Shown here: one piece after another, positions 1 through 56,547 of the stretch
How the letters are laid out: the number at the start of each line of letters is the position of its first letter
Numbering within the stretch: the stretch's first letter is position 1
DNA from: a virus
Lineage: Duplodnaviria; Caudoviricetes
Virus record (IMG/VR): IMGVR_UViG_3300034116_000182
Location: 1 to 56,547 of that record
Length of the DNA stretch: 56,547 nucleotides
Strand: one strand, 5' to 3'
The notes under the pieces: generated by a model
What the model was told of the DNA's origin: nothing
Databases searched by the model: none
Seen by the model: the letters and a program-made list of their open reading frames with translations, nothing else
Made by a program: the position numbers and the translations under genes

Positions 1-127
1 AGGCTACGCAGATGACGTAGATGAAACCTCTGACGCCTATGTATTTGACAATACAACCCTTAAAATTGACATGCGTGAGCAACGTCGTGAACTGCGTTTG
101 AAATTTGAATCAAACACGTTTAATGGC
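1..127. repeat. Terminal direct repeat, copy 1 (assembly overlap of a circular contig)
   Basis: 1-127 is identical to 56421-56547; 127 is a common de Bruijn k-mer size and the repeat lies inside a continuous ORF. Confidence 0.97.
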
Positions 128-196
128 GATTACTTCATGGGTAGGATTCTTCTCAGTGCCGATATGGGTGACGAACGTTCTACAGGTAACCCATAA
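1..196 (+). CDS. 3' end of the tail tubular/nozzle protein that starts at 54628 and wraps the origin
   Basis: Frame 2 reads GYADDVDETSDAYVF...DERSTGNP* with TAA at 194-196, in frame with 54628 across the junction. Confidence 0.9.
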   Translation, partial: GYADDVDETSDAYVFDNTTLKIDMREQRRELRLKFESNTFNGDYFMGRILLSADMGDERSTGNP

Positions 197-429
197 TGGT
201 TACCTACGATCCTCGCAACATGGAATGGGATTTGTACTGTAGTCTTATGGCGGAGTTGTTTTCGTCCAATGACATTGGTACAGTCCCAGAAGAGAACTGG
301 CGCGATTGGGTCGATGGGATCAACGGTATTGGACTTTTTGGTCAATCAGCTATTCCTGATCAGCGTCTATGTGAGACATGGCAAGACTGGGCGGAACAAA
401 TGGTTGGCATTATGAGTTTGGCTGGATAA
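196..429 (+). CDS. Hypothetical virion-module protein, 77 aa, Trp-rich
   Basis: TAATG coupling to the upstream gene; lies between the nozzle gene and the ejection genes. Confidence 0.8.
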   Translation: MVTYDPRNMEWDLYCSLMAELFSSNDIGTVPEENWRDWVDGINGIGLFGQSAIPDQRLCETWQDWAEQMVGIMSLAG

Positions 430-438
430 GGCAAAAAA

Positions 439-3400
439 ATGGCATTAAGTCAAGCAATGCAATGGGCGCAAGCCAACGGGATGTCTGAAGACGATGTTTA
501 CGACAACATCAATAATTGGTCGTCTCAGTTTTCTGGCGCATCTCAAGCCGATAAAGAAGCGGCTATGGCTCAGTACGGTATCAGTGCAGATGACGTTGCC
601 GCCGCTCAAGCCAAAGTTGCTCCAGCAGGCGGATTATCTAGTGTCATCACTGACAGGAATTCCATTCTTGAAGACACTGCCGCTGACACATCAGGCGCAT
701 CTACAACGTCCCAAGTAGAGACTCCCGCCGAGGCTATCGCTCGTATTGATCGAGAGCAAAAAGAAGCCGCAAGAGTTGCAAACGCAAACTTAGCCGCATT
801 ACAGGCTACTCAAACAACTTCTGGTTTAAGCAATGCCAATCTTATTGGGACAGATACTTCTGCTGGTACGCAAACATACACGCAGGAAGAAGTAAATCAG
901 GCGTTAGTAGACACGCTAGCTGTAGATCCCAACGCAAGCAAAGCAGACATAATGACTGCGGCGGCGGATCTTGGAATTACTCCAGAACAAGTTGAAGCCG
1001 CATACAGCGGATTGGATACGTCTGCAACTGTCGATACATCTACAGTTAGCGGTCTTTCCAGCGTCCAAGAGACTGCCAAAGAAGATAAAAAGACAATTCA
1101 GCTTCAAGGTCAAAACTACGACATTGACACGGCTGTTGCGGACAAATTAGCAGATCAAATTATTGGTCAAGGTCTTACTTCAAAGTGGAAGGGTGAGGGA
1201 TTCGGTTCTGCTGAAGCCAATGCTAAGAACATGGCTGAACAGCTTGCCGCCGCAGGCATCACAGACATCAACCAAGTTGGAATGGTTGATAAGAAAGTAG
1301 ATGTTGCTGTACAGCCTGTATTTGAATCTGTAGATACTGGCGGATACGATGAAAATGGCCCCATCATCATCAACAAAATTGTAGGTTACACGGATGCCAA
1401 TGGAAATCCTGTTGACCCTAGTTTAGTTAAAACTGAAGTTGACTACGGTGGCGAATCTGGTGGAGGTGGTACGACATTCGTTGCCCCTATTGGAACGCAA
1501 AAGGTCATTGGTAACAAAATCACTGGTCAAGAGTTGATCAAAGACTATGACGGTGGTGATTCAGCAACATGGTCAGGAACCTATGCAGGCAAGGGAAACA
1601 CCGCCTATAAGGTTCAATTTGACGCTCAAGGCAAACCGTATTTTTATACCACTGCCCACTCTTCTAACGATCTTAAAAAGATGATGGACGATCTTGGCCC
1701 ACTGGGTCAGATTGGTCTTGCACTTGCTACAGGTGGTTTGTCCATACCGCAACAAATTGCGGCTAACTTAGCTGTAAACGTTTTAAGTGGTAACAACATT
1801 GGTGATGCAATTAAGAGCGCCGCAATAAGCTACGCTGGTGCGCAGATCCCCGGCCTTGACGCGCTCAAAGAAGGTACGTCATTCATCAAAGATCTTGGCT
1901 TGTCACCAGATCTTACAAAGACTCTGACGAATTCGTTCCAGAACGCCGCAGTGTCAGGTGGTACAGCGTTGTTGAGTGGTAAGAACGTTGGTGAGGCCAT
2001 GCTCAAGGGCGCTGTCGCTGGTGGAACAAACGGCGCTGTCAACGCGCTGATGGGAAATATTGACGGCTTCAGCACACTAACTGATACCCAAAAGAAACTG
2101 GTCACGAACGCTGTGACTGGTGTTATCTCAGGTCAGCCACTAGATCAAATTGTTATCAACAGTGCAATTGCCGCCGCCAATGCTGAAGTGGCAAAAGCTA
2201 AAGGTGTGAATCAAGTCGGTACATCCCAAACTGGCACAACTAAAGTTGGTGATGGCACTTCCACACCAACAACGAGTGGTTTAGATTCTTTGGTAAACAA
2301 AGAGATTGAAAGCGCTTTGACTATCGACGCATCTGGTTCTAAGGATGTCAACTCCGCCGCAAAATTTGCTCAGGATCAAGGGTATGACAAGTTCACCTTT
2401 GGTGGCAAAACATACACGATTGAAGGTAACGAAGAAGCAAAAATTGCTGATCTTGAGAAAACGGTCAAAGCAGACATTACAGCCGCCAATCTCAAAGGCG
2501 GAGAGTTTGATGGCCTAGATAAAGCTATTGCAGATGCGACCAAACGCAACACAGTAGTACTTGGCAACGACGAGGCCACCACCCTAGAGGAAGCCGCCGC
2601 CCTTGCAAAGTTGCGTGACCCTACTGCTTCGCAATTTACGATTGGCGGTCAGACATACTCAATGGGTGCATCTAGTTCGGCTGTAGACACCGCCCTCTCC
2701 CAAGCCAAAGTTGAAGAGTTAAAGAACAACATTGCCAACGCGCCGTCAAGAAGCGAAGCATATAAATTGGCTCGTGAAGCTCTTGGTGCTGGTCAGACAT
2801 TTACATGGGATGGTAAGAGCTACAGCACTAACACTGCTGAAGAAGCTAAAAAGATTGCAACTGCTCAAGGTGATGCGCTTAGTGCAAGAAATCTTGCAGG
2901 CGGAACCGCAGAGCAAAAAGCACTGATTGCCGCTCAACGCGACACTGGCGCACGAGCCACTGCCGCAGAAGAGCTTACTAAACAACAAGCCAACGCCAAC
3001 AAAACAATTCAGTCATCAGGATTTTTCTCTGACCTAGCCAACACCATTCAAAATCAAATGAAGTTGAGTAGTGCGGCGGCTAATGACTATTTGAAAAACA
3101 ATCCAAATAGCCCGATCACAAACAGCGTGAGCACGGCATACGAGGCCGCAGGAAACTTGCAAAAGAACGCCGCAGGTGGTTTGGCTTTATTGACAAACAA
3201 CAAACCATTGGCTGACGCTTTTGTAAAAAGTGGTGACGACCTTACAAAGTTCGGTCAGAGCATTGGCAATGGCGTAGAAGATACAAAGAACTGGAACGAA
3301 ACTACATCACTGATCCAAAATGCCAAAGGATGGGAAAAGCTTGGCATCATAGCTGGTCGCATCATGGACGGCAAAAGCGGATTGGGTCGTCAAGTTGAGG

Positions 3401-6027
3401 TGGAGTTGCGTCAAGAGTTGCCCGGTCTGTTCTTGGGTGGTGGTACCGTAAAGGGCATCATGCTTGCCACTGGTGCAATGGACACCGCAGAGACTGCTGG
3501 TAATGCCGCACTGGACGCATACGATGATGCCGTCAAAAAGGGCGCTACCCACAAAGACGCATTGTCGTCTGCTAGAACTGCTGGTGCGGTTGCAGGCGCT
3601 ACAGAAGCGGCTGTTCAATTGACACTTGGCAAACTAGCCGACTTCGGCGCTGGCAAAATTAGCAACGTGGCTGGCAAGGGTACTGCCAAAGTAGTTGGTG
3701 AGGGTGTTGTTGAAGGTGGTCAAGAAGCAGGTGCAGGCGCGGCTGTTGACTTGGCGCTTGGTAATGCGATGGACGCAAACAAGTACATCACCCAAGGTGT
3801 TCTTGGTACGGCTGTTGGTAAAGGAACCGCTGTTGCAACATCGCCAACTGACATTGCCACTTCCGAGACAATCAACAACAACATCTCAACTGCTGTTGCG
3901 ACTGGCGATACCGCAGGGGTAAACTCAGCAATCTCAAATTCTGTCCAACAGTCTTTGAACAGTGGTGCTTCTGTTACTAACGCTGTTAGCACTTCGGTAA
4001 ATTCAGCAATCAGTAACGGTGCTGATGCAAATTCCTCAATTTCCACTGCTGTTTCTACAGCAATTCAAAATGGTTCGGATGTATCGCAAACAGTTACAGC
4101 ATCAATTGATTCTGCTGTTAGTGCTGGTGTTAACGCATCACAGGCAATCAACACTGCAGTATCTTCAGCAATAACCAGTGGTGCAGATGTCAATCAAGTA
4201 ATTAACTCTGCCGTTACATCGGCGATTACTTCTGGCTCAAATACAAACTTAGCAATCAACAACGCTGTATCCGCCGCAATTGGTGCTGGAGCAAATGTAA
4301 ACAGTGCTGTTACTAGCGCAGTGACTACGGCTATCAATGGTGGCGCAAATGCCAACACGTCGGTTGCCGCCGCTGTCAATTCAGCGATTACATCTGGAGT
4401 TAACTCCACTACAGCGATTAACGCCGCAGTTCAAGCGGCTGTCAGTGCTGGTGTAGATGTCAATACAGCAATTAACACAGCCGTTACTACTGCAACCAAC
4501 GTTAATGCCAACACAAACGCAACTACTAACGCAAACGCTAACACCAATCCAAATGCAAACGCTAACGTAAACGCCAATGCGAACACTAACGCCAATGCAA
4601 ATACAAATGCGACTACTAACGCAAACGTAAATGCCAACGCAAATACCAATGCGAATGCAAACACTAATGCGAATGCTAACGTTAATGCAAACGTAAATGC
4701 TAATACAAACGCCAACGCTAATACAAATGTAAACGCAAACACGAATGCAAATACAAATGCAAACACGACTGCAAATACGAACGTAACTGCTGACACTAAC
4801 GTTAATACAACTCCAAATACAAACGTAACTGCCAATACAAATACAGTTTCAAACTTGCCAACTACTAACGTTTCGTCGGTAACCAGTAATTTGCCTACGA
4901 CTAATGTGTTGACGGTGCCTCCTACGACGTCTCCTTTGAGCACCGTTACTGCAACGCCAACGGTTTCAACGCCAACTACTTCTACGCCTACAAAAGGTTC
5001 ACAGCCACCACCAAAGAAGCAAGTTGCAAGGTCTAGCCCTAGCACATGGACTGAACCAAAGTTGGACAGTTCACCTCAATTCTTGAAGGGTGCGCCCAAA
5101 GAGAAGGCTATGCAGTTGGCGGCGTTGAAGCAGATCTACAGTTCGCTCACCCCAGAGATGCAGGAAATCTTTGCCGAGCAAGGTATTGCACCGCCTGAAG
5201 AGGACTTCTCCAAAGAGTCGGACAAAGAATCTGACAAAGAGTCTGAAAAAGATGATAAAAAAGACACAGACAAGAAGAAAAAGAAGTCTGATCGTGAAAA
5301 GACTTACGAAGAATTTTTAGCTGAACAGGAAGCTGAATTGACGCCTGAAGAACAAGCCGCTAGATACGGCACCAAATTTGTTGCCGCTGGTGGTAGTGTT
5401 TTTGATTCAATGACACCAAAATATATTGAATCAGCCAAGAGTTTGACCGCCGCTCCCGTGCCGGGAACTGGTGGTGTGGACGCTCCTCTAAAACTGGCTG
5501 GTTTAAAACACCTCAAGCAAGGCATCGCAAAGCCCCCTAGAGCGATGGCTGAGTATGCCAAAGGGGGGTTGCCTGACAAGTACGCAAAAGCGGCTCCAAA
5601 GGGCCATAATCCTGAATTCATCACTGGATTGACGGGTTTCTATGCTTCTGGAAAAGGTACAGGGCAGTCTGATGACATCCCAGCCATGCTCCATGACGGC
5701 GACTATGTGATCGATGCTGACGCTGTTGCCGCCTTAGGAGACGGCTCTAGCAAGGCTGGTGCGCAGGCTTTGTCGCAATTCCAGTCCAAGGTGCCGCACA
5801 AGATGTCAAGTGGCGGACAGGCCGTTCCTGCCAAGATCGCTGACGGTGAGTACGTATTCCCTGCGGCTTTCGTGACTGCCCTTGGTGGTGGTGACAACAA
5901 ACAGGGATCTAAATTGCTCGATGCGATGCGTGAAGAGTTAAGAGCGCACAAAAGATCCGCTCCTACTAGTAAAATACCACCAAAGGCGAAAAGCCCGTTG
6001 GACTACCTCAGAATGGCGAAAGGCTAA
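439..6027 (+). CDS. Giant internal virion/ejection protein, 1862 aa
   Basis: Position after tail tubular gene; Ala/Gly-rich helical segments; several internal repeats; C-terminal [18 protein letters not shown] / AKIADGEYV motifs of the kind found in tape-measure and ejection proteins. Confidence 0.75.
3949..4488 (+). repeat. Ten tandem 18-aa repeats (consensus about SAI-x-SG-A-[DN]-V-N-x-AI-x-x-AV-[ST])
   Basis: Direct from translation, e.g. [54 protein letters not shown]. Confidence 0.9.
4495..4845 (+). repeat. Asn-alternating low-complexity tract (N-[ATV])n, about 115 aa
   Basis: [15 protein letters not shown]... encoded with mixed synonymous codons. Confidence 0.92.
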
Positions 6028-6029
6028 TC

Positions 6030-7079
6030 ATGGCAAATCTATTGCAAAGTTCCCAAACGCAAGCAACGCAAGCGCCCAGTTATTACACCGACTATCTGAG
6101 CAACATTGCAACACAAGGTGCGAAGCAAATTGATCCCACGACGGGGGCGCAATACATTGGTGCGCAACCTTTGCAAGAAACTGCGTTCGCCAACGTTGGC
6201 GATGCGGCGGCAAATTACCAAGATACGTTGGCAAATGCAGGTACCACTTTAGGTAGTGCTGTCAGCGCGACTAGCCCACTGTCTTCTGCTCAATCATATT
6301 TAGCCGCTGGTGCAAAAGATCCAGCGTCGCAAGTTGCCAACTACATCAATCCATACACAACCAGTGTGTTGAATCAGATTGGCAATCTTGGTCAGCGCAA
6401 CATCATGCAGAACTTGGCACCACAGGCTACCTCAGGTGCTGTGGGTGCTGGTCAGTTTGGATCTAAGCGCGGCGCCGAAGTTTTAGGCCAAACAATTCAA
6501 AACGCTAACCGTGACATTCTTGGTCAGCAAGCGACGTCGGCAGAGAAGGCATATCAGAATGCCTTGGACACAGCGATTAAGCAAAACCAGATCAATGCTC
6601 AGTTGGGTAGCACAGCAGGTACGTTGGCCTCACAGGGTCAGCAGAACTTGACACAAGCTGGCGCCCAACAAGGTCAGTTGGCTTCTACAAACCAAGCGCT
6701 GAACTTGGCTGAGATCAATGCTCTGGCTACACTAGGTGAGCAACAGCGTACATTGAAACAGAACGAGCAGTTGTTCCCATTGAGCAACTTGTCTACGCTG
6801 TCTGGATTGCTCCGTGGCTACAACGTGCCTACAACGACAAAAACAACTGCAGAGATGTCTCCATTGTCTGCATTGGCTGGTATCGGCTCAGGTGCTGTTG
6901 GCTTGTTCACACCTGCTACTGGCGGTGGCGGTACACCATACGACAGCTTGTCTAAAGCTTTGAAGGGCATGACAAGCGGAACCGAAGCAAAAGATCTATT
7001 TGGAAATTTAATCTCAATTGATCCAAGTTATAACTATGAAGGTTCTGTAATGAGTGAAGATGGATTAGGGAGCGTTTAA
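6030..7079 (+). CDS. Ejection/DNA-transfer protein, 349 aa
   Basis: Q/A/G-rich; YINPY and GAGQFGSKR motifs typical of podovirus internal virion proteins; gene context. Confidence 0.65.
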   Translation: MANLLQSSQTQATQAPSYYTDYLSNIATQGAKQIDPTTGAQYIGAQPLQETAFANVGDAAANYQDTLANAGTTLGSAVSATSPLSSAQSYLAAGAKDPASQVANYINPYTTSVLNQIGNLGQRNIMQNLAPQATSGAVGAGQFGSKRGAEVLGQTIQNANRDILGQQATSAEKAYQNALDTAIKQNQINAQLGSTAGTLASQGQQNLTQAGAQQGQLASTNQALNLAEINALATLGEQQRTLKQNEQLFPLSNLSTLSGLLRGYNVPTTTKTTAEMSPLSALAGIGSGAVGLFTPATGGGGTPYDSLSKALKGMTSGTEAKDLFGNLISIDPSYNYEGSVMSEDGLGSV

Positions 7080-7081
7080 AA

Positions 7082-8530
7082 ATGGCTGAATCTAAACCAC
7101 TACCGCTTACTTTGGCTACTGATCCCTCAAGGATCAATCCAACAGGCGCATCTCAAGAAGACTTAACTGAATACCAGAGGTCGCTTGATGCACAGATCAA
7201 GTCTTTGGAAGAGCGTTACGCCAATCCCAATTGGTTCAAGGTTGCCGCAGGGTTCTTGAAGCCTCAACTGGGTGGCTTTGCCGCTTCTCTGGGTTCTGCT
7301 TCACAAGCATTGGGTGAAAGCGTAGAACAGCAACGTGCCGCTCAATTGCCTATTGCACAGATGCGCTCACAACTTGCTCAGTCTAAGATTCTGACAGGTC
7401 AAAACAAAACGCAGTCAGACGAGTTTGAGAAGTGGCGATCCAGTGGTCTTCCAATGGATGAAGCAACATATGCTCGCATTGTTTCTTTGCAACCTGAGTC
7501 TGCTGTAGCAAAGGCCGCAAAAGGCTTTTTTGATGCCGCACAGACTAAAGCAGGAACAACGCAAACCAAACTGCAGACTGAAATCAGCGCAGTTCAAGCG
7601 GCTGGTAAAGATCCACGTATGGATGCATTGGCTGATATTTATTCCACAACGATTACGCCTGAAAAACGTAAGGCGGCGGAAAATATTGTCATGCAGAGCA
7701 GACCGCCACAGATTGAAGCTGACGTATGGGCGGCGATGTCTCCCTATGATCGTGCTGAAGAGTTGCGTAGCTACACAAGAGCACAGCTTGAGTCTGGCAT
7801 GGACAAAGAGAAGTTGTCTGCTGAACAAGCTAAAGGCGCTATGGAGCGTTTGCCACTGTTGCATTCAATTCGTGAGACAGCGGTTCAACCCGGTATGGAC
7901 AAGTTCCTTGGCGTGTTCAAGGGCAATGATTTGTTGAGCATTGTCGGTAGAGCGGCGTCTGAGGGCAGAATTGCAGGCGGTAAGTTGACAGGCTTTGATG
8001 AGTACTACAAACAAGCTAACCTCACCAATGACCAAATTGCCACAGCGCAAAACTTGGTCAAACAGTTGGCTGAATTGCAAGTTAAATCTGGCAACACGAT
8101 CACCAACCCAACCGATATTGCGCGTGAGTTGTACGCGATGGCAACGCCCGGAACTGGCAACACACAGCGCTCATTGTTGACTCTGGTTGATGCACTTGCT
8201 TACTCTGACAAGCATGCGAAAGATCGTCATGCATATGTTATTGAAGGCAAGATCCCGTCACGCAAACTTGAATCCAATACTACTTTGGACAAGATGGAAC
8301 GCGAGTACATGGAGAACAAGTCAAAGCTGTTGACCTCAGATCCGTTCCAACGCCCTGCTGATTGGATTTACAAGACATCATCTCTTGGTGACTATTTGAA
8401 TCCAAAAGCTACTGCACCCACTGCGGCGCCTACGGCTACTGCCGCTCCTGCGGCAAAACCAACTGGTGGTGAGCGCAAGCCGCCTCCCGGCTGGAAGAAA
8501 AATGCTGATGGTAGTTTTTCGAAAGAATAA
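7082..8530 (+). CDS. Ejection/internal virion protein, 482 aa
   Basis: Helical; N-terminal AAGFLKPQLGGFAASLG segment; context among ejection genes. Confidence 0.6.
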   Translation: MAESKPLPLTLATDPSRINPTGASQEDLTEYQRSLDAQIKSLEERYANPNWFKVAAGFLKPQLGGFAASLGSASQALGESVEQQRAAQLPIAQMRSQLAQSKILTGQNKTQSDEFEKWRSSGLPMDEATYARIVSLQPESAVAKAAKGFFDAAQTKAGTTQTKLQTEISAVQAAGKDPRMDALADIYSTTITPEKRKAAENIVMQSRPPQIEADVWAAMSPYDRAEELRSYTRAQLESGMDKEKLSAEQAKGAMERLPLLHSIRETAVQPGMDKFLGVFKGNDLLSIVGRAASEGRIAGGKLTGFDEYYKQANLTNDQIATAQNLVKQLAELQVKSGNTITNPTDIARELYAMATPGTGNTQRSLLTLVDALAYSDKHAKDRHAYVIEGKIPSRKLESNTTLDKMEREYMENKSKLLTSDPFQRPADWIYKTSSLGDYLNPKATAPTAAPTATAAPAAKPTGGERKPPPGWKKNADGSFSKE

Positions 8531-8532
8531 CC

Positions 8533-9705
8533 ATGTCAACAATTGCTGAATACAACAATAACCCCGGCAATATCAAGCCTCCAAAGGGTGTTACGTATGA
8601 TGGTCAAATTGGTGTCGATGACCGAGGCTTTGCTATTTTTGAAAACAAAGACTTTGGTCGTAGGGCTTTAATCAATGACATTCAAATAAAAATAAAAAAT
8701 GGATTGACTAGTCCTGAAGCATTTATCAATCGCTATGCTCCAGCAGGAGATGAGAATGCTGAAGATGCAAGGATGAACTACAAGATTTTTCTTGCAGATC
8801 AACTTGGCATGAAAAGCACAGCAGATAAGTTTCCAGAAGATTCAGCACAAAAGATTGCAGATGCAATTGCTCATTTTGAAGCTGGCACCCGACCTGCGCC
8901 AACTGCCGAAGGTACAGCAGACACAACTCCAAAAGCAAATTTTGACGCGCCTAAAATGGCAAGTTCAAATACTGAAACTGGGTCAGATTCAGGTTCAACA
9001 GCAGAAGAAATTCCTCCATATGTTGGTGGAATTATTGGTGGTGTTACGGGTGCCACGGCTGGTACATCCGCCGCTGTTGCAAAAGCAAAATACGATCTTG
9101 CAGTTGAAGCCTATGACAGGTTTATGGGTAAAAAAGATGCGCCAGAAACAGGCAAAACGGCTGGTGAAAAGTGGGCGGCAAAGACTGGATACGGTAAAGG
9201 CGCTGGAACAGTGCAAGACGTTAGTTCTGCATACCAACGATCTGCTGGCAAGGGAAAAGTTTCAAGCAAGCTGGATAAGTTGTGGGGAGTCGCTCAAGCG
9301 GGTGAAGATCCTCAATTGACTCAACGTTTGATTGACAGAGCAAAAGCCGCAGAACAAGTCACACAAGCTCCAAGCAAACTTGCCAAAGCCGCCACATATC
9401 TTGGTCGATTAGGATCTTTGCCAGTTGCTGGCGGTTTGATGGGTGCGGCGGCAGGCTTTGGTGCGGCAGACATGTATAACCGCTACAGGGCTGGGGAAAA
9501 GGGTGATGCTATTGTTGGTGGCCTTGGTACCGTTGCAAGCCTTGCGGCCCCGTATTTGCCCTCTATGGGGGCATTGCCAGTCGCCGCTATCGCCGCGCCT
9601 TTGTACTTGACAGCATCTGATCGCATTAAGCGCTTGATAAAGCGTCCTGAAGAGATCCAACTTCAAGAAGACGACTTTGACCCTATGGGGAATCCTTTGC
9701 GCTGA
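8533..9705 (+). CDS. Internal virion protein with N-terminal lysozyme-like domain, 390 aa
   Basis: NNNPGNI...GFAIF...GRRAL...RYAP..EN...Y..F pattern of phage virion muramidase-like domains; hydrophobic GxxxG segments near the C-terminus. Confidence 0.65.
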   Translation: MSTIAEYNNNPGNIKPPKGVTYDGQIGVDDRGFAIFENKDFGRRALINDIQIKIKNGLTSPEAFINRYAPAGDENAEDARMNYKIFLADQLGMKSTADKFPEDSAQKIADAIAHFEAGTRPAPTAEGTADTTPKANFDAPKMASSNTETGSDSGSTAEEIPPYVGGIIGGVTGATAGTSAAVAKAKYDLAVEAYDRFMGKKDAPETGKTAGEKWAAKTGYGKGAGTVQDVSSAYQRSAGKGKVSSKLDKLWGVAQAGEDPQLTQRLIDRAKAAEQVTQAPSKLAKAATYLGRLGSLPVAGGLMGAAAGFGAADMYNRYRAGEKGDAIVGGLGTVASLAAPYLPSMGALPVAAIAAPLYLTASDRIKRLIKRPEEIQLQEDDFDPMGNPLR

Positions 9706-9790
9706 GGTAAGCCCAAACCAACAGCCAAAACACTTGTGATGTGATTACTGATCCGATAAAACAAAGAAGTAAGAATATCCAGAAGTTCAT
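9683..9790 (-). CDS. Possible 35-aa membrane peptide (MNFWIFLLLCFIGSV...)
   Basis: Hydrophobic small ORF following the leftward operon; weak RBS; overlaps the end of the convergent gene. Confidence 0.3.
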   Translation of the reverse strand: MNFWIFLLLCFIGSVITSQVFWLLVWAYLSAKDSP

Positions 9791-9794
9791 GATG

Positions 9795-9826
9795 AAGCCC
9801 CCACCGCCAAGTGGGGGTTTTTGTTT
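9795..9826 (+). terminator. Rho-independent terminator at the convergence of late and early operons
   Basis: AAGCCCCCAC-CGCCAA-GTGGGGGTTT followed by TTGTTT. Confidence 0.8.
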
Positions 9827-10043
9827 ACTTGTTACGCCTAACTTCTTGAAGCTTTTCAGCCACAAACGAGTTCATACTGCGGACAACCTTAACGCATTCT
9901 TGACGTTCTATTGCAACGATGGATGGCTTTGCCGCCTCGATGAATGCATGCGCAATCTTCACTAAATCCTCTTCGAGAAAGTTGTAGTTCTCTTCAAGGG
10001 TTACGTTGCGGAAGGCTTCGTTGACTTGTTCTTTGGTGATCAT
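9825..10043 (-). CDS. Hypothetical protein, 72 aa
   Basis: ATGA overlap with the upstream gene; ERQECVKV motif common in small phage proteins. Confidence 0.7.
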   Translation of the reverse strand: MITKEQVNEAFRNVTLEENYNFLEEDLVKIAHAFIEAAKPSIVAIERQECVKVVRSMNSFVAEKLQEVRRNK

Positions 10044-10297
10044 TTTTGCTCCAATGCTAGTTTCTCTGCACGTTTCTTAGCCGTATATCTTCTCATGTAT
10101 TCGGCTTGCTTGGCTTTTTGAGCCGCAGTCTTGGGCTTTTTAGTCTTAACTACTGGAACAAGCTTGGCTTCTAAGATTTTAATCTTTGCTTTTAAAAATG
10201 TGATCTCAGACGCCGCAAGGCTCATGTCTTTAGTTAATGCTTCAACCAATTTAATCTGATCAAACAGATACTTCTTTTCTTCATTTGAAATAAACAT
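10040..10297 (-). CDS. Hypothetical coiled-coil/basic protein
   Basis: GGAGAG RBS before ATG at 10297; coupled to neighbours. Confidence 0.7.
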   Translation of the reverse strand: MFISNEEKKYLFDQIKLVEALTKDMSLAASEITFLKAKIKILEAKLVPVVKTKKPKTAAQKAKQAEYMRRYTAKKRAEKLALEQK

Positions 10298-10298
10298 A

Positions 10299-11090
10299 TC
10301 ACTCTCCAAATTTGTTTTTGAGTTTCCAAAATGTCAGCAAAGCTTGAAACATTGCCCAACCGCGCTGAAGCTCTTCTTCCGACCACTCGTGGATCTTGAT
10401 CAAACCGTGGTTAGAAGCCGATGCAAACACGTTTGCGCACCGTGCATTAGGTAGACCTAGGCCAATGCGATACGCCGCCAACTGCATGAGGTTTTCATCG
10501 TATGCAGGGATGTCATCGTCAACGTCAAACTCTTTGGTCTTGGCGTCCAAAACGATGCCCAAAGGGGTGTCTTGGGACTGCTCTGTGAACAGGTCAGTCT
10601 TACCGCCGAAACCCAACTCATGAGAGAACGAGATCTCCGTCTTCCATTCTTGGAATGGGTGGGTCTTGAAGTGGTTGAACACTGACTCTTCGAAAGCTTT
10701 AGCAATCGCGACGTGCTCAACGTTCTTGTCACCACCGTACCAACGCTCGATAGACTCGTGGATACGGGTGCCACGTTCTGCGGCTCGTTTACCAGTCTCT
10801 TTGGAGTCGGCTACCACGCGAGCGATAAACTCCTTCTCAGTTTCTCCGCTGACCTTTGGAAGGGTAAGCGCCGCCAACAGGAGTTGCTCGTTCTTCCAGA
10901 CGTCTAAACCGGGCTTGGCGGCGATTTTCATCACCGTTGTGACCGACGGTACCAAATTCATCTTTCGAGCGTCCCTGAGCGTTGTAGGACGGTTTGAGCC
11001 ATCCTTTGCAGGTACTGTGTACTGTGGCTTACCGTCGTCAGCACGATACCAATGCACAGACTCCGCCGATCTAGCAATGATTGTTGTCAT
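10299..11090 (-). CDS. PD-(D/E)XK-family phage exonuclease
   Basis: PSVTTV...KPGL..W, AERGTRIHE, GKTDL...LDAKTK, QLAAY motifs. Confidence 0.85.
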   Translation of the reverse strand: MTTIIARSAESVHWYRADDGKPQYTVPAKDGSNRPTTLRDARKMNLVPSVTTVMKIAAKPGLDVWKNEQLLLAALTLPKVSGETEKEFIARVVADSKETGKRAAERGTRIHESIERWYGGDKNVEHVAIAKAFEESVFNHFKTHPFQEWKTEISFSHELGFGGKTDLFTEQSQDTPLGIVLDAKTKEFDVDDDIPAYDENLMQLAAYRIGLGLPNARCANVFASASNHGLIKIHEWSEEELQRGWAMFQALLTFWKLKNKFGE

Positions 11091-11099
11091 GGTTGTTCC

Positions 11100-11744
11100 T
11101 TAAAAGGGGATGTCTTCGTCGTCTTCAAAGGACGGTGCCTTAGACGCTTGCTGTGGAGTTGCTTTACCTTGGAGCTTTTCCCACTCAGGTGAGGCCATGA
11201 TTTTCTTCTTCAGGTTATCGCTGAAGCTTTGGAACATCACCATGTCGGGCTCGTTCAGAATGAACATTTCATTGGTGTTGATTGCGGCGGGGAGTCCTGC
11301 GTTTTTAATGACTGCGGGAACAGGGGATACGCCTGCGACGTTCACATACATTTTATTGTCTGCGCCGGGCTTCTCAATCACGTTCAGCATGCACCATGCA
11401 CCTAGTACGTTCTTGAGGTCAAAACGACGCATCTCTTCCTGCGTGAAGGGCTTACCGCGCCATGACTGTAGGTCTGCACGAAGGTTTGCTTTCTCTGCCC
11501 ATGAGAACGTGTAGTTCTTGAACATAGCAAACGGGCGACCATCTTTCATTTTGATGGGTGTACCGTCGTCATTCACACCGTGGACTTCCCATCCAAGCAT
11601 GATTTTGTGAAGGAGTTTGCTAACGCCCATGTACTCTGATTTTTGAGTACCAAGGTCAATGATTCGGTAGCAACGTGCTAGGTGCATACCTGAGGGTGTG
11701 GATTCGAAAGAACCGCCCTTGTCTTCAACAATAAAACTGCTCAT
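11100..11744 (-). CDS. Single-stranded DNA-binding/replication protein
   Basis: Acidic C-terminal EDDEDIPF tail; GMHLARCYRIIDLGTQ N-terminus; next to exonuclease; ATG at 11744 overlaps the upstream TGA. Confidence 0.75.
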   Translation of the reverse strand: MSSFIVEDKGGSFESTPSGMHLARCYRIIDLGTQKSEYMGVSKLLHKIMLGWEVHGVNDDGTPIKMKDGRPFAMFKNYTFSWAEKANLRADLQSWRGKPFTQEEMRRFDLKNVLGAWCMLNVIEKPGADNKMYVNVAGVSPVPAVIKNAGLPAAINTNEMFILNEPDMVMFQSFSDNLKKKIMASPEWEKLQGKATPQQASKAPSFEDDEDIPF

Positions 11745-11836
11745 ACATTTCTCCAGATAAAAACGTCCAACAGGACAACAAACGCGCCGATAGCGCATAT
11801 AACGAATAACACTTTGTCTTCTAGGTCGTAACCCAT
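11741..11836 (-). CDS. 31-aa single-TM membrane peptide (MGYDLEDKVLFVICAIGAFVVLLDVFIWRNV)
   Basis: Read by hand; AAGGAG RBS; first gene after the leftward promoter; ATGA coupling to SSB. Confidence 0.75.
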   Translation of the reverse strand: MGYDLEDKVLFVICAIGAFVVLLDVFIWRNV

Positions 11837-11847
11837 AATTTCTCCTT

Positions 11848-11888
11848 AACCGACAACATTGTCGTGCCAGAACTATAACACAGAATTA
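11848..11888 (-). promoter_or_regulatory. Leftward early promoter with TAAY-N5-GTTA box and leader hairpin
   Basis: Minus strand TAATTCTGTGTTA overlapping extended -10 TGTTATAGT, then CACGAC-AATGTT-GTCGGTT. Confidence 0.75.
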
Positions 11889-11920
11889 AAGCCTGCAACA
11901 TCTTTTTTTATCTTGCTCTG

Positions 11921-11937
11921 TAACGCCAAGTTACGAT
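11921..11937 (+). promoter_or_regulatory. Rightward promoter/operator of the Cro-like gene
   Basis: TAACGCCAAGTTA overlapping -10 TACGAT. Confidence 0.65.
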
Positions 11938-11949
11938 ATAGTGTGCCAA

Positions 11950-12150
11950 ATGACACTTACTGAATACTTTTCGACCGAACCAAGGGGAGCTAAATCAGAG
12001 ATGGCGGAGTACCTTCGCATATCTCCTACGTGGCTATCCTTGATCATGAATGGGAGCCGAAAGGCTTCTCCTGAGCTATCACTGAGGATTGAACAGGCAA
12101 CACAAGGTCTGGTTAAACGGACTGAGTTGCGCCCTGATATTTTCTTGTGA
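11950..12150 (+). CDS. Cro/YdaS-like helix-turn-helix regulator
   Basis: SEMAEYLRISPTWLSLIMNG...RIEQATQGLV..ELRPDIF is a typical YdaS/Cro pattern; divergent from the recombination operon. Confidence 0.85.
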   Translation: MTLTEYFSTEPRGAKSEMAEYLRISPTWLSLIMNGSRKASPELSLRIEQATQGLVKRTELRPDIFL

Positions 12151-12162
12151 TACGATAAAACC

Positions 12163-12265
12163 ATTGCTTGGCGGCAATTTTTGAGTAAGCCCTAGACGGG
12201 ACTCTGCTGGTACTCACCAGTCCGCCAACATCGAAAGATGAGAGTCTCGCCTAGGGCTTTTTTTT
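12163..12265 (+). ncRNA. C4-antisense-like structured RNA/attenuator 1
   Basis: Promoter TTGCGC-N18-TACGAT; 5' hairpin loop TTGGCGG; three-way junction closed by AAGCCCTAG/CTAGGGCTT plus T-tract, with CCGCCAA in the junction. Confidence 0.7.
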
Positions 12266-12279
12266 CCTTTGGAGCAATT

Positions 12280-13068
12280 ATGAAAATATTAAAGTTTAGC
12301 CAGATCCGAATTGACGGTGGCACACAAATGCGTGTTTCGATTAACCAAGATAAAGTTTCCGAGTACGCTGAGAAGATGCGTGAAGACGCAAAGTTCCCTC
12401 CTATCAAGGCGACGTTTGACGGTACGGTTTATTGGCTGTATGACGGTTTCCACCGTTACTTTGCGGCTCAGTCAGCAGGGTTCACCACCATTGAGGTGGA
12501 CTATAAGCCCGGAACGATGGAGGACGCACAAGACCTCGCATTGAGAGCCAACAACGAGCACGGTCTGCCACGTACCAACGAAGACAAGCGCAAGTCAGTT
12601 GAAACCGCTCTGTCCTATGAGCGCCACGCCAAAAAGTCTGACCGTGAGATTGGCAGATTGTGCGATGTGTCTCACACACTGGTTGCCGCTGTCCGTAACC
12701 CTGAGATCAGAAAACAACAAGCCAAGAACTACGTCAAGCACCTTGAGAAGGTCGTTGCCGAAGATAGTGGCAACAACTCCACTGGCAACAACTCCACTCC
12801 AGATCCCAAAGTGGAGTTGACTCAGGACTACGGCCCTGACGAGCAAGAGCTAAAAGCCAACGAGTTAGCACAGCAAGCCGACCTTGAGGCGATGAACAAG
12901 CTGTTGGAGTCTGACGACGCACTGTCTACGGCACACGCAGAGGTCAAGAGACTTAATCATTTAGTTTCCCAATTGCAAGTTCGTATCTCTGTGTTGATGC
13001 GCGAGAAGAACGCCGCCATCGACATGGTCAAAGAGTATCAAGCTAAAGAGAAAAAGGCCAAAAAATGA
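12280..13068 (+). CDS. ParB/Srx N-terminal domain protein with HTH and coiled coil
   Basis: FPPI..TFDG..YWLYDGFHRY.AA motif; SDREIGRLCDVSHTLV HTH; GGAG RBS before ATG 12280. Confidence 0.8.
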   Translation: MKILKFSQIRIDGGTQMRVSINQDKVSEYAEKMREDAKFPPIKATFDGTVYWLYDGFHRYFAAQSAGFTTIEVDYKPGTMEDAQDLALRANNEHGLPRTNEDKRKSVETALSYERHAKKSDREIGRLCDVSHTLVAAVRNPEIRKQQAKNYVKHLEKVVAEDSGNNSTGNNSTPDPKVELTQDYGPDEQELKANELAQQADLEAMNKLLESDDALSTAHAEVKRLNHLVSQLQVRISVLMREKNAAIDMVKEYQAKEKKAKK

Positions 13069-14588
13069 ACGCAGTCCTAGCACCGAGTGAGTGTGATGAT
13101 GGATTCCCCGAACCACGCGCATTCCAAATTGATGCCCACCAACAACTCCGTCAGGGGTTTCGTGAGGGGCATAAGAACCAACTGATCATGGCCCCCACGG
13201 GTGCCGGCAAAACTTACCTTGGCCTTCGTATCTGCAATGAAGCGATGCAAAAGGGCAAGAAGGCAGTGTTCCTATGTGATCGCACGACGCTGATCAATCA
13301 AACCTCTGAGGTGGCGTCCGCCTATGGTTTAGATGACCACGGTGTGATTCAAGCCAATCATTGGAAGCGCCGACCTGACAAACTGCTACAGATTGCCTCT
13401 GTGCAGACCATTGCCAAACGTGCGTACTGGCCTGCTCTTGACGTGTTGGTGATCGACGAAGCTCACACGATGTACAAGCCTTGGGTGGAGTACGCGCAGA
13501 GCACTGGAGCGGCTGTCATTGGTCTGTCTGCGACGCCGTTCTCTACAGGCTTGGGAAAGGTGTTCTCAAACCTCATAAACGCCACCACAATGCACGAACT
13601 CACGCAGTCTGGGGTGTTGGTGCCTATGCGGATATTTTCTTGCACAAAGCCCGATATGGCTGGCGCGGCTACCGCAGGCGGTGAGTGGACAGACAAAGCG
13701 GCTGAAGAGCGCGGTATGGCGATTGTTGGCGACGTTGTGACTGAGTGGCTACGCTTTGCTGAGAACCGCAAGACCATCGTGTTCGGCGCCACCATCAAGC
13801 ACTGCGAAGAGTTAGCCCAACAGTTCATCAATCAAGGCGTGATGGCGGCTGTGTTCACGTCACATACGACACCAAAAGAGCGCGAGTTGTTGCTTGACGA
13901 ATACCGCAAGCACGACAGCCACCTGAAGATACTGATTTCGGTGGAAGCGTTAGCCAAAGGCTTTGACGTTCCTGACGTCGGTTGCGTGTGTGATGCACGA
14001 CCACTGCGCAAGTCACTGAGCACTGCAATCCAGATGTGGGGACGTGGCCTGCGGTCGTCGCCTGACACTGGGAAAAAGGACTGCTACTTGCTGGACTTCA
14101 GCGGCAACATCGTTCGCTTTGCTGAAGACTTTACCGACGTGTTTTTTAACGGTTTGGACAAGCTGGACGACGGTGAGAAGCTCGACAAGAAAATCCGTAA
14201 GGACGAGGACTATGAACTTAAGGGTTGCCCCAAGTGTGGCTATTCTCCGTTCACCAAGCGGTGCATGGGTTGCGGGTACGAGCGCCCTAGTAAGCAGATG
14301 GAAAAAGCCATCGATGGACAGATGACCGAGATTTTTATCGGTGAGGGTAAGAACAAGAAAAAGCTCGCTGACAACGCAGAGCATTTGTGGCATCAAGTTG
14401 TTGCGTATGCAAAGGTTCATAGCGCACCTGAGAAGCAACAAGGTCGTGCCTATCACTTGTTTAAGAAAATCACTGGGCTTGAGCCGACGTGGAGGTTCAC
14501 CACTGCACCTATGGTGGAGATCTCTCGCAACGTACACAACAAGATTCAGCAGATGAACATCGCGTACAAGAAGGGAGTGGGACGATGA
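13065..14588 (+). CDS. Superfamily 2 DNA helicase with C-terminal Zn finger
   Basis: Walker A APTGAGKT, DEAH, GLSATP, GFDVP, QMWGRGLR, CPKC..CMGC. Confidence 0.93.
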   Translation: MNAVLAPSECDDGFPEPRAFQIDAHQQLRQGFREGHKNQLIMAPTGAGKTYLGLRICNEAMQKGKKAVFLCDRTTLINQTSEVASAYGLDDHGVIQANHWKRRPDKLLQIASVQTIAKRAYWPALDVLVIDEAHTMYKPWVEYAQSTGAAVIGLSATPFSTGLGKVFSNLINATTMHELTQSGVLVPMRIFSCTKPDMAGAATAGGEWTDKAAEERGMAIVGDVVTEWLRFAENRKTIVFGATIKHCEELAQQFINQGVMAAVFTSHTTPKERELLLDEYRKHDSHLKILISVEALAKGFDVPDVGCVCDARPLRKSLSTAIQMWGRGLRSSPDTGKKDCYLLDFSGNIVRFAEDFTDVFFNGLDKLDDGEKLDKKIRKDEDYELKGCPKCGYSPFTKRCMGCGYERPSKQMEKAIDGQMTEIFIGEGKNKKKLADNAEHLWHQVVAYAKVHSAPEKQQGRAYHLFKKITGLEPTWRFTTAPMVEISRNVHNKIQQMNIAYKKGVGR

Positions 14589-15457
14589 GCTTCATTCTTT
14601 TTGCACGAGCACACGGTGTAGACATTGAGCCAAGCAAGTTGTTTCCCTCTGATCGTATCCGTCGCTGTGGGACTATCGAGAAGCCACGTTCTGGCAATGG
14701 CGCCTACTTCTGGGACGGTCAGCGTGGGTGGGTTATGGACTGGTCAGGCGAAGCTCGCGTGATCTGGTTTGAAGATCCTAATGCGGCACCTTGGACGGAC
14801 GAACAAAAGCGCGAATGGATGGACAAGCGCCGTGCGCAGAATGCATCACGCGATACAGAGTACGACAAAGCCGCTCAGAAGGCGTATACGACGTTAAACA
14901 AGGCGAAGCTAGCCAAGCATGACTACCTGCACTTGAAGGGCTTCCCAGACCTTGAGGGGCTTGTTCTGGAGGATTCTTTGCTGGTGCCTATGCGCAACGT
15001 GGTGACAAACAATTTGCAAGGCTATCAGCGGATCTACTGGGATGCTGAAAACCGCAAGTGGGAAAAGAAAATGCTGTTGGGCATGCGAGCGAAAAACGGC
15101 GTGATGTTCATGGGCGATAGAAAGGCTTCAGAGGTCTGGTTGTGCGAAGGGTATGCCACAGGGTTGTCTATCCACGCCGCGCTCCGTAGCGTCGGTTTAA
15201 AGGCGTCTGTGGTGGTTTGTTTCTCAGCATCAAACATGGTGGCTGTGGCTGACCAGATCAAAGGTGATCGATTCATCTTTGCTGACAACGACGAGAGCAA
15301 GACTGGTGAAGAGTTTGCTGGCAAGACTGGCCTACCTTGGACGATGGCTGACACCGTGGGTTTTGATGCTAATGATTTGCATAAAAGCAACGGGTTGTTT
15401 GCATTGGTCGGAAAGATTATGGGATTGCGAAATAAAGTGATGTTGCAGGCGGCTTGA
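14585..15457 (+). CDS. TOPRIM-domain DNA primase
   Basis: CEGYATGLS, FADND, GFDANDLH motifs; ATGA coupling to the helicase. Confidence 0.85.
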   Translation: MSFILFARAHGVDIEPSKLFPSDRIRRCGTIEKPRSGNGAYFWDGQRGWVMDWSGEARVIWFEDPNAAPWTDEQKREWMDKRRAQNASRDTEYDKAAQKAYTTLNKAKLAKHDYLHLKGFPDLEGLVLEDSLLVPMRNVVTNNLQGYQRIYWDAENRKWEKKMLLGMRAKNGVMFMGDRKASEVWLCEGYATGLSIHAALRSVGLKASVVVCFSASNMVAVADQIKGDRFIFADNDESKTGEEFAGKTGLPWTMADTVGFDANDLHKSNGLFALVGKIMGLRNKVMLQAA

Positions 15458-15517
15458 TGTATATTGTGGGTGTGGTTACCGCAGTTGCCACATTTTTTTG
15501 GTTCTCCATTTGAGTTT

Positions 15518-15552
15518 CCCCCTTCACCTCAGACGTGAAGGGGTTTTTTTTT
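15518..15552 (+). terminator. Rho-independent terminator after primase
   Basis: CCCCTTCAC-CTCAGAC-GTGAAGGGG followed by T9. Confidence 0.9.
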
Positions 15553-15560
15553 GATACCTC

Positions 15561-15591
15561 TTGACACGTCTTGAAATACTGTGGTTATAAT
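15561..15591 (+). promoter_or_regulatory. Sigma70-type promoter upstream of the non-coding region
   Basis: TTGACA-N19-TATAAT: perfect hexamers with a long spacer. Confidence 0.65.
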
Positions 15592-15597
15592 TTGCTC

Positions 15598-15688
15598 GTT
15601 GTCGTAGTGGTCAACAATCTTGAAGCCGTTTACACATGCCTCGCCCCGTCTGGGGAACCACTACGGGGCAGTTGTAAGCGGCTTTTTT
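15598..15688 (+). ncRNA. C4-antisense-like structured RNA/attenuator 2
   Basis: 5' hairpin loop CGTAGTGGT is complementary to ACCACTACG inside a multistem closed by AAGCCGTTTACA/TGTAAGCGGCTT plus T-tract. Confidence 0.68.
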
Positions 15689-15689
15689 A

Positions 15690-15930
15690 TTTCCTCTACC
15701 CATCCGTACTCCGCACGTTAGCAAGCACCCCAGTCGTGGTGGCGCGGAAGGAAAGCGTACACGGTATGACCTAGGTCTAGGGGGCAGTTCCCGAACAATC
15801 CGTGCGACTGGTCGAATCATCAAGTCGGGGGTTTTGCGCAAGCAAACATGATGATCCCGTATAGCGGGGGTGAAGCACCTAATCTCTCTCTTACTCCACT
15901 CGTGGGGTAGGGGGGGTCTTTGGGTGAAAG
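15690..15930 (+). ncRNA. Putative ~240-nt structured RNA of unknown function
   Basis: No credible ORF; multiple stems, a GCAA tetraloop, and a long G-U-rich terminal hairpin that pairs only as the + strand RNA. Confidence 0.55.
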
Positions 15931-15996
15931 GATTGATAAGGGATGTAGGTGTATCAAAAAGTTTGGGGTCGATCCTTTTTTTTTGGTTACAAACTG

Positions 15997-16036
15997 TAAT
16001 TCTGTGTTAGAGTGTGATCACCACAATGAGTGGGTT
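15997..16036 (+). promoter_or_regulatory. Early promoter with TAAY-N5-GTTA box and leader hairpin
   Basis: TAATTCTGTGTTA / -10 TAGAGT, then CACCAC-AATGA-GTGGGTT. Confidence 0.7.
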
Positions 16037-16049
16037 TAAGGAGAATGAA

Positions 16050-16262
16050 ATGATTGATAAAAAACGTTTTTACATTTTTGACTGCAACAACAAGATGCTT
16101 GGCAATCCGTTTGGATACAAGACGCATGGCGCGGCGCAAGCTCAAACGAGTCGTCGCGGTGGCACAGTGCGTAGCTACATCTGGCATGCGTTCAACAAGG
16201 GGAGGATTGCAGATCCCAGCACCACTTTGGTTTACTCCATCAAGATTGGAGAGTTGGTATGA
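16050..16262 (+). CDS. Hypothetical protein
   Basis: AAGGAG RBS; first gene after the promoter. Confidence 0.7.
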   Translation: MIDKKRFYIFDCNNKMLGNPFGYKTHGAAQAQTSRRGGTVRSYIWHAFNKGRIADPSTTLVYSIKIGELV

Positions 16263-17062
16263 ACCCAAAGGTTGCAGATTTAGCATCAAAGGTTGGGTTT
16301 GATGCCGCCGATTACACATGGTTTGACTTTTCAGAACTTGGTGATCATGCCGATGAAGAGCTTAAAAGCGTTGGACAACAATATGGATGGCACAAACAGA
16401 TGATGCATCTTGATCAGTTTTTGACTCCATCTGATCACATGGCGGTTATACAACCAGCATGGCCTGACATTGCATTTACCTACGATAAATACATCAAATT
16501 TGGTGGTTATGAGGGAGCCGCCGCCATGCTGTGGACAAACGATGGGTTTGAATCTCCGTTGGCAATAGTTACGGAAAAGCGGGTTCGTGTTGTTGGCGCT
16601 GAAGATGAAGATGGAACAAATGTTGTGATCCATCAAAAACTTATGGAGGCGTCAAAACGCGGCGGTATGACGGAGCATGATGCTATGAAACTTTATGAAG
16701 ACGCCTGCATCAGCGCGGTTAACTACGCTTGTTTGATTAACTTACGTGCGCATACCACTGAGCAGGTAGTTACCGCGCACATGGCAAAAGGGTTGGAGTT
16801 CATTAACCGCAAGCGTAGGGCAAAGCACCAACCGTTGGTGTACTCGTGGAACACAATTGAATTAAAGCCAGACGCGCAGGTCAAGCAACCTTACAAGGGC
16901 GGTACACACGCAAGCCCAGCCCGTCACAAGCGACGCGCTCATATGAGGCGTTTAAGCGCAGGTGGCTTTACATGGATCCCTGAGATGTGGGTAGGTAGCA
17001 TTGAGAACGGACTGATCGTGCATGACTACGTTGCTGATCGTGAATTGAAAGGAAAAGCATGA
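16259..17062 (+). CDS. Hypothetical phage protein, 267 aa
   Basis: C-terminal SPARHKRRAHMRR...WVG motif seen in many phage proteins; ATGA overlaps at both ends. Confidence 0.75.
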   Translation: MNPKVADLASKVGFDAADYTWFDFSELGDHADEELKSVGQQYGWHKQMMHLDQFLTPSDHMAVIQPAWPDIAFTYDKYIKFGGYEGAAAMLWTNDGFESPLAIVTEKRVRVVGAEDEDGTNVVIHQKLMEASKRGGMTEHDAMKLYEDACISAVNYACLINLRAHTTEQVVTAHMAKGLEFINRKRRAKHQPLVYSWNTIELKPDAQVKQPYKGGTHASPARHKRRAHMRRLSAGGFTWIPEMWVGSIENGLIVHDYVADRELKGKA

Positions 17063-17532
17063 CCGAAAGAGAAGCATTGAAGCTGGCGCTAGATGCCTTG
17101 GAAACATCTATGTATCCGCAACAAAAACAATTGCAAGCCATCACCGCCATCAAAGAAGCCTTGGAACAGCCAGAGCAATATACAACGGATGCCATGAAAG
17201 TGCGACAAGCAGTAGCGCAAGCATTGCATGATGATGTTTATGCCGAAGAATTGGAGCAACCTGAAGCAAAACAATCTGGCACTATTTCTATAACCATGCC
17301 AGCACCCGTTGCATACCTTTGTGAAAACGCGGTAGGTCATAAATACTTTAGATGGAAAAAGCCATCAAGTACATATAAGCCGATACCGCTCTACACCACC
17401 CCACCACAGCGCAATCCGCTGACGGATGAGGAGATAGGCGCAATCCTTGAAGACACTAACGCCTTTGGAACACGGCTATATACATTTGCCCGAGCCATTG
17501 AAGCCGCACACGGCATTAAGGGGGAAGCATGA
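17059..17532 (+). CDS. Hypothetical protein (mosaic small phage modules)
   Basis: REALKLALDALE, PVAY, PLYTTPPQR, PLTDEEI...FARAIEAAHGI modules typical of proteobacterial phages. Confidence 0.75.
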   Translation: MTEREALKLALDALETSMYPQQKQLQAITAIKEALEQPEQYTTDAMKVRQAVAQALHDDVYAEELEQPEAKQSGTISITMPAPVAYLCENAVGHKYFRWKKPSSTYKPIPLYTTPPQRNPLTDEEIGAILEDTNAFGTRLYTFARAIEAAHGIKGEA

Positions 17533-17807
17533 CCGAAGAGCAAGAACGCGAAGAGCTAATCGTTCAGCGCCGTGCTCAGGCATTCATCTTGGATGGATGT
17601 CCCAATGAAGATGCATACGAGCTTGCATGGACTTTGGCTTTGCGTGACCGTGAGCAAGGCATGGACGACAGGCGGATCTGCTTCGAGTGCAAGCACTACG
17701 TCAACAAAAGGTGCAATGTGATCCTCGACAGAAAAGGTTACCCCTCACAGCAGTTGCGATTCATTCTGCAACGATGCCCCAAATTCACAATCAAAGGAAA
17801 GAAATGA
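17529..17807 (+). CDS. Hypothetical Cys-rich protein, 92 aa
   Basis: DDRRICFEC...C...LQRC.F motif; coupled genes. Confidence 0.7.
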   Translation: MTEEQEREELIVQRRAQAFILDGCPNEDAYELAWTLALRDREQGMDDRRICFECKHYVNKRCNVILDRKGYPSQQLRFILQRCPKFTIKGKK

Positions 17808-18268
17808 AACGCATAGGAATTGACCCCGGCTTGTCGGGTGCCATCGTCATCATCGACGACAACAAAACACCGATTGAGTGGACAGCGATGCCCACCATGA
17901 AAACAGGATCAGCTAACAGGGTGAACGCTTCTGCATTGGCGGCGTTCATTCGCCCACACCTGTACGGCGATGAAAAGATCTTTGCATACGTGGAGTTGGT
18001 TTCCAGCATGCCCAAGCAAGGTGTAGCGTCGATGTTCTCGTTTGGACACTCAGCAGGGGTCATACAAGGCGTTTTGGGCGCGTTTGAGATACCAGTGACT
18101 ATGGTGACCCCAAACATGTGGAAAACACGCGCTAGGCTGATTGGGCAGGACAAAGACGCATCAAGGGTGAAAGCAATCCAGATGTACCCACATTGGAGGG
18201 ATCTGGACAAGAAGGGTAAGGGTCAAGCTTTGGCTGACGCAACATTGATAGCAATTTACGGGATGTGA
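17804..18268 (+). CDS. ruvC: RuvC-like Holliday junction resolvase
   Basis: IGIDPG.SGAI, E, GVASMFSFG, P..WK, ADA.LIA catalytic pattern. Confidence 0.85.
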   Translation: MKRIGIDPGLSGAIVIIDDNKTPIEWTAMPTMKTGSANRVNASALAAFIRPHLYGDEKIFAYVELVSSMPKQGVASMFSFGHSAGVIQGVLGAFEIPVTMVTPNMWKTRARLIGQDKDASRVKAIQMYPHWRDLDKKGKGQALADATLIAIYGM

Positions 18269-18269
18269 T

Positions 18270-18503
18270 ATGGAAATGAATGAATGGGAAAAAGCAATGG
18301 GCTGGCGCAAGCGTCAGATGGTCAAGGCGCAAGTTATTTGGGCAGAACGAATCAACAAAGTATTTGACCCAGATTACAACTACGAGCGCGACATGCGCAA
18401 CCGAACGCTAGAGGAGGTAGCGAAGGCGGTGTACGACTTCAAAGCTTTTGAGAAGGACACGATGGATAGCTTCGCGACATACATACGGAGCATGAAACGA
18501 TGA
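18270..18503 (+). CDS. Hypothetical protein, 77 aa
   Basis: RNRTLEEVA motif; in operon. Confidence 0.65.
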   Translation: MEMNEWEKAMGWRKRQMVKAQVIWAERINKVFDPDYNYERDMRNRTLEEVAKAVYDFKAFEKDTMDSFATYIRSMKR

Positions 18504-18643
18504 ACGAAAAAAAGACCTGTCAGGTGTGCCGACTCCGCCCTGCAGAAGTTAAAGGCAAGAACAGTAGGGGCGCTCCACAGTGGCGCTGTATTACGTGCCA
18601 TGAACTAAAAAATCGAGTCGGTTTTACAAAAGGAAAATCATGA
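18500..18643 (+). CDS. 47-aa Zn-ribbon protein
   Basis: Read by hand: CQVC...CITC; ATGA overlaps at both ends. Confidence 0.7.
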   Translation: MNEKKTCQVCRLRPAEVKGKNSRGAPQWRCITCHELKNRVGFTKGKS

Positions 18644-18975
18644 ACGAAAAAGACATTAACGACGCAGTCGATTTTATTTACACACACGGCAAAAAGTATG
18701 CAGAGGCGAAAGCTCATTTGGCATACGTCGAGGAGTTTCGCAAGTCCAAGAAGGCCATGCTCATGAAGCATGCAATGACCAATGGAGTTAAGACTGTTGC
18801 CGCCGCTGAAATCGAGGCGTATGCGGCGATGGAGTACATCGAGCACCTGAAGGCCATAGAAGAGGCTACAGAGCAGGCAGAAGCCCTCAGGTGGGGCTTG
18901 GTAGCGGCACAGGCTCGCGTGGACGTGTGGCGCTCTCTGGAGGCTTCTAACCGCACTATGGATCGACTGGGATGA
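18640..18975 (+). CDS. Helical phage protein, possibly a recombination mediator
   Basis: All-helical 111 aa ending VWRSLEASNR; among recombination genes; function is inferred. Confidence 0.55.
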   Translation: MNEKDINDAVDFIYTHGKKYAEAKAHLAYVEEFRKSKKAMLMKHAMTNGVKTVAAAEIEAYAAMEYIEHLKAIEEATEQAEALRWGLVAAQARVDVWRSLEASNRTMDRLG

Positions 18976-19235
18976 ACAACAACCTGAATAAGGCAGAACG
19001 CAAGCACTTGCAGGAGGTCAAAGAGCTTCCCTGCAGTGTGTGCGACGAGGCGCCGCCCTCTGACGCCCACCACATCAAGCAAGGCAGGCAGTACACCTGC
19101 GTAGCCCTGTGCAAGTCCTGCCATCAGGGGAGCAAGATGGGCTGGCACGGGGAGAGAAGGGCGTGGGCTATAGCCAAAATGGACGAGCTAGACGCCCTAA
19201 ACGTGACCATAAAGCGTCTAAGGGAAAACACTTAG
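18972..19235 (+). CDS. Ref/DUF968-like HNH nuclease
   Basis: CSVC...HH...LCKSCHQG...H pattern. Confidence 0.7.
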   Translation: MNNNLNKAERKHLQEVKELPCSVCDEAPPSDAHHIKQGRQYTCVALCKSCHQGSKMGWHGERRAWAIAKMDELDALNVTIKRLRENT

Positions 19236-19321
19236 AAAAATAAATGAAAATATTTTTCAAAAGGGGTTCACAAGTGCTCTAACTTGGAGTTACAATCACA
19301 TCACCGCAACGTTAGCGGGTT
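19219..19321 (+). promoter_or_regulatory. Early promoter cassette
   Basis: TAAGGGAAAACACTTA upstream; TTCACA-N18-TACAAT; TAACTTGGAGTTA box; CACCGC-AACGTTA-GCGGGTT hairpin. Confidence 0.75.
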
Positions 19322-19341
19322 TAACCTAAAAGGGAATTATC

Positions 19342-19695
19342 ATGACAGCAGTTACAGTAGCGACAGAAGTACAAGCAGTAGCAACCGTTGAGTCTTTACT
19401 CAACCCCATCGACCAACTCTTCGTGTTGGATCGTCAACAAAAGGCTTTGGCCTCTCAGGTCAAAACTCTCAAAGACGGCATCGCCAACTCATACGAGTTG
19501 TCTGAGAAAGATGCCAACGGCAAAATCATTCCTCACCGTGGTGAGAAGTACGGTGTGAAGCTCACCATCGAGAACCGTATCGGTTCCGTTGACGTGGAAG
19601 CCGTCATCAAAGCATTGGGCATCACAGAAGCTGAGTTCAATGCAAAGTTCCGTGGCGAGACAAGCGCCATCATCAAAGTTTCACCAACAGCCTAA
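19342..19695 (+). CDS. Hypothetical early protein, 117 aa
   Basis: RBS; first gene after the promoter. Confidence 0.75.
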   Translation: MTAVTVATEVQAVATVESLLNPIDQLFVLDRQQKALASQVKTLKDGIANSYELSEKDANGKIIPHRGEKYGVKLTIENRIGSVDVEAVIKALGITEAEFNAKFRGETSAIIKVSPTA

Positions 19696-19705
19696 GGGGA
19701 TCACC

Positions 19706-19975
19706 ATGAACAAGAAAATCAAACTCCAAAACATTTACGTTGGTCAACTCGTGGTTACCAGCACCAGCGCAGAAGCCCAAGTGCGTACCGTGGAAAGCGT
19801 CGAAGGACTCATGGTTACTCTGACTTGGTACGAAGGCACCAACCAGTGCATTCAAGGTGTTGACTACTCCTTGCTGAGTGTGCCAACAGTTGCCCAAATC
19901 GAGTACAGCATCAACAACCACGGTCGGCTCGCCAACCTGCAAGATGTTGAAGACGTAACACTTTTAATCGGTTAA
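19706..19975 (+). CDS. Hypothetical early protein
   Basis: AAGGGG RBS before ATG 19706. Confidence 0.7.
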   Translation: MNKKIKLQNIYVGQLVVTSTSAEAQVRTVESVEGLMVTLTWYEGTNQCIQGVDYSLLSVPTVAQIEYSINNHGRLANLQDVEDVTLLIG

Positions 19976-19981
19976 ACCAAA

Positions 19982-19997
19982 GGGGGCTTCGGCCCCC
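19982..19997. terminator. GC hairpin with UUCG loop (weak terminator or stabiliser)
   Basis: GGGGGC-TTCG-GCCCCC; no + strand T-tract. Confidence 0.45.
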
Positions 19998-20013
19998 ATC
20001 AAAGGAGAGCATT

Positions 20014-20193
20014 ATGGAATACACAATCAAACACAACGGTGACCAAAATATGTTTTTGGACAGTTGGGAGGACGGTGGCGTGTGGCTGTCAGTCCACGGT
20101 AGGAATCACCACGTCGGCACATCATTGACTCGCGAGCAAGCTCAAGCTATGTTGGAAGCATTGACAAAACTTTTGGAAGAGGTGACAGCATGA
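20014..20193 (+). CDS. Hypothetical protein, 59 aa
   Basis: Read by hand; AAGGAG RBS; LTREQAQAML motif; ATGA coupling. Confidence 0.7.
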   Translation: MEYTIKHNGDQNMFLDSWEDGGVWLSVHGRNHHVGTSLTREQAQAMLEALTKLLEEVTA

Positions 20194-20372
20194 TTGAACT
20201 ACCACCATACTCGAAGATCAGTTACCCTTCGACACCCAACAAAGATTTCAAATGGGAGTCGGGGTCTGACGTGCAGGCCATATGGCGCAAGTACGGGTGG
20301 ACGCCACCCAGCGAGAAAATGGCGCCACCCCCACCCGAAAGATTTATTGAACTTGTAAGGAAATTCAAATGA
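20190..20372 (+). CDS. Hypothetical protein, 60 aa
   Basis: DVQAIWRKYGWTPPSE motif; coupled genes. Confidence 0.7.
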   Translation: MIELPPYSKISYPSTPNKDFKWESGSDVQAIWRKYGWTPPSEKMAPPPPERFIELVRKFK

Positions 20373-20650
20373 CCAAAGAAGTAAGCCAACTCGCGCGCCA
20401 ATTGCTAGGCACCGCCGGCGCAGTGGAGTTCTATACCCAGCAAGAGTTTGACGCCGCTGTAGCAATTGCCAAAGCCGAGATCATGACGGTGGCTATCGAG
20501 ACGAGCAAGCGAGCCATCATGATTGAGCGCAAGGAGTGCTCTAGGCTGGTCGCAGAGCTTGCGAATCAAGAAGATGAGGGGGAAGTAGCCACAGCCCTCA
20601 TGAACGCCGCTAAAGCGATTTACAACCGCATACCGAGTCAGATGCAATGA
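20369..20650 (+). CDS. Hypothetical protein, 93 aa
   Basis: ERKEC motif; coupled genes. Confidence 0.7.
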   Translation: MTKEVSQLARQLLGTAGAVEFYTQQEFDAAVAIAKAEIMTVAIETSKRAIMIERKECSRLVAELANQEDEGEVATALMNAAKAIYNRIPSQMQ

Positions 20651-20817
20651 AAATCACAGAAACAGAAGAAAAGGATTTCATTTACGCCCAAGGGTTTGAC
20701 ATGGGGGTGACCTTTGTGTTGACCGCCATGATTCTGCATTTTGAGAATGGAGAAGTTCTAGTGGATTCGCTTAAAGCATTTATGGATCCCCAGCTAGACA
20801 AGGCAAAAGCCCACTAA
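20647..20817 (+). CDS. Hypothetical protein, 56 aa
   Basis: Read by hand; ATGA coupling. Confidence 0.55.
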   Translation: MKITETEEKDFIYAQGFDMGVTFVLTAMILHFENGEVLVDSLKAFMDPQLDKAKAH

Positions 20818-20826
20818 AAAAGGTAT

Positions 20827-20897
20827 TAGGGAAAGTCCCTATTAAATACTTGCTGTAACTTCGTGTTAGAATTCACTCACTGCAAAATTAGCAGGTT
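20827..20897 (+). promoter_or_regulatory. Early promoter cassette
   Basis: TAGGGAAAGTCCCTA; TAACTTCGTGTTA / TGTTAGAAT; CACTGC-AAAATTA-GCAGGTT. Confidence 0.8.
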
Positions 20898-20913
20898 ATT
20901 ACTGGAGCAAATT

Positions 20914-21792
20914 ATGAACACAGCATCTAATCCCTTCGACGACATGTCCAACGACTTGGACTTCGGCGCACCAGCCAACTCCACAACTTCCGAAGTTACT
21001 TACTTCGAGCAAGCTTGCACCAAGTGCAACGGCACTGGTCGCTTCACCTTCGGTTACGTCAACGTTCGCTCAGGCGAGTGCTTTGCTTGCAAGGGCAAAG
21101 GCAAGTTGTCTTTCAAGACTTCACCAGCTACGCGCCTTAAAGCAAAGATGGCTTCACAAAAACGTGCTGTTGCTGTGGCACAAGCCAAGGCCACCACTGC
21201 GCAAGAGTGGAAAGATGCCAACCCAGCAGAAGCCGCATGGATGGAAAGCAGTGCCGCTAAGTTTGCATTTGCTGGCGCTATGCTCGACGCCCTGAACAAG
21301 TTTGGTTCACTTACAGAAAAGCAATTTGAGACAGTACAGCGCCTGACTTTGCAGTCAGCACAGTTCATGGCAGAACGCGCTACAGAGAAAGCCGCTCGTA
21401 TCGAGTCAGCCCCAGTGGTGACCGTAGAAGCTATCGAGGTTGCATTCAACAACGCCAAGCAAGCAGGCGTAAAGCGCCCCAAGTTGCGCCTCGACACATT
21501 TGTGTTCAGCCCAGCTTCAGAGACAAGCGCTAACGCTGGCGCCATCTACATCAAAAACAAAGAAGACGGTTTGTACTTAGGCAAGGTCATGGGTGGTCGC
21601 CTGTTCACATCACGCGAATGCACCACAGAGGCCGCAGAACGCATTGTGGCGGTGTCTAGCGACCCAGCCCAAGCCGCCATAGCCTACGGCAAGAAATTCG
21701 GTGCCTGCTCCATCTGCGGACGTGCATTGACAGACGCTGACAGCATCGCTCGTGGCATTGGCCCCATCTGTGCTGACAACTACGGTTTTTAA
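20914..21792 (+). CDS. Zn-finger protein (CxxCxGxG repeats plus DUF6011-like C-terminus)
   Basis: CTKCNGTG, CFACKGKG; CSICGRALTD..SIARGIGPIC. Confidence 0.75.
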   Translation: MNTASNPFDDMSNDLDFGAPANSTTSEVTYFEQACTKCNGTGRFTFGYVNVRSGECFACKGKGKLSFKTSPATRLKAKMASQKRAVAVAQAKATTAQEWKDANPAEAAWMESSAAKFAFAGAMLDALNKFGSLTEKQFETVQRLTLQSAQFMAERATEKAARIESAPVVTVEAIEVAFNNAKQAGVKRPKLRLDTFVFSPASETSANAGAIYIKNKEDGLYLGKVMGGRLFTSRECTTEAAERIVAVSSDPAQAAIAYGKKFGACSICGRALTDADSIARGIGPICADNYGF

Positions 21793-21812
21793 TTTAACAA
21801 GAGGAGAACATC

Positions 21813-22184
21813 ATGGCTACATATTGGAACGAACAAGGCACCTACCAAACCATTGCAGAAGCCCTTCAGGGGCTCGTGCCAGCGATTGGCGAGGTGCCTG
21901 AGGGCAAGACTACCAACAAGGCGCTGGAGCGCTTCAGAAGGGCGCAGAACTGCTACTACGACCTGTACAACAATGGACTGGGCAACCGGGCCCGAGAGTT
22001 CAGCACGTTGTTCAGGATTCCCGGCGTCCCACGCGAGATCAAGCAAAACTATCGCACCAACTTTTTGGTGTCGTCTGTGACTGAGGGTGCCATCGAGAAC
22101 AAGATGGACGGATTCATTCTGGATGCCTACCGCGAGCAGGTGGCATTGGGCAAACTTCAACCAGTGAACATGGAGGCCGTATGA
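21813..22184 (+). CDS. Hypothetical early protein, 123 aa
   Basis: AGGAG RBS; YYDLYNNG motif. Confidence 0.75.
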   Translation: MATYWNEQGTYQTIAEALQGLVPAIGEVPEGKTTNKALERFRRAQNCYYDLYNNGLGNRAREFSTLFRIPGVPREIKQNYRTNFLVSSVTEGAIENKMDGFILDAYREQVALGKLQPVNMEAV

Positions 22185-22432
22185 AGCGCATTTACATCAA
22201 AGCTTTCAACAAGCTAACCAAGATGGGTGTACCAGTCTACGAGCACCACGACGACAACGGAAACTTCAGCATCAGTGCTGAGGACGAGGGATCATCCAAC
22301 TGGGTGAACTACTACGATGGCGCTCGCGTATGGGGTGACAGCATCAAGCCTGAGCTACGCGATACATTGATTGGCATGGGCCTGTTTGCAGAGTGGCACA
22401 ACCCCGGCAGATTGGCTGTTTATAAAATTTAA
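22181..22432 (+). CDS. Hypothetical early protein, 83 aa
   Basis: FSISAE...GLFAEW.NPG motif; coupled to the upstream gene. Confidence 0.75.
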   Translation: MKRIYIKAFNKLTKMGVPVYEHHDDNGNFSISAEDEGSSNWVNYYDGARVWGDSIKPELRDTLIGMGLFAEWHNPGRLAVYKI

Positions 22433-22438
22433 TCGTAT

Positions 22439-22509
22439 TAGGGAAAGTCCCTACTTCCTAACTCCTTTAATTTGGAGTTAGAATTACATCACTGCAAAAT
22501 TAGCAGGTT
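22439..22509 (+). promoter_or_regulatory. Early promoter cassette
   Basis: TAGGGAAAGTCCCTA; TAATTTGGAGTTA / TAGAAT; CACTGC-AAAATTA-GCAGGTT. Confidence 0.8.
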
Positions 22510-22524
22510 TAAAAAGGAAACATT

Positions 22525-22932
22525 ATGAACTTCGGTACACAAACAGGCAGTCTCGTTAACCACATGTACAGCCGCATGACAGTCGGCGCTCCAGCACCAA
22601 CAGTTGGCATGGGCGCTACAAAATTATCATGGAGTGATCGCCACGCCGCAACGGTGACAAAGGTTACTGAGTTGAAGAGCAAAGTGTGGGCATACGAGAT
22701 CAACGTCATGGAAGACAAAGTGACGTGTGTCTCTGGTAGCGCACACGATGGCAGTGCCGTCTACACCTTCGAGCCAAACCCATACGGATACGCTGACATG
22801 TATCGCATGGATCGCAAGACAGGCAAATGGGTTCGCGGTTACATCAACGGAGCAACAGGCAGATTCAAGCAACGCCGTAGTGGTGGTTTGATCTTGGGCA
22901 TGCGTGAACATTACTACGATCCACACTTCTAA
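22525..22932 (+). CDS. Hypothetical early protein, 135 aa
   Basis: P.VGMGAT...WSDRHA.TV...G.RE.YYDPHF, a recurrent phage family pattern. Confidence 0.8.
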   Translation: MNFGTQTGSLVNHMYSRMTVGAPAPTVGMGATKLSWSDRHAATVTKVTELKSKVWAYEINVMEDKVTCVSGSAHDGSAVYTFEPNPYGYADMYRMDRKTGKWVRGYINGATGRFKQRRSGGLILGMREHYYDPHF

Positions 22933-22945
22933 AAAACGAGGGGGG

Positions 22946-23001
22946 TTGACACCCTCCTTTAATTCCATGTTAGAATTACTTCACTGCAAATTTAGCAGGT
23001 T
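22946..23001 (+). promoter_or_regulatory. Early promoter cassette
   Basis: TTGACA-N19-TAGAAT with extended TG; TAATTCCATGTTA; CACTGC-AAATTTA-GCAGGTT. Confidence 0.8.
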
Positions 23002-23020
23002 TATTTAAAAGGAAATTACC

Positions 23021-23323
23021 ATGATCACAGTAGACAAATACAACATTCGCGTAGTTGGCAAAGGCGAGAAGTATGGACGCGACTTCAAGCTCACAAACCA
23101 TGAGGACAAGCCTTTGGTGGAGTTCTATGACGCTCGCTATCCGCACACGGAGTTTGGGCAGTTCATCACACGCTACTACGTTGGCACCATCTTGGGCAAC
23201 GACGGTTACCACGGTAAGGGTGAGGGTGGTTTAATCCTCGACGGCGGCAACGCTGATTCATGGACTGTGTCTGCACGGGACATGGACATCGTCCGCGCAT
23301 ACTTGAAGGGATACACAGAATGA
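23021..23323 (+). CDS. Hypothetical early protein, 100 aa
   Basis: PLVEFYD...GQFI.RYY..T motif; RBS. Confidence 0.75.
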   Translation: MITVDKYNIRVVGKGEKYGRDFKLTNHEDKPLVEFYDARYPHTEFGQFITRYYVGTILGNDGYHGKGEGGLILDGGNADSWTVSARDMDIVRAYLKGYTE

Positions 23324-23523
23324 ACTACGGACAACTACGCGAGACTTGCGTCAACAAGTTCAGGGAGTACGACTCCAACATGTGCTCACGCGCATTGCAG
23401 GACTGCCACACTACACTGCAGTTGAACAATCACCTGCCCACGGATGATCCCTACTACATCAAGTTGTGGGCGGAGATCGATGCTATCCGTGAGCGCCAAT
23501 TCAAACTCTCAAAAGGACACTAA
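23320..23523 (+). CDS. Hypothetical protein
   Basis: ATGA coupling; YYIKLWAEIDA. Confidence 0.7.
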   Translation: MNYGQLRETCVNKFREYDSNMCSRALQDCHTTLQLNNHLPTDDPYYIKLWAEIDAIRERQFKLSKGH

Positions 23524-23774
23524 TGGCAACAGCAAAGAAGGTAGCGGCGAAAGCCGCGCCAAAGAAACCAGTGGCAACAACTCCAGTCAAAAAAGCTGTG
23601 AAGCAAGAACAAGAGTTCAGCATGCCTATGGAGGTCAAAGACTGGATTGACCAAGCTATGAGCCGTTTAAAGAGCTTGCAGAGCAAGGTGGATCGCTTAG
23701 AAGCCGAGAACAAAGAACTCAAGAGTTACAAGAAGTGGGCAGAGCACCGCATACTTGGGAGTAGCCCAGAGTGA
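23523..23774 (+). CDS. Lys/Ala/Pro-rich N-terminus plus coiled-coil protein, 83 aa
   Basis: TAATG coupling; histone-H1-like basic tail. Confidence 0.7.
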   Translation: MATAKKVAAKAAPKKPVATTPVKKAVKQEQEFSMPMEVKDWIDQAMSRLKSLQSKVDRLEAENKELKSYKKWAEHRILGSSPE

Positions 23775-24028
23775 GCGCACAAGGCAAAGAGTCTGGCACC
23801 AAGATGCCAAGGCACGACAGCAAAATCTCGTTCTACAACAAAAACGGCGATGAAATAGGCGTGATGGACTTCGCCGACAACTACTTATCCTTTGAGGGAA
23901 ACGCCGAAGAGAGCGCAATCGAATTCATGGAGCACCTGAGCACCGTATTCCAATACAGACTCATGTTGGAATACAACAAAGGATACAAAGCAGGTAAAGA
24001 CTTCACAAGCAAACAAACTTCAGGTTAA
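23771..24028 (+). CDS. Hypothetical protein
   Basis: GTGA coupling; FEGNAEESA..F motif. Confidence 0.65.
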   Translation: MSAQGKESGTKMPRHDSKISFYNKNGDEIGVMDFADNYLSFEGNAEESAIEFMEHLSTVFQYRLMLEYNKGYKAGKDFTSKQTSG

Positions 24029-24031
24029 ACT
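24002..24031 (+). promoter_or_regulatory. Probable promoter of the packaging operon
   Basis: TTCACA-N18-TAAACT with degenerate box AAACTTCAGGTTA. Confidence 0.5.
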
Positions 24032-24076
24032 CACGTCCTATGTAATGCGCTGAAACAATTGCGTGAAAGGACATAT

Positions 24077-24358
24077 ATGGCAGAGAAGTACAAGTTCAAA
24101 GACCGTGCATGGGATGTCACCCACAAAGACGGTAGGCACCTCGACACGGTGACCGTGCATGGCGACGACGTGCGCCAAGCTTACGAAGGCTACAAACAGA
24201 TCAGCCCAAGCACCCACGAAGACGAGATCCTGAACAACGCCCTATGGAAAGTACTGGATAGACATAAGATCCAACCAGATGACATTGAAGTCAATGAAAA
24301 GGTGGATAAACCAAAGAAGGTTATCCGTAAGGCATCAGGTGGACGTGTTGGTTGGTAA
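24077..24358 (+). CDS. Hypothetical protein with C-terminal KASGGRVGW motif
   Basis: AAGGA RBS; first gene of the packaging operon. Confidence 0.7.
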   Translation: MAEKYKFKDRAWDVTHKDGRHLDTVTVHGDDVRQAYEGYKQISPSTHEDEILNNALWKVLDRHKIQPDDIEVNEKVDKPKKVIRKASGGRVGW

Positions 24359-24401
24359 CCACTAACATTTATCTAAAGTAGACGATTTTAGAGGAGCTAA
24401 C

Positions 24402-24749
24402 ATGGCACAAGGTGCAAAGACAGGCGGCAGGGTAGCTGGAACGCCCAACAAGGCGTCAACGGAAGCTAGACAGGCCATAGCCTCATTTGTTGATGGAAAC
24501 GCTCACAGGCTCACTGGATGGCTCGACAAGGTCGCTGAGGGTGTGCAAGATGCCGACGGTGCATACGTGGTGCCACCGAACCCAGCGAAGGCGTTTGACA
24601 TGTTCCAGTCGGTGGTGGAGTACCACATACCCAAACTGGCGCGTCAAGAGCATGTGGGTGACGACAACAAGCCATTGGTGATGGAGCACAACGTGAACGT
24701 GTTCGGTGAGTTGCTCAAGTCAATCAAGATGTCACGCCAAGCCGAATGA
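24402..24749 (+). CDS. terS: Terminase small subunit
   Basis: KTGGR..GTPNK N-terminus, PKLAR.E..G; directly upstream of TerL. Confidence 0.8.
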   Translation: MAQGAKTGGRVAGTPNKASTEARQAIASFVDGNAHRLTGWLDKVAEGVQDADGAYVVPPNPAKAFDMFQSVVEYHIPKLARQEHVGDDNKPLVMEHNVNVFGELLKSIKMSRQAE

Positions 24750-26185
24750 GCGCATTGGATGCAGTTCTGGCTGATCCCAGTATCCAGAAGGAATATGAAA
24801 CCCTGCATCCCATTGAGCAGGCGGTTATCAATTGGCAATTGAAGTGGCTAGGACAACAGGCGCATAAGCACCAGATCGAGCCGTCGGGTGACTGGTGGAA
24901 CATATGGTTGATGCTGGCAGGGCGTGGAGCAGGTAAGACACGCGCCAGCGCCGAGACGCTAGCAAGCTGGGCATGGGAGCAACCCAACACACGATGGCTT
25001 GTCTCAGCCCCTACGAGTGGCGACTTGAAGGGTACATGCTTCGAGGGTGACTCAGGGCTTATATCCGTCATACCGCCTGCACTGATAGCCAAGTACAACT
25101 CCAGCCTACATGAGATCCACCTGATCAATGGGAGCTTCATCAAGGGCATCCCAGCGTCGGAGCCAGAGCGCTTCAGGGGGCCGCAGTTCCACGGTGGCTG
25201 GCTGGACGAGCTAGCGGCATGGGAGTACCTGCGCGAGTCGTGGGACATGATCCAGTTCGGTATCCGACTAGGCCAGCGCACCAAGCTCATATGCTCGACG
25301 ACGCCTAAGCCTAAGGACGTGGTGATGGAGTTGATCGAGCGTGAGGGTGACGACGTGGTGATCACACGCGCCAGCACGTACAGCAACATGAAGAATCTGG
25401 CGCCATCGTTCCAAAAGCAGATCCTGCAGTACGAGGGTACGAACCTAGGTCGGCAAGAAATCCATGCTGAGATCATCGACCCTGAAGAGGGCGGCATCGT
25501 GCGTCGTGACTGGTTCAAGCTATGGCCTGCTCAGAAGCCTTTTCCCAAGCTTGAGTACATTATCCAGTCCTATGACTGCGCAACGTCTGACAAGACCGTT
25601 AACGACCCTACAGGGTGCATTACGCTGGGTGCCTTCAAGCCATTGGACGGCGGCATGTGTGTGATGGTGTTGGACTGCTGGCAGGAGCACCTACAGTATC
25701 CCGACCTGCGCCCCAAGGTGATCGACGAGTATGAGACGGTGTACGGTGAGGGACGAGCGAAGAAGCTGGTGGACTTGATCCTCGTGGAGGACAAGAGCGC
25801 TGGTATATCCCTGATCCAAGACTTGCAACGTGCTCACCTGCCCGTGCATGCGTACAACCCCGGCAGGGCGGACAAGATCCAGCGCCTGAGCATCGTGGCT
25901 AACATCATCAAGGCAGGGCGTGTCTGGGTGCCTGAGAGCACCGTCAAGAAAGGATTTGTGAGGGACTGGGCTGAAGGCATGGTCAGCCAGATCTGCTCAT
26001 TCCCTGAGGGTACGGTGCATGACGAGTTCGTTGACTGCATCTCACAGGGATTACGGTACATGCGTGACGCTGGATGGATCAGCATCGATGCACCACCACG
26101 CGAGGATCTGGACGAGGACGACATCTTTGATGCTGACGAGTTCAACCAACGTGCGCGTGGAAGAGAGAACCCATATGCAGTTTGA
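24746..26185 (+). CDS. terL: Terminase large subunit
   Basis: AGRGAGKT Walker A, WLDE Walker B, STTP coupling motif, SYD / VEDK / HDEFVD nuclease residues. Confidence 0.95.
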   Translation: MSALDAVLADPSIQKEYETLHPIEQAVINWQLKWLGQQAHKHQIEPSGDWWNIWLMLAGRGAGKTRASAETLASWAWEQPNTRWLVSAPTSGDLKGTCFEGDSGLISVIPPALIAKYNSSLHEIHLINGSFIKGIPASEPERFRGPQFHGGWLDELAAWEYLRESWDMIQFGIRLGQRTKLICSTTPKPKDVVMELIEREGDDVVITRASTYSNMKNLAPSFQKQILQYEGTNLGRQEIHAEIIDPEEGGIVRRDWFKLWPAQKPFPKLEYIIQSYDCATSDKTVNDPTGCITLGAFKPLDGGMCVMVLDCWQEHLQYPDLRPKVIDEYETVYGEGRAKKLVDLILVEDKSAGISLIQDLQRAHLPVHAYNPGRADKIQRLSIVANIIKAGRVWVPESTVKKGFVRDWAEGMVSQICSFPEGTVHDEFVDCISQGLRYMRDAGWISIDAPPREDLDEDDIFDADEFNQRARGRENPYAV

Positions 26186-26214
26186 AACTGTAGTTAACTA
26201 CACTTTGAAAAGTG

Positions 26215-26243
26215 TGGACGTGCCATGTTGGTGAAGGCATAAT
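26215..26243 (+). promoter_or_regulatory. Possible internal promoter for the multi-domain gene
   Basis: TGGACG-N17-CATAAT, preceded by the perfect palindrome TGTAGTTAACTACA. Confidence 0.5.
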
Positions 26244-26268
26244 GGGCGGCATTCATGAAGGACATTCC

Positions 26269-29200
26269 ATGATCCCAAGCAAGCCCCCTATGGGCATCAA
26301 TGTAGCGAGCGATACCAAGGCAGGGCTGAGGTACGCTGACATGATTGTCGATGGGCAGAAGACCCTTGAGTCACGCAACAGCGACACACTGCGCCCATAC
26401 GTTGGTAAGCGCGTGGCGATTGTCCGCACTGGTGAAGGCAAGGCTAAGGCTATTGGTGAGGTTACTATCGGTGAGCCGAAGGTGGTGAACCAAAAGCAGT
26501 TTCGTGCGATGGAGGGCGACCACTTAGTCCCCAAGGGATCGAGGTTTGACATCAATACGCCGACCAAGCATTTGTACCCTATGCATGATCCTGTGCGGTA
26601 CGAAGAGGAGCGCGACGTTGGTCACGGTATCGTGTCGCGCAAGGTAATACATAAAGCTAAAGGTGGAGCAGTGAAACCTACAATAGATCAGATGCGCCAA
26701 GCACTGGCAAAGGGTGGCAAGGTCGAGGTACGCCCCACCGTCAAAGATGAGAACTTGATGCGCAAGATCCCTCAGATGGAAGCGGCGGCTAAAAAGGTCG
26801 AAGAGGGCAAGATGAGCCACGAGGCTTACGACAAGGTGGTTGCCAAGCACAAGCCTGTCAAGCCGTATGAGTTCGTACCACAGCCTGCGTCAGACGAGGA
26901 TGCTGACCGTGCATTGATGGAGAACAAGAAACCCCATTGGCGAGGTCACGAAAACTGGCCTTCAGGTCGCAAAGTTGGCTTACGGTTGGACATCCCTGCA
27001 TACGAGAATCACGGCGTTTGGGTTAACTCCATCCATGATGAAGAAGGTAAAGGCGACGACAAGCGCAACACATCGTATGGTTCAGTGTCGTCGGTAAAGA
27101 ACGCCACGTTTGATGCTGGCCCAAGCAAAGCGATTAAGGTTGCCACTGGTGAGCAGAACAAGGCACCGTTTGCACGTATCAAGGGTGAGCTTCACCATAT
27201 GAGCGAAGACGAGGCAGTCGAGCACATGCAGAAGAACCTGAACCACAAAGACTACATTCAAGTGGGCATGGATCCTAGGCGTCATGGCTACTTCTATGAC
27301 CGTAAGACGATGAAGCCTGTAACGCATGCCAAGCACGTTGTGCAGATTGGCCCATTGGTGCTGGCGCATAAGCCTACCTATGGTGAGCGTGAGACGTATG
27401 CCAAGGGCGGCAAAGTGCAACCAACTCAACATGAAATGCGCCAAGCACTATTGCGTAAGGCAAGCGGTGGAGTTGTGCGCATGGCTGGTGGTGGCATCCT
27501 TCAGGACGTCATTAAGAAACCCGATGCCTCAAAGCAATTAAAGGGAGTCGTATTGTCTGGTGCAAGCTGGCTGGCTGGTGATCAGAACACTAAGCTTGCT
27601 AATCAAGCCTTTGGTGAAGACGTTACGAACACAGCGGTAGGTGGGTACAAGACAGCAGATGTGCTGAACCAACTGAACGTATTTGAGAGGGATGGAGGCA
27701 CCTTCGCCCCCGGCACCACGGTGGTGTTGGACATCGGTGCTAACGACATTGCCACTGGTGTAGATCCGTCGATCACACGCGCCAACTTAGATGAGATTGT
27801 CTCTAGGCTTGGTGAAAGCGGCGTCAACATTATTATGTCTGCCCAACCGTTTGCTAACTCGTTTCAAGAAGCCATTGACAACCCCAACTTGGTGATGAAC
27901 GAGATGTACAGCGACATTGCGGCAAACAACCCGAACGTAACAGTCGTTGATGCAATGTCGGGGTTTTTGAATCAAAAGAACCTGATGGATGAGTCTGGTT
28001 TCCACTTAAACAATGAGCAGTCAAAAGCAGATTACATCAACAAGTTTGCGGATGCATACAAGGCTAGAAACCAAACAACTCCAGATGTTGTAGACACCAC
28101 GTCTACTAACACGAATCCTATTGGTGGATTGACAGCAACCACGCCAGCAGACAATGTGCAAAACAACACGAATCAGTTGGCAGACGCGACTAAACTAGTG
28201 TCACCATTGGAGCAAGCTTCATTGGTTGAGCAGACACCAACTCCACCAGAGCCGATACAGCAGGCGTCCTACAAAATGCCTGAGTACGACACAGAGTCAA
28301 ACCGCTCATTCAAGAATTTTGATGACTACGGCGGTGGCATGATGGAGCGAGCTAAAGGCGGTGAAGTAAGAAGCCCATTTGACTACGAGAACCCATCACA
28401 CGTTGAAAACGTCGCTGGTATTGCCGCCAAGCATAGGGACTTCAATCAGATTCCTGATGCGGCTAAACACTTGGCTGGCGTGTTATCGCAGGGCAGTTAC
28501 AAGTTTGTTGAAGACCCACGCATTCAGAGTGCCATCAAGCAAGCAGGTCACAACGGCTACTACATAAGTGGCAAAGATGGCAAGCAACAAATTATTCGCA
28601 AAGCCGAAGGAGGCGCTGTGTTACCTATTGAACAAGTCAAAGCTCAGATGATGAACCGATTCAAAGGTCTGAATCAACTCCAATCCATTGGCGCCGAGGA
28701 AGCCCCCAGCATGGGCATTAAAGCGTATGTACCTACCACTGGTAGCCCAGACGCTGGTCGCATGCCTGTAGGCGGTATTGACACGTCTCAAGGGGATCTG
28801 CCTGTTGGTGGGATCGACATGAGCAAGCAACAGCCCGGTCACCAATTGATGCCCAGCCAACCGGGTCAGCAACCCGGCATGGGGCAGGTGCCTATGGCTG
28901 ACCAACCCCCTATGGATAGCATGCCTGTAAAGGGCGCAATGCAACCACAGCAAGCTGGAAGCAACATCTTGAGCATGACCCCCCAAGGACAAGCGATGGC
29001 GGCTCTAAAGCCCCAAGGTTTGGCTAAGGGCGGTAGCGCTAAGTCAGTTGACGAGATGAAAGCTGAGTTGGCGGCTAAGAAAAAGGCACAAGCGGCACCA
29101 GCGGCAAGCGACGACGATGATGATGAAGAAGAGGTGAAAGCGCCGTCCAAACGCATTTTGGTTAAAGCTGAAGGCGCTGGCGGAGTGACTGGTATTGTAA

Positions 29201-30984
29201 TCCCGCACCATATGCTTCATGGTCGCAGTTGGATCAACAAAAAAGGCAAGAAAGTTGTGGTGCCGGGACTTAAAGACATCAACAAAGCACGTGCTGAAGT
29301 TTATGGTTCTGAGAACCGTGATCCCTTGAGCATTGGTCAAACGGGCAAGATCCATAAAGAAACACTTGAGGATCACTTTGCCAAGCCACTTAAAGACCAG
29401 TTAGCCTCAGAGAAGGAAGCGACTGCACGTTTGCGAGCCGCTAAACACTTGGGTTCCAAAAACAACACGTTGGACGAGTCTGAGAAGCTGGATACTGTGC
29501 GTCATGAGACGGACGAAGAGGGTCGTACCCACGTTGGATTTGCTTCTAAGGGTGTGGCAGGTCATGCACTGTACACATCTGGACACGGCAAGAATGAAAA
29601 GCATCACATCATCAACACTTGCCCCGGTCAAACAGAGGGCTGTGGTGGCGGTAAAGACTCAAAGGGTGTGATCGACACTAGCCGTGGTACCTGCTTTGCA
29701 CCCAATGCCGAATCACAGTACGTGCATGCGGCTGTTCGTCGTGCAACACACGAACAAGCCAAGCACGACCCCAAGATGACACGCGATTGGATTTTGGCTC
29801 ATACAGGATCAATGCGTGATGCGGCAAACAAAGCAGACAAAAGTAATCAACGACTTTTGTTCCGTCCTAATGTTGTGGACGAGACTGACGTGTCTTCACG
29901 CCACGTGATCCGTCACTTGAATGAACAACGTAAAGTAAACGACAAGCCACCAATTATTGCTAACTCATACGGCAAGACAAATGAGTTGCATGACCCTGAG
30001 AATGGTTACCATGTGACGCATTCGAACGTAGGCCCAAAGGTCAAGAAGGGTCAAGAGATCAGCGAGAATATTGCTCGCGACAAAGCCCGTGTTCGCAACA
30101 CCATAATGGCGTCTGACAACAAGGGTGACTTTAAAAACGAACAGGGTCACAAGACGCCACCAAAGGGTTCGTACATGGTGACTGACGTTAAGCGTGGCTC
30201 TGAAATGTCTAAGAACATGGAGAAGCACATCACTCACGCCAAGTACTGGACGACTGGACGTGAACAGTATGAGTTGACACCGCAAGAGAAAGAAGAAGGC
30301 GCAGAAGGACATTTTGGTGGCAACGGCAAGCCTTCAAGCGAAGACGAGGCTCACTATGGTCATAAAACCATTGATGGAAAGCGTTATGACTACCAGAAGC
30401 AACACATCTTGCACCCACGCTTGGTGAACGTTCCTATTCGTAAAAAGAACAAAAAGACTGGTGAAATGGAAACTAAGGATCACATGATCCCTACAGATTC
30501 ACGTTTCAAAGACACTGAGTTCTTGCCCAAAAATAAATTTAAAACTAAAAATGGCAAAGACGCTGGTCACATCTTGATGACCACGCCTACTGAGTCCACA
30601 AGTAACATTGGTCACGAGACTTCATTCACTCACAATGTAAGCCCCAAGCACATCGAGCATGCAATTGAGAACAAAGGCGAGTACGAAATTGACAAACCAG
30701 AAGATCAAATTAAAGCTTCTAACAAAGAGTACCGCGCACCACAATCAATTAAGTTTTATGCTGGAGGCGGTCAAGTTGGTGGTCGTCACATTGGCTTTAG
30801 CGATGATGATTTCCATGCGTTCCCTGAGCAAAACGTGGTTGCACAACGTCACTTAGCTATGCGTGGACATGATCATGAACCAGTTGCAAAACACGGTTTG
30901 TCGAATACCAAACGCAAAGTTACAATGAACAAAGACATGGACACCATGTTGTTAGAACTGACACGTAACAAGAAAGCCAAATGA
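26269..30984 (+). CDS. Multi-domain (polyvalent) protein, about 1571 aa: ASCH-like, unknown, SGNH hydrolase, unknown, GP88-like domains joined by AxGGxV linkers
   Basis: YADMIVDGQKTLESR (ASCH); GAS/G/GAND/GFH blocks (SGNH); CPGQTEGC...CFA...FRPN...NSYGK (GP88-like); AAGGA RBS before ATG 26269. Confidence 0.75.
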   Translation: MIPSKPPMGINVASDTKAGLRYADMIVDGQKTLESRNSDTLRPYVGKRVAIVRTGEGKAKAIGEVTIGEPKVVNQKQFRAMEGDHLVPKGSRFDINTPTKHLYPMHDPVRYEEERDVGHGIVSRKVIHKAKGGAVKPTIDQMRQALAKGGKVEVRPTVKDENLMRKIPQMEAAAKKVEEGKMSHEAYDKVVAKHKPVKPYEFVPQPASDEDADRALMENKKPHWRGHENWPSGRKVGLRLDIPAYENHGVWVNSIHDEEGKGDDKRNTSYGSVSSVKNATFDAGPSKAIKVATGEQNKAPFARIKGELHHMSEDEAVEHMQKNLNHKDYIQVGMDPRRHGYFYDRKTMKPVTHAKHVVQIGPLVLAHKPTYGERETYAKGGKVQPTQHEMRQALLRKASGGVVRMAGGGILQDVIKKPDASKQLKGVVLSGASWLAGDQNTKLANQAFGEDVTNTAVGGYKTADVLNQLNVFERDGGTFAPGTTVVLDIGANDIATGVDPSITRANLDEIVSRLGESGVNIIMSAQPFANSFQEAIDNPNLVMNEMYSDIAANNPNVTVVDAMSGFLNQKNLMDESGFHLNNEQSKADYINKFADAYKARNQTTPDVVDTTSTNTNPIGGLTATTPADNVQNNTNQLADATKLVSPLEQASLVEQTPTPPEPIQQASYKMPEYDTESNRSFKNFDDYGGGMMERAKGGEVRSPFDYENPSHVENVAGIAAKHRDFNQIPDAAKHLAGVLSQGSYKFVEDPRIQSAIKQAGHNGYYISGKDGKQQIIRKAEGGAVLPIEQVKAQMMNRFKGLNQLQSIGAEEAPSMGIKAYVPTTGSPDAGRMPVGGIDTSQGDLPVGGIDMSKQQPGHQLMPSQPGQQPGMGQVPMADQPPMDSMPVKGAMQPQQAGSNILSMTPQGQAMAALKPQGLAKGGSAKSVDEMKAELAAKKKAQAAPAASDDDDDEEEVKAPSKRILVKAEGAGGVTGIVIPHHMLHGRSWINKKGKKVVVPGLKDINKARAEVYGSENRDPLSIGQTGKIHKETLEDHFAKPLKDQLASEKEATARLRAAKHLGSKNNTLDESEKLDTVRHETDEEGRTHVGFASKGVAGHALYTSGHGKNEKHHIINTCPGQTEGCGGGKDSKGVIDTSRGTCFAPNAESQYVHAAVRRATHEQAKHDPKMTRDWILAHTGSMRDAANKADKSNQRLLFRPNVVDETDVSSRHVIRHLNEQRKVNDKPPIIANSYGKTNELHDPENGYHVTHSNVGPKVKKGQEISENIARDKARVRNTIMASDNKGDFKNEQGHKTPPKGSYMVTDVKRGSEMSKNMEKHITHAKYWTTGREQYELTPQEKEEGAEGHFGGNGKPSSEDEAHYGHKTIDGKRYDYQKQHILHPRLVNVPIRKKNKKTGEMETKDHMIPTDSRFKDTEFLPKNKFKTKNGKDAGHILMTTPTESTSNIGHETSFTHNVSPKHIEHAIENKGEYEIDKPEDQIKASNKEYRAPQSIKFYAGGGQVGGRHIGFSDDDFHAFPEQNVVAQRHLAMRGHDHEPVAKHGLSNTKRKVTMNKDMDTMLLELTRNKKAK

Positions 30985-33500
30985 TGGACGAACTTGACCC
31001 AACACAAGATCCCATGATCACTGAGAATGAAGACGGCAGTGCTGATGTAGATCTGCCTGATGATCTGTCTGAGATCGAGGAGATGCCTGATGGATCGGCT
31101 GTTGTCACGATGCCTGACGGTGGCCCTGAAGAAAATCCAGACTTCTACTCCAACATGGCGGAGTCATACGACGAATATGATCTGTCTAAGTTGGCTATGC
31201 GTTATACCGACTTGCTCAAAACTGACAAGTCAGCGCGTGAGCAGAGGGATAAGCAGTACGAAGAGGGTATCAAGCGCACGGGTATGGGCAATGATGCGCC
31301 CGGCGGCGCCACCTTCATGGGTGCCAGCAAGGTAGTTCACCCTGCTATGGCTGAGGGCTGTGTTGACTTTGCCGCCAAAGCTATTAAAGAGATGTTCCCA
31401 CCTGACGGCCCTGTTCGCACTAAGGTGCTGGGCAAGATGGACGACATTAAATCTGAGAAGGCAGAGCGCAAACGCGACTACCTAAATTGGCAGATCACTG
31501 AGCAGATCGAGGAGTTCAGGGATGAGCAAGAGCAGTTGCTGACGCAGTTGCCATTGGGTGGCTCACAGTACTTCAAAATTTGGTTTGACGAGCAGAAGAA
31601 ACGTCCCTGCGTGGAGTTTGTTCCAATTGACAGGATCATTTTGCCGTTTGCCGCGAGTAACTTCTACACAGCACAACGTGCCGCTGAGGTTCATGAGATC
31701 ACCGCATGGGAATTCAATCGTCGAGTAGCCAGCGGTATGTACCGCAACATCGACATGATCCCCAACACGATGGAGCCTGAAATGTCGAAGGCTCAGAAGG
31801 CGACCAATAAGATTGAAGGTAAGAAGTTTGAAGACAACGACGATGGTTTGCGTAACGTCTACCACATCTACACTTACTTGGAGTTAGAAGAAGACAAGTA
31901 CACCAAGGGTGAGATGGCTCCTTACATCATAATGATTGACGAGTTGGACAACGAAGTCATTGGTCTGTACCGTAACTGGGAAGAGCAAGACGAAACGATG
32001 ACCAAGCTTGATTGGATTGTGGAGTTCAAGTTCATTCCTTGGAGGGGTGCATATGCGATTGGATTACCTCATCTTATTGGCGGTCTGTCTGCCGCTCTTA
32101 CAGGCTCTTTACGCGCTTTATTGGACTCTGCCCATATCAATAATGCCGCAACCATGCTCAAGCTCAAGGGCGCAAAGATGTCTGGTCAGTCACAACAGGT
32201 GGATGTGACGCAGATTGTGGAGATTGAGGGAGCGCCGGGCGTCCAAGACATTCGCCAGATCGCCATGCCCATGCCGTTTAACCCACCTTCAGAGGTCTTA
32301 TTTAGGCTCCTAGGCTGGTTAGATACAGCGGCGAAGGGGGTAGTGTCCACCTCAGAGGAAAAAATTGCTGACGTCAACGCTAATGCCCCTGTAGGCACCA
32401 CTCAAGCATTGATTGAGCAGGGAGCGGCGGTGTTCTCATCGATCCACGCACGTTTGCATGAGTCACAAGCGCGTGTATTGAAGATCTTGTGCCGGCTAAA
32501 CCGTTGGCACTTTGACGAGATGCGCAAGTCTGACGTGGTTGCAGATCTGGAGATCAGCCGCGAAGACTTCCAAAAGAACACGGACGTAATTCCTGTATCT
32601 GATCCGCATATCTTCTCTGAGACACAGCGTATGGCTCAGATGCAAGCTGTGTTGTCATTAGCAGATAAACACCCTGAGCAGTTCAACATGAACAAGGTGT
32701 TGGCTCGCTCGCTCAAGCAGATGAAGATACCTAACATCAATGAATTGATGAAGGATGTCCCATCGCCTGAACAGCGTACTTCTGCTGACGAGAATGCGGC
32801 TATGTTGATTGGTCAGCCAGCGTATGCGTACATGCAACAGGATCACATTGCTCACATTCAGGATCACTTGCAATTTGCGATGAACCCATTCTTGGGCCAG
32901 TCACCGTTTGCAGATCCCGGCTACCTGAACAACCTGATCGAGCACATTAAGCAACACATGACCTTGTGGTACTTGAACCGCAGTAACGGTTACGTGGCTC
33001 AGTCTCGCAACGGTAAGCCCGTGGACAACTACGATGATCCAATGCTCACAGGCACCATTGACCAGCTTTACACGGCTGTTGGTGCTCACGTTGGCATGGA
33101 TACAAAGGAAGTGTTTGAGCAGTTTGCTCCAGCGTTCCAAGCGCTTATTCAGCAAGCACAGAAGCGCAAAGATGCACAGAAGCAAGTGCTACCGCCAGAT
33201 GCACAAGTTGTCAAAGACACAAACATGGCAGAGACTCAGCGCAAGACGCAAGAGGATCAAGCTCGTTTGCAACTCGACACTCAAAAATTGCAGATGGATA
33301 TGCAAAAGCACCTCGAAGACAACAAGACAAAGATTGCCATCGAGAATGCAAAGCTGACACATCAAACGATTACGGATATTGCAACTACGCAAATGCCCGA
33401 AACCGCGCCTACAATGGGCGCACCAATGGCAGAGATGCCGCAACAAGGTATGCCAGAAGGCATGCCACAACCTCAAGGAGTTCCAAATGTCAACATCTGA
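30981..33500 (+). CDS. Portal protein
   Basis: 839 aa after TerL; HP.MAE.CV.F.A.A..E.FP..GPVRTKV, LPL.GS...K, APVGTT.ALIEQG motifs. Confidence 0.9.
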   Translation: MMDELDPTQDPMITENEDGSADVDLPDDLSEIEEMPDGSAVVTMPDGGPEENPDFYSNMAESYDEYDLSKLAMRYTDLLKTDKSAREQRDKQYEEGIKRTGMGNDAPGGATFMGASKVVHPAMAEGCVDFAAKAIKEMFPPDGPVRTKVLGKMDDIKSEKAERKRDYLNWQITEQIEEFRDEQEQLLTQLPLGGSQYFKIWFDEQKKRPCVEFVPIDRIILPFAASNFYTAQRAAEVHEITAWEFNRRVASGMYRNIDMIPNTMEPEMSKAQKATNKIEGKKFEDNDDGLRNVYHIYTYLELEEDKYTKGEMAPYIIMIDELDNEVIGLYRNWEEQDETMTKLDWIVEFKFIPWRGAYAIGLPHLIGGLSAALTGSLRALLDSAHINNAATMLKLKGAKMSGQSQQVDVTQIVEIEGAPGVQDIRQIAMPMPFNPPSEVLFRLLGWLDTAAKGVVSTSEEKIADVNANAPVGTTQALIEQGAAVFSSIHARLHESQARVLKILCRLNRWHFDEMRKSDVVADLEISREDFQKNTDVIPVSDPHIFSETQRMAQMQAVLSLADKHPEQFNMNKVLARSLKQMKIPNINELMKDVPSPEQRTSADENAAMLIGQPAYAYMQQDHIAHIQDHLQFAMNPFLGQSPFADPGYLNNLIEHIKQHMTLWYLNRSNGYVAQSRNGKPVDNYDDPMLTGTIDQLYTAVGAHVGMDTKEVFEQFAPAFQALIQQAQKRKDAQKQVLPPDAQVVKDTNMAETQRKTQEDQARLQLDTQKLQMDMQKHLEDNKTKIAIENAKLTHQTITDIATTQMPETAPTMGAPMAEMPQQGMPEGMPQPQGVPNVNI

Positions 33501-33633
33501 TCAAGAACAAAAGAGCGTGTTGGTTCCCCAGCACAAGCGCTTGGCTATGGGCGAGAAGCTCTCAGGCCAAAGCATGCAACCTAAGGGTAACGGTAAGCCC
33601 CAAGGTGGTTTGTCTCAAGCTAAGAAAAAATGA
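33487..33633 (+). CDS. Small basic protein, 48 aa
   Basis: AAGGAG RBS; VPQHKRLAMG motif. Confidence 0.65.
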   Translation: MSTSDQEQKSVLVPQHKRLAMGEKLSGQSMQPKGNGKPQGGLSQAKKK

Positions 33634-33812
33634 TTGAACAATTGATCCATGTGATCAAGATTCGACAAGCAGAATTGGCGCAGTCCCTTGCCTTGGGGAA
33701 TGCGTTCAACTGGGAGTCATACCAACGGATGGTCGGTGAGTATCAGGGGTTGAAGTACACCCTTGATTCACTGGACAACATCCTGCAAGAGCAAGAAGGT
33801 AGAGAAGATTAA
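33630..33812 (+). CDS. Small conserved head-module protein, 60 aa
   Basis: W.SYQRMVG.YQGL motif typical between portal and GroES in such phages. Confidence 0.75.
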   Translation: MIEQLIHVIKIRQAELAQSLALGNAFNWESYQRMVGEYQGLKYTLDSLDNILQEQEGRED

Positions 33813-33892
33813 CCCCAATCCTTGGGGCTAAAGGCCGCGCTGAAAAGTGCTTTAACGATGCACCTGAAATATGGTGATTTTTAGGAGTGAGT

Positions 33893-34351
33893 ATGAGTGA
33901 GAAAGAAAAGATCCCGACGATTTCGGGAAGTGAAGGCGTACCCGATCAACAGGAGCTAAAGTGGGCTTTCCCCGACGTGAGTCCGGGTCAAAAGCCGTTC
34001 GGTGGTCGCGTAGTTGTACAGCTACGACGCATCAAAAAGACAACTGCCAGCAAGATCATTTTGGTTGCCGAAACCAAAGAGACTGAGAAGTGGCAGAACA
34101 TGATTGGTCGAGTGGTGGAGATTGGCCCTCTGGCCTTTAAGAACCGCGAGACTATGGAGTCATGGCCCGAAGGTAGCTGGGCAAGCGTAGGCGACTACGT
34201 GCGAGTACCTAAATGGGGCGGTGATCGTTGGGAGCGCGAGGTTCCTAACGAAGAGGGTAACGAAGACCCTGTTCTTTTTATGACCATCAACGACCACGAA
34301 TTGATTGCGAAAGTCACAGACGATCCGCTTTCATTCAAGGCTTATGTTTAA
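33893..34351 (+). CDS. groES: Phage co-chaperonin GroES (Cpn10)
   Basis: PFGGRVVV...TASKIIL...GRVVEIGP...VGDYV..PKWGG...IND.ELIAKV. Confidence 0.85.
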   Translation: MSEKEKIPTISGSEGVPDQQELKWAFPDVSPGQKPFGGRVVVQLRRIKKTTASKIILVAETKETEKWQNMIGRVVEIGPLAFKNRETMESWPEGSWASVGDYVRVPKWGGDRWEREVPNEEGNEDPVLFMTINDHELIAKVTDDPLSFKAYV

Positions 34352-34363
34352 TTGGAGAATTTC

Positions 34364-35335
34364 ATGAGTACTGAAGACAAAAAAGAAGTAGATTTGAACA
34401 TTGAAGAGACGAAAGACGGCTCTGCAGTGATTGATCTGCCTGAAAGTATGCTTTCTTCTGAAGATGGAGACGAAATTGCCGAGAGAAGTACTGGCGGTGA
34501 CGTATCTGCAGAAGAAGATGACCATCCTGATGACTCTGATGCTGTAAGAGCGGCAAAAAGAGCACGTCGCAGGTCTAAAAAAGACCTGATTCGCAAGACG
34601 AATGAGGAAAAAGACGCTCGATTGCAACAACTGCAACGAGAAAACGAAGAATTCAAGCGTCGTTTGTCTAATGTGGAGCGTGAGACTAAGAATAGTCAGA
34701 TCGCACGTATTGACAAACACCTAGAAGACCAGAAAGTGCGCTTGGAATACGCCAAGATGAAGCTGTCCGAGGCTGTACAAGCTGGTGACGGTGACGCGAT
34801 GGTGGAAGCGCAGACGATGTGGAACGAAGCGCAAGCCGCAGTGGGCGAATTTGCTCGTGCAAAGCAATCTGCAGAGCGTGAAGCACAAAATCGCAACGAC
34901 ACACCTGTTGTTGACCCTACAGTGCAACGCAATGCCGCTGACTGGATGCGTCGTAATTCATGGTATCGCCCAGATACCTCAGACCGTGACTCGCAAGTCG
35001 CCAAAAAGGTTGACGAACTGCTAGTTACAGAAGGAATGAACCCCTCTGATCCAGATTATTGGGATGAATTAGATAATCGCTTGCAAAAAGCATTACCACA
35101 CCGCTACAATGACAACAACGACAGTAATTCTGCTGTTAGAAAACCGAGGAACGTTGTGGGTAGTTCAGGTCGTGAAGCTTCAGCCGCATTTGGTGGTAAC
35201 AACCGCACACAATTCGTGCTTTCTCCCGAACGGGTCAAAGCTATGAAGGAAGTGGGCGCTTGGGACAACCCCACGCGCAAGAAAGCAATGATTGAAAACT
35301 TCATCAAATATGACCGTGCAAACGGCACCCGTTAA
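34364..35335 (+). CDS. Capsid scaffolding protein
   Basis: Acidic N-terminus, long coiled coil, W..RN.W, position before the capsid genes. Confidence 0.75.
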   Translation: MSTEDKKEVDLNIEETKDGSAVIDLPESMLSSEDGDEIAERSTGGDVSAEEDDHPDDSDAVRAAKRARRRSKKDLIRKTNEEKDARLQQLQRENEEFKRRLSNVERETKNSQIARIDKHLEDQKVRLEYAKMKLSEAVQAGDGDAMVEAQTMWNEAQAAVGEFARAKQSAEREAQNRNDTPVVDPTVQRNAADWMRRNSWYRPDTSDRDSQVAKKVDELLVTEGMNPSDPDYWDELDNRLQKALPHRYNDNNDSNSAVRKPRNVVGSSGREASAAFGGNNRTQFVLSPERVKAMKEVGAWDNPTRKKAMIENFIKYDRANGTR

Positions 35336-35355
35336 CTAATACTTGGAAAACTATC

Positions 35356-35904
35356 ATGACTGAATCACGTCTCAAAAAATCTCTCAACGCTGGTGGACGC
35401 AAGGATCGCGGAAGCGAGGATGCAACCCGCACAGCACCTGAGGATAAGTTCATTTCTACGCAGGAACGTCGCAAGATGTGGAGCGAGGAGTGGACGCAAT
35501 CAGCCTTGCCAAAACTGCCCAACATGGATGGGTGGCACCTTTGCTGGCTTTCGACAACCAACAGCTACGACTCCATCGATAAGCGGATTCGCCTAGGGTA
35601 CGTTCCAGTTAAATCTGAAGAGTTACCGGGGTATGAAGACTATCGCGTGAAGGCGGGAGAACATGTTGGGTATATCTCTTGTAACGAAATGTTACTGTTC
35701 AAACTACCTATGGATGTATTTCAAGAGATCATGATGCATCATCATCACGACCAACCTCGTGAAGAAGCTGAGAAGATTCGTGTTCAATTGGAAAGCTTGC
35801 AAGGTCAACGTGACAGCAACGGTAAGCGACTTGTGGATGTCGAGGGTGAAGGTATTGGTAATTTTGATCAACAGCCAAGCAAAACGCCCGTATTTTCGGG
35901 CTAA
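35356..35904 (+). CDS. Conserved head-module protein, 182 aa
   Basis: GWHLCW.ST...KRIRLGY.PV..EE; context. Confidence 0.7.
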   Translation: MTESRLKKSLNAGGRKDRGSEDATRTAPEDKFISTQERRKMWSEEWTQSALPKLPNMDGWHLCWLSTTNSYDSIDKRIRLGYVPVKSEELPGYEDYRVKAGEHVGYISCNEMLLFKLPMDVFQEIMMHHHHDQPREEAEKIRVQLESLQGQRDSNGKRLVDVEGEGIGNFDQQPSKTPVFSG

Positions 35905-35919
35905 CCAAAGGAGTCTATT

Positions 35920-36516
35920 ATGAGTTCAACCTCTGCTCCGTTCGGCTTGCGCCCCGCGTTCCACCCTTCTGGTCTGGATCGCGCACAAGCGCTTGCGAAT
36001 GGTATTACGTCTGGATATTCCAGCAACATCTTGAAAGGTCAACCCGTTCAATACGGTACGACCGCTAACTCTGGTACTCTCGGTACTATCATCGCCGCAG
36101 GCACAACTGGCGCTATCGCTGGTGCGTTTGCTGGTGTTGAGTGGACTGACACTACTGGACGTCGTCGCGTGAGCAACTACTGGCCTGCATCTACTGCATA
36201 CACCACTGGTTCTTGCGTAGCTTACTTCTACAACGATCAAAACATCGTTTATGAAATCCAAGCTGACGGTTCTATGGCTCAAACCACAATCGGTAATGAG
36301 TTCAACCTAAACAACTTGACTGCTGGCTCGACCACTACTGGTCTGTCACAAGCAACCTTGAACTCCGCTTCTGCGGCTGGCAATGGTTCGCAAGCCCAAG
36401 TTCGTGTGGTTGACCTCGCACCCTACGTTGACAATGCATGGGGTGATTCATACACCATCGTTCGTGTCGTTATCGCTAACTCGCAATTCTTCGGTGCTGT
36501 CACCGCGATTGCTTAA
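35920..36516 (+). CDS. Capsid decoration/minor capsid protein
   Basis: APFGLRP N-terminus, G.F.GVE.TD..G, beta-rich; just before the major capsid gene. Confidence 0.7.
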   Translation: MSSTSAPFGLRPAFHPSGLDRAQALANGITSGYSSNILKGQPVQYGTTANSGTLGTIIAAGTTGAIAGAFAGVEWTDTTGRRRVSNYWPASTAYTTGSCVAYFYNDQNIVYEIQADGSMAQTTIGNEFNLNNLTAGSTTTGLSQATLNSASAAGNGSQAQVRVVDLAPYVDNAWGDSYTIVRVVIANSQFFGAVTAIA

Positions 36517-36535
36517 TTTAAAGGGAGCATAAATT

Positions 36536-37450
36536 ATGGCCGCCCCAATGCGCAGTACGGACTTTAGAAGCATCGTTGAACCTATTCTCAACGAGTGCTT
36601 CGATGGAGTCTATGACCAACGAGCCGACGAATGGAGCCGTGTGTTCCGTGAAGAAGATGGCATTCCCCGTAACTACCACGAAGAACCCGTCTTGTACGGT
36701 TTCGGCGCGGCACCTCAGTTGCCTGACGGCACTCCTGTGACGTACCAACAAGGTGGTGTGTTGTTCCTCAAACGCTATGTGTACAAAGTGTATGGCCTTG
36801 CCTTCGCTCTGACCAAAGTGTTGGTGGAAGACGGTGATCACATCCGTATCGGTCAAGTTTATGCACGTCACTTGGCACAGTCTTTGGTGGAAACCAAAGA
36901 GTTGTTGTCAGCTAACGTGTTGAACACAGCGTTCAGCTCAAGCTACCCCGGTGGCGACGGCGTGTCCCTGACCAATACTGCTCACCCAATTGTGAACGGT
37001 ACATTCAGCAACCAATTGGCTACATCTGCCAACTTGTCCCAGACTTCTTTGGAACAAATGTTGATCCAGATCCGTCAAGCAGTTGACAACAACGGCAAGA
37101 AGATTCGTTTGGTTCCACGTCAATTGATCGTGGCTCCCGGCAACATCTTCCAAGCTGAAGTTCTCTTGAAATCTGTCTTGCGTACAGGTAACGCAAACAA
37201 CGACATCAACCCTGTCAAGTCCATCGGTTTGTTGGACGAAGGCGCGGCTGTTCTGTCACGTTTGACTAGCCCTACAGCATGGTGGGTTCAGACCGACGCT
37301 CCTGAGGGCTTCAAGCTCTTGATGCGTCGTCGTTTGGAGAAAACTATGGAAGGTGACTTCGAGACTGACTCTATGCGCTACAAAGCGACAGAGCGTTACG
37401 ACGTTGGCTTCACTGACCCTCGTGCCGCCTACGGTACAGCAGGCGTCTAA
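36536..37450 (+). CDS. Major capsid protein (HK97 fold, Mu gpT-like)
   Basis: GFG.AP...G..V.Y, GGDGV.L....HP, P..LIV.P, ME.DFET...RYKA.ERY..G..DPR..YG. Confidence 0.92.
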   Translation: MAAPMRSTDFRSIVEPILNECFDGVYDQRADEWSRVFREEDGIPRNYHEEPVLYGFGAAPQLPDGTPVTYQQGGVLFLKRYVYKVYGLAFALTKVLVEDGDHIRIGQVYARHLAQSLVETKELLSANVLNTAFSSSYPGGDGVSLTNTAHPIVNGTFSNQLATSANLSQTSLEQMLIQIRQAVDNNGKKIRLVPRQLIVAPGNIFQAEVLLKSVLRTGNANNDINPVKSIGLLDEGAAVLSRLTSPTAWWVQTDAPEGFKLLMRRRLEKTMEGDFETDSMRYKATERYDVGFTDPRAAYGTAGV

Positions 37451-37453
37451 GCC

Positions 37454-37487
37454 AAAGGGGTGGAATATACTCCACCCCTTTTTTTTA
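37454..37487 (+). terminator. Terminator after the major capsid gene
   Basis: AAAGGGGTGGA-ATATAC-TCCACCCCTTT followed by a T-tract. Confidence 0.9.
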
Positions 37488-37518
37488 ATCTGATCAAGCT
37501 TTTCAAGGAGAAGATCAA

Positions 37519-38496
37519 ATGCCACAATTTTCCGACGATTTATTTCTAGGTTCCGCTGTTACCTATCAAGGTGCGGACGCCTACCCTGCTGTTGCAACTT
37601 TTACTGGTTCAATTTCTACCACTACACTTACAGTCACCGCGATGCTTTCTGGTGACAATATTGCTGTTGGTATGTTTATTGACAGTTCAACTTCACTTAC
37701 CAATGGAACTTACATTACCGCTTTTGGTACAGGTTCTGGCGGTGTAGGAACTTACACCGTAAGTGCCTCACAAACTGTAGCAAGCTCCACAATTGTCGGC
37801 TCTGGTAATGCTTTGTTGCAAAACCCATCCACAATGACTGTAGGTGTTGGCCCATTGGGTCGCGTCTATATTTGGGACGCTGTACCACAGGCAAAACTGA
37901 CGACTAACATTGTTGCCGCCGCCATTACAACTGCTACCACGCTCACGCTTGCCGCAGGTGCTGGTGTTACATCAACAACCATTGTTGGCGGTACAACAGG
38001 CTTGCAACTTGATTGCCCTCGTGCCGTGTGTACAACCACTGGTGCTGGTTCTCCAACTTCTGTCAACATTACTGTTTCTGGTTACGACTACTACGGTCAA
38101 GCCATGAGCGAGGTAATTGCAACAGGAACAGTGGCATCAACAACTGTTAATGGTAAAAAAGCCTTCTACCAGATCTCTAGTGTCACTGCTTCTGGCGGAA
38201 GTGTGGTAACTGTTGCGGTAGGTACAACCGACATCTTGGGCGCACCATTGCGTATCATTGATAGAGGCTACGTTACCCGCGCTGGTTGGGACAATACTTT
38301 GGCTGAAGATGCTGGAACTATGACTGTTGCCGCTACCGCCACAGCAACCACAACCACTGGTGATGTGAGGGGTACTTATTTGCCCTCGTCTGCTTGTGAC
38401 GGTATCAAGCGTCTTGTAATGGGAATAGCCCTGCCAGCAATTGCGGCAGGCCCGAATGCAACTCGTGTTGGCGCGTTTGGCGTCACACAAGCATAA
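37519..38496 (+). CDS. Virion structural protein, Thr/Gly-rich beta protein, 325 aa
   Basis: [14 protein letters not shown]...GTYTVS module; DCPR...V.GYDYYGQ.MSE; position after capsid. Confidence 0.7.
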
Positions 38497-38506
38497 GGAG
38501 AGCAAC

Positions 38507-39646
38507 ATGGGACAATTTAAACCAATGGTCAAAATGATGACCACTGAGCCTTCAGTTATTCTGAAGCTAAAGAAAGGCGGCAAAGTAGAGCACAAGATGG
38601 ACGGTGGGTATATGCCCATGCAGTCAACTATGCCTGCTCAAGCAATGCCAGCAATGCCTGCTCGTGGTGGTTTAGCTTCTGCGGCTAGCCCCATGAAACC
38701 GTCTATGGCGGCTCGTCGCAAGGCGATGATGGCAAAGCCTGCTATGAGTCCTACCCTGATGAAAAAAGGTGGTAAGACTGACAAGCATGAAGACGCCGCT
38801 CAAGATCGTGCAATGATCAAAAAGGCTATGGCTGGTAAGAAGTTTGCAACTGGTGGCGTTGTCAACGGTCAAGGTGGCTTCAAGGATGGTGGCATCATCA
38901 AGTCAACCAAGGGCGAGACAAAGATGGTAACTTCCAAAGTTGACCACTCACCTGCCAAAACTGGCGGTGTGAAGTTGGGCAATGGCGGTGGTTATGCTAC
39001 TGGTGGCGTTGCTAAGGCTAATGGTGGTGGTTACAAGATGGGTGGTTCCACAAAAAAAGCCTACGCGACGGGGGGAACTGTTGATACAGGCAAACCCGTC
39101 GCGATGCCCAAAAAGCCAGTATCAAAGCCAATAGCAAACAGTTTGCAGTCTGGAACGTTTGCTAAAGGCGGTAAGGTCGAGAAAGCGGAAAAACCAAACC
39201 TCCGCCTTATCAAGACTTACACTGGCCCTAAAGGACACGTAGCAAAAGTTTACAAGGATCGTGACTGGCAAGAGTACAGAACTAAGTTCTATACTCCTGA
39301 CGGTAAGTATCTAACTGAAGGCGACTCACACACTGATGACGCTGAAGATGCTCACTCAACAGCCAAGAACCAAGTAGAACACTCTCGCTATAAGCATGGT
39401 GGCACAGCGAAACGCTATAACACTGGAAGCACCGTAGACGCATCAAAAGGCGCATACGATAAATCTATTGGGCCAAGCGAGAGCGATATGGACATGGCGA
39501 AAGCTATCCGTAGCGTTCCACGCAAGCTGTTTGAAGGTGCGAAGAGCATGATGGGTATGACCCCCAAGCCTGCTGGTAGTGTTACAAAGACTGAGAAATC
39601 AGTTACTGTGACTCCTGCTGGCAAAAAGCGTGGTGGTGGTTGTTAA
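38507..39646 (+). CDS. Basic protein with about 10 GG motifs and a probable -1 frameshift
   Basis: AAGGAG RBS; LKKGGKV, FATGGVV, YATGGTV, FAKGGKV and others; ends KKRGGGC*. Confidence 0.8.
   Translation: MGQFKPMVKMMTTEPSVILKLKKGGKVEHKMDGGYMPMQSTMPAQAMPAMPARGGLASAASPMKPSMAARRKAMMAKPAMSPTLMKKGGKTDKHEDAAQDRAMIKKAMAGKKFATGGVVNGQGGFKDGGIIKSTKGETKMVTSKVDHSPAKTGGVKLGNGGGYATGGVAKANGGGYKMGGSTKKAYATGGTVDTGKPVAMPKKPVSKPIANSLQSGTFAKGGKVEKAEKPNLRLIKTYTGPKGHVAKVYKDRDWQEYRTKFYTPDGKYLTEGDSHTDDAEDAHSTAKNQVEHSRYKHGGTAKRYNTGSTVDASKGAYDKSIGPSESDMDMAKAIRSVPRKLFEGAKSMMGMTPKPAGSVTKTEKSVTVTPAGKKRGGGC
39052..39103 (+). other. Candidate programmed -1 ribosomal frameshift signal
   Basis: In-frame A_AAA_AAA, 5-nt spacer, perfect 9-bp stem CGCGACGGG/CCCGTCGCG; the -1 frame stops at 39082-39084. 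Confidence 0.7.
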
Positions 39647-39651
39647 GTAAG

Positions 39652-39677
39652 GTGGGGGCTTCGGCTCCCACTTTTTA
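39652..39677 (+). terminator. Rho-independent terminator
   Basis: GTGGGGGC-TTCG-GCTCCCAC-TTTTT. Confidence 0.9.
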
Positions 39678-39690
39678 ATTGGAGAGATTT

Positions 39691-40470
39691 ATGGGAACTT
39701 ATTCTTCTGCAACGCGCCAAGGGGCGTATGAGCCATTTGAACTGCAAGTAGCCCGTGGGCAAGTTGACGGTCACAAAGCCTTATTTAAATTCGGCATCAA
39801 CGGTGATGTCGGCACATCTGTTGAAACAGTTTGGGCGCAAGGTGGTACATATGTGTATCCTACCGCCGCAACTGTTATGAAAATCTCTAGCTCAAGTGCA
39901 GACGATACTTCTGCTGGAACTGGCGCAAGAACAATTGCTATTTTTGGTCTTGATGCAAATTACAACGAGATTAGCGAGTCGGTGCTTCTAGATGGGCAGA
40001 CAGCAGTCAACACTGGAAACAGTTACTTGCGGATTTCTAGGATGTATGTAACCACAGCAGGTTCGGGTGCAACTGCCGTAGGAACTATCTACGCTGGCAC
40101 TGGCACTGTTACTTCTGGTGTTCCTGCAACCGTTTACGGCATGATTGCTATTGGTGCAAACCAAACGCAGATGGCGTTTTGGACTGTACCTGCTGGGTAC
40201 ACCTTGTATTTGATGGGAGTTTTTTACACATCTGGAAACGCAACCGCAAATTCTTGGACAAACTTTCAATTGAATCAGCGTCCGTTGGGCGGAGTTTTTA
40301 GACAACAAACTTCTGCTAGGGTTGCTGGCAGTGGTGACTTTATTCTTGACCTGCACACCCCTCTTGTTTTTGCTGAAAAGACAGACCTTGAAATTAGGGC
40401 AATTGCTTCAGCAGGAACTTCAAACGTATCTGCCGAGTTTGAAGGCATCTACATTCAGAACCCTGACTAA
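39691..40470 (+). CDS. Probable virion structural protein, 259 aa
   Basis: KFG.N.DV...ETVW..GG.Y.YP...GTGART..I.GLD.NY beta-rich family; GGAG RBS. Confidence 0.65.
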   Translation: MGTYSSATRQGAYEPFELQVARGQVDGHKALFKFGINGDVGTSVETVWAQGGTYVYPTAATVMKISSSSADDTSAGTGARTIAIFGLDANYNEISESVLLDGQTAVNTGNSYLRISRMYVTTAGSGATAVGTIYAGTGTVTSGVPATVYGMIAIGANQTQMAFWTVPAGYTLYLMGVFYTSGNATANSWTNFQLNQRPLGGVFRQQTSARVAGSGDFILDLHTPLVFAEKTDLEIRAIASAGTSNVSAEFEGIYIQNPD

Positions 40471-40472
40471 TC

Positions 40473-40883
40473 ATGTCTGCCAAAGAAAAAGCCATGAAAA
40501 AAGCTAACGGTGGCTCTACAAGCCCGTATGACTACGATAGTGACGTTGACTACTACAGTGCAATTGGTCGCCTCAAAGAAGAAGGCGATGAGTCGCAAGA
40601 AGCACCTCGCATTAGCTCTGCTGTTTTAAACAAGCAAAAGACTATGCGCAGAAAGAATGCGGCGGACAGTGCAATGTCACTGGCGGCTAAACGTGCTGGT
40701 GATAAAGACGCTGACAAAAAAGTTCAAGATCGTTGGTCGCGTCGTGATCAATCTGAAAAATTAAAGTTCAAAGCCAAAACATCAAAAGCACCTGTTGCTG
40801 AGTCTGCTCGTAAAGAGTGGTCTGAAAAGATCGGTAAGGGCAAACCCGCTCCATTTAAAACAGGTGGCAGTTCCTGCTGGTAA
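40473..40883 (+). CDS. Basic hypothetical protein with GG motifs at both ends
   Basis: KKANGGST ... FKTGGSSCW*. Confidence 0.7.
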   Translation: MSAKEKAMKKANGGSTSPYDYDSDVDYYSAIGRLKEEGDESQEAPRISSAVLNKQKTMRRKNAADSAMSLAAKRAGDKDADKKVQDRWSRRDQSEKLKFKAKTSKAPVAESARKEWSEKIGKGKPAPFKTGGSSCW

Positions 40884-40886
40884 ATC

Positions 40887-41063
40887 ATGAAACAAGGTCT
40901 ATATGAAAATATTCATCGAAAACGTGAAAGAATCGCTAAAGGGTCTGGCGAGAAGATGCGCCGAGTTGGTAGCGAAGGTGCGCCAACGTCTAAAGCCTTC
41001 AGGCAATCCGCCAGAACAGCCAAAATGAAGGATGGCGGCAAGATGACAAAGTCTTGCTGGTGA
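40887..41063 (+). CDS. Small basic protein, 58 aa (GLY.NIH.KR.RI..GSGEKMR family)
   Basis: Read by hand; ends MKDGGKMTKSCW*. Confidence 0.75.
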   Translation: MKQGLYENIHRKRERIAKGSGEKMRRVGSEGAPTSKAFRQSARTAKMKDGGKMTKSCW

Positions 41064-41065
41064 TC

Positions 41066-41314
41066 ATGGCAAAGAACCCATCTTTAGCTATTGGTCGCGG
41101 TGAGAAGCTCCCTGCAAAACAGGGCGCTGGTTTGACTGCAAAAGGTCGAGCCAAGTACAACCGCGAGACAGGATCAAATTTAAAGGCCCCACAACCGCAA
41201 GGTGGTGCGCGTAGGGACTCGTTCTGCGCGAGGATGGGGCCAGTCGCTGAGAAGAGCGAAAAAGGCAGTAGAGCGCGAGCTTCAATGCAACGGTGGAATT
41301 GCCCCGGATGGTAA
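41066..41314 (+). CDS. DUF6321-like small basic protein
   Basis: GLTAKGRAKYNRETGSNLKAP...RRDSFCARM...W.C. Confidence 0.7.
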   Translation: MAKNPSLAIGRGEKLPAKQGAGLTAKGRAKYNRETGSNLKAPQPQGGARRDSFCARMGPVAEKSEKGSRARASMQRWNCPGW

Positions 41315-41323
41315 GGAAATAAC

Positions 41324-42397
41324 ATGGCATACAGCGGCACAGTCGGTCAAACAGTCGTCACGGTTCAAAACCTGATTGACAACGGAGCACGTCGGTGCGG
41401 TAAGCTGGCTGAGGAGTTGACTTCTGAGCAGGTTCTGAGCGCAAAACAATCGTTGTTTTTTCTTCTGAGCAACTTGATCAACCAAGGTATCCAGTATTTC
41501 GCCATCAAGAAGTACGTATACGGGCTTCAGCCGAATAAATACGAGTACCTGCTACCTGTGGGTGGGAATGACGTTTTAAACGCCCTATACCGCTGGATGA
41601 CACGTCCAACGGGTGGTTATACGACATCGGCTGGTGGAACTGTTGCGAATATCTATGATGGCGACGTTGCAACGTACTGCCAACAAACAACTGCAAACGG
41701 CAATTTTGTAGTTAACTACGGAACAAACCAACCTCAATACATTGGCTCTATTGGCTTTATGCCTTATGTGGCTGGTGGTGGTAGCGCGACGTGGAGTTAT
41801 GCATTCCAAGCGTCTACTGACGGTACTACGTGGACTACGCTGTACACGGGTACAAGCGTCACTGTGACTGACGGACAGTGGATTTGGGAAGACATAGACC
41901 CCGGCGCAAACGTCCAGTACTATCGTTTTCTTGCTACTGGTGGAACAACTTTGGCTGTGCGTGAGTGGTATCTTGGAGTTAACTCCACTGAAATCACGAT
42001 GGCTCGCTTGAATCGCGACGACTACACAAACCTGCCCAACAAGAATTTCACTGCAAACCAGCCGTTTCAGTTCTGGTTGAACCGCACAATCCCTCAGGCG
42101 ACGATCACGTTATGGCCTACGCCATCTGACGCCTTCTATCAAATGACGGTGTGGTATTCAGCCCAGATTGAAGATGTGGGTGCCTTGAGTAATCAATTGG
42201 CTATCCCTGATCGTTGGATGTTGGCTATTCAGAGTATGTTGGCTCACCAGATGAGCTTGGAGTTGCCGCAAGTTGATTTGGCACGTATCACGTATCTTGA
42301 AGGTCAAGCTGAGAAGTACTTCATTATGGCGGAGCAAGAAGAGCGCGATAAGTCGCCAATCTACTTTGCGCCGAATATTGGTGTGTACACAAGGTAA
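41324..42397 (+). CDS. Head-tail adaptor/tail tubular A-like protein with inserted discoidin-like domain
   Basis: A.RRCG...SA..SL..LL..L.NQG; RLNRDDY.NLPNK...P.Q.W; LWPTP; insert DGD..T...STDG..WT...YYRF. Confidence 0.7.
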   Translation: MAYSGTVGQTVVTVQNLIDNGARRCGKLAEELTSEQVLSAKQSLFFLLSNLINQGIQYFAIKKYVYGLQPNKYEYLLPVGGNDVLNALYRWMTRPTGGYTTSAGGTVANIYDGDVATYCQQTTANGNFVVNYGTNQPQYIGSIGFMPYVAGGGSATWSYAFQASTDGTTWTTLYTGTSVTVTDGQWIWEDIDPGANVQYYRFLATGGTTLAVREWYLGVNSTEITMARLNRDDYTNLPNKNFTANQPFQFWLNRTIPQATITLWPTPSDAFYQMTVWYSAQIEDVGALSNQLAIPDRWMLAIQSMLAHQMSLELPQVDLARITYLEGQAEKYFIMAEQEERDKSPIYFAPNIGVYTR

Positions 42398-42399
42398 TC

Positions 42400-42735
42400 A
42401 TGCCAAGATTCCTGAACACAGAAGGCAATGCTTCATTAGCGATTTTCATATGTGATCGTTGTAAAATGAAGCGAGCCATCGTTGAGGCACAACCTGACCC
42501 CAATTTTCCGGGTCTAAAAGTGTGTCAACAAAATTGTGCGGATCAAAAAGATCCATACAGGCTTCCAGCCCGAAAAACTGAGAGAATTACATTGCAATAT
42601 CCCCGTCCAGATGTTAGTGTTGCGACTGATGATAATTCCTTGGTAACAGGGGGTAATGATCAGTTTATTATTTCCACCGAGGGTAATACTTCCACTCCTG
42701 AACAGAATGGTAACCTCGATATTTTGAGTCCTTGA
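42400..42735 (+). CDS. Small Cys-containing tail-module protein
   Basis: ICDRC...GL.VC...C.D..DP...PRPD. Confidence 0.7.
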   Translation: MPRFLNTEGNASLAIFICDRCKMKRAIVEAQPDPNFPGLKVCQQNCADQKDPYRLPARKTERITLQYPRPDVSVATDDNSLVTGGNDQFIISTEGNTSTPEQNGNLDILSP

Positions 42736-42736
42736 T

Positions 42737-44497
42737 ATGGCATCAGCACAAGTACAAATCACTCAGCTACCATCCGCAGGAACCATTACTGGAAGTGAGG
42801 CGGTGCCGATTGTCCAAAATGGAGTGACGGTACAAACAACTACGGGTGCAATTGCCGCATCCCCAACTCAGACACAAACGTTCCTGACTAAAAATCTGGA
42901 ACCAACACTGCCAAACAGTCGTTACTTTTCGACTGACGGCAACTTTAGCCTGACAGACAATGGTGCTCAGTCTTACTATCGATTGAACCTCACAGGCATC
43001 GTAAACTACCTAAACACCATAAGTACTGGGGTGGTTGTAAAAGACGCCTCAGGTACCCTTGTAGCGCGTACTCTAAGCACTTCTGGTGGCGGTATTAGCG
43101 TCACCAATGGTAGTGGTGTTAGCGGTGATCCAACATTTCAGTTGACAGGTATTTCAAGTGCAATTGCCAACATTGGTGTTGCAACAGGTTTGATTTCAAT
43201 TCAAAACGGAACAACAGCTACCGCAGTCAATATTCTTGGCACGACAAATCAAATTTCTGTAGCCAATGGAAACGGTACAGGCGATCCTACTATTGCGATT
43301 GCAAGTAACGCTGTATTGCCGGGAACTGGCGGAGTTGTTTTGCCAGTGGGTACAACAGGTCAACGTGGATCATCTACGCTAGGAAACATTCGTTACAACT
43401 CAACAACGGGCTTGTTTGAGGGGTACAACGGTGCTTGGACTGCATTTGCTTCTGGTTCTGGTGTTACATCTGTAGCAACTGGGACTGGACTGACTGGTGG
43501 CCCAATCACCTCGACTGGCACAATTTCTCTTGCTGATACGGCGGTGACGCCCGGCGCCTACACAAGTGCAAATATAACGGTTGACCAACAAGGTCGTATT
43601 ACTTTGGCGTCAAGTGGTGCTGGGGGTGTAACGACATTCAGTGCAGGCACTACTGGGTTTACTCCTAGCACTGGAACCTCTGGCGCAATCACCTTGGCAG
43701 GGACTTTGGCGCTTACTAACGGTGGCTCAGGTCAAACCACCGCTCAAGCGGCAATGAACGCTTTTGCTGGTGCGGTCACAAGTGGATCGTACTTACGAGG
43801 TAACGGAACGAATGTGGTGATGAACACCATACAAGTTGCTGATGTTCCAACGCTTAACCAAAACACAACAGGTACTGCGGCTAATGTCACGGGTACTGTT
43901 GCAATAGCAAACGGCGGTACTGGACAGACAACAGCGGCGGCGGCTATTACAGCCCTTACAGGAACACAGACAAGCGCTTACTACTTACGCTCTAACGGCA
44001 CAAACGCAACGCTTTCTGCACTGTCTGCGGCTGACTTGACAGGTACGGTGGATATTGGTGCTGGTGGTACAGGTCAAACAACAGCTTCTGCGGCGTTCAA
44101 TGCGCTGTCTCCTGTTACGACTACAGGTGATCTAATTATTGGTAACGGAACCAACAGCGCAACACGTTTGGCTATAGGCGCTAACGGATATTTGTTGACA
44201 TCTAACGGGACAACAGCATCTTGGGTTGCCGCGCCAGCAGGTGGTGTTACATCGTTTAGCGCAGGCACAACAGGGTTGACTCCAGCTACTGGAACAACTG
44301 GTGCTGTGACACTTGCAGGAACCCTTGCTATCGCTAACGGCGGTACTAACTCAACTGCAACACCAACTGCTGGTGGCGCTATTTATGGCACAGGGACTGC
44401 TTATGCAATTACTGCGGCTGGTACGGCAGGTCAGGTATTAACTTCAGCGGGTGCTTCAGCGCCTACATGGTCAGGAATCTCAGGAGGAACCTTCTAA
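42737..44497 (+). CDS. Tail fibre protein, 586 aa
   Basis: ITQLP.A...G.E.VPIVQ.G.T anchor; LPVGTT.QR...RYN.T...FEGY; repeated TLAIANGGTG; ends ISGGTF. Confidence 0.8.
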   Translation: MASAQVQITQLPSAGTITGSEAVPIVQNGVTVQTTTGAIAASPTQTQTFLTKNLEPTLPNSRYFSTDGNFSLTDNGAQSYYRLNLTGIVNYLNTISTGVVVKDASGTLVARTLSTSGGGISVTNGSGVSGDPTFQLTGISSAIANIGVATGLISIQNGTTATAVNILGTTNQISVANGNGTGDPTIAIASNAVLPGTGGVVLPVGTTGQRGSSTLGNIRYNSTTGLFEGYNGAWTAFASGSGVTSVATGTGLTGGPITSTGTISLADTAVTPGAYTSANITVDQQGRITLASSGAGGVTTFSAGTTGFTPSTGTSGAITLAGTLALTNGGSGQTTAQAAMNAFAGAVTSGSYLRGNGTNVVMNTIQVADVPTLNQNTTGTAANVTGTVAIANGGTGQTTAAAAITALTGTQTSAYYLRSNGTNATLSALSAADLTGTVDIGAGGTGQTTASAAFNALSPVTTTGDLIIGNGTNSATRLAIGANGYLLTSNGTTASWVAAPAGGVTSFSAGTTGLTPATGTTGAVTLAGTLAIANGGTNSTATPTAGGAIYGTGTAYAITAAGTAGQVLTSAGASAPTWSGISGGTF

Positions 44498-44808
44498 TGG
44501 CGGCAACAAACTTCACCCCTATTTCGCTGTACTACAGCACCACGGCTACGACAATCCCATCATCTGGCAATTTGGTCAGTGGTGAGTTGGCTTTGAACAT
44601 TGCCAACACGGACATGAGTATTTATACAAAGAACGCTTCAGGCACTGTAAAACGCTTGTTCAACAATCCTGCCGCGTTAAAATATCCAACTGCGGACGGT
44701 TCAGCAAATCAAGCAGTTGTGACAGACGGTGCAGGTAATTTGTCGTTTGGTACCGCTGGTATTTCAACTGGTAAAGCCATTGCGATGGCAATGATTTTTG
44801 GATTCTAA
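44497..44808 (+). CDS. Short tail-fibre module protein
   Basis: P...L..GELALN...D...Y.K attachment-type motif; ends GKAIAMAMIFG. Confidence 0.65.
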   Translation: MAATNFTPISLYYSTTATTIPSSGNLVSGELALNIANTDMSIYTKNASGTVKRLFNNPAALKYPTADGSANQAVVTDGAGNLSFGTAGISTGKAIAMAMIFGF

Positions 44809-44820
44809 GGAGCGATAAAC

Positions 44821-45225
44821 ATGGCAAATCCTAATATTGTCAACGTCACAAGTATTTATGGGAATGTGGCGTATGTCACTCCTAGTGCTACGAGTGTCTC
44901 GACTGCATGGACTTACAACGGCACTACGGCGTTGACTGGTCTTACACCTGCTGTTGGCACGGTCAATCGTGTCACTAGCATTGTTGTGGCTAACGTCACT
45001 TCATCTGCGGCAAACTGCACAGTACAGATTTCAAACAATCCCACGTTTGCTTCTGGCACTGCATATAGCATTGCGTATCAGATCAGTGTGCCTCCAAACG
45101 CATCATTGATTGTGACTGATAAGACCTCATCGTTTTATGTGACTGAAAACCAGTCTGTAGGCGTGATCTCTGGAACAGCCAGCGCATTGGTTTATACAGC
45201 TACATTTGAAGCAATTACGTCTTAA
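44821..45225 (+). CDS. Tail-fibre distal/connector beta-sandwich protein
   Basis: MANPNIVNV..IYG...SI.VANV...ISVP.NASL; precedes the Gly-rich genes. Confidence 0.65.
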   Translation: MANPNIVNVTSIYGNVAYVTPSATSVSTAWTYNGTTALTGLTPAVGTVNRVTSIVVANVTSSAANCTVQISNNPTFASGTAYSIAYQISVPPNASLIVTDKTSSFYVTENQSVGVISGTASALVYTATFEAITS

Positions 45226-45237
45226 TAGGGGGCTTTC

Positions 45238-46101
45238 ATGTCTCTTAGTAAAGTTGGCGGGATTCTCTCTGCTGGTTTAAACGGCATTAACTACCCTGTC
45301 ACAGCGGTGGAATACCTTGTCGTGGCTGGTGGAGGTGGTGGTGGTCGAGAAACTAATACTTCTGGCGTTGGTGGTGGTGGTGGTGCTGGCGGCTTATTAA
45401 CTGCAACGGGACTTTCTGTTGCTATTGGGACTGCGTACACAATAACTATTGGCGCTGGTGGTGCAGGACTAAATACTTCAACGGGTGCTGTTGGAAATAA
45501 CGGCTCTAATTCTGTATTTAGCTCTATTACTGCAATTGGTGGTGGCGGTGGTGGCGGTACAACTTTACAAGCTGGCGCTGTTGGTGGCTCTGGCGGTGGT
45601 GGTTCTATTTCTGGTGGCGGTGGTGCGGCTGGAACGGCTGGACAAGGTAATGCAGGGGGAACGCATAACACAACATATAACTCCGCTGGTGGTGGAGGCG
45701 GTGCTGGCTCTGTTGGTGGTAATGCTGGCGCTTATGGTGGCGGTAATGGTGGAACAGGATTAGTTTCATCAATATCTGGCGCACAAATTCAATATGCTGG
45801 CGGTGGAGGCGGCGCTACTACTTTAACAAACGCATCTTTAGGTGGAGGTGGAGGCGGTGGCAACGGCTCAATTTATACATCATCATCGTTTGGTGGTGGT
45901 GGTTTGGCTAATACAGGTGGCGGTGGTGGAGGTGGTTCAAATGGCCCTGCACCGTCAGGCGCTGGCGGTTCAGGCATCGTAGTCATTCGCTACCCATCTT
46001 ACTTAGCCCCTGCCACATCAACAACAGGCAGTCCTGAAATGGTTGTATCTGGCGGTTGGCGCGTGTACACATTTGTTGCATCTGGAACAATTACATTCTG
46101 A
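45238..46101 (+). CDS. Glycine-rich adhesin-like protein 1 (one domain)
   Basis: VEYLVVAGGG...GGGGAGG...YAGGGGG...NTGGGGGG...GGSGIV.IRY. Confidence 0.8.
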   Translation: MSLSKVGGILSAGLNGINYPVTAVEYLVVAGGGGGGRETNTSGVGGGGGAGGLLTATGLSVAIGTAYTITIGAGGAGLNTSTGAVGNNGSNSVFSSITAIGGGGGGGTTLQAGAVGGSGGGGSISGGGGAAGTAGQGNAGGTHNTTYNSAGGGGGAGSVGGNAGAYGGGNGGTGLVSSISGAQIQYAGGGGGATTLTNASLGGGGGGGNGSIYTSSSFGGGGLANTGGGGGGGSNGPAPSGAGGSGIVVIRYPSYLAPATSTTGSPEMVVSGGWRVYTFVASGTITF

Positions 46102-46107
46102 GGATAT

Positions 46108-47793
46108 ATGGCACAAGGTCTTTTTACACTCAGACAAGTTAACCAAGCTATTCGTCAAGGCGCATGGTCAGCATTTAATCCACCTCAATTTGTAGAGTAC
46201 CTTTGCGTTGCTGGTGGTGGTGGTGGCGCTGGTGTCAGTACAGGTAGCGCACAAGGTGAAGGTGGAGGCGGTGCGGGTGGTTTATTAACAGGCATGGTTC
46301 CTGTTGTTGCTGGCACTTCTTATACGGTTACTGTTGGTGGCGCAGGCGCAGGGGGTGGCTCTAACGCTTCAGGTACTCAAGGTGATAATTCTGTCTTTGG
46401 CTCTATAACTACCACGGGTGGCGGTAGAGGTACTGCAAATGCCGTAGGTGGTAATGGTGGTTCTGGAGGTGGTGGTGGCAGAGGTGATGGCACTAACTTC
46501 TACGCTGGTGGTCAAGGAGTTACAGGACAAGGAAATTCAGGCGGCAGAGGATTAGCAGATGGTCAAGGCGGTGGCGGTGGCGGTGCAGGGACTGTTGGTC
46601 TTGTTGGTTCCGGTGCTGGTGCTGGAGTGCCCGCTGGTAATGGGGGAGCTGGAATAGCAAGTGCCATATCTGGAACAGTTACTACCTATGCTGGCGGTGG
46701 TGGTGGTGGATGTGCCACATCAGGTTCTGGTGCTGGTGGAGTAGGCGGTGGTGGTAATGGTGGTGTTGCATCTGCTGGTTCCGCAGGAACTGTTAACACT
46801 GGCGGTGGAGGCGGTGGCGCTGGAGGTTCAGGCTCCTTTTCTGGAGGTTCAGGCGGTTCAGGCATCGTAGTAGTCAGATACCCCGGCTCTGTGCAGTTTT
46901 ACACTGGTGGAACTGTTACTTTAAGCGGCATTAGCCCTAATGGTTATTTTGTTGTTCACACATTTACAACTACTGGGACATTGGCTCCAACTACGCCTAC
47001 AAATTTAGTCTCAACACTACCTTCTAATACAGCAGTCTTCTATACATCAGGTGTGTGGACAGCCCCTGTCGGTGCTACGCAAGTTCAATATCTTGTGGTA
47101 GCTGGTGGAGGTGGTGGAGGAATGACTAATACTGCTGGCGGTTATTCAGCCGCAGGAGGTGGTGGTGCTGGTGGATTCTTAACGGCTACTGGTCTTTCTG
47201 TCACTGCTGGAACTACATACACTGTAGTGGTTGGTGCTGGTGGTGCTGGTGCAGTAACAGAAGGCACAGGGGTTACAGGTTCAAGTTCTATTTTTAGTTC
47301 TATTACTGCTACAGGTGGCGGTGGTGGTGGTAATGCTGGCGCTACTCCTAACAATGGTTTGTCTGGTGGCTCTGGTGGCGGTGGTTCTGGTGGCGCTAGT
47401 GGAAATACTGGCGGCGCAGGCACTGGCGGTCAAGGTAATGCTGGTGGTTCAACTACTGGAAATATTTTCGGTGGTGGCGGCGGCGGCGGTGCTGGAGCCG
47501 CTGGTTCTGGTGGTGCTGGACAATACAATGGTTTCGCAGGAGGCGTTGGCTTAACATCTTCGTTGATTGGCTCATCTACTTACTATGCTGGCGGTGGTGG
47601 CGGTGGAGGTTATTACTTAAATACTGGCGGTGCTGGTGGTACTGGCGGTGGTGGTGCAGGCGCATCAAACGTCCCCGCAATTGCTGGAACTACTAATACT
47701 GGTGGTGGTGGCGGTGGTAATAACGGAACCTCAAGCGCAGTACAAGTTGGCGCAAACGGCGGCTCTGGCATTGTGATTATTAAATGGAGTTGA
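46108..47793 (+). CDS. Glycine-rich adhesin-like protein 2 (two domains)
   Basis: Two copies of the same Gly-rich domain. Confidence 0.8.
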   Translation: MAQGLFTLRQVNQAIRQGAWSAFNPPQFVEYLCVAGGGGGAGVSTGSAQGEGGGGAGGLLTGMVPVVAGTSYTVTVGGAGAGGGSNASGTQGDNSVFGSITTTGGGRGTANAVGGNGGSGGGGGRGDGTNFYAGGQGVTGQGNSGGRGLADGQGGGGGGAGTVGLVGSGAGAGVPAGNGGAGIASAISGTVTTYAGGGGGGCATSGSGAGGVGGGGNGGVASAGSAGTVNTGGGGGGAGGSGSFSGGSGGSGIVVVRYPGSVQFYTGGTVTLSGISPNGYFVVHTFTTTGTLAPTTPTNLVSTLPSNTAVFYTSGVWTAPVGATQVQYLVVAGGGGGGMTNTAGGYSAAGGGGAGGFLTATGLSVTAGTTYTVVVGAGGAGAVTEGTGVTGSSSIFSSITATGGGGGGNAGATPNNGLSGGSGGGGSGGASGNTGGAGTGGQGNAGGSTTGNIFGGGGGGGAGAAGSGGAGQYNGFAGGVGLTSSLIGSSTYYAGGGGGGGYYLNTGGAGGTGGGGAGASNVPAIAGTTNTGGGGGGNNGTSSAVQVGANGGSGIVIIKWS

Positions 47794-47794
47794 A

Positions 47795-48658
47795 ATGAGT
47801 CAAACTTTATTAGGTGGATTCATTTCCGCAACCTTTAACCCACTGTCTGGTGCGCCTACGACTGTTGAATATCTAGTGGTTGCTGGTGGGGGTGGCGGCG
47901 GTGGTTACTTTGGTGCTATTGGCGGTGGCGGTGGCGGTGCTGGTGGTCTTTTAACTGCGGCGGGGTTTACTGTTGCGACTGGTTCTGCTTTAACCATTAC
48001 TGTGGGTGCTGGCGGTGCGGGTGCGGCTAGTAACTCTGGTGACTTAGGAACTGTGGGATCAAATTCTGTTTTTAGTTCTATTACTGCAACAGGTGGAGGT
48101 GCTACTGGTGCGTATAACGCAGCACAGTCTCAGAACGGGGGTTCCGGCTCGGGATCAACTTACGCTTCTGGTGGGGGAACAGGAGTAGCAGGACAAGGAT
48201 TTGCTGGTGGTACTTCTTCAAACTCATACTCCGGAGGCGGCGGTGGCGGTGCTGGATCAGTCGGACTTGTAGGAACTCAAGCAGTTAAAGCCGGAGATGG
48301 CGGTACGGGGCTATGCTCTACCATAACTGGCTCAAGAGTCTTCTATGCTGGTGGTGGTGGAGGTGGAACAGATTCTTATGTAGCTGGACTTGGCGGTGGC
48401 GGTGGTGGTGGGAACGGTGCGTATGCAGGGACGATGCCGTCTGGTAGAACCACGGCACAAGCAAACACAGGTGGCGGTGGCGGCGGCGGCTTTACAACAT
48501 CGGTAGTCACTCAAGGCAACGGAGCCTCTGGAATCGTCATCATTCGTTACCCTGCATCACAATTGCCTCCTACTTCTACAACAGGAAGCCCTCAGATAAA
48601 CTACGCTGATGGGTATCAGATTTACACTTGGACATCTTCTGGCACTATTACTTTTTAA
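47795..48658 (+). CDS. Glycine-rich adhesin-like protein 3 (one domain)
   Basis: Paralogue of 45238-46101, same length (287 aa). Confidence 0.8.
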   Translation: MSQTLLGGFISATFNPLSGAPTTVEYLVVAGGGGGGGYFGAIGGGGGGAGGLLTAAGFTVATGSALTITVGAGGAGAASNSGDLGTVGSNSVFSSITATGGGATGAYNAAQSQNGGSGSGSTYASGGGTGVAGQGFAGGTSSNSYSGGGGGGAGSVGLVGTQAVKAGDGGTGLCSTITGSRVFYAGGGGGGTDSYVAGLGGGGGGGNGAYAGTMPSGRTTAQANTGGGGGGGFTTSVVTQGNGASGIVIIRYPASQLPPTSTTGSPQINYADGYQIYTWTSSGTITF

Positions 48659-48667
48659 GGAGCAAAC

Positions 48668-49021
48668 ATGAGCCATTTCGCAAAAGTAGAGAACGGTGTA
48701 GTGACGCAAGTCATCGTCATCGAGCAGGACGTTTTAAACCTTGGTCACTGGGGCGACCCAGCACTTTGGGTGCAAACAAGTTACAACACTTCCGGTGGAG
48801 TTCACTCGCAAGGTGGTACGCCATTGCGTAAGAACTACGCTGGTATTGGTTACACATACGACTTAGGCCGTGATGCATTTATTCCCCCCAAGCCATTTGC
48901 GTCTTGGTTGTTGGATGAAGCCACTTGCCATTGGAATGCGCCTACACCCATGCCTGTAGAAGAAGGCAAGCGTTTCACATGGGACGAACCCACAACATCT
49001 TGGGTTGAAGTAACCGCCTAA
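48668..49021 (+). CDS. Tail-fibre-associated protein, 117 aa
   Basis: MSHFAK...WVQTSYN...RKNYAGIGYTYD...DAFIPPKPF.SW.LDE..C.W.AP family that accompanies Gly-rich fibres. Confidence 0.75.
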   Translation: MSHFAKVENGVVTQVIVIEQDVLNLGHWGDPALWVQTSYNTSGGVHSQGGTPLRKNYAGIGYTYDLGRDAFIPPKPFASWLLDEATCHWNAPTPMPVEEGKRFTWDEPTTSWVEVTA

Positions 49022-49032
49022 TAGGAATAATC

Positions 49033-50739
49033 ATGGCTCAATACAGTGGAATGTGGACGTTAAGTCAAGTCAGTCAGGCCGTAAAAGACTTGAATTGGAC
49101 GGGCATTCCTCCGTCTGTTGTTGAGTATTTGATTGTTGCTGGTGGAGGCGCAGGCGGTAGTTCTCCTGCTCAAGAAGTTGCTGGAGGAGGTGGCGGCGGC
49201 GGGGGCCTACTTGCGGGGTATGCAGGTATTACATCTGGAACTTCATACACAGTAACTGTTGGTGCTGGTGGTACGCCAATTACTGAAACTTGGGGTGGTC
49301 TAGGTGGCGACTCTGTATTTAATTCTATTACTGCCACAGGTGGTGGTGGTGGCGGCGGTGGAAGCACTGCTCCCGGAACAAAAACCATAGGTCGAAGTGG
49401 CGGTTCAGGTGGTGGAGCCGCTGGTTGGAGTTCAGGAAGTTACCTTGGTGGTAATGGAATTTCTGGTCAAGGTAATAGCGGTGGCTCTGGAGGTATTGCT
49501 TACAACAATGGCGCTGGTGGAGGTGGCGCTGGAACTGTGGGAGCAGACTTTGGCCCTGTTGCGGGGAATACAGTAAATGGTGCAGTTGGTGGTTCTGGGG
49601 TTGCAAGCGCAATTAGTGGCACAGTAATAACTTATGCGGGTGGCGGTGGCGGTGGCGGTGGATACATTGCTACATTTTCTGGCGGTTCAGGCGGCGTAGG
49701 AGGCGGCGGTGCAGGGGGTAGTTCAAGTGCCACTACTGGAATCTCTGGAACCGCCAACACAGGCGGCGGAGGAGGAGGTTGCGCTGGTTTAAATACGGCT
49801 GGTGCTAAAACTGGTGGATCAGGCGGTTCAGGCGTTGTCATTCTTCGCTACCCCGGCTCAATTCAATATTTTACTGGCGGCACAGTCAGTATGGCTGACA
49901 ACTATGTTATTCACAGATTTACATCTTCAGGTACATTGGCTCCTAGTACACCTTCTGTAATCGCTTATTCTGCGTCTTACTTGGTTATCGGTGGCGGCGC
50001 TGGTGCAGGCTCACAAGCTGGTGGCGGAGGTGGCGGTGCTGGTGGATTACTGACAGGATCATCTGCACTTGTGTCTGGTGTTGTTTACCCAATCACGGTA
50101 GGTGGCGCTGGTGTTGGTGGTGCGGCGGGTGGAAATGCTGGACTTCAAGGAGGCATTTCTTCTTTTAACGGCATATTGGCATACGGTGGCGGTCGAGGTT
50201 CTACAGACAATACGCTTTCACAAGCAGGCGCTACGCAAGGCGGCTCTGGTGGCGGTGGTAACTACAACTACACAACTGGCGGATTAGGCATAACTGGTCA
50301 AGGAAATGCTGGTGGAACTGGTTTTTCAAACTATGCTGGCGGTGGTGGCGGCGGAGCAGGAGCCGTAGGTAGTAATGCAACATCAGGAACTGTTGCTGGA
50401 AACGGTGGTAATGGTTTAGCTAGTTCAATTACTGGATCATCGGTCACTTACGCTGGCGGTGGCGGTGGCGGTACAAACGGCACGACCGCAGGTACTGGGG
50501 GTACTGGAGGCGGTGGAAACGGCACATTAACTTCTACAGGCGGTAATGCAACATTCTATGGTGGTGGAGGCGGTGGTGGAGGCGGTTCCGCAACTGGAGG
50601 TAACGGCTATGCGGGTGTAGTAATCCTATCCATGCCAACTGCAAGTTATACAGGTACAACTACGGGTTCACCTGCGGTAACAACATCCGGGTCAAATACT
50701 ATTTTGACATTTACGGCAAGCGGTAGTTACACCGCCTGA
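49033..50739 (+). CDS. Glycine-rich adhesin-like protein 4 (two domains)
   Basis: SGMWTL N-terminus plus two Gly-rich domains. Confidence 0.8.
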   Translation: MAQYSGMWTLSQVSQAVKDLNWTGIPPSVVEYLIVAGGGAGGSSPAQEVAGGGGGGGGLLAGYAGITSGTSYTVTVGAGGTPITETWGGLGGDSVFNSITATGGGGGGGGSTAPGTKTIGRSGGSGGGAAGWSSGSYLGGNGISGQGNSGGSGGIAYNNGAGGGGAGTVGADFGPVAGNTVNGAVGGSGVASAISGTVITYAGGGGGGGGYIATFSGGSGGVGGGGAGGSSSATTGISGTANTGGGGGGCAGLNTAGAKTGGSGGSGVVILRYPGSIQYFTGGTVSMADNYVIHRFTSSGTLAPSTPSVIAYSASYLVIGGGAGAGSQAGGGGGGAGGLLTGSSALVSGVVYPITVGGAGVGGAAGGNAGLQGGISSFNGILAYGGGRGSTDNTLSQAGATQGGSGGGGNYNYTTGGLGITGQGNAGGTGFSNYAGGGGGGAGAVGSNATSGTVAGNGGNGLASSITGSSVTYAGGGGGGTNGTTAGTGGTGGGGNGTLTSTGGNATFYGGGGGGGGGSATGGNGYAGVVILSMPTASYTGTTTGSPAVTTSGSNTILTFTASGSYTA

Positions 50740-50771
50740 TGTTGTATGGTAATCATCAAGTGGAGTTAAAA

Positions 50772-50918
50772 ATGGACATTAAGTTATCAGTCAACACAAT
50801 CAATCAGATTCTTGGTTACTTGGGTTCACGCCCATACCAAGAAGTCTTTCAACTTATTGAAGCCATCCAAAAAGAGGCTGAAGCAAAGAAAGCCGAAGAT
50901 GGAAACGGTGGAGACTAA
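50772..50918 (+). CDS. Small protein, 48 aa
   Basis: Read by hand; GGAG RBS; N.ILGYLG.RPYQEV..LI..I motif. Confidence 0.7.
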   Translation: MDIKLSVNTINQILGYLGSRPYQEVFQLIEAIQKEAEAKKAEDGNGGD

Positions 50919-51093
50919 ACTTGCTGTGCATGAAGCCATCTGTACCGAGCGCTACAACAGCATAGATCGATCCCTGCGCGATGGGGATAAGCGCATGACA
51001 AAGATTGAATACCTCTTGTATGGGGTAATCATTTGCGTTCTGTTTGGCCCCGGCGTCGCTGGCGAGTTAGTCAAAAAGATTTTGGGTTTGTAA
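50899..51093 (+). CDS. Coiled-coil plus C-terminal TM protein (holin/XhlA-like), 64 aa
   Basis: HEAIC.ERY..I...L......RM.KIE followed by a TM helix; starts the lysis cassette. Confidence 0.6.
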   Translation: METVETKLAVHEAICTERYNSIDRSLRDGDKRMTKIEYLLYGVIICVLFGPGVAGELVKKILGL

Positions 51094-51711
51094 ATGCCAG
51101 AAGAAAGGCTCAACCCCAACTCTGTTTTGGACAGGGTGCTTGGATATGTAGACAGCCCGTTTAAGTTGTTTGCAATCCTTGTCATGGGGGTTGTGGCGTT
51201 TGTTGGGTATATGTTTTGGCAGAACCAATCATTCTTGATCTCTGCGTACCAAGAACAAAAAAGAATGCCGACCATTCACGAAGAACGTGTCGATGATGCG
51301 GCTTCTGTATTGTTTAAACAAACAGATGCTAAGTTTGTGGCTATCTTCAAGGTCAATCCAATATTGGGGACGCGAGTGCTGTATCGCTTGTACACCAAGG
51401 ATGGTCGCAGTAAAGATATGGAAGGATTGGATGTTGGTTTGTTTACGTCTAACCATGCAAACAACAATGATGTCGTGAAGCTAATGGCTGGGGATGTACC
51501 TTGCAGTCAATACCTTCGACCACAGAGCGAATTAGGTATTTGGTACATAGCGCAAGGTGCTGGTTATACCTGCCGTATATCTGTTCCGCCTGATCGCAGT
51601 CGATTTATTGGGCAGATCACAGCAGGGTGGGAAAAACAACCTGACAACTTAGAACACATTATTTCAATGATGGAAATTGCGGCAACCATGTTAACTAAAC
51701 GAGGCAACTAA
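51094..51711 (+). CDS. Single-TM protein with GAF-like periplasmic domain (possible T4 T-type holin)
   Basis: One N-terminal TM; C-terminal CRISVP....FIGQITAGW GAF-like strands; next to the endolysin. Confidence 0.5.
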   Translation: MPEERLNPNSVLDRVLGYVDSPFKLFAILVMGVVAFVGYMFWQNQSFLISAYQEQKRMPTIHEERVDDAASVLFKQTDAKFVAIFKVNPILGTRVLYRLYTKDGRSKDMEGLDVGLFTSNHANNNDVVKLMAGDVPCSQYLRPQSELGIWYIAQGAGYTCRISVPPDRSRFIGQITAGWEKQPDNLEHIISMMEIAATMLTKRGN

Positions 51712-52226
51712 TGGCTCAGTTTGAACCAGCTTTTGAGCAGATGATTAGGGACGAGGGTGGTTACGTCCTCCATGAAGTCGCTGGCGACACAGGCGGGATG
51801 ACTTACGCTGGTATTGCCCGTAACAAAAACCCCCAGTGGAATGGCTGGGCGCTGGTAGACAAAAAAGAATTTGGTGGCTCTTTAACACCTATGGTGCGTG
51901 AGTTTTACCGTGTTGAGTTCTGGGACAAGATGCGCGGTAACGAGATTTCAAACCAAGAGGTGGCTAACTCCATCTTTAATTTTGGGGTAAATGCTGGAAT
52001 GGGAATGGCTGTAAAGCTGGCTCAGTTAGTTGTTGGAGCCACTCCTGATGGCGGTATTGGTGCTAAAACCATAGAGAAACTCAACCAGATTACTGACGGA
52101 CAGCGGTTTAAGGAGTCTTATGCCTTGGCTAAGATTGCCCGTTATGTTGAGATATGCAACAAAAATCCTGTGCAAGTTAAGTTTCTCAAGGGTTGGATCA
52201 ACCGCACATTGAAAGGTCTAGCATGA
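51711..52226 (+). CDS. Endolysin, glycoside hydrolase family 108 with peptidoglycan-binding C-terminus
   Basis: EGGY...D.GG.TYAGI, FGVNAG, DG.IG.KT, FLKGWINR. Confidence 0.9.
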   Translation: MAQFEPAFEQMIRDEGGYVLHEVAGDTGGMTYAGIARNKNPQWNGWALVDKKEFGGSLTPMVREFYRVEFWDKMRGNEISNQEVANSIFNFGVNAGMGMAVKLAQLVVGATPDGGIGAKTIEKLNQITDGQRFKESYALAKIARYVEICNKNPVQVKFLKGWINRTLKGLA

Positions 52227-52660
52227 GTTTGCTTGCAGTTGGATCAATTATTGAAGCCGTTGGTAAGGTTGCAGGTGACTTAATTACCACCGACAAAGAA
52301 AAGATGGAGATGGAGATCGAGCAACGTAAACTTGATCTTGAAGAAAAGAAAATAGATCAAGCCACAGACTTAGCCCAAATTGATGTTAACAAGATTGAAG
52401 CGGCGTCTAGTAGCGTGTTTGTAAGCGGCTGGCGCCCTGCCATCGGTTGGATCGGTGTAGCGGCTATGGGCTACCAATTCTTGCTTTATCCGCTGTTTCA
52501 GTGGGCTTGGAAGTACTTACAGGCTATGGGTTGGGTGCCTGTGGGCATGGATCCACCTCCAGTGCTTGAAGCTGACCAACTGTGGGTTATCCTGTCAGGA
52601 ATTTTAGGTATTGCTGGTATGCGCTCTTTTGAGAAAACCAAAGGTGTGGCAAGCAAGTAG
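52223..52660 (+). CDS. Holin, GTA 3TM family
   Basis: Q..VNK.EA.S.S.FVSGWRPAIGW...LGI.G.RSFEK.KG. Confidence 0.85.
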   Translation: MSLLAVGSIIEAVGKVAGDLITTDKEKMEMEIEQRKLDLEEKKIDQATDLAQIDVNKIEAASSSVFVSGWRPAIGWIGVAAMGYQFLLYPLFQWAWKYLQAMGWVPVGMDPPPVLEADQLWVILSGILGIAGMRSFEKTKGVASK

Positions 52661-52662
52661 CC

Positions 52663-52691
52663 TTGTCACAAGCTAAAAGGCAGACTAAAAT
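52663..52691 (+). promoter_or_regulatory. Sigma70-type promoter of the tail/ejection operon
   Basis: TTGTCA-N17-TAAAAT. Confidence 0.7.
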
Positions 52692-52717
52692 GAATAAACG
52701 AACTCAGAGAAGATAAA

Positions 52718-53359
52718 ATGGCAACAACTCCATCTTGGGTAATGACATACGACTCGCTGACGAGTACGGTGCTTCAGTATCTGGAGCGTAGAGACGCCGC
52801 CGTCGTTGAAGCTATCCCAACATTTATCACGCTGTGCGAGTTTGAAATTGCCCAGTACATCAAGACTTTGGGTCAAATGGAAGTGGTGGACGCCAATATG
52901 AACATTGGCAACCCAGTCATTGCCAAGCCTGCTCGTTGGCGCAAAACAGTGTCAATGACTCTGTCTAATGGTGGCTTAAAGCAACCCATATTGCTACGCA
53001 AGTTGGAGTATCTAAACGCATATGCTCAGGACGTCACAGCTACAGGCATACCCTTGTACTACGCTGACTACGATTTTGAGCATTGGATTGTGGCTCCTAC
53101 GCCTAATCAAGCATATGCTTTTGAAGCACTTTGCTACACACGGTTACAGCCATTGTCTTCTTCGGCTCAAACAAATTGGTTGACTCAGAACGCACCCAAT
53201 GCCATGCTGTTTGGCACATTAAAACAGACTGCGCCGTTCCTCAAGAATGATGCGCGTTTGGCGCTTTGGAAACAAATGTTTGACGAAGCTTTAGCCGCCC
53301 TTAAAACTGAAGATACCCTGCGTGTCGCAGATCGTTCAGCAATTGCCGTGGATAATTGA
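52718..53359 (+). CDS. Tail tubular protein A/adaptor
   Basis: MTY.SL...V..YLER.D......IPTFI.L.E; P.YYA....APTP; TNWL...AP...L.G.L. Confidence 0.8.
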   Translation: MATTPSWVMTYDSLTSTVLQYLERRDAAVVEAIPTFITLCEFEIAQYIKTLGQMEVVDANMNIGNPVIAKPARWRKTVSMTLSNGGLKQPILLRKLEYLNAYAQDVTATGIPLYYADYDFEHWIVAPTPNQAYAFEALCYTRLQPLSSSAQTNWLTQNAPNAMLFGTLKQTAPFLKNDARLALWKQMFDEALAALKTEDTLRVADRSAIAVDN

Positions 53360-53361
53360 TC

Positions 53362-54627
53362 ATGCCATCATATGTAAACCCCTTTTCAGGTCAGACGATT
53401 TCACCGTCTCAGGTCAGTTACGAGTCTATATCTCTAACGGCTAACCTTGAACTTCAATGGCCTATCAACGGTAACGATGCAACACCTGCAAGTTCTATCA
53501 TTGACGTTTCTGCTACGTCTTCAGGGACTGGCACAGGATGGTTGCTTGAGCTACCCCCAGCTACACAGGTATCGACTGGTCAATCACTGATTGTTCGCAA
53601 CACTGGAGCAAATCTTTTTACTGTAACTGACTACAGTGGAAACACCATTGTTTCGGTTGCTTCTGGAATTTCTCAATTTATCTTTTTGAGCAATAACAGC
53701 ACAGTAAATGGTGTGTGGCAATCAGTTGTTTTTGGTGCAGGTACTTCTTCTGCAAACGCTAGTGCCTTAGCAGGTTATGGCTTGTTGGCTAGTGGATTGA
53801 CGCTGAATCAAGCACACAACGTCGTAACCTATTTTAGTAGTGCGGTTCTTGATGCAACAGACCGTGCTCAATTCAACGTGTGGACTAGTGGAGTTGGATC
53901 GTTTACGCTCCCTTCTGCCGCCACTGTTGGAAACAATTGGTTCACAATCATTCGTAACAGTGGAAGTGGTATTCTGACCCTTACACCTGTAGGTACAGAC
54001 ACAATTGATGGAAACGCAAACCAACAGTTACAGCTAACTGAGTCTTTGGTAATTGTTTCTAACGGAGTTACAGGTTTCAACACCTATGCATATGGTCGAT
54101 CAAACACCTTTGCGTTTACTCAGTTAGCCCAAGTGGTAACTGGTGGCACTTTGACGTTGTCATCGGCGCAAGGTGCAAACATTATTCAAGAGTATTCAGG
54201 TGTTTTAACATCTAATCAGATTGTCGTTTTGCCTTCTACAGTCCAACTGTATTCATTGCAAAATGATACATCTGGCGCTTTCACATTGACGTTTAAAACG
54301 GCTGTTGTGGGTGGAGCAACTCTTGTTGTGAACCAAGGTCAAGCGGCCTTTGTGGTTTGCGACGGTACAAACGTTTTCAGTGCTACATCCAACTCATCAA
54401 GTACGTTTTCATCTGCAACATTGGCGGCAGGATCAGTTCTGGCTCCTTCTTTGAACTTTACGGGCAGTACGACCACGGGTCTATATTTGCCAGCATCTAA
54501 TCAAATTGGCTTTGCAGTTAACGCAACCAATGGTATGACCTTGAGTTCTACGGGTTTGGCTGTGACAAATGCGGTATCTTGTACAACGTTAACGGCTACA
54601 ACTGGCGTTTTTGGCGGTACTTTCTAA
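53362..54627 (+). CDS. Tail structural/fibre protein, about 421 aa
   Basis: Beta-rich; LP.A..V..G motifs; GS..APSL.F....TGLY; ends GGTF. Confidence 0.7.
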   Translation: MPSYVNPFSGQTISPSQVSYESISLTANLELQWPINGNDATPASSIIDVSATSSGTGTGWLLELPPATQVSTGQSLIVRNTGANLFTVTDYSGNTIVSVASGISQFIFLSNNSTVNGVWQSVVFGAGTSSANASALAGYGLLASGLTLNQAHNVVTYFSSAVLDATDRAQFNVWTSGVGSFTLPSAATVGNNWFTIIRNSGSGILTLTPVGTDTIDGNANQQLQLTESLVIVSNGVTGFNTYAYGRSNTFAFTQLAQVVTGGTLTLSSAQGANIIQEYSGVLTSNQIVVLPSTVQLYSLQNDTSGAFTLTFKTAVVGGATLVVNQGQAAFVVCDGTNVFSATSNSSSTFSSATLAAGSVLAPSLNFTGSTTTGLYLPASNQIGFAVNATNGMTLSSTGLAVTNAVSCTTLTATTGVFGGTF

Positions 54628-56547
54628 ATGACAGCGAAGGTCATACAGCTTCAAGTAAAGCCCGGCATCCAGCGGGATGGCACTCTGTTTGCCGCCACTA
54701 CTTATACAGATGGTGAGTGGGTTCGCTTTCAAAACTCCCTCCCACGAAAAATGGGTGGATACAAGGGCGTATTCTTAAACGCTGAAAGTATTCCTCGTGG
54801 CATGACCATGACGTCTGAAGACGGTCTGAACTACGTGGTTGCAGGTTTTTATGATGGCCTTCAGCAGTGGACAACCGATAACGATGACGGTATTGGGTTT
54901 GGCCCAGTTGATTTCACCCTGTCAGGGTTTACAACAAACGCCAATAATCTGTGGCAGTTTGATATTGGTTACGACTCGACTGGTAATGCGACGAATAACT
55001 TGATTGCACACCCCGGTCAAAACCTTGCCGCTATCGACTCCACAGTCAACACCAAACCGTTGATTGGTGACTTCACAGGAACAACGCTTGCTCCAGTTGG
55101 CGTGTTTACTGTCGCAAGTAGCTATTTAAACGGATCAACCATTATTCTCAATGGTGCCAACTATTTGGTGGGTAATGGTCAAACAATATCTGGCACGGGT
55201 ATTACGGCAGGCACAACAATCACCAACACAAACGTCACTGCAAACGTAACCATAACTGGGTATATGGTCGGCACCACGTTGACCGTCACTGTAGCTAACG
55301 ATGGCTCACTGGCTGTTGGTCAAACGATCATTGGTGGTGTTGGTGTTGGCGTATTGCCAAATACGACGATTACAGCGCTTGGAACGGGTATTGGGGGTAT
55401 CGGTACCTACACCATCAATAACTCGCAGACAGTCGGTTCTAGTGGCACTCCTGTGGCCTTCTCGGGAAGTGCAACCACCACATTGACAACTTCAGCCGCA
55501 ATGACGACTGGAACCGTCACAGTTACGTTTGACAACAACATCTCTGTTTCTGGTGGTGTTGTGATGCTTCACCCCTATTTGTTTGTCTACGGTAACAATG
55601 GTCTGATCCAGAACTCAGCCGCTGGGGACTTCTCAAATTGGGTATCTGCTGACGCCAATGCGAACAACGTTGCCACTGGTAAGATTGTCAAAGGTCTACC
55701 ACTGCGTGGCGGTACCACTTCGCCAGCAGGTCTGTTCTGGTCATTAGACTCCCTGATTCGCGTGACATACACTCCTAGCACCGTCAACGGAATCAACTTC
55801 TATTGGAAGTATGACCTACTGACAAGCCAGACCTCCATCATGTCAAGCCAATGCGTGATCGAGTACGACGGCATTTTTTACTGGTGCGCAGTGGATCGTT
55901 TCTTGATGTACAACGGTGTTGTTCAAGAGATCCCCAATACTGCAAATCAAAACTACTTCTTTGACAATCTGAACTATGCACAGCGCCAAAAAGTGTGGTG
56001 TACAAAGGTTCCTCGTTGGGGTGAGATTTGGTGGTTCTATCCAAGGGGCGACGCTACAGAATGCACGGATGCAATCATTTACAACGTGCGTGAAAAGATT
56101 TGGTATGACGCAGGCGAGTCGCCCGGTGCTCAACGCTCTGCAGGCACGTTCTCCGAAGTGTTCCGCAAACCTATTTGGGGCGGTAACGTACAGAACTCAG
56201 AGGGCAACTACACCTTGTGGCAACACGAGACTGGTGTGGACGAGGTGTACTTGACGAACGTGAATGCTATTCGCTCATCGTTTGAGACAAATAACTTGGG
56301 TTGGGTGACTGGTGGCCCCGGTAATCCACAGCTTTCCGGCGACAACCGTTGGCTACGTGTCGAGCGTGTTGAACCTGACTTTGTACAGAACGGCGACATG
56401 AGTTTGTTCGTGATTGGTAAAGGCTACGCAGATGACGTAGATGAAACCTCTGACGCCTATGTATTTGACAATACAACCCTTAAAATTGACATGCGTGAGC
56501 AACGTCGTGAACTGCGTTTGAAATTTGAATCAAACACGTTTAATGGC
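54628..56547 (+). CDS. Tail tubular protein B/nozzle (P22 gp10-like), 662 aa including the part at 1-196
   Basis: Absent from the ORF track because it crosses the contig end; KPGIQRDGT...WVRF...PRKMGG start; EIWWFYP...YN..E..WY; follows the adaptor gene. Confidence 0.85.
   Translation, partial: MTAKVIQLQVKPGIQRDGTLFAATTYTDGEWVRFQNSLPRKMGGYKGVFLNAESIPRGMTMTSEDGLNYVVAGFYDGLQQWTTDNDDGIGFGPVDFTLSGFTTNANNLWQFDIGYDSTGNATNNLIAHPGQNLAAIDSTVNTKPLIGDFTGTTLAPVGVFTVASSYLNGSTIILNGANYLVGNGQTISGTGITAGTTITNTNVTANVTITGYMVGTTLTVTVANDGSLAVGQTIIGGVGVGVLPNTTITALGTGIGGIGTYTINNSQTVGSSGTPVAFSGSATTTLTTSAAMTTGTVTVTFDNNISVSGGVVMLHPYLFVYGNNGLIQNSAAGDFSNWVSADANANNVATGKIVKGLPLRGGTTSPAGLFWSLDSLIRVTYTPSTVNGINFYWKYDLLTSQTSIMSSQCVIEYDGIFYWCAVDRFLMYNGVVQEIPNTANQNYFFDNLNYAQRQKVWCTKVPRWGEIWWFYPRGDATECTDAIIYNVREKIWYDAGESPGAQRSAGTFSEVFRKPIWGGNVQNSEGNYTLWQHETGVDEVYLTNVNAIRSSFETNNLGWVTGGPGNPQLSGDNRWLRVERVEPDFVQNGDMSLFVIGKGYADDVDETSDAYVFDNTTLKIDMREQRRELRLKFESNTFNG
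56421..56547. repeat. Terminal direct repeat, copy 2
   Basis: Identical to 1-127. Confidence 0.97.

Follow-up and report, generated by a model that had tools for sequence, protein, structure and literature searches.

A covarying hairpin at the predicted 5′ ends of early transcripts, carried by a repeated promoter cassette in a family of freshwater phages

Early transcripts in a family of uncultured freshwater phages appear to begin with a small hairpin that has been selected for its structure as RNA, and comparison across the whole family supports this view. In the window, by which we mean the entire 56.5-kb stretch of viral DNA analysed here, the hairpin is found at six promoters, as part of a cassette of 60-75 nt. 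The cassette consists of an upstream terminator-like stem-loop, a sigma70-type promoter (a conserved spacer and an extended -10), five nucleotides (N5), a CA that is the predicted start, the hairpin, G-G-U and a ribosome site. The anatomy of the cassette, its recurrence, the covariation in its stems, its position relative to the promoter and the cassette-bounded indels are read directly from the genomes. Most likely, the hairpin is a portable 5′-end protection element rather than a new kind of signal. We give about even chances to the fuller proposal that it is a 5′-terminal structural leader which shields early mRNAs from 5′-end-dependent decay and travels with a promoter cassette resembling the PeSLs of T4-type phages.

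Six copies of the hairpin and its cassette

The initial annotation had listed six hairpins just after -10 boxes, with four different stems that all keep pairing. A regular expression for the pattern (CA-CNNC-N4-9-GNNG-GTT, arms complementary) returned exactly these six sites from the window and no others, versus a mean of 0.19 and a maximum of 2 in 300 dinucleotide-preserving shuffles. With any Watson-Crick 4-bp stem allowed, the count was 11 versus an expectation of 4.2; it is therefore the C..C/G..G class at promoters that carries the signal. One copy each has the stem CGAC/GTCG, CCAC/GTGG and CCGC/GCGG, and three copies have CTGC/GCAG. A covariance model, which the annotation had proposed as a check, was built from 35 related modules (model R1); in the window it recovered the six sites only (E 3e-7 to 9e-5; next match E 6.5). 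Folded singly, the six hairpins are weak (-4.7 to -6.2 kcal/mol, z -0.9 to -2.0), and the evidence for them therefore comes from recurrence, fixed position and covariation, not from stability.

Each site lies 5 nt downstream of a GTTAnAnT element (TGn/AGn plus TAnAnT, extended -10-like) and is followed, 1-12 nt downstream, by a Shine-Dalgarno sequence and ATG. The conserved unit had been described as the hairpin and its flanks. These are indeed conserved, but the unit is larger: the six copies share TAAYTY-N3-GTTAnAnT, with TAAYTY at -23..-18, and the upstream stem-loop belongs to it as well. What had been seen as a hairpin alone is real, but it is one part of a repeated terminator-promoter-leader cassette located at gene-shuffling boundaries. 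The features are as follows.

11848-11888, minus strand: cassette S1; TAATTC at 11888-11883, extended -10 GTTATAGT at 11879-11872, N5
11848-11866, minus strand: S1 hairpin; CA at 11866-11865 (predicted -1/+1), CGAC(A)-ATGT-(T)GTCG, GTT at 11850-11848
Downstream of S1, minus strand: AAGGAG at 11847-11842, ATG at 11836; a 31-aa ORF, then an ORF at 11100-11798
About 15976-15984, plus strand: end of the terminator-like stem-loop with a T9 run upstream of S2
15997-16036, plus strand: cassette S2; TAATTC at 15997-16002, GTTAGAGT at 16006-16013, N5
16019-16036, plus strand: S2 hairpin; CA at 16019-16020, CCAC-AATGA-GTGG, GTT; then a Shine-Dalgarno sequence and ATG at 16050
19280-19321, plus strand: cassette S3; TAACTT, GTTACAAT at 19289-19296, N5
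19302-19321, plus strand: S3 hairpin; CA at 19302-19303, CCGC-AACGTTA-GCGG, GTT; ATG at 19342
20827-20897, plus strand: cassette S4; stem-loop TAGGGAAAGTCCCTA at 20827-20841, TAACTT at 20856-20861, GTTAGAAT at 20865-20872, N5
20878-20897, plus strand: S4 hairpin; CA at 20878-20879, CTGC-AAAATTA-GCAG, GTT; ATG at 20914, of a phrog_4046-like gene
22439-22509, plus strand: cassette S5; stem-loop TAGGGAAAGTCCCTA at 22439-22453, TAATTT at 22468-22473, GTTAGAAT at 22477-22484, N5
22490-22509, plus strand: S5 hairpin; CA at 22490-22491, CTGC-AAAATTA-GCAG, GTT; ATG at 22525
22525-22932, plus strand: 135-aa ORFan between S5 and S6, with no Pfam family
22939-23001, plus strand: cassette S6; G/C stem-loop GAGGGGGGTTGACACCCTCC at about 22939-22958 with TTGACA in its loop, TAATTC at 22960-22965, GTTAGAAT at 22969-22976, N5
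22982-23001, plus strand: S6 hairpin; CA at 22982-22983, CTGC-AAATTTA-GCAG, GTT; ATG at 23021

Cassettes S4 and S5 are about 81% identical over 75 nt, and S4, S5 and S6 are mutually 81-85% identical over 62-75 nt. Upstream stem-loops, putatively terminators, precede S2 (with the T9 run), S4, S5 and S6, and none is clear at S1 or S3. A consensus promoter scanner picked only S3 among the six, because the window copies do not have a good -35. Promoters of the relatives carry TTGACA or TTGCAT at 16-17-nt spacing, for example TTGACA, a 16-nt spacer with TG, and TATACT. Read with 4-bp stems, the loops of the window are 5-7 nt long (AATGA, AATGTT, AACGTTA, AAAATTA, AAATTTA); stems are 4-5 bp, the folded form of S1 gaining a fifth pair and leaving the 4-nt loop ATGT. 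A short U-run (GGUUU) lies 3′ of the stem in 4/6 copies. In the predicted leaders the Shine-Dalgarno sequence is unpaired at S1-S4 and S6, and S5 has a marginal alternative fold.

Conservation of pairing among relatives

The same module occurs in the family, with more than 12 different stems and both short and long hairpins. Stem types include CTGC, CTGAC, (A)TCGAC, CCGC, CCAC, CGAC, CGATCA, CGGTC (with a G-U pair), CCAAA, CTAA, CCAA and CTGACCGCA. Counting the window and its relatives together, there are 61 unique modules; pairing begins at predicted position +2 in 53 of them and at +1 in 7, hence at +1/+2 in 60/61, although the hairpin spans 13 to 28 nt. Here +1 is the A of CA, as predicted from promoter geometry. 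The -1/+1/+2 triplet is CAC in 49/61.

The double changes between the stems of the window recur across relatives. In the short forms (alignment A1, 35 rows) they affect 3/4 pairs, in 16 cells, and the covariation score is 0.413 versus 0.144 when shuffled (0/500 shuffles reach 0.413; slid controls <=0.063). In the long forms (A2, 25 rows) they affect 4/5 lower-stem pairs, with a score of 0.271 versus 0.134 (slid controls <=0.060). The near-100% pairing in A1 and A2 is partly circular, because the script that chose the rows required a hairpin. Orthologous sites point the same way: the stem of S2 is CCAC/GTGG in the window, whereas the copy that precedes the same gene in L030 has CGAC/GTCG; a relative's contig likewise shows 16022 C>G along with the compensatory 16032 G>C. 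This contig comes from the one RNA run found, a metatranscriptomic set that contains 6% of the sampled words and consists of assembled contigs of a roughly 88%-identical relative, which show no starts, ends or strand; the run includes a 27.7-kb contig that may be DNA, and it served for sequence variants and block order.

A count in which the hairpin was not selected for gives a similar picture. The window and the loci identified through protein homology contain 65 unique promoter-pattern sites. In 44 of these a hairpin with dG <= -4.5 begins at +1/+2, against a background of 21% among 6000 random positions under the same energy-based test, which superseded a more lenient criterion with a 29% background. 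The element is dispensable, since a clade (L026, L028, L031) has no hairpin at an otherwise intact promoter and the hairpin of L021 has one pair broken; the leader of L029 resembles those of the clade. In MW202545, 2/4 copies lie 6 nt, not 5 nt, after the -10.

Some sequence is also kept. The loop starts with AA in 49/61 modules, the closing pair is C-G in 54/61, and G-G-U lies 3′ of the stem in most; loops in some relatives are CGT, TGG, ATGT or AGCAA. An invariant apical GC-AAU..GC unit sits atop the longer, covarying lower stems, and it moves with the apex rather than keeping its distance from +1. Relatives have GGUAAC 3′ of the stem, not a U-run, and G-U pairs occupy paired positions in L061 and L085.

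Possible roles of the hairpin

The initial annotation had offered three functions: a nut/boxB-like antitermination site, a 5′ stabiliser, or a phage protein binding site. The anatomy best fits the stabiliser, with the hairpin at +1/+2 in nearly all modules, while the nut/boxB reading fails such tests as were possible, those of boxA and boxB. Transcription usually starts at a pyrimidine-purine step such as CA 6-7 nt past the -10. RNA polymerase of the host, carrying the primary sigma factor, would be expected to initiate on the A of CA, 7 nt beyond the -10 hexamer. A message begun there would open with 0-1 unpaired base and a stem-loop of 4-9 bp; G-G-U, a short stretch rich in A/U and the ribosome site would come next. 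Passages of a review describe RppH and RNase E as requiring single-stranded 5′ ends, and attribute the stabilising effect of 5′ structures to this requirement (PMC3997798). The paired 5′ end would accordingly be predicted to block RppH and the 5′ sensor of RNase E, the presumed initiators of 5′-end-dependent decay in proteobacteria, and a ribosome on the adjoining start site would leave little naked leader. Each short early operon would then have a terminator-like stem-loop as its upstream insulator and a protected 5′ end of its own.

Some observations speak against a stabiliser. The 4-bp hairpins are weaker than classic stabilisers, and a purely structural role does not account for the conservation of the AA loop start, the C-G closing pair, the apical GC-AAU..GC and the G-G-U flank. 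Being kept beyond what pairing needs, and in the apical unit tracking the apex and not +1, these elements could instead mark a specific protein-binding site on nascent early RNA, either for loading a nut/boxB-like antiterminator or as the operator of a translational regulator. An antiterminated polymerase would run from the early cassettes into a long same-strand late block, whereas a single regulator would co-control all early operons. The layout of the genome is compatible with this: model R1 finds no cassette beyond 23.0 kb, ORFs of at least 200 aa lie on the plus strand from 24.7 kb onward and from 0.4 to 9.7 kb, and terminator-like stem-loops precede S2, S4, S5 and S6. The hairpins are also too weak to be very stable by themselves.

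Nevertheless, we consider protein binding rather unlikely. BoxB is a 5-bp stem with a GNRA-like pentaloop and put RNAs are two larger stem-loops; the six sites have 4-5-bp stems and loops that are not boxB-like, loop length (5-7 nt) and sequence vary even within one genome, and relatives add CGT, TGG, ATGT and AGCAA. A boxA-like motif, defined by a short consensus with 1 mismatch allowed, has 34 matches versus about 40 expected, none of them in a leader on the right strand. Isoelectric points and K/R windows of 31 ORFs revealed no arginine-rich N-like protein (at most 6 K/R in any 15-aa window), most early ORFs being unannotated ORFans. Searches for RNA-binding or antiterminator families gave none: Pfam with 29 proteins matched only a YdaS-like HTH, GDSL lipase, ASCH and GP88 in a 1590-aa ORF, and sub-threshold families; PHROGs with 17 large proteins returned only replication and structural functions; and in the ESM Atlas the 70-aa first gene after S2 and a 47-aa basic CxxC..CxxC protein fell only into hypothetical clusters. 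Moreover, one clade keeps intact promoters but has no hairpin. Position is the most constant feature here, unlike in known nut and put sites, which to our knowledge are not tied to +2. What still favours protein binding is the conserved AA loop start and C-G closing pair. Its most far-reaching form, offered as a speculation that we doubt, makes the hairpin a common recognition tag of all early transcripts: a putative phage or host protein would read the C-AA loop and G-G-U at the RNA 5′ end, yielding a terminator-resistant polymerase or marking phage messages as self during host mRNA shut-off. If true, this would be a new 5′-end-anchored regulatory RNA-protein system in freshwater Burkholderiales phages. 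Its polymerase variant would resemble nut in function: early units bounded by cassettes would give way to transcripts that read through into the late block of roughly 40 kb.

The fixed distance from the -10, the U-run of GGUUU and the ribosome site 1-12 nt downstream would also suit a hairpin that acts during transcription, by aiding sigma release or promoter escape, by reducing backtracking, or as a promoter-proximal pause that couples translation early. We regard this as improbable. Hairpin length varies from 13 to 28 nt, so the 3′ edge, and any pause it would set, moves 15 nt between cassettes; relatives with GGUAAC have no U-run; and inspection of the modules revealed no conserved -10-like pause element downstream.

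Two further identities are hardly credible. Two giant ORFs of unassigned function (1862 aa and 1590 aa) might suggest that the hairpin is a DNA promoter for a phage N4-type virion RNA polymerase. The N4-type hairpin promoter, however, has a 3-nt loop and lies upstream of +1, whereas the loops here are 5-7 nt and the upstream elements are canonical sigma70-type. Neither ORF matches a polymerase in PHROGs, Pfam gives nothing for the 1862-aa ORF and only the three matches listed above for the other, and a PDB sequence search with the 1862-aa ORF met only low-complexity Asn/Ala-rich repeats. The hairpin could also mimic a CRISPR repeat (an RNA anti-CRISPR), its commonest stem and 5′ flank having what we take to be a superficial likeness to the type I-F repeat stem. 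But a single Cas6-type recognition is impossible when the stems vary from copy to copy, and Rfam gave no CRISPR-DR or other match to the hairpins even at E <= 5.

The initial annotation could not match the hairpin to a named motif, and neither could Rfam, with 0 matches in the whole window at the gathering threshold and, at E <= 5 in 11.7-23.2 kb, two irrelevant sub-threshold matches away from the hairpins. A LexA box (CTG..CAG) was dropped because the stems differ between copies. The idea that GTAAC (the 3′ flank in relatives) and GTTA at the -10 together make up an operator in the DNA, or a long-range helix in the RNA with the hairpin inside it, was dropped because the window copies have GGTT(T)A and because longer or shorter hairpins shift the flank by 13-15 nt relative to the -10. 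No tRNA was found in the window, and a direct-repeat scan for a late promoter motif found none, glycine-rich coding repeats swamping its output.

Gene shuffling at the cassettes and comparison with known systems

Gene gains and losses between relatives are bounded by cassettes. According to blastn HSP boundaries, the 135-aa ORFan is missing in L004 and L038, where one cassette replaces the whole S5-gene-S6 segment, and a relative's contig carries blocks permuted with respect to the window. Pfam gave no family for the genes scanned downstream of S2, S3, S5 and S6. Since the 60-75-nt cassette is repeated, it may double as a homology patch where, as with the PeSLs, early ORFans come, go and change order. 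These cassette-delimited indels and permutations could also mean that the inverted repeat matters as DNA, as a recombination-prone repeat or a hairpin/cruciform signal, with the RNA hairpin a by-product. This seems to us very unlikely. Homologous recombination depends on identity and has no use for self-complementarity, which would leave compensatory changes without selection; the G-U (G-T) pairs of L061 and L085 pair in the sense RNA and become A-C on the other strand; and the repeat is invariably found in sense orientation, on the side of the promoter that is transcribed.

The hosts are likely proteobacteria, as suggested by binning: 11/16 related TerL loci are in Burkholderiales/Betaproteobacteria MAG bins, a weak form of evidence. 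The case, well documented and from an uncultured freshwater lineage with no relation to T4, adds to what may be a general pattern, in which phages bundle a terminator, a host-type promoter and a folded 5′ leader in a portable cassette behind which new early genes plug in. Its natural stem variants are a ready-made compensatory-mutation series, and the covarying lower stem with an invariant C-AA loop poses a sharp question: is 5′-end protection enough, or is there a binding partner? In practical terms the cassette is a short promoter-leader part with which to drive expression in Burkholderiales-like hosts, and annotators of metagenomic phage genomes can use it to locate early regions and the borders of modules.

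Three known systems invite comparison. The T7 gene 10 leader is a 5′-terminal stabiliser stem-loop. Others, as described in passages of two sources, are the E. coli ompA and papA leaders and the T4 gene 32 leader (PMC3997798, PMC8948821). As far as those passages go, ompA, papA and gene 32 share with the present hairpin at most 1-2 unpaired bases at the (here predicted) 5′ end, a ribosome site close behind, and a stem that keeps its pairing but not its sequence, in line with a role that depends on access to the 5′ end. They differ in being single, experimentally tested leaders with longer and more stable stems; here a 4-9-bp hairpin with a putative stabilising role recurs at six promoters per genome and across a phage family, and its AA loop start and G-G-U flank are conserved beyond the needs of a stabiliser.

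The lambda nut and HK022 put sites are likewise small promoter-proximal hairpins with a purine/A-rich loop on early transcripts, with late genes downstream on the same strand. In contrast to lambda nut, which lies tens of nucleotides downstream, the hairpin here abuts the predicted +1, and no boxA, boxB-like loop or N-like protein was found.

Finally, the PeSLs are cassettes of a sigma70 promoter and a stem-loop that mediate ORFan shuffling in T4-type phages, as outlined in parts of Arbiol et al. 2010 (PMC2839356) and, further, of Comeau et al. 2014 (PMC4122927). In the parts consulted of the former, the stem-loop is a G/C-rich terminator whose placement relative to the promoter varies, giving five subclasses. 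To that extent, both are short repeated intergenic cassettes combining a strong sigma70-type early promoter with a stem-loop, both stand mostly before small ORFans in a variable early region, and in both, differences in gene content are cassette-bounded. Here, by comparison with PeSLs as so described, there are two separate structures: the terminator-like stem-loop lies upstream, and the small hairpin with its A-rich loop has a fixed place at +1/+2. The phage, too, is no T4-type myovirus: it is unrelated, and its 56.5-kb genome has direct terminal repeats; its nearest TerL proteins are in an uncultured Caudoviricetes record (85%) and in Caulobacter phages (40%). The cassette of the window is thus an analogue of the PeSL rather than a member of that class.

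Genome setting and the six promoter cassettes

The window is a complete virus record of 56,547 bp with direct terminal repeats of 127 bp. All of it other than one short operon is oriented rightward. The main features, including the six promoter cassettes with a leader hairpin (S1 to S6), are as follows.

9.8-11.84 kb, minus strand: short leftward operon with an exonuclease and a phrog_862 protein
11848-11888, minus strand: cassette S1
12001-12150, plus strand: YdaS-like HTH gene (49 aa), first of the rightward genes
12.2-15.5 kb, plus strand: ParB-like, helicase and primase genes
16-24.7 kb, plus strand: about 25 small ORFs without family assignment
15997-16036, plus strand: cassette S2
19280-19321, plus strand: cassette S3
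20827-20897, plus strand: cassette S4
22439-22509, plus strand: cassette S5
22939-23001, plus strand: cassette S6
After 24.7 kb, running on to 9.7 kb, plus strand: terminase, portal, head and tail genes

The closest named record is the uncultured Caudoviricetes genome MW202545 (TerL 85% identical in amino acids), followed by Caulobacter phages (40%). Eleven of the 16 loci with a related TerL are on contigs binned with freshwater Burkholderiales/Betaproteobacteria MAGs, several of them in shared bins, and this binning gives a weak hint that such bacteria are the hosts of the phage lineage.

Several other genes have unusual features. The 1862-aa ORF at 439-6027 (+) belongs to no PHROG or Pfam family; its tandem 12/18-nt and 54-nt coding repeats at 3982-4854 are Asn/Ala-rich and match circumsporozoite-protein repeats in PDB by composition only. 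Between the large terminase and portal genes, a 1590-aa ORF (26212-30984, +) contains ASCH, GDSL-lipase/acylhydrolase and GP88-like regions, an unusual multidomain protein for this position. Four or five neighbouring paralogous genes at 45238-50739 (+) carry glycine-rich GGxGG-type repeats, which show up as dozens of direct-repeat families; they probably encode tail fibre or collagen-like host-recognition proteins diversifying through duplication. Among the early genes, a basic 47-aa ORF (pI 10.2; 18500-18643, +) has a zinc-ribbon-like CxxC-N19-CxxC pattern, and its ESM Atlas neighbours are all hypothetical.

The initial annotation described six hairpins of the form CA-CNNC-loop-GNNG-GTT. A regular expression with complementary arms recovers exactly those six and no others, compared with a mean of 0.19 and a maximum of 2 in 300 dinucleotide-preserving shuffles of the window. 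A covariance model trained on 35 related modules gives the six sites 33-45 bits and finds no other site in the genome, the next match having an E value of 6.5. Each site lies 5 nt 3' of GTTAnAnT, that is, (T/A)G-T plus the hexamer TAnAnT, which by its sequence resembles an extended -10 element; TAAYTY is conserved nine bases further upstream. If TAnAnT is the -10, promoter geometry would make the conserved CA a standard pyrimidine(-1)/purine(+1) start, with the stem beginning at +2. A Shine-Dalgarno sequence and ATG follow 1-12 nt downstream of each site. When folded in isolation, the hairpin dominates at every site but is weak (-4.7 to -6.2 kcal/mol, z -0.9 to -2.0), and the ribosome site directly 3' of it is unpaired in 5 of 6 predicted leaders. 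The loops differ: AATGA, AATGTT, AACGTTA, AAAATTA and AAATTTA.

Hairpin conservation and covariation among relatives

For comparison, 42 IMG/VR loci were gathered by a search with the phrog_4046-like protein encoded downstream of S4. Further loci came from a scan for the promoter pattern only, a set that mixes chance AT-rich matches and true relatives. The relatives' promoter is near-consensus, with TTGACA or TTGCAT, a 16-17-nt spacer carrying TTTAATTT and TG, and then TATACT, five bases, CA and again a hairpin. Stems include CTGC, CTGAC, (A)TCGAC, CCGC, CCAC, CGAC, CGATCA, CGGTC (with a G-U pair), CCAAA, CTAA, CCAA and CTGACCGCA. Hairpins fall into short (13-16 nt) and long (21-28 nt) forms, the latter with a covarying lower stem, an internal loop and an apical GC-AAUnnn-GC unit.

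Among 61 unique modules, pairing starts at +2 in 53 cases and at +1 in 7; in those 7, A(+1) pairs with U and the flank is without its extra G. CAC occupies -1/+1/+2 in 49 modules, 49 loops open with AA, 54 modules have C-G as the closing pair, and in about two thirds G-U comes directly after the stem. The remaining loop bases and the size of the loop vary, and some relatives have CGT, TGG, ATGT or AGCAA loops. MW202545 gives four covariance-model matches, two of them at 6-nt spacing. In one clade (L026, L028, L029 and L031), the TTTAAAATGCGTTATAGT promoter is kept upstream of the phrog_4046-like gene and the leader lacks a hairpin; the element was lost naturally here, which offers a useful comparison for function.

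Covariation of the stems, proposed earlier from the six window copies, holds in the wider set. Among the short modules (35 unique), double changes occur at 3 of 4 pairs (16 cells); the score is 0.413, shuffled controls give 0.144 (none of 500 as high), and sliding the partner gives 0.063 at most. Among the 25 long ones, the lower stem has double changes at 4 of its 5 pairs (0.271 versus 0.134; no more than 0.060 with the partner slid); both apical G-C pairs are invariant, hence uninformative. Both alignments were built by a script requiring a helix, so that their near-100% pairing is partly circular, and L021, in which one pair is broken, was not included. A hairpin-unbiased count was made at 65 unique promoter-pattern sites from the window and the loci found by protein homology: 44 have a minimum free energy (MFE) hairpin from +1/+2 with dG <= -4.5, versus 21% of 6000 random positions. 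The 21 misses include three real hairpins (two at 6-7-nt spacing, one masked by an alternative MFE fold), L021, four hairpin-less promoters of one clade (L026, L028, L031), the window's rightward promoter at 11921 and one palindromic site; in our judgement the rest look like chance matches within genes. Compensation is also seen between orthologous sites. At S2, the window has CCAC/GTGG and L030 has CGAC/GTCG before the same gene; in a relative's contig, 16022 C>G occurs together with 16032 G>C.

The larger cassette and gene shuffling

An identical stem-loop, TAGGGAAAGTCCCTA, lies upstream of both S4 and S5 (2 in the window versus 0.07 expected). S6 is preceded by a G/C stem-loop with TTGACA inside its loop, and S2 by a stem-loop and a T9 run. 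S4 and S5 are 81% identical over 75 nt, and S5 and S6 84-85% over 62 nt. What is repeated, then, is a cassette of 60-75 nt made up of a terminator-like stem-loop, a promoter and a leader hairpin.

When close relatives were compared by blastn in the early region, window 22520-22942, containing a 135-aa ORF between S5 and S6, is missing from L004 and L038, whose single cassette at that place aligns with both S5 and S6. L030 has different genes between its S4- and S6-equivalent cassettes. On a relative's 27.7-kb contig, blocks 21810-22432 and 22435-22936 are swapped in order, with joints just upstream of cassettes.

The promoter regions have features of their own. No -35 can be recognised in S4 or S5, and S6 has a nearby TTGACA at 19 nt from its -10; in relatives TTGACA lies at 16-17 nt. 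A spacer element, TTTAATTY/GTAACTT, is kept in S4, S5 and S6 at -24 to -17 from the predicted start, and may substitute for the -35, perhaps via an activator or an unusual sigma contact. A perfect palindrome, GTAAC-N5-GTTAC (11921-11935, +), is located in the rightward promoter's spacer just upstream of the YdaS-like HTH gene. Its half-sites, as TAAY-N5-GTTA, recur in 6/6 cassettes across the spacer and extended -10, and a distant relative has a perfect copy (L041, about 4750-4766); the syntenic region of MW202545 has no clear copy. The palindrome may be the operator of the HTH protein, controlling the whole promoter set.

A 540-nt ORF-poor gap (15460-16000, +) follows the primase gene and a strong terminator (15519-15543 and T-run). 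It contains a consensus sigma70 promoter (TTGACA, 17 nt, TATAAT; 15562-15592), 3' of which a stretch of about 90-100 nt forms a long terminator-like hairpin (-42.1 kcal/mol, z -5.3, 0/200 shuffles as good). This region, above all 15562-15700, has no Rfam match and is a candidate small RNA or replication/regulatory region.

Possible role of the leader hairpin and comparison with known systems

The most faithfully kept feature, across hairpins differing in size and sequence, is a helix abutting the predicted 5' end. According to the review PMC3997798, proteobacterial 5'-end-dependent decay begins with RppH and with RNase E through its 5'-monophosphate sensor, and their requirement for a single-stranded 5' end is the accepted explanation of stabilising 5' stem-loops. 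Its references include Emory 1992, Bouvet and Belasco 1992, Arnold 1998 and Bricker 1999, and PMC8948821 cites the T4 gene 32 leader. Here, a helix at the 5' end would protect the message from decay initiated by RppH or RNase E. With the ribosome site behind the hairpin unpaired in five of the six predicted leaders, a bound ribosome together with the hairpin would leave almost no naked leader. We give about even chances to the leader hairpin being a 5'-end protection leader riding on a mobile promoter cassette. A 5' stabiliser was among the functions first suggested; the position of the helix agrees with it, but neither the conserved C-AA apex nor the G-G-U flank follows from it.

Because these are unexplained by protection, and because the apical sequence is constant and follows the hairpin tip rather than the distance from +1, as expected of a protein-read loop, a specific binding site, nut-like or translational, is retained as an unlikely alternative. 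It would also fit the lack of any cassette beyond 23.0 kb, ahead of the long same-strand late block. However, the loops are heterogeneous, one clade has lost the hairpin, there is no boxA, and no N-like or other RNA-binding candidate was found with Pfam (29 proteins), PHROGs (17 large proteins), arginine-rich windows (31 ORFs) or ESM Atlas (two small proteins). A transcription-level role for the hairpin, a DNA-level role for the inverted repeat, an N4-type hairpin promoter and a CRISPR-repeat mimic are all less likely.

The initial annotation could not name the motif, and in a search of the window no Rfam family matches the leader element. Its proposal of a nut/boxB-like antitermination site fails in comparison with lambda-type nut sites on the testable points, boxA and a boxB-type stem and loop. 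In T4-type phages, according to PMC2839356 and PMC4122927, PeSL cassettes are repeats of a sigma70 promoter and stem-loop before ORFans that mediate insertion, deletion and replacement. The cassette-bounded gene gain, loss and reordering among the window's relatives is similar. However, this phage is not T4-type and its leader hairpin is distinct from the terminator stem-loop; the cassette is therefore not a PeSL member. In its mode of action, the leader element may be likened to the known 5' stabilisers.

Follow-up and report, generated by a model that had tools for sequence, protein, structure and literature searches.

A double-glycine heptad at module borders and termini of head-cluster proteins in a phage genome, probably a signal for cutting or loading

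The 56.5-kb sequence IMGVR_UViG_3300034116_000182 is a complete phage genome, and the window analysed here is that whole stretch of 56,547 nucleotides. Several otherwise unrelated proteins of its head cluster carry one short peptide built around a Gly-Gly pair, which raises the question of what such a shared peptide does. Its location at module borders and protein termini is as the original prediction had described it. The carriers are accessory, non-shell proteins, and the tag is probably a signal for cutting or loading them.

Carriers of the heptad

The consensus heptad reads [K/Y/F/M/L]-[A/K]-x-G-G-x-[V/I/A]. The preferred large residue stands three positions before the Gly-Gly pair and Ala or Lys two before it; the variable position is often occupied by Glu or Asp. 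Five head-module proteins (2,262 aa summed) contain 24 copies of [KYFML]-[AK]-x-G-G-x-[VIA], and the remaining 61 ORFs (14,346 aa) contain 4. When all Gly-Gly pairs are taken without preselection, the carriers are informative at positions -3 and -2 and two residues past the pair, and the shell proteins are not. The earlier pattern was counted here as [FYLMKR][AK]xGG.

The longest carrier is encoded between the terminase and the portal. The order of its parts is an ASCH domain (aa 40-109), a phrog_586 domain (264-377), a GDSL/SGNH hydrolase (461-602), a small domain, a P/Q/G-rich module, a GP88-like large domain (1128-1221) and a conserved tail, the limits being those of the Pfam/PHROG matches. 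The nine copies of [FYLMKR][AK]xGG in this pre-portal protein are identical to the nine heptads listed previously, and all of them fall outside its Pfam/PHROG domain matches.

26212..30984, +, 1590-aa multidomain pre-portal protein, 9 motif copies between domains
26653..26673, +, copy KAKGGAV
26674..26709, +, companion helix-like element (P-T-I-D-Q-M-R-Q-A-L type) after a motif copy
26704..26724, +, copy LAKGGKV
27397..27417, +, copy YAKGGKV, immediately past the phrog_586 domain
approximately 27418-27456, 28621-28662 and 29041-29082, and at the extreme C-terminus 30928-30981, +, further companion elements
27457..27477, +, copy KASGGVV
27481..27501, +, copy MAGGGIL
28348..28368, +, copy RAKGGEV, where the alignment with the shorter orthologue of MW202545 begins
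28600..28620, +, copy KAEGGAV, the gene-split site in L070/L076
28621..29040, +, P/Q/G-rich module, aa 804-943
29020..29040, +, copy LAKGGSA
30757..30777, +, copy YAGGGQV, ahead of the conserved C-terminal tail

The Lys/Gly-rich protein (14.5% Lys, 13.2% Gly) is encoded after the capsid gene, and two of its motif copies enclose an inserted phrog_7884 domain. About ten copies had been noted; 11 copies of [FYLMKR][AK]xGG are present, 7 of which also have V, I or A two residues past Gly-Gly. The protein matches no Pfam family even at E up to 10, and this includes the KGG stress repeat model, PF10685.

38507..39646 (ORF opens at 38441), +, Lys/Gly-rich 379-aa protein, 11 copies
38567..38587, +, copy LKKGGKV
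38759..38779, +, copy MKKGGKT
38843..38863, +, copy FATGGVV
38879..38899, +, copy FKDGGII
38993..39013, +, copy YATGGVA
39014..39034, +, copy KANGGGY
39032..39052, +, copy YKMGGST
39062..39082, +, copy YATGGTV
39158..39178, +, copy FAKGGKV
39389..39409, +, copy YKHGGTA
39623..39643, +, C-terminal copy KKRGGGC, the protein end

The other three carriers are small and basic, and their copy numbers (one C-terminal copy at 24059/24077-24358, two at 40473-40883, one C-terminal copy at 40887-41063) agree with those first reported. The tag-carrier genes flank the capsid gene.

24059..24358, +, small basic protein 5′ of a small-terminase-like gene, ending in the motif plus GW
24329..24349, +, C-terminal copy KASGGRV
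40473..40883, +, 136-aa basic protein with a copy near each end, ending FKTGGSSCW
40500..40520, +, copy KANGGST
40854..40874, +, C-terminal copy FKTGGSS
40887..41063, +, 58-aa basic module (phrog_16028), ending MKDGGKMTKSCW
41025..41045, +, C-terminal copy MKDGGKM
41066..41314, +, DUF6321 module, without a copy of its own

The pattern count is zero in the early/replication ORFs, terminase, portal and capsid of the genome, as had been noticed for all of these but terminase. The claim that the 439-6027 protein is a further carrier with three copies does not hold. Two copies are found there where 0.66-2.2 are expected; between 265 and 1,354 of 2,000 shuffles reach two, so the copies are at chance level and the protein is not a tag carrier. 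Four tail proteins at 45238-50739, with 31-36% glycine, give nine pattern matches (YAGGGGG and similar), which are a matter of composition. Single matches occur in 41324-42397 and in 54628-56547; in the 41324-type adaptor of relatives, the pattern matches fall within an F5/8-type-C domain.

Selection and conservation of the heptad

The motif frequency was set against the shuffled controls that the original prediction had named, with 2,000 residue shuffles per protein. The two large carriers exceed 2,000 of 2,000 shuffles: the 26212 protein has 9 copies against a shuffle mean of 0.63 (5-mer) or 0.15 (7-mer), and the 38441 protein has 11 against 0.55 and 7 against 0.13, respectively. In the small proteins, the counts are 2 copies against 0.04 in the 40473 protein (1/2,000 shuffles reach this), 1 against 0.01 in the 24059 protein (30/2,000) and 1 against 0.07 in the 40887 protein (134/2,000). 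Under two stricter controls, shuffling inside 20-aa blocks or keeping every GG fixed while its neighbours are shuffled, the two large carriers still give 0/2,000. At the nucleotide level, the 26 copies share a mean pairwise identity of 0.48, in line with the reported diversity of codons. The heptad is clearly a selected, portable short linear motif that acts at the protein level and is not a product of composition.

The same result is obtained across relatives, in which enrichment per gene class had been proposed as a check. The comparison covered 80 related contigs plus MW202545, and the same families are enriched there: the observed and expected copies are 446/54 for the pre-portal family, 479/37 for the Lys/Gly-rich family, 33/1.3 for the 40473-type, 11/0.9 for the 40887-type and 28/2.1 for the scaffold-like proteins. 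Terminase (1/10.7), portal (2/10.4), capsid (0/4.6) and the GroES-like protein (0/4.7) show no enrichment in this set. The best 120 database relatives of the Lys/Gly-rich protein have 8-13 copies each against a shuffled median of 1, and 120/120 end in Cys. In a 38-sequence alignment of this protein, conservation is found chiefly in islands at the motif copies, with the N-terminal part and one C-terminal block as the other conserved stretches.

That chance, composition or a DNA-level repeat explains the motif is thus hardly credible: the 439-6027 protein and the glycine-rich tail proteins do match the pattern at chance level, but the three shuffle schemes, the low identity between copies and the enrichment conserved over 80 contigs refute such an explanation for the five carrier proteins.

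Two conserved head proteins of the related contigs gain a single motif site each, in the N-terminal region. In the scaffold-like protein of relatives, a true copy KA[ED]GGxV stands where the window has a near-miss, and its copies lie in strongly acidic surroundings.

34352..35335, +, scaffold-like protein
34484..34504, +, near-miss copy RSTGGDV
35356..35904, +, g35356, a 182-aa conserved head-module protein
35383..35403, +, N-terminal near-miss copy LNAGGRK, LKAGGR in some relatives

Two podoviruses at a greater distance, CRP-207 and MW202701, show the tag again; their structural regions give no tblastn match to the capsid or portal of this genome. Caulobacter phage RW has the same module of portal, GroES, scaffold, g35356-like, g35920-like and capsid genes; it is without the tagged proteins, and the motif site is missing from its homologues of the scaffold and of g35356.

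Fusion and fission at the tag

The carriers are built like beads on a string, with joints and ends marked by the motif. Small modules and domains that are fused in one relative are split in another, with the break lying at the motif. The 40473-, 40887- and DUF6321-type modules occur in varied fusions with a motif copy at every joint; the DUF6321 module, for instance, is joined behind a 40887-type module via a motif copy. P0273 is a Lys/Gly-rich string with phrog_7884-like and phrog_16028-like modules and copies flanking each. When the pre-portal gene is split, the upstream product has the motif in its last 30 aa in 14 of 23 distinct C-termini, and the downstream gene begins with the element that trails the motif in the fused forms.

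Stand-alone pieces end in the motif followed by a short tail with a conserved terminal Cys or Cys-Trp. The tag is found at the C-terminus of stand-alone proteins in 30/33, 13/13 and 5/7 distinct C-termini of three sets; relatives of the 24059 protein, for example, end KASGGRVGW or KATGGRSCW. Pre-portal proteins of every type, whatever their large domain, keep a copy near the end: it lies within the last 80 aa in 59 of 66. A D-T-M-x-L-E-L-type tail is present on 35 of the 53 distinct ends. A comparison of 67 pre-portal regions shows the P/Q/G-rich module as the only one that they all share; none of the enzyme-like domains is universal, and the phrog_586 domain was found by BLAST at only 10 further loci.

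Two T7-like marine phages encode the same small modules as genes of their own, free-standing and without a tag, in the scaffold-to-capsid interval, and in CRP-5 they are also free-standing, in another context. The modules therefore work as separate proteins, which suggests that the fused forms are separated after translation. Such fusion and fission at the tag fits a polyprotein or a cargo-cassette logic.

A candidate maturation signal and its rivals

The reading that we favour, at a probability of roughly 0.45, is that the tag is a recognition element of head maturation. A candidate factor would recognise it in the procapsid and cut at or next to Gly-Gly, so that each bead is freed as a small protein or enzyme domain of its own. 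Until the cutting, the same peptide, possibly with the trailing helix-like element, may hold the carriers with the scaffold. In function, the tag would then correspond to the capsid-targeting and cleavage signals of T4 or to the Gly-Gly sites of adenovirus; recognition, cleavage and virion residence of the carriers are what we infer. This reading is favoured by the enrichment and selection of the motif, the fusion and fission at the tag and the free-standing modules elsewhere, and also because the carrier set parallels that of T4 and RW lacks the tag and the tagged proteins together.

In T4, the head-targeting signal is cut by a known protease. According to PMC3012670, only the targeting sequence is conserved among the diverse T4 internal proteins, and the likeness is one short peptide common to otherwise unrelated proteins of the head-internal type. 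The carriers here (a scaffold, small basic proteins and an enzyme-bearing protein) form the same kind of set. However, the T4 signal is N-terminal, single and of another sequence, whereas the copies here are internal, C-terminal or N-terminal, at up to 11-14 per protein, and a prohead protease gene is not recognisable here.

In adenovirus, Gly-Gly follows a large residue as well, and the sites lie on basic, DNA-associated core precursors. PMC4246237 treats Met-Arg-Gly-Gly as a consensus-containing substrate and describes the cofactor peptide pVIc, an 11-residue basic C-terminal peptide ending in Cys-Phe that is released from its precursor, with the Cys disulfide-bonded to the protease and the Phe buried. 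In the phage carriers, the peptide tails past the last Gly-Gly are likewise short and basic and end in Cys-Trp or Cys. The difference is that adenovirus is an animal virus and no clan CE or other peptidase was found here. The proposed match to its (M/L/I)xGG sites fails, as the register is off by one and A/K, not M/L/I, stands two before GG. The register speaks against clan CE (adenain) substrate sites, as does the Pfam search of 34 out of 36 ORFs with at least 150 aa. Of the earlier interpretation, the portable tag at module borders and termini stands; the 439-6027 carrier and the adenovirus register do not.

Further systems bear a partial likeness. Iyer et al. (2017, PMC5512222) predict packaging and delivery for the polyvalent proteins of phages; like these, the pre-portal protein joins unrelated domains (ASCH, SGNH hydrolase and GP88-like) and is encoded next to head genes. 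That paper bases its idea of processing on embedded metallopeptidase domains, of which the pre-portal protein gave no Pfam match; its main text contains the words 'glycine', 'linker' and 'GG motif' 0 times, so a junction tag is not described there. Polyubiquitin and viral polyproteins also consist of head-to-tail modules with Gly-Gly joints and few residues past the last one, but the same Pfam scans found no ubiquitin-like fold and no deubiquitinase-like or papain-like enzyme. A C39 double-glycine leader system is ruled against, as the copies are internal or C-terminal, not N-terminal leaders, and these scans of 34 of the 36 longer ORFs gave no C39 peptidase or ABC transporter.

The maturation reading is weakened by the protease search. 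Of the 36 ORFs that reach 150 aa, 34 were scanned with Pfam and gave no peptidase of any family, clan CE cysteine proteases included; PHROGs gave none in 20 selected proteins, and Pfam found no MuF or embedded metallopeptidase domain in the pre-portal protein. The positional protease candidate, g35356, has a confident AlphaFold model (pLDDT 85.8), for which Foldseek gave no solved-fold match (best PDB match E 0.57) and solely uncharacterised viral models. The absence of a recognisable prohead protease is therefore upheld by Pfam, PHROGs and the model comparison. The maturation reading is weakened further because a g35356 homologue occurs in untagged RW and the pre-portal protein has no universal enzyme-like domain. 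A pure cleavage site would also make the C-terminal tags and the conserved Cys or Cys-Trp needless, and cutting all Lys/Gly-rich copies, some 6-10 aa apart, would give very small peptides.

Less likely, though ahead of the other rivals, is a docking tag only, which would load cargo by binding to one of the head components (shell interior, scaffold, portal, or the multivalent Lys/Gly-rich protein as a hub), with the multidomain proteins packaged uncut. The encapsulin cargo-loading peptide is of this kind: it is short, often C-terminal on cargo encoded beside the HK97-fold shell gene, and its binding to the shell is demonstrated. The stand-alone carriers, judged from sequence, resemble such cargo in their short C-terminal peptide and in genes flanking the capsid gene, although the encapsulin peptide has a different sequence and one copy per cargo, and RW has the same shell genes without the tag. 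The C-terminal copies of stand-alone proteins, the near-end copies and conserved tails of pre-portal proteins of every type, the eleven copies on one disordered protein, which suit multivalent binding, and the failure to find a protease all speak for docking. However, all structured candidate receptors (capsid, portal, scaffold, g35356-like and g35920-like proteins) occur in tagless RW, CRP-207 and MW202701 are tagged yet lack matches to this capsid or portal, and modules that are separate elsewhere are fused here.

A passive linker, in which a helix stop and flexible hinge join the modules without partner or processing, is improbable. Gly-Gly is a common helix terminator, the copies are located in linkers, and the residues before GG in several copies end a preceding helix-like element (Q-M-R-Q-A-L-A-K-G-G type). 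A hinge, however, requires neither the preferred -3 residue nor V/I/A two past GG. It also leaves unexplained the copies within 10 aa of protein ends, the conserved Cys or Cys-Trp tails, the dense Lys/Gly-rich copies without intervening helices, and the single copies that the scaffold-like protein and g35356 have gained solely in carrier-bearing phages.

More doubtful still is a nucleic-acid-binding or condensate sticker, by which disordered Lys/Gly-rich proteins would condense with packaged DNA or each other and sticker-bearing proteins would partition into that phase. The Lys and Gly content of the Lys/Gly-rich protein, the very basic small modules and the multivalent, irregularly spaced motif are consistent with it; the acidic surroundings of the scaffold-like copies and the Glu or Asp at the variable position of many copies argue against it.

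The double-glycine motif and its carriers

The tag considered here is a heptad of the form [KYFML]-[AK]-x-G-G-x-[VIA], carried by proteins of the head gene cluster. The window is a complete viral record of 56,547 bp with direct terminal repeats, in which the head cluster and the lysis genes are arranged as follows.

24059-24358: small basic protein, the first of the head cluster
24402: small-terminase-like gene, between the 24059-24358 gene and the large terminase
24746-26185: large terminase (Terminase_6N)
26212-30984: pre-portal protein of 1590 aa with ASCH, GDSL/SGNH and GP88-like matches
30981-33500: portal (phrog_1216)
33887-34351: GroES-like protein (Pfam Cpn10, E 1.5e-5; phrog_3188)
34352-35335: scaffold-like protein
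g35356 (35356-35904, 182 aa), then g35920: between the scaffold-like and capsid genes
36536-37450: capsid (Phage_capsid_4)
g37519: between the capsid and Lys/Gly-rich genes
38507-39646: Lys/Gly-rich (K/G-rich) protein
g39679: after the K/G-rich gene
40473-41314: three small basic proteins, the third a DUF6321 protein
SU10-type adaptor: directly after the three small basic proteins, last in the cluster order
51711-53359: lysis genes and a second adaptor-type gene

The co-chaperonin GroES-like gene lies within the head module, in the interval between portal and scaffold, and Caulobacter phage RW has a gene annotated as co-chaperonin GroES in the same place.

Every heptad that the original prediction placed within 24077-41063 is present. 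The pre-portal protein holds nine copies and the K/G-rich protein 11, seven of the latter with V, I or A at the second residue after the glycines, while the 40473 protein has two and the 24059 and 40887 proteins one each at the C-terminus. In the whole proteome there are 24 copies in these five carriers (2,262 aa) versus 4 in 61 other ORFs (14,346 aa). The three copies also claimed for the 439-6027 protein did not hold up: two matches were found, at chance level in shuffles. The nine matches in the four glycine-rich tail proteins (1,703 aa) are compositional. These proteins are paralogues from the tail region (45238-50739) that match Pfam Gly_rich_2 and contain 31-36% glycine. Between them lies a 117-aa gene (48668-49021) with 60% identity to gp53 of the more distant podovirus CRP-207.

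Composition as the cause of the tag, the objection against which the original prediction had asked to be judged, is ruled out by three shuffle schemes, all exceeded by the tag frequency in the two large carriers. The observed count is reached by none of 2,000 residue shuffles of the pre-portal protein or of the K/G-rich protein, and again by 0 of 2,000 in both when shuffling is confined to 20-aa blocks or when every GG is fixed and its neighbours are shuffled. The codons are as diverse as had been claimed: the copies have on average only 48% of their bases in common, so selection acts on the peptide. A DNA-level repeat or an internal Shine-Dalgarno-like signal is rejected on the same figure and because the glycine codons are mostly GGT or GGC and not of the GGAGG type. 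When all GG pairs of the carriers are taken without preselection, positions -3 (Y/F/K/M/L) and -2 (A/K) are informative, as is the second residue after GG (V/I/A); none of these preferences is seen in shell proteins treated in this way. Two further proteins were dismissed as carriers. The matches of the small-terminase-like 24402 protein belong to a different N-terminal motif of the K-K-T-G-G-R-V-A-G-T-P-N-K type, and those of the adaptor fall inside a folded domain.

Conservation, module borders and C-termini in relatives

Relatives were gathered as 80 contigs through the portal (75-99% identity), with the related genome MW202545 added. The comparison by gene class that the original prediction had proposed bears out the distribution it described, as the motif is kept in the carrier families and absent as a conserved feature from terminase, portal and capsid.

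Motif copies per protein family in 80 contigs and MW202545 (observed; expected)
Families enriched in the motif
Pre-portal: 446; 54
K/G-rich: 479; 37
40473-type: 33; 1.3
40887-type: 11; 0.9
Scaffold-like: 28; 2.1
g35356: 7; 1.7
Families for comparison
Terminase: 1; 10.7
Portal: 2; 10.4
Capsid: 0; 4.6
GroES-like: 0; 4.7
g35920: 0; 7.4
g37519: 1; 9.3

The copy of the scaffold-like protein occupies one conserved site in an acidic stretch around residue 45, where the window has a near-miss, and g35356 likewise has one, near residue 10. When 38 K/G-rich proteins are aligned, conservation is found mainly at the motif copies, together with the N-terminal region and a C-terminal block, and indel-rich variable stretches lie in between. 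Each of the 120 best database relatives of this protein carries 8-13 copies, whereas the median after shuffling is 1. The family counts more than 5,000 database relatives, none of them named; a search for longer relatives yielded only 3, and a cluster look-up gave no names. The motif also occurs in the more distant podoviruses CRP-207 and MW202701. In MW202701 the equivalent protein has three copies and small basic proteins have another three; one of these small proteins ends with a motif copy and a tail terminating in Cys.

The expected position at domain borders was found for all pre-portal copies, which lie between domain matches. Behind several of them, only a few residues on, comes a helix-like element (P-[ST]-x-x-[QE]-M-[RK]-x-A-L type), and the protein has the same pair at its extreme C-terminus. 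Among the 67 regions compared, just one module is universal, a P/Q/G-rich stretch (28621-29040 in the window; 67 of 67), and no folded domain is. This stretch contains the conserved islands I-G-A-N-E-A-P, L-P-V-G-G-V-D-M-S, Q-P-G-Q-Q-L-M-P and S-N-I-L-Q-M-T-P-Q-G-Q-A-M.

In the relatives, terminase and portal lie 2.2 to 7.3 kb apart, with one to three genes in between. Where the pre-portal gene is split, the motif lies in the last 30 aa of 14 of the 23 distinct upstream C-termini, most of the others being near-misses, and the downstream gene is of two kinds: either it opens with the helix-like element that comes after the motif in the fused proteins, or it is a conserved gene lying behind a fixed 13-aa tail. 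In the last gene before the portal, a copy falls within the final 80 aa in 59 of 66 cases. The 13-aa tail, T-H-A-H-H-L-[ED/Q]-I-E-E-R-[PS]-L, ends 15 of the 23 distinct upstream C-termini (loci L023, L028, L032, L036, L037, L040-L046 and others). The gene behind it begins M-K-E-L-V-G-K-G and, in the loci whose coordinates were read, starts on the last listed base of the upstream ORF, so that the two genes abut or overlap.

Relatives fuse the 40473-, 40887- and DUF6321-type modules in several combinations, with a motif copy exactly at every joint. In one relative (P0273), a 668-aa K/G-rich string includes a phrog_7884-like and a phrog_16028-like module with motif copies on both sides of each; the window's own K/G-rich protein has a phrog_7884 domain (39215-39376) inserted between two copies. 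Stretches like this domain are found in the Pseudomonas phages Alpheus and uligo.

Stand-alone pieces finish with the motif and a short tail. K/G-rich proteins end in [KR]-K-[RQ]-G-G plus 0-5 residues closing with Cys in 30 of 33 distinct sequences, and Cys is the last residue in all 120 best database relatives. Small modules end in G-G plus 1-7 residues closing with [CSGND]-W (13 of 13 and 5 of 7 distinct). Among control families, this form occurs in 1 of 57 distinct terminase C-termini and in none of the other thirteen families. In the window, Cys or Cys-Trp ends are encoded at 39623-39646, 40863-40883, 41046-41063 and 41300-41314. Untagged small basic proteins of other phages likewise end in W or C (K-W-K-C and K-V-K-W types).

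Tag-free phages and candidate enzymes

The phrog_16028 (40887-type) and DUF6321 modules are separate untagged small genes in the scaffold/capsid interval of the T7-like marine phages S-SBP1 and HTVC168P, and occur in another context in CRP-5; elsewhere, therefore, they are ordinary free-standing small proteins. Judged by these comparisons, the tag is an addition of the window's lineage and a few others. Phage RW has the same arrangement of portal, GroES-like, scaffold, g35356-like, g35920-like and 304-aa capsid genes, and with it all the structured proteins that are candidate receptors for the tag. It has neither the multidomain pre-portal protein, the K/G-rich protein nor the tag, and its scaffold and g35356 homologues lack the tag site, so the tag of these two families travels with the carrier set and not with the shell. 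The same genome has two genes annotated as large terminase subunit with a SAM-dependent methyltransferase gene between them (2445-5247), and a tRNA-Val between terminase and portal.

The earlier statement that no prohead protease is recognisable stands: no peptidase family was found in a Pfam scan of 34 of the 36 ORFs of at least 150 aa, the other two being glycine-rich paralogues, or in a PHROGs scan of 20 proteins. The positional candidate, g35356, was rejected as the protease, since it has no solved-structure neighbour and a homologue occurs in tag-free phage RW. It is a conserved head-module protein for which a shallow alignment gave a poor model (pLDDT 52) and a deep one a confident model (pLDDT 85.8). 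A profile search at E up to 0.001 gave 410 family representatives, in which H61, W64, D72, R77, Y82, E111 and H130 are nearly invariant; the N-terminal Gly-Gly is restricted to close relatives, and the conserved Cys is not retained family-wide. The model has no match in the PDB (best E 0.57) and resembles only unnamed viral models, profile searches against PDB sequences gave nothing, and the Atlas returned unnamed viral clusters only.

Other candidates fared no better. A universal or autoprocessing role for phrog_586 is rejected, as the window copy has no Cys and BLAST found no more than 10 further loci. The Atlas gave no usable match for the large C-terminal domain of the pre-portal protein, and PDB sequence matches of this protein are SGNH esterases, confined to the GDSL part. 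A tag could in principle mimic the GroEL-binding loop of a co-chaperonin. This was set aside, because mostly polar residues come after GG and the GroES-like gene is present in phage RW, where the motif is absent.

Possible role of the tag

The tag would be a head-internal protein signal, of a known kind, in a new form. The reading that best accounts for these observations is a putative signal for maturation or addressing. The tag is a portable peptide at joints and ends of the scaffold-like protein, of small basic proteins and of an enzyme-bearing one, and the T4 targeting/cleavage signal has a carrier set of the same kind (PMC3012670). A role in processing, whether or not the tag also addresses proteins, is given a probability of roughly 45%. 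Modules that work alone elsewhere are fused here, which argues that the fused forms are separated after translation. The tag is also kept at C-termini with a conserved Cys or Cys-Trp, which speaks for recognition of the peptide itself as well. Docking without cleavage would call for such recognition and would leave the fused modules joined; it is rather unlikely. A passive linker habit would account for copies between domains, with those at C-termini left over, and is less likely again; even then, the tag would be a useful marker of module borders for annotation. A sticker for DNA or condensates would suit the small basic carriers, and less so a single site in an acidic stretch of the scaffold-like protein; this is improbable. 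Chance is hardly credible after the shuffles.

A wider and doubtful reading is that of a tailed phage with adenovirus-like core maturation. Small basic DNA-associated modules and enzyme cargo would be made as polyproteins or tagged single proteins, and the Gly-Gly tags would be cut inside the head by a host enzyme or by a protease of unrecognised fold. Once freed from the last tag, the short basic tails ending in Cys-Trp or Cys would serve as covalent cofactors or anchors like pVIc. The tag would also address cargo to the procapsid, so that any domain flanked by tags would be packaged for delivery. Adenovirus pVIc (PMC4246237) is a basic peptide with a Cys-aromatic end that is freed at a consensus site and forms a disulfide with the protease. 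The likeness of the phage tails to pVIc may serve as a lead, not as a test.

Should the tag prove to be a signal for processing or loading, it would provide a simple sequence rule for the head-carried proteins of an abundant freshwater and marine podovirus group, make cargo enzymes readable from metagenomes, point to a missing maturation enzyme or receptor, and offer a short portable tag with which capsids could be loaded with foreign proteins. As far as the literature searched shows, no phage example of such Gly-Gly junction logic would precede it; other instances come from eukaryotic viruses and ubiquitin-like systems. Full-text searches gave nothing relevant on Gly-Gly processing in phage virions, the polyvalent-protein paper (Iyer et al. 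2017, PMC5512222) does not mention such a junction motif, and the searched words are absent from a paper on podovirus structural genes.

A second motif, of the D-I-P-A-x-L-x-x-G-[DE]-Y-V-x-x-A-x-x-V-x-A-L-G type, has two copies at about 5695-5930 (aa 1753-1830), in the C-terminal part of the 1862-aa 439-6027 protein. In CRP-207 gp58 and in a 994-aa protein of MW202701, this motif follows Gly-Gly copies.

Follow-up and report, generated by a model that had tools for sequence, protein, structure and literature searches.

Introduction

Head proteins of the MuF and SPP1 gp7 type are encoded next to the portal gene and combine a conserved anchor with variable toxin ends. In polymorphic toxins, short junction motifs (VENN in CdiA, PxxxxDPxGL in Rhs) mark one junction with a single C-terminal toxin, accompanied by an immunity gene. 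Loading of non-structural proteins into the head is governed in phage T4 by the capsid-targeting sequence of its internal proteins, and in giant phages by prohead protease cuts in the inner-body proteins. Polyvalent proteins, which are thought to be weapons delivered with the phage DNA, have 2-15 distinct domains, for the most part of effector type, and are encoded among the virion genes of phages with portal-terminase packaging. With the polyvalent proteins discussed in the text of Iyer, Burroughs, Anand, de Souza and Aravind (2017; PMC5512222), the protein described here shares a large number of unrelated effector-type domains, the vicinity of portal and terminase, and extensive mosaicism.

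The protein is encoded in a window (the whole stretch of DNA analysed) of 56,547 nucleotides from a virus of the class Caudoviricetes (IMG/VR record IMGVR_UViG_3300034116_000182).

Results

The first-pass annotation, made from the letters of the sequence, had placed a giant open reading frame between terL and the portal gene, and this was borne out by the Pfam match of terL and the PHROGs match of the portal (Table 1). The frame is continuous from a GTG start, and the start originally proposed, position 26269, is its first ATG (aa 20), giving a product of 1571 aa; this start agrees with a 1571-aa database record (P0004), which is 100% identical across the searched region. The stop of the frame and the start of the portal gene overlap in the letters ATGA. 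Placement between terL and portal is kept in all relatives having both flanks. The C-terminal end of the portal is Q/P/M-rich, as is the spacer in the core of the large protein.

Table 1. Features of the polyvalent protein gene and its flanks (positions in the window; aa counted from the GTG start)
Feature	Position	Strand	Basis or remark
terL (context)	24746..26185	+	Terminase_6N, E 5e-26; upstream of the ORF
Polyvalent ORF	26212..30984	+	1590 aa from GTG; stop overlaps portal ATG
Module aa 20-148, ASCH domain	26269..26655	+	Pfam ASCH, aa 40-109, 22.8 bits (cut-off 21.2)
Connector 1, aa 149-169: AKGG, helix, second AKGG	26656..26718	+	Motif scan, pLDDT, DNA breakpoint
Module aa 170-396, phrog_586-like alpha/beta domain	26719..27399	+	phrog_586, aa 264-377, E 9e-5
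Connector 2, aa 397-429: AKGG, helix, ASGG, AGGG	27400..27498	+	Motif scan, pLDDT, DNA breakpoints
Module ~aa 430-640, SGNH/GDSL hydrolase (putative)	27499..28131	+	Lipase_GDSL_2, E 8.9e-14, aa 461-602
T/N/P/Q-rich spacer, aa 641-713	28132..28350	+	Read off the translation
AKGG (aa 714-717) and 80-aa module starting xV(R)SPFDYENP	28351..28602	+	Module family 5
Core, aa 798-937: AEGG, helix, conserved motifs, Q/P/M-rich spacer	28603..29022	+	Family alignment A4
Connector aa 938-964: AKGG, helix SAKSVDEMKAEL, Lys run, acidic run	29023..29103	+	Motif scan
GP88-like domain, aa 979-1512, ~530 aa	29146..30747	+	AlphaFold2, alignment A2, BFVD, weak Pfam
C-terminal tail, aa 1513-1590: AGGG-xVGGRH.GFSDDDFHAFPEQN, final helix DMDTMLLEL	30748..30981	+	pLDDT, A2
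Portal (context)	30981..33500	+	phrog_1216, E 1.1e-24; downstream of the ORF

The protein was compared with a family set of 99 non-identical proteins from related IMG/VR loci, all of them metagenomic. The module borders read in the first pass match the ASCH, phrog_586 and Lipase_GDSL_2 domains, the Q/P/M-rich core and the folded region at aa 979-1512. ASCH (PF04266) and SGNH/GDSL (PF13472; 52.8 against 32.9 bits) score above their curated cut-offs in the window protein, the second being a putative hydrolase by this profile match. In relatives, the ASCH module is found at other positions of the chain, and the GDSL module is missing from one locus (L004) despite a 99% identical portal. Homologues of the alpha/beta module were found in the post-portal proteins of roseophages CRP-207 and CRP-9 and of MW202701. 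A protein atlas search with aa 170-396 gave no usable match, and a homologue search with aa 170-400 among shorter proteins listed only close relatives (at least 61% identity), leaving the distant phages out of its reach. The core is present in 72 of the 99 family proteins, that is, in all portal-proximal ORFs but two, and gave 171 database matches. Its conserved motifs in alignment A4 read IGAxEAP..K.Y.P, LPVGGIDM..QPGQQLMP and SNILxMTPQGQAM.

The Pfam profile GP88 (PF17338) matches the C-terminal domain weakly in the window protein (20.8 bits, below the cut-off of 24.4), and above the cut-off in a relative, L007 (25.0 bits). Among the BFVD fold matches of the C-terminal model, ten have E<=1e-3, five of them named GP88 (E 2e-26 to 3e-4). 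Alignment A2 reveals three invariant cysteines, aa 1137, 1144 and 1161, spaced C-x6-C-x16-C, and the canonical CxxxCxxC is absent from this domain. Radical-SAM-like Fe-S enzymes would be marked by a partial TIM barrel whose Cys triad binds 4Fe-4S. A wide VIA-align comparison with the same model reached a best Z of 5.2, below the caution level of the tool, and about 19 of its 50 rows, which from their names we take to be radical-SAM enzymes, offer a lead only. Neither the N-terminal nor the C-terminal model had a PDB match at E<=1e-3 in Foldseek, and a full-text literature search for 'PF17338' returned no papers. The C-terminal tail is kept in the A2 consensus, and the near-terminal DMDTMLLEL quoted in the first pass lies at aa 1576-1584.

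Four linkers continuing into a shared helix had been read from the translation, and all four are present: AKGGAVKPTIDQMRQAL (aa 149-165), AKGGKVQPTQHEMRQAL (aa 397-413), AEGGAVLPIEQVKAQM (aa 798-813) and AKGGSAKSVDEMKAEL (aa 938-953). Further junctions were found at aa 166-169 and 714-717 (AKGG), 417-420 (ASGG), and 424-427 and 1516-1519 (AGGG). The first part of the connector has the consensus [K/M/L/Y]-A-[K/E/Q/R]-G-G-x-V-x-(P); the second, often present, is an amphipathic helix of 10-13 aa, P-[S/T]-x-x-Q-M-[R/K]-x-[A/E]-L. Strict [AS][KERQ]GG occurs in 6 copies against a shuffle mean of 0.47, a number reached in 0 of 20,000 shuffles, and the GG-bounded repeated linkers are accordingly real and beyond chance. 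The 99 family proteins contain 272 strict motifs, and behind these the same few module starts recur. In the family, 95 of 173 cases of M[RK]x[AE][LMI] lie in the 16 aa that follow a GG motif, a zone that makes up 5.1% of residues; the helix is carried by 83 of 233 unique connector windows, only about a third. In the family position matrix, V stands two residues past GG in 65% and P four past GG in 30%.

This arrangement invites comparison with the mobile loop of GroES, where a G-G is followed by three hydrophobic residues that contact GroEL, and then by P. The phage encodes a Cpn10/GroES-like protein (33887-34351), and K-A-E-G-G-A-V-L-P at aa 796-804 resembles the loop motif, so the connectors could be imagined to mimic the loop and thereby bring in GroEL of the host for the folding or refolding of each module. 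We consider this extremely improbable: the residues flanking the conserved V are mostly polar in the family, and the hydrophobic GroEL-contact tripeptide is therefore absent from most connectors.

In IMG/VR, the back-translated bipartite pattern was found in 44 stretches, all 44 in the freshwater clade; 3 of them belonged to the existing set, and each of the 41 newly numbered loci carries a terL, portal or core of this clade. The pattern had 0 matches in 596 Gb of prokaryote genomes, and in its strict form it turned up in the freshwater clade only. Within the reach of these searches, this two-part pattern is specific to the clade. A neighbouring virion-module protein has the motif as well, its open frame of 405 aa containing 16 GG.

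In the AlphaFold2 models, which covered three connectors, the first part of the connector is non-globular. The pLDDT falls below 50 around the GG motifs at aa 149-152, 166-169 and 397-400, between folded domains, and at aa 394-406 in connector 2, with helices predicted at the QMRQAL parts of connector 1 (aa 158-166) and connector 2 (aa 406-418). Means over 10-residue blocks are mostly 72-94 for about aa 187-391, with two blocks near 50, and mostly 79-97 for aa 979-1512, falling to 66-73 around aa 1135-1175, the site of the three cysteines. The C-terminal tail is below 50 with a helix at aa 1576-1587, and the model is poor over the ASCH part. When domain boundaries were compared with the linkers, the predicted domains spanned none of the three connectors modelled.

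Interchangeable modules had been proposed in the first pass, and the comparison of the terL-portal gene in relatives upheld this: connectors are retained, whereas domains are swapped, deleted, reordered or split off. In related loci the interval from terL to portal is 2171-7343 nt long, with 1-3 ORFs in it, and the 59 complete non-identical loci display 58 architectures, some of them with 99% identical portals; thus L004 and L006 have 99% identical portals and different module sets. Because the domain content of relatives varies and domains span no modelled connector, neither a fixed domain content nor domains running through the linkers speaks against interchangeability.

Where homology between family members breaks off, the connector is often at hand. 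Of 760 clusters of protein homology breakpoints, 22.5% fall no more than 5 aa from a motif (3.1% for random positions); of 224 clusters of DNA breakpoints, 76 fall no more than 15 nt away (3.2% for random positions). Some 60% of the clusters lie away from any motif, and many of these may reflect similarity fading below detection rather than crossovers. Compared with L006, the DNA of the window is about 95% identical up to aa 166 and resumes at aa 397, with unrelated modules between; DNA breakpoints against L006, L004, L009 and L087 lie at aa 397-400, in connector 2. Gene fissions in relatives fall inside the connector, precisely where GG-x-V gives way to the helix. Of 24 upstream ORFs, 16 terminate in GG-x-V-THAHHLEIEERPL; among the downstream ORFs, five start with the (G)xVxP-helix part and two others (L016, L074) exactly at the FDYENP module. 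The starts of split ORFs read M-(G)-x-V-x-P-T or M-Q-P-T, and three more database proteins start with the helix. As read from these comparisons, module replacement, deletion, reordering and gene fission in relatives occur at the connector.

Such clustering could also be expected if the connector had no biochemical role and were a recombination scar, or a short homology travelling with the cassettes, and the two helix-coding copies share a 14-nt identical run. We hold this to be very improbable, since the residues of the motif are fixed whereas its synonymous sites are free to vary. A degenerate version, moreover, follows the homologous module in CRP-207 and MW202701, which are only 31-32% identical, and the motif recurs in the neighbouring virion-module protein. 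Between the two best intragenic connector copies, identity over 50 nt is no higher than 72%. We therefore reject a repeat acting as DNA; judged from its aligned copies, the connector is shown to be conserved as protein sequence and not as DNA.

Discussion

We regard the ORF product as an Iyer/Aravind-type polyvalent protein, because relatives carry ART-PolyVal, LPD23, PcfJ, GNAT, ASCH and ParB domains, with ART-PolyVal and LPD23, which occur in proteins at the orthologous position, lending particular support to this kind. In the window protein itself, Pfam reported none of the named PolyVal signature domains (ART-PolyVal, LPD, MPTase-PolyVal); its distinct domains are ASCH, GDSL and GP88-like, with two further folded or conserved modules. 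The first-pass annotation had likened it to P1 DarA/DarB. No domains of these proteins were found in it, and the likeness to P1 is one of analogy.

Our preferred reading, to which we give slightly better than even credence, is that of a polyvalent chain packaged near the portal, whose connectors serve as a standard boundary and hinge and whose modules are exchanged in frame. The product would be a chain of independently folding modules, the last of them GP88-like and enzyme-like, built into the capsid beside the portal, anchored there through the core, and leaving with the DNA. Packaging we infer from where the gene lies, from the overlap of its stop with the portal start and from the domain content of the family. 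With the connector as hinge, modules could fold and pass through portal and tail, and their exchange in frame would leave the neighbours undisturbed. The helix may serve for docking, as a short element that accompanies the module following it. An unbroken chain at the connector would be dispensable.

A multi-enzyme that works unpackaged in the cytoplasm late in infection, its connectors being mere flexible spacers, seems improbable to us. ASCH, GDSL and a possible Fe-S enzyme could work in the producing cell, but a plain spacer would not be expected to keep A-x-G-G-x-V and a helix, and the place between terL and portal, with its stop/start overlap, is conserved. The ART-PolyVal and LPD23 domains of relatives likewise argue against it, phage polyvalent proteins being described in the text of PMC5512222 as likely packaged in the capsid.

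A more serious question is whether the chain is cut. That small residues are so well kept at A-x-G-G is more suggestive of a protease site than of a hinge or docking site: they would stand at P4, P2 and P1, with V at P2'. Several viral polyprotein proteases cut at sites of the GG type. The natural fissions fall where helix-headed products would begin, and the separate ORFs, split between GG-x-V and the helix, show that the separated products are viable. In the text of PMC5512222, polyvalent proteins are suggested to be processed, and P1 DdrB is processed before packaging. The protein may accordingly be a true polyprotein, cut after A-x-G-G in the procapsid or after ejection by an unrecognised phage or host protease, with effectors released that in many cases start with the helix as a capsid-targeting or docking peptide. 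We hold this to be possible but somewhat unlikely. A cut after GG would be feasible, but has no identifiable protease to make it: no peptidase family was found in 10 window ORFs (Pfam, PHROGs), in 33 further ORFs (Pfam) or in 9 head-module proteins (NCBIfam), nor was the metallopeptidase proposed for processing in the text of PMC5512222. Nothing that all relatives share has the look of an enzyme module, the common core being of low complexity, and tandem 8-residue GG units and the neighbouring protein with 16 GG would be chopped very small. A novel protease beyond the known families is possible. The stronger form of the idea, in which A-x-G-G-x-V plus helix is a portable processing-and-targeting signal, cut after GG by an unrecognised phage or host protease so that the effectors keep a docking helix, is one we consider rather unlikely. 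If true, it would amount to a viral-polyprotein strategy inside a tailed-phage head, in which any cassette-flanked domain is loaded and delivered: a natural, engineerable cargo system.

Whether the connector acts as a boundary and hinge, as we prefer, or otherwise, this clade offers a concrete rule for how polyvalent chains are built and renewed: a standard connector on every module, at which evolution edits the chain, even between phages with 99% identical portals. Even if the connector is only a hinge, domains are clearly shuffled at defined junctions. Because many modules here belong to no known family, connectors are a useful means to delimit and catalogue effector modules. They also provide a testable hypothesis for how cargo proteins are loaded, processed or threaded, a rule that might guide the design of phage heads with foreign domains, and a natural plug-and-play system for phage effector domains.

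The marine phages of the HMO-2011 type (CRP-207 gp58, CRP-9, HMO-2011) have the alpha/beta module in common with the window protein, at 31-36% identity. Behind this module, CRP-207 gp58 and the MW202701 protein have [F/Y]-A-[K/E]-G-G, then a Met-rich helix and x-E-G-G. The large proteins of this type, from genomes of 53-56 kb, also have a short conserved core with variable flanks, but their gene follows the portal and their core motif reads ..DDIPA.LSEGEYV.PADVV... The text of the paper on these phages (PMC9038755) makes no mention of the protein or the connector, nor does that of the phiRIO-1 proteomics paper (PMC4819975), where this podovirus is presented as having no protease and no clear processing.

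The resemblance to MuF and SPP1 gp7 lies in the portal-adjacent gene, the conserved anchor with variable effectors and the presumed delivery with DNA. Here, however, the gene is upstream of the portal, the variable modules stand on both sides of the core rather than as one C-terminal toxin, and Phage_Mu_F has no match in the window protein (Pfam, E<=0.1). The T4 and giant-phage head proteins are comparable in their short N-terminal amphipathic peptides, several ORFs of the family starting with the helix, but the motif differs and no prohead protease is detectable here. Polymorphic toxins likewise have a short conserved peptide at the border of exchanged variable cassettes, whereas the present family has up to about ten junctions per protein, a phage structural-gene context, and no immunity genes that we could see. 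As for polyvalent proteins, the text of PMC5512222, whose supplements may list similar architectures, contains no standard connector ('linker' and 'glycine' occur 0 times each). What distinguishes the present protein from those described there is a conserved bipartite connector between nearly all pairs of modules.

The polyvalent protein and its genomic context

The polyvalent ORF is a single open frame, numbered here from the GTG at 26212. Its alternative ATG start is matched by a 1571-aa database record, P0004, with 100% identity over the searched region; the longest contig carrying P0004 has 56,561 bases, and the window is thus essentially the whole phage genome. The stop codon of the ORF overlaps the portal start (ATGA), and the portal is followed by a GroES-like gene, a scaffold-like gene, two unknown genes, a capsid gene (Phage_capsid_4) and an SU10-type adaptor. 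The gene set around the ORF is a podovirus-like phage head and tail module. The phrog_1216 match covers only aa 159-627 of the far longer portal (839 aa), whose last ~80 residues (33260-33497) are Q/P/M-rich, like the core of the polyvalent protein. The GroES-like product matches Pfam Cpn10 (25.3 bits vs. 21.1) and, weakly, NCBIfam GroES; its counterpart in the metagenomic phage MW202545 is annotated as 'chaperonin 10 kd subunit'. A Pfam scan of the 33 ORFs outside 24746-44497 and 439-6027 detected Gly_rich_2 (four ORFs), an SU10 adaptor, a ResIII/DEAD helicase, a GTA-type 3TM holin and a GH108 lysozyme with PG_binding_3, and neither an integrase nor a peptidase.

Features of the window and of the polyvalent protein
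Feature	Position	Strand	Evidence or remark
Low-complexity protein, 1862 aa	439-6027	+	long A/N/T/V/S repeats
Large terminase (terL)	24746-26185		upstream of polyvalent ORF; Terminase_6N, E 5e-26
Polyvalent ORF	26212 (GTG) or 26269 (first ATG) to 30984	+	single open frame
ASCH	aa 40-109		profile match
phrog_586	aa 264-377		PHROG match
Lipase_GDSL_2	aa 461-602		profile match
Portal	30981-33500		downstream of polyvalent ORF; phrog_1216, E 1.1e-24
Cpn10/GroES-like protein, 154 aa	33887-34351	+	between portal and scaffold-like gene; phrog_3188, E 1.8e-8
Basic, Met-rich protein, 401 aa	38441-39646	+	3' of capsid gene

The first-pass annotation had described a chain of modules bounded by GG motifs and linkers running into a shared helix. 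All five strings it quoted were found in place, and its module coordinates agree with Pfam, PHROG and AlphaFold2 evidence. In a model of aa 20-470, a domain at ~aa 187-391 was predicted with 10-residue block means mostly of 72-94 (two blocks near 50), the GG motifs at aa 149-152, 166-169 and 397-400 lay inside stretches with pLDDT<50, and short helices were predicted at the QMRQAL parts. In the model of aa 965-1590 (mean pLDDT 81), residues 979-1512 were folded; block means there were mostly 79-97, dipping to 66-73 near aa 1135-1175. The last 78 residues were disordered except for a helix over DMDTMLLEL. By composition, 0.47 copies of the strict motif [AS][KERQ]GG would be expected; the protein has six, a count not attained in any of 20,000 shuffles.

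A bipartite connector in the family

Relatives were found via the portal and the polyvalent protein in about 100 IMG/VR loci and one GenBank metagenomic phage, MW202545. Their terL-portal interval spans 2171 to 7343 nt with one, two or three ORFs; the 119 ORFs of at least 150 aa gave 99 non-identical proteins (176-2669 aa) containing 272 strict motifs. Built from 233 unique windows, the position matrix gives the consensus [K/M/L/Y]-A-[K45/E31/Q13/R10 %]-G-G-x-V(65%)-x-P(30%), often with a second unit, A-x-G-G-[V/I]-[V/I]-H-K, upstream. What follows the motif comes from a small recurring repertoire: the helix P-[S/T]-x-x-Q-M-[R/K]-x-[A/E]-L (83/233 windows), the starts of ASCH, alpha/beta, FDYENP and further modules, and short peptides, among them ..THAHHLEIEERPL and ..APDEWKAEEHVNY. 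Of 173 M[RK]x[AE][LMI] helix signatures, 95 lie no more than 16 residues C-terminal to a GG motif, a zone making up 5.1% of the sequence. One IMG/VR contig, L099, has a pre-portal open frame (40-8049) spanning 2669 aa or more; the GDSL module is all that this frame has in common with the window protein, and it has neither strict motif nor core.

The four motif codons vary at their synonymous positions, and the two best-matching connector copies within the gene share 72% identity across 50 nt, including a single identical run of 14 nt. These comparisons place selection on the connector peptide. The strict bipartite pattern is specific to this clade. A back-translated search through 2.9 million viral contigs gave 44 stretches: 41 fall in newly numbered loci, each carrying this clade's terL, portal or core, and three were already in the set. 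In prokaryote genomes (596 billion bases) there was no match. A degenerate form ([F/Y]-A-[K/E]-G-G, a Met-rich helix, then x-E-G-G) stands behind a homologous alpha/beta module, only 31-32% identical, in roseophage CRP-207 gp58 and MW202701, where the homologues are encoded after the portal.

The Met-rich protein 3' of the capsid gene shares its motif vocabulary with the polyvalent protein, with K-K-G-G-K-V, Y-A-T-G-G-x-V and F-A-K-G-G-K-V-E among 16 GG dipeptides, a DMDMAKAI helix near the end and a C-terminal ..RGGxC; tblastn matched 45 loci, and among the matches listed were 39 distinct ORFs, mostly with 13-23 GG each. The low-complexity protein, which gave no Pfam or PHROG matches, carries towards its C-terminus Y-A-K-G-G plus two motifs, one ..D(D)IPAML.DGDYV.DADAV, resembling the conserved core of CRP-207 gp58 common to HMO-2011-type phages.

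Modules are exchanged and genes split at the connector

Proteins were cut at the motif and the pieces clustered. The window reads ASCH - helix - module 11 - helix - GDSL - module 5 - core - GP88-like; L006 reads ASCH - ART-PolyVal - module 7 - GDSL - module 5 - core - GP88-like, and L004 has the window's order without GDSL. The window portal is 99% identical to those of both loci despite these differing module sets. ASCH may stand first, second, third or last among relatives. The 59 complete non-identical loci have 58 architectures, a count inflated by singleton modules, which are labelled per locus. The window and L006 share ~95% DNA identity as far as aa 166 and once more from aa 397 onwards; the sequence between is unrelated, and both borders sit at AKGG; against L004, L009 and L087, homology ends at aa 399-400 and restarts at aa 721-722 or 797. 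Overall, 22.5% of 760 clusters of protein homology breakpoints fall within 5 aa of a strict motif, vs. 3.1% for random positions, and 76 of 224 clusters of megablast breakpoints between genes fall within 15 nt of a motif (3.2% random). Breakpoints elsewhere may largely be ends of detectable similarity. The modules are thus interchangeable, as had been proposed, and the exchange points are the connectors.

Splitting follows the same lines. At 24 ORF-ORF junctions of split loci, five downstream ORFs begin M-(G)-x-V-x-P-T.. or M-Q-P-T-x-A-Q-M-R.. and two begin at the FDYENP module, while 16 upstream ORFs end in GG-x-V-THAHHLEIEERPL, with an ATGA overlap with the next start (L024-L071). In L032 (2890-2955) the E-E codons are GAGGAG, eight bases 5' of the next ATG, and the tail THAHHLEIEERPL may therefore be conserved partly to serve translation of the next ORF. 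In L023 the peptide is internal, flanked by two GG motifs. The helix is also the N-terminus of three more database proteins, in one of which a GP88-like domain leads and a core-like stretch (..GVEEAP..) lies behind. Chain continuity at the connector is therefore dispensable.

We favor, with moderate confidence, a connector that serves as a standard boundary and hinge with a putative docking helix. That the chain is cleaved there ranks second and is less likely: the small-residue pattern of the motif and the fission points are what a cleavage site might offer, but peptidase families were not detected in the window ORFs tested, the relatives have no enzymatic module common to all, 8-residue GG units occur in tandem, and the conserved neighbor at 38441-39646 keeps 16 GG in a 405-aa open frame. 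The original observation stands, and of its interpretation, partly supported overall, the interchangeability of modules holds.

Core, C-terminal domain and comparison with polyvalent proteins

The core (aa 798-964) is the sole part common to all portal-proximal ORFs but two. It is found in 72 of the 99 proteins; the remainder comprise 25 ORFs that lie upstream in split genes, a contig-end fragment and L099. Invariant short motifs lie inside its Q/P/M-rich stretch, the core has 171 database matches, and the portal C-terminus resembles it in composition. We infer that the core anchors the polyvalent protein in the head.

At E<=1e-3, a search of 1.84 billion proteins yielded only 89 representatives of the C-terminal domain, including standalone proteins of ~650 aa. 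The domain has no PDB relative by sequence or by Foldseek; in BFVD, its matches include predicted phage proteins with a GP88 domain (E 2e-26 to 3e-4). Across 36 aligned GP88-like domains, three Cys (C-x6-C-x16-C, window 29620-29694) and several His, Asp and Arg are invariant, and the weak VIA structural neighbors (Z<=5.2) are rich in radical-SAM enzymes. These alignments and models suggest a candidate Fe-S enzyme, as a lead and no more.

Relatives carry ART-PolyVal, LPD23, PcfJ-like, GNAT, ASCH, GDSL and ParB domains, a repertoire matching that set out for polyvalent proteins by Iyer et al. (2017; PMC5512222). That article regards capsid packaging as likely for phage polyvalent proteins and takes up their processing by fused metallopeptidases; the words 'linker' and 'glycine' do not occur in its main text. 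The family is a variation on this known kind: polyvalent proteins in which a conserved bipartite connector joins the modules and is the site of their exchange and splitting.

Follow-up and report, generated by a model that had tools for sequence, protein, structure and literature searches.

Introduction

Almost every frameshift known from phages is either that of the tail-chaperone genes G/GT or one that produces C-terminal extensions of capsid or tail proteins. Both the G/GT and the capsid-extension shifts add sequence (PMC5009743; PMC10885494). The described systems closest to the locus reported here instead remove it. In E. coli dnaX, which encodes tau and gamma, an A_AAA_AAR heptamer lies on tandem Lys codons, with a stem-loop close downstream and an early −1 stop (PMC5009743; 10.1101/2025.10.02.679949), and recoding shortens the standard product at its C-terminus (PMC5009743). 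A_AAA_AAG alone gives 14–16% shifting in E. coli systems (10.1101/2025.10.02.679949). CsoS2, a disordered, repetitive and basic protein inside an icosahedral shell, is described as undergoing a frameshift in its repeat region that yields an isoform without the C-terminal module (PMC11481516; PMC5009743).

Here we analyse a gene in an uncultured freshwater phage sequence of 56,547 nucleotides, the whole of which we call the window. A preliminary description, made from the letters alone, had proposed a −1 frameshift signal within this gene. The comparative evidence supports that proposal, and the site is very probably a genuine programmed −1 ribosomal frameshift of the canonical bacterial truncating type.

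Genome Context

At about 56.5 kb, the window has the look of a phage genome, in which the following genes serve as landmarks.

24746–26185, large terminase
30981–33500, portal
36536–37450, major capsid protein
41324–42397, SU10-type adaptor

Other genes of the window include a GroES-like gene and several Gly_rich_2 fibre-like genes. The major capsid gene is followed by genes for a 325-aa Thr/Ala/Gly-rich protein, the frameshift protein, a phrog_8198 protein, three small basic proteins and the adaptor; the C-termini of the small basic proteins are -SCW* or -NCPGW*. From these neighbours, the frameshift gene, lying between the major capsid gene and the SU10-type adaptor gene, is placed in the head module. 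As the preliminary description had it, this is not the tail-chaperone position.

The relatives of the portal are found in Caulobacter phage RW and its kin (45.5% identity), Roseobacter phages CRP-901/902 and Pelagibacter phages HTVC027P/023P. With its SU10-type adaptor and a portal akin to those of podophages, the phage has a predicted podovirus-like module. In Caulobacter phage RW, the two reading frames that were translated after the capsid gene are unrelated to the frameshift protein. GenBank has a single close record, MW202545.1, from an uncultured phage of 57 kb; in a tblastn search of 50,697 phage records, the N-terminal part of the protein matches only this record, and the folded insert described below matches three Pseudomonas phage records. 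Four of the six MAG contigs that carry the gene are labelled Betaproteobacteria, Burkholderiales or Burkholderiaceae, binning being a weak hint of the host.

Anatomy of the Site

The gene is preceded by AAGGAG, 6 nt 5′ of the ATG. Its elements are these.

38507–39646, + strand, zero-frame gene of 379 aa, MGQFKPMVKMMT...KKRGGGC*, read from the sequence
39052–39058, + strand, slippery heptamer A_AAA_AAA, zero frame ACA AAA AAA (39050–39058), in the X_XXY_YYZ register
39059–39063, + strand, spacer of 5 nt from heptamer to stem, from sequence and RNAfold
39064–39103, + strand, putative stimulatory hairpin with a perfectly paired 9-bp stem, 39064–39072 / 39095–39103
39058–39084, + strand, −1 frame tail SLRDGGNC and TGA stop (39082–39084), by frame reading
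39070–39076, + strand, second in-frame heptamer G_GGG_GGA, within the 5′ arm; a slip there leads to the same −1 frame (...ATGGNC*)
39059–39643, + strand, part made only without a shift, 195 aa, comprising a conserved block, a folded insert, a helix and a conserved end

The zero frame at the site reads ACA AAA AAA GCC TAC GCG ACG GGG GGA ACT GTT GAT. After a slip, the −1 frame reads AGC CTA CGC GAC GGG GGG AAC TGT TGA, that is, eight codons and a stop; the predicted short product consists of residues 1–184 plus 8 aa (192 aa), and the long product has 379 aa. The arms of the stem are CGCGACGGG on the 5′ side (39064–39072) and CCCGTCGCG on the 3′ side (39095–39103), and within them lies an inner 4-bp helix, CTGT (39078–39081) with ACAG (39086–39089). 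RNAfold returns exactly the hairpin with the 9-bp stem, at −24.8 kcal/mol, compared with −13.5 ± 2.8 for shuffles (z = −4.08), and none of 200 shuffles was as stable. Direct reading and folding thus bear out what had been said of the in-frame heptamer, of the 5-nt spacer with its perfect stem and inner helix, and of the −1 reading KKSLRDGGNC* with its stop and its two products.

The A-run alone is unsurprising, as the window has 36 AAAAAAR against 35.8 expected; the significance of the site comes from frame, stem, tail and conservation, and not from the run itself. The codons GGG GGA, at residues 189–190, had been singled out as unlike those of the rest of the gene. They are unusual for it (the Gly codons are GGT 28, GGC 17, GGA 5 and GGG 3), and the two other copies of the motif in the window protein, FATGG and YATGG, use ACT GGT GGC where the site uses ACG GGG GGA, but they are not unique, since six other GGR codons occur.

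We propose that ribosomes decoding the tandem Lys codons AAA AAA at 39053–39058 would come up against a stable hairpin, which starts after a further 5 nt, at the entry channel for mRNA. A fraction of them would slip back one base on A_AAA_AAA, read the eight −1 codons and halt at the TGA, giving the 192-aa product, and the remaining ribosomes would make the 379-aa protein. Both products would have in common the N-terminal 184 residues, and each would end in a lone Cys. We infer the slipping itself, its efficiency and the roles of the products; the shift may set the ratio of molecules with the conserved C-terminal module to those without it.

Conservation of the Heptamer

A first scan of IMG/VR found 592 relatives among 599 candidate stretches, and 78 loci were retained. 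These were aligned with the window and MW202545.1 in 80 rows, in all of which (80/80) the aligned Lys-Lys is encoded NNA AAA AAR. The set was enlarged by two more IMG/VR scans, seeded with a divergent member and a naturally short member, and by one GTDB scan, so that the final set, from the three IMG/VR scans, the GTDB scan and the one GenBank record, has 179 distinct CDS. At the aligned site, A_AAA_AAR is present in 177 of these 179 (75 AAAAAAA, 102 AAAAAAG), counts that overstate independence, as the sequences are related by descent. One exception (L140), only 275 aa long, has Gly-Lys-Arg at the site; the other (L166) is on a MAG contig with its reading frame garbled 5′ of the site. The preliminary description had named conservation of the heptamer, covariation of the stem and retention of the −1 stop in homologues as the ways to check its proposal, and on the heptamer the homologues agree with it.

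At the site, AAA AAR follows an A in 177/177 genes. Off the site, only 37 of the 762 AAA AAR pairs in the same genes have A before them, so that slippery heptamers seem to be avoided there. The first 72 distinct genes show that the constraint falls on synonymous sites. In all 72, the codon before Lys-Lys ends in A although the amino acid varies (GCA 41, ACA 22, TCA 5, CCA 2, CAA 1, GTA 1), and Lys183 is AAA in 72/72, where AAA makes up 1703 of the 3995 Lys codons of these genes. Gly189 is GGG in 67/72, a codon used for 198 of their 4058 Gly residues. In the whole set, [AT]GG is written NNG GGG GGN in 130/133 cases at the site and in 1/659 elsewhere in the same genes. Excess codon identity in sliding windows reaches its gene-wide maximum, 0.39, at residues 181–189; the overlapping window 184–192 comes next (0.35), and the highest value outside the site is 0.30. 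Part of the nucleotide conservation is accounted for by the peptide KK-x-[YF]A-x-GG...PVAMP, which is conserved too. Taken across the homologues, the comparison makes a chance origin of the signal very unlikely.

It could be argued that no recoding takes place, the hairpin serving for mRNA stability, as a pause or as an RNase site, the heptamer being a by-product of Lys-Lys and the −1 reading frame meaningless. The conserved zero-frame peptide and the chance frequency of A-runs in the window would both suit this explanation. We consider it quite improbable, for it leaves unexplained the third-position A before Lys-Lys (177/177 vs 37/762), the choice of AAA over AAG at Lys183 in every gene of the 72, and, as described below, a kept −1 stop and a one-Cys tail with Arg-to-Cys compensation.

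Alternatively, the polymerase might stutter on the A-run, gaining or losing one A, and the short form would then come from an edited mRNA. In dnaX of some bacteria, slippage on A-runs is known to yield the same products by this other route (PMC5009743). The window does have seven consecutive As, but 102 of the 177 homologues have only six, as AAAAAAG. Transcriptional slippage usually needs roughly 9 or more As. Moreover, the register NNA AAA AAR, kept in 177/177, matters for the re-pairing of tRNAs and not for a polymerase, and neither does polymerase stuttering account for a conserved, covarying hairpin at ribosomal spacing. Contigs from four metatranscriptome runs span the site with no A-run indel among the differences listed, which is weak evidence as contigs drop minor variants. 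Transcriptional slippage is thus highly improbable as the source of the short form.

The same tracts invite a third explanation, in which slipped-strand mispairing of DNA in the A7 or G6 tract toggles between long-form and short-form genes. The run is indeed subject to variation in the DNA or to errors of assembly: three of the 120 listed short database proteins (P0128, P0170 and P0191) have a −1-type tail in frame 0. Homopolymer assembly errors can account for these three cases, the long-form frame is present in 177 of the 179 distinct assemblies, and a DNA switch needs neither a covarying RNA stem nor a codon register. Tracts of 6–7 bases are also short for efficient phase variation. We regard such a switch as extremely improbable.

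Finally, the slip might occur wholly or partly at the second heptamer, G_GGG_GGA (39070–39076), giving ...KKAYATGGNC* with the same last four residues. This heptamer is in frame, enters the same −1 frame and persists as G_GGG_GGN in 67/72 genes of the first set. Its position within the 5′ arm, however, leaves it without a correctly spaced downstream structure, and it is missing from a divergent clade, called here VC* after the end of its −1 tails, in which A_AAA_AAG is kept. The G-run is also accounted for by the stem and by the −1-frame Gly-Gly, and it is more likely that G_GGG_GGA is kept for these than as a slip site. A slip at the G-run is therefore most unlikely to explain the short product, although it may be a minor route, and we retain A_AAA_AAR as the proposed slip site.

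RNA Structure across Relatives

Covariation was analysed in 52 distinct 62-nt segments. The score, 0.192, compares with a shuffled mean of 0.119; none of 500 shuffles reaches it, and slid controls give 0.031–0.117. The fourth pair of the stem (16–58) joins the third base of an Ala codon with the third base of a Val codon, and its composition over the 52 segments is UA 25, GC 18, CG 2, UG 1 and 6 other or unpaired. The compensatory combinations are GCG/GTC, GCT/GTA and GCC/GTG, so the changes fall at third positions of the Ala and Val codons. The stem thus covaries through compensatory changes at synonymous sites, the second of the outcomes that the preliminary description had looked for.

Thirteen loci seemed to be without a proximal 3′ arm. 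When 100–140 nt were folded, 10 of the 13 were found to use a distal arm, with the 5′ arm GCYACGGGG pairing to CCCCGTRGC about 60 nt downstream. This distal arm falls in the codons of the conserved Arg-Pro-Val-Ala, and U-A/C-G covariation is seen there again. In the divergent VC* clade, [YF]A[RDEK]GG directly follows Lys-Lys, and the stems are likewise proximal (TGACGGNG...CNCCGTCA) or distal (GCTAGGGGYGG...CCRCCCCTGTNAGC).

By a simple criterion, an unbroken helix beginning 2–9 nt after the heptamer, a helix of at least 8 bp is present at 148/177 sites, compared with 283/1622 control positions in the same genes. The remaining 29 of the 177 sites have a helix of less than 8 bp under this strict criterion, and 174/177 have one of at least 7 bp beginning at the same distance. 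A FastTree tree for which the site had been masked requires a minimum of 20 changes of pair type, a count that leans towards pairing as pair types were scored inside detected helices only, and at least 10 switches between proximal and distal arms.

An upstream Shine-Dalgarno-like stimulator (GGAG, GAGG or AGGA, 5–18 nt upstream) occurs at 7/177 sites and at 45/885 controls. In the window, Rfam gave 0 matches at E ≤ 10 in 38800–39400, and scanning for promoters and terminators gave no call at the site. An intrinsic terminator was considered as an identity for the hairpin and was rejected because the terminator scan was empty there.

The −1 Frame Tail

In the 177 genes the tails have 8 aa (119), 2 aa (42), 9 aa (8), 6 aa (7) or 3 aa (1). 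Exactly one Cys is present in 171/177, terminal in 149 and internal in 22; no tail has both and six have none. A terminal Cys is missing from 28 tails, and in 22 of these 28 an Arg codon has become a Cys codon, the replacement being the third residue of the tail (e.g., SLCYGGSSR, ALCYGGRS). The stop survives changes in the zero frame, with Asp/Glu giving TGA, Asn/Lys giving TAA and AGT-Ser giving TAG. The −1 stop is thus kept in homologues, and with it the single Cys. A caution is in order, as a Cys end is also found in 92 of the 443 −1 tails read from other Lys-Lys pairs in the same genes.

The preliminary description had proposed that the −1 frame recreates a GG-x-C end. The single Cys stands, but GG does not hold throughout, being present in 130/177 tails and in none of those of the large VC* clade. 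Since the tails of this clade are without GG, it is Cys, and not GG, that is the universal feature of the tail. The zero-frame protein ends in Cys in 159 of the 174 complete genes, and in all of the other 15 the −1 tail carries a Cys. As these patterns of replacement and retention show, the tail of the −1 frame is under selection.

The Protein and What the Proposed Shift Would Remove

The window protein, with a pI of about 10, contains 56 Lys, 53 Gly and 26 Met in its 379 aa. Its N-terminus, MGQFKPMVKMMTTEPSV, is invariant. An AF2 model gives pLDDT below 50 for 232 of the 379 residues. Repeats of the form [YF]ATGG, namely FATGG, YATGG and YATGG, occur along the protein, and the last of them coincides with the site.

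In the window the shift would take away 195 aa, and across the family 41–265 aa. Downstream of the site there is a conserved block, V192...PVAMP...SGTFxxGG, which includes G195 and extends to about residue 224. It is followed by a folded insert, residues 231–291 (about 39197–39379, pLDDT about 85), by a helix at 325–348 and by the conserved end SVTKTEKSVTVxPxKKRGG..C. The features common to all long forms are this conserved block (V192, G195, PVAMP, SGTF and GG) and a C-terminus with GG and Cys.

A globular insert specific to the long form had been predicted, and the only confidently folded region is indeed 3′ of the site. Within a natural short subfamily of 177–265 aa, members such as L167 (187 aa) are without the insert and yet keep the whole cassette, heptamer and tail included; the variable folded insert is, therefore, not what the shift is for.

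The window protein matches 0 Pfam families at E ≤ 0.01, and the family profile had 0 matches at E ≤ 1 among PDB sequences. Among 8000 scored candidates, 5133 database proteins are related at E ≤ 0.001, and the best 120 of these are annotated only as "hypothetical protein", with no domain assigned. The insert matches phrog_7884 and small stand-alone phage proteins. A fold search with residues 226–299 of the AF2 model had as its best match an AP2 DNA-binding domain, with a Z of 7.1 that is within the noise range of the tool; BFVD fold matches were to uncharacterised small phage proteins only, and those in the ESM Atlas to unnamed viral clusters only, with scores of at most 0.83. A complex prediction for the capsid protein with residues 1–60 of the protein, run without controls, scored 0.00, which speaks neither for nor against contact between them.

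The x-G-G motifs were compared with the familiar consensus for adenovirus-type protease sites and rejected as such, the residues before GG not fitting it; a Pfam scan of 30 window proteins also turned up no protease gene. The position of the gene and the composition of its product suggest a disordered, basic, head-associated protein that may be internal, scaffold-like or cementing.

It is tempting to go further and to propose that the lone Cys is a C-terminal tag common to the long form, the frameshift form and the small basic proteins encoded downstream. Such a tag might anchor its bearer covalently, through a disulfide or another thiol linkage, or address it to the inside of the capsid, and the inside of the capsid, or the DNA packed into it, would be organised by two disordered, Cys-tagged "threads" of different size, in a stoichiometry fixed by the shift. 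We consider this reading rather unlikely. If it were true, phages would have in this protein an equivalent of the carboxysomal CsoS2A/B, and an alternative frame would have been selected to rebuild the same terminal signal.

Comparison with Known Systems

What would be new here is a conserved truncating shift, of dnaX/CsoS2 build, in a head-module gene of a very large uncultured lake phage family. In the portions of the literature available, no description was found of this gene family or of a truncating shift in a phage head-module gene. Gene callers annotate the long form only, and the short product is therefore absent from the family's database entries. The reading gives a handle on the protein, namely two predicted isoforms with one Cys each and a removable C-terminal module. 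It also provides an example of dual coding, in which one stretch specifies a covarying RNA stem and a selected −1 tail as well as a conserved peptide, and in which the stem's 3′ arm has, over evolution, occupied now one and now the other of two positions.

Among phage systems, G/GT of lambda and most long-tailed phages resembles this one in being a conserved −1 shift in a morphogenesis gene, with products in a fixed ratio that have a common N-terminus (PMC5009743; PMC10885494). G/GT, however, extends into a second reading frame, its place is between the genes for the major tail and tape-measure proteins, and neither of its products is in virions. The shift described here would truncate after 8 codons, in a gene between those for capsid and adaptor. 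The shifts in capsid genes, such as T7/T3 10A/10B and those of Lactobacillus phage A2 and of Listeria phages, are nearer in location, being head-module recoding that gives two related structural products (PMC5009743). Here, by contrast, the gene is not the capsid gene, which lies at 36536–37450, and the shift would remove 41–265 aa.

The likeness to CsoS2A/CsoS2B of alpha-carboxysomes is one of design only: in both, a mostly disordered repeat protein loses its C-terminal module through an internal shift. A sequence relationship was not detected, with 0 Pfam families at E ≤ 0.01 and an empty PDB search, and the phage gene belongs to a head module and not to a bacterial microcompartment, with both of its predicted isoforms ending in Cys. 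The phage protein may bind the shell.

The site itself resembles that of dnaX, with which it has in common the A_AAA_AAR on tandem Lys codons, the stem-loop close downstream, the early −1 stop and a recoded product that would be the standard one cut short at its C-terminus. The proteins are unrelated, as judged from the same Pfam and PDB searches. Unlike dnaX, the phage site is without an upstream Shine-Dalgarno-like stimulator in all but 7 of the 177 genes, the 3′ arm of its stem may be proximal or about 60 nt distal, and its −1 tail, 2–9 aa long, is itself selected for one Cys. We propose, nonetheless, that the phage gene does what dnaX and CsoS2 B/A do, which is to provide, from one gene and in a fixed ratio, a full-length and a C-terminally truncated form of the same protein.

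Codon context and variants of the frameshift gene

The frameshift gene and its relatives are rich in lysine codons, and AAA AAR pairs are common in them at places other than the slippery heptamer A_AAA_AAA. Among all 179 homologous genes, 762 such pairs lie away from the site, and the preceding base is C in 396 of them, T in 196, G in 133 and A in just 37. Because A so seldom precedes these off-site pairs, it is suggested that accidental slippery heptamers are selected against in this Lys-rich family.

The one homologue that lacks the heptamer, L140:1501-2325, has Gly-Lys-Arg at the site. Its protein is short (275 aa) and reaches its end, ..KKTYGGAC*, a short way past the conserved SGTFKKGG block; this lineage may produce a single form only. 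A different kind of variant is seen in 3 of the 120 short related proteins listed, P0128, P0170 and P0191, which carry tails of the -1 type in the called frame (..KKSVRHGGSC, ..KKVC and ..KKALRYGGSC, respectively). They come either from rare variants of the DNA in which the short form is encoded directly, or from homopolymer assembly errors.

Genomic neighborhood

Across loci whose frameshift genes share only 40-96% identity, the capsid protein stays 87-100% identical. The spacing of the two genes differs among these loci as well, so the 325-aa gene that lies between them is variable or absent in relatives. Immediately 3′ of the stop codon of the frameshift gene, at 39652-39676, the sequence is GTGGGGGC TTCG GCTCCCAC followed by TTTTT, which reads like an intrinsic terminator; the element is absent from the output of the consensus promoter/terminator scan. 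Just downstream of the frameshift gene are three genes for small, very basic proteins:

40473-40883, C-terminus ..TGGSSCW*
40887-41063, C-terminus ..GGKMTKSCW*
41054-41314, C-terminus ..RWNCPGW*, DUF6321

Proteins encoded at these positions in relatives likewise terminate in -SCW, -NCW or -NCPGW. What the proteins in this part of the head module seem to share is a Cys at the C-terminus, in many cases with Trp after it.

Elsewhere in the window, the following genes were recorded:

439-6027, very large gene (1862 aa), whose protein matched no Pfam family
26212-30984, very large gene (1590 aa) between terminase and portal, with a GDSL lipase/acylhydrolase domain plus weak matches to ASCH and GP88
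45238-50739, four consecutive genes with a Gly_rich_2 domain (PF21722)
52718-53359, second SU10-adaptor-like gene, 11 kb after the first

Habitat and possible hosts

Among the matches listed, frameshift-gene DNA was found mainly in lake-water and freshwater metagenomes. Six GTDB MAG contigs carry the gene (L161-L166). The label is Betaproteobacteria, Burkholderiales or Burkholderiaceae in four of them and Hyphomicrobium in one, a weak hint of host range.

The folded insert

The sole confidently folded part of the frameshift-gene protein is residues 231-291 (39197-39379), a four-strand-plus-helix domain. Since this insert is missing or substituted in many homologues, it has the appearance of a small, mobile domain placed between Gly-Gly linkers. 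It matches phrog_7884, as well as stand-alone proteins of 60-70 aa from the Pseudomonas phages Alpheus, uligo, phiPMW and shl2.
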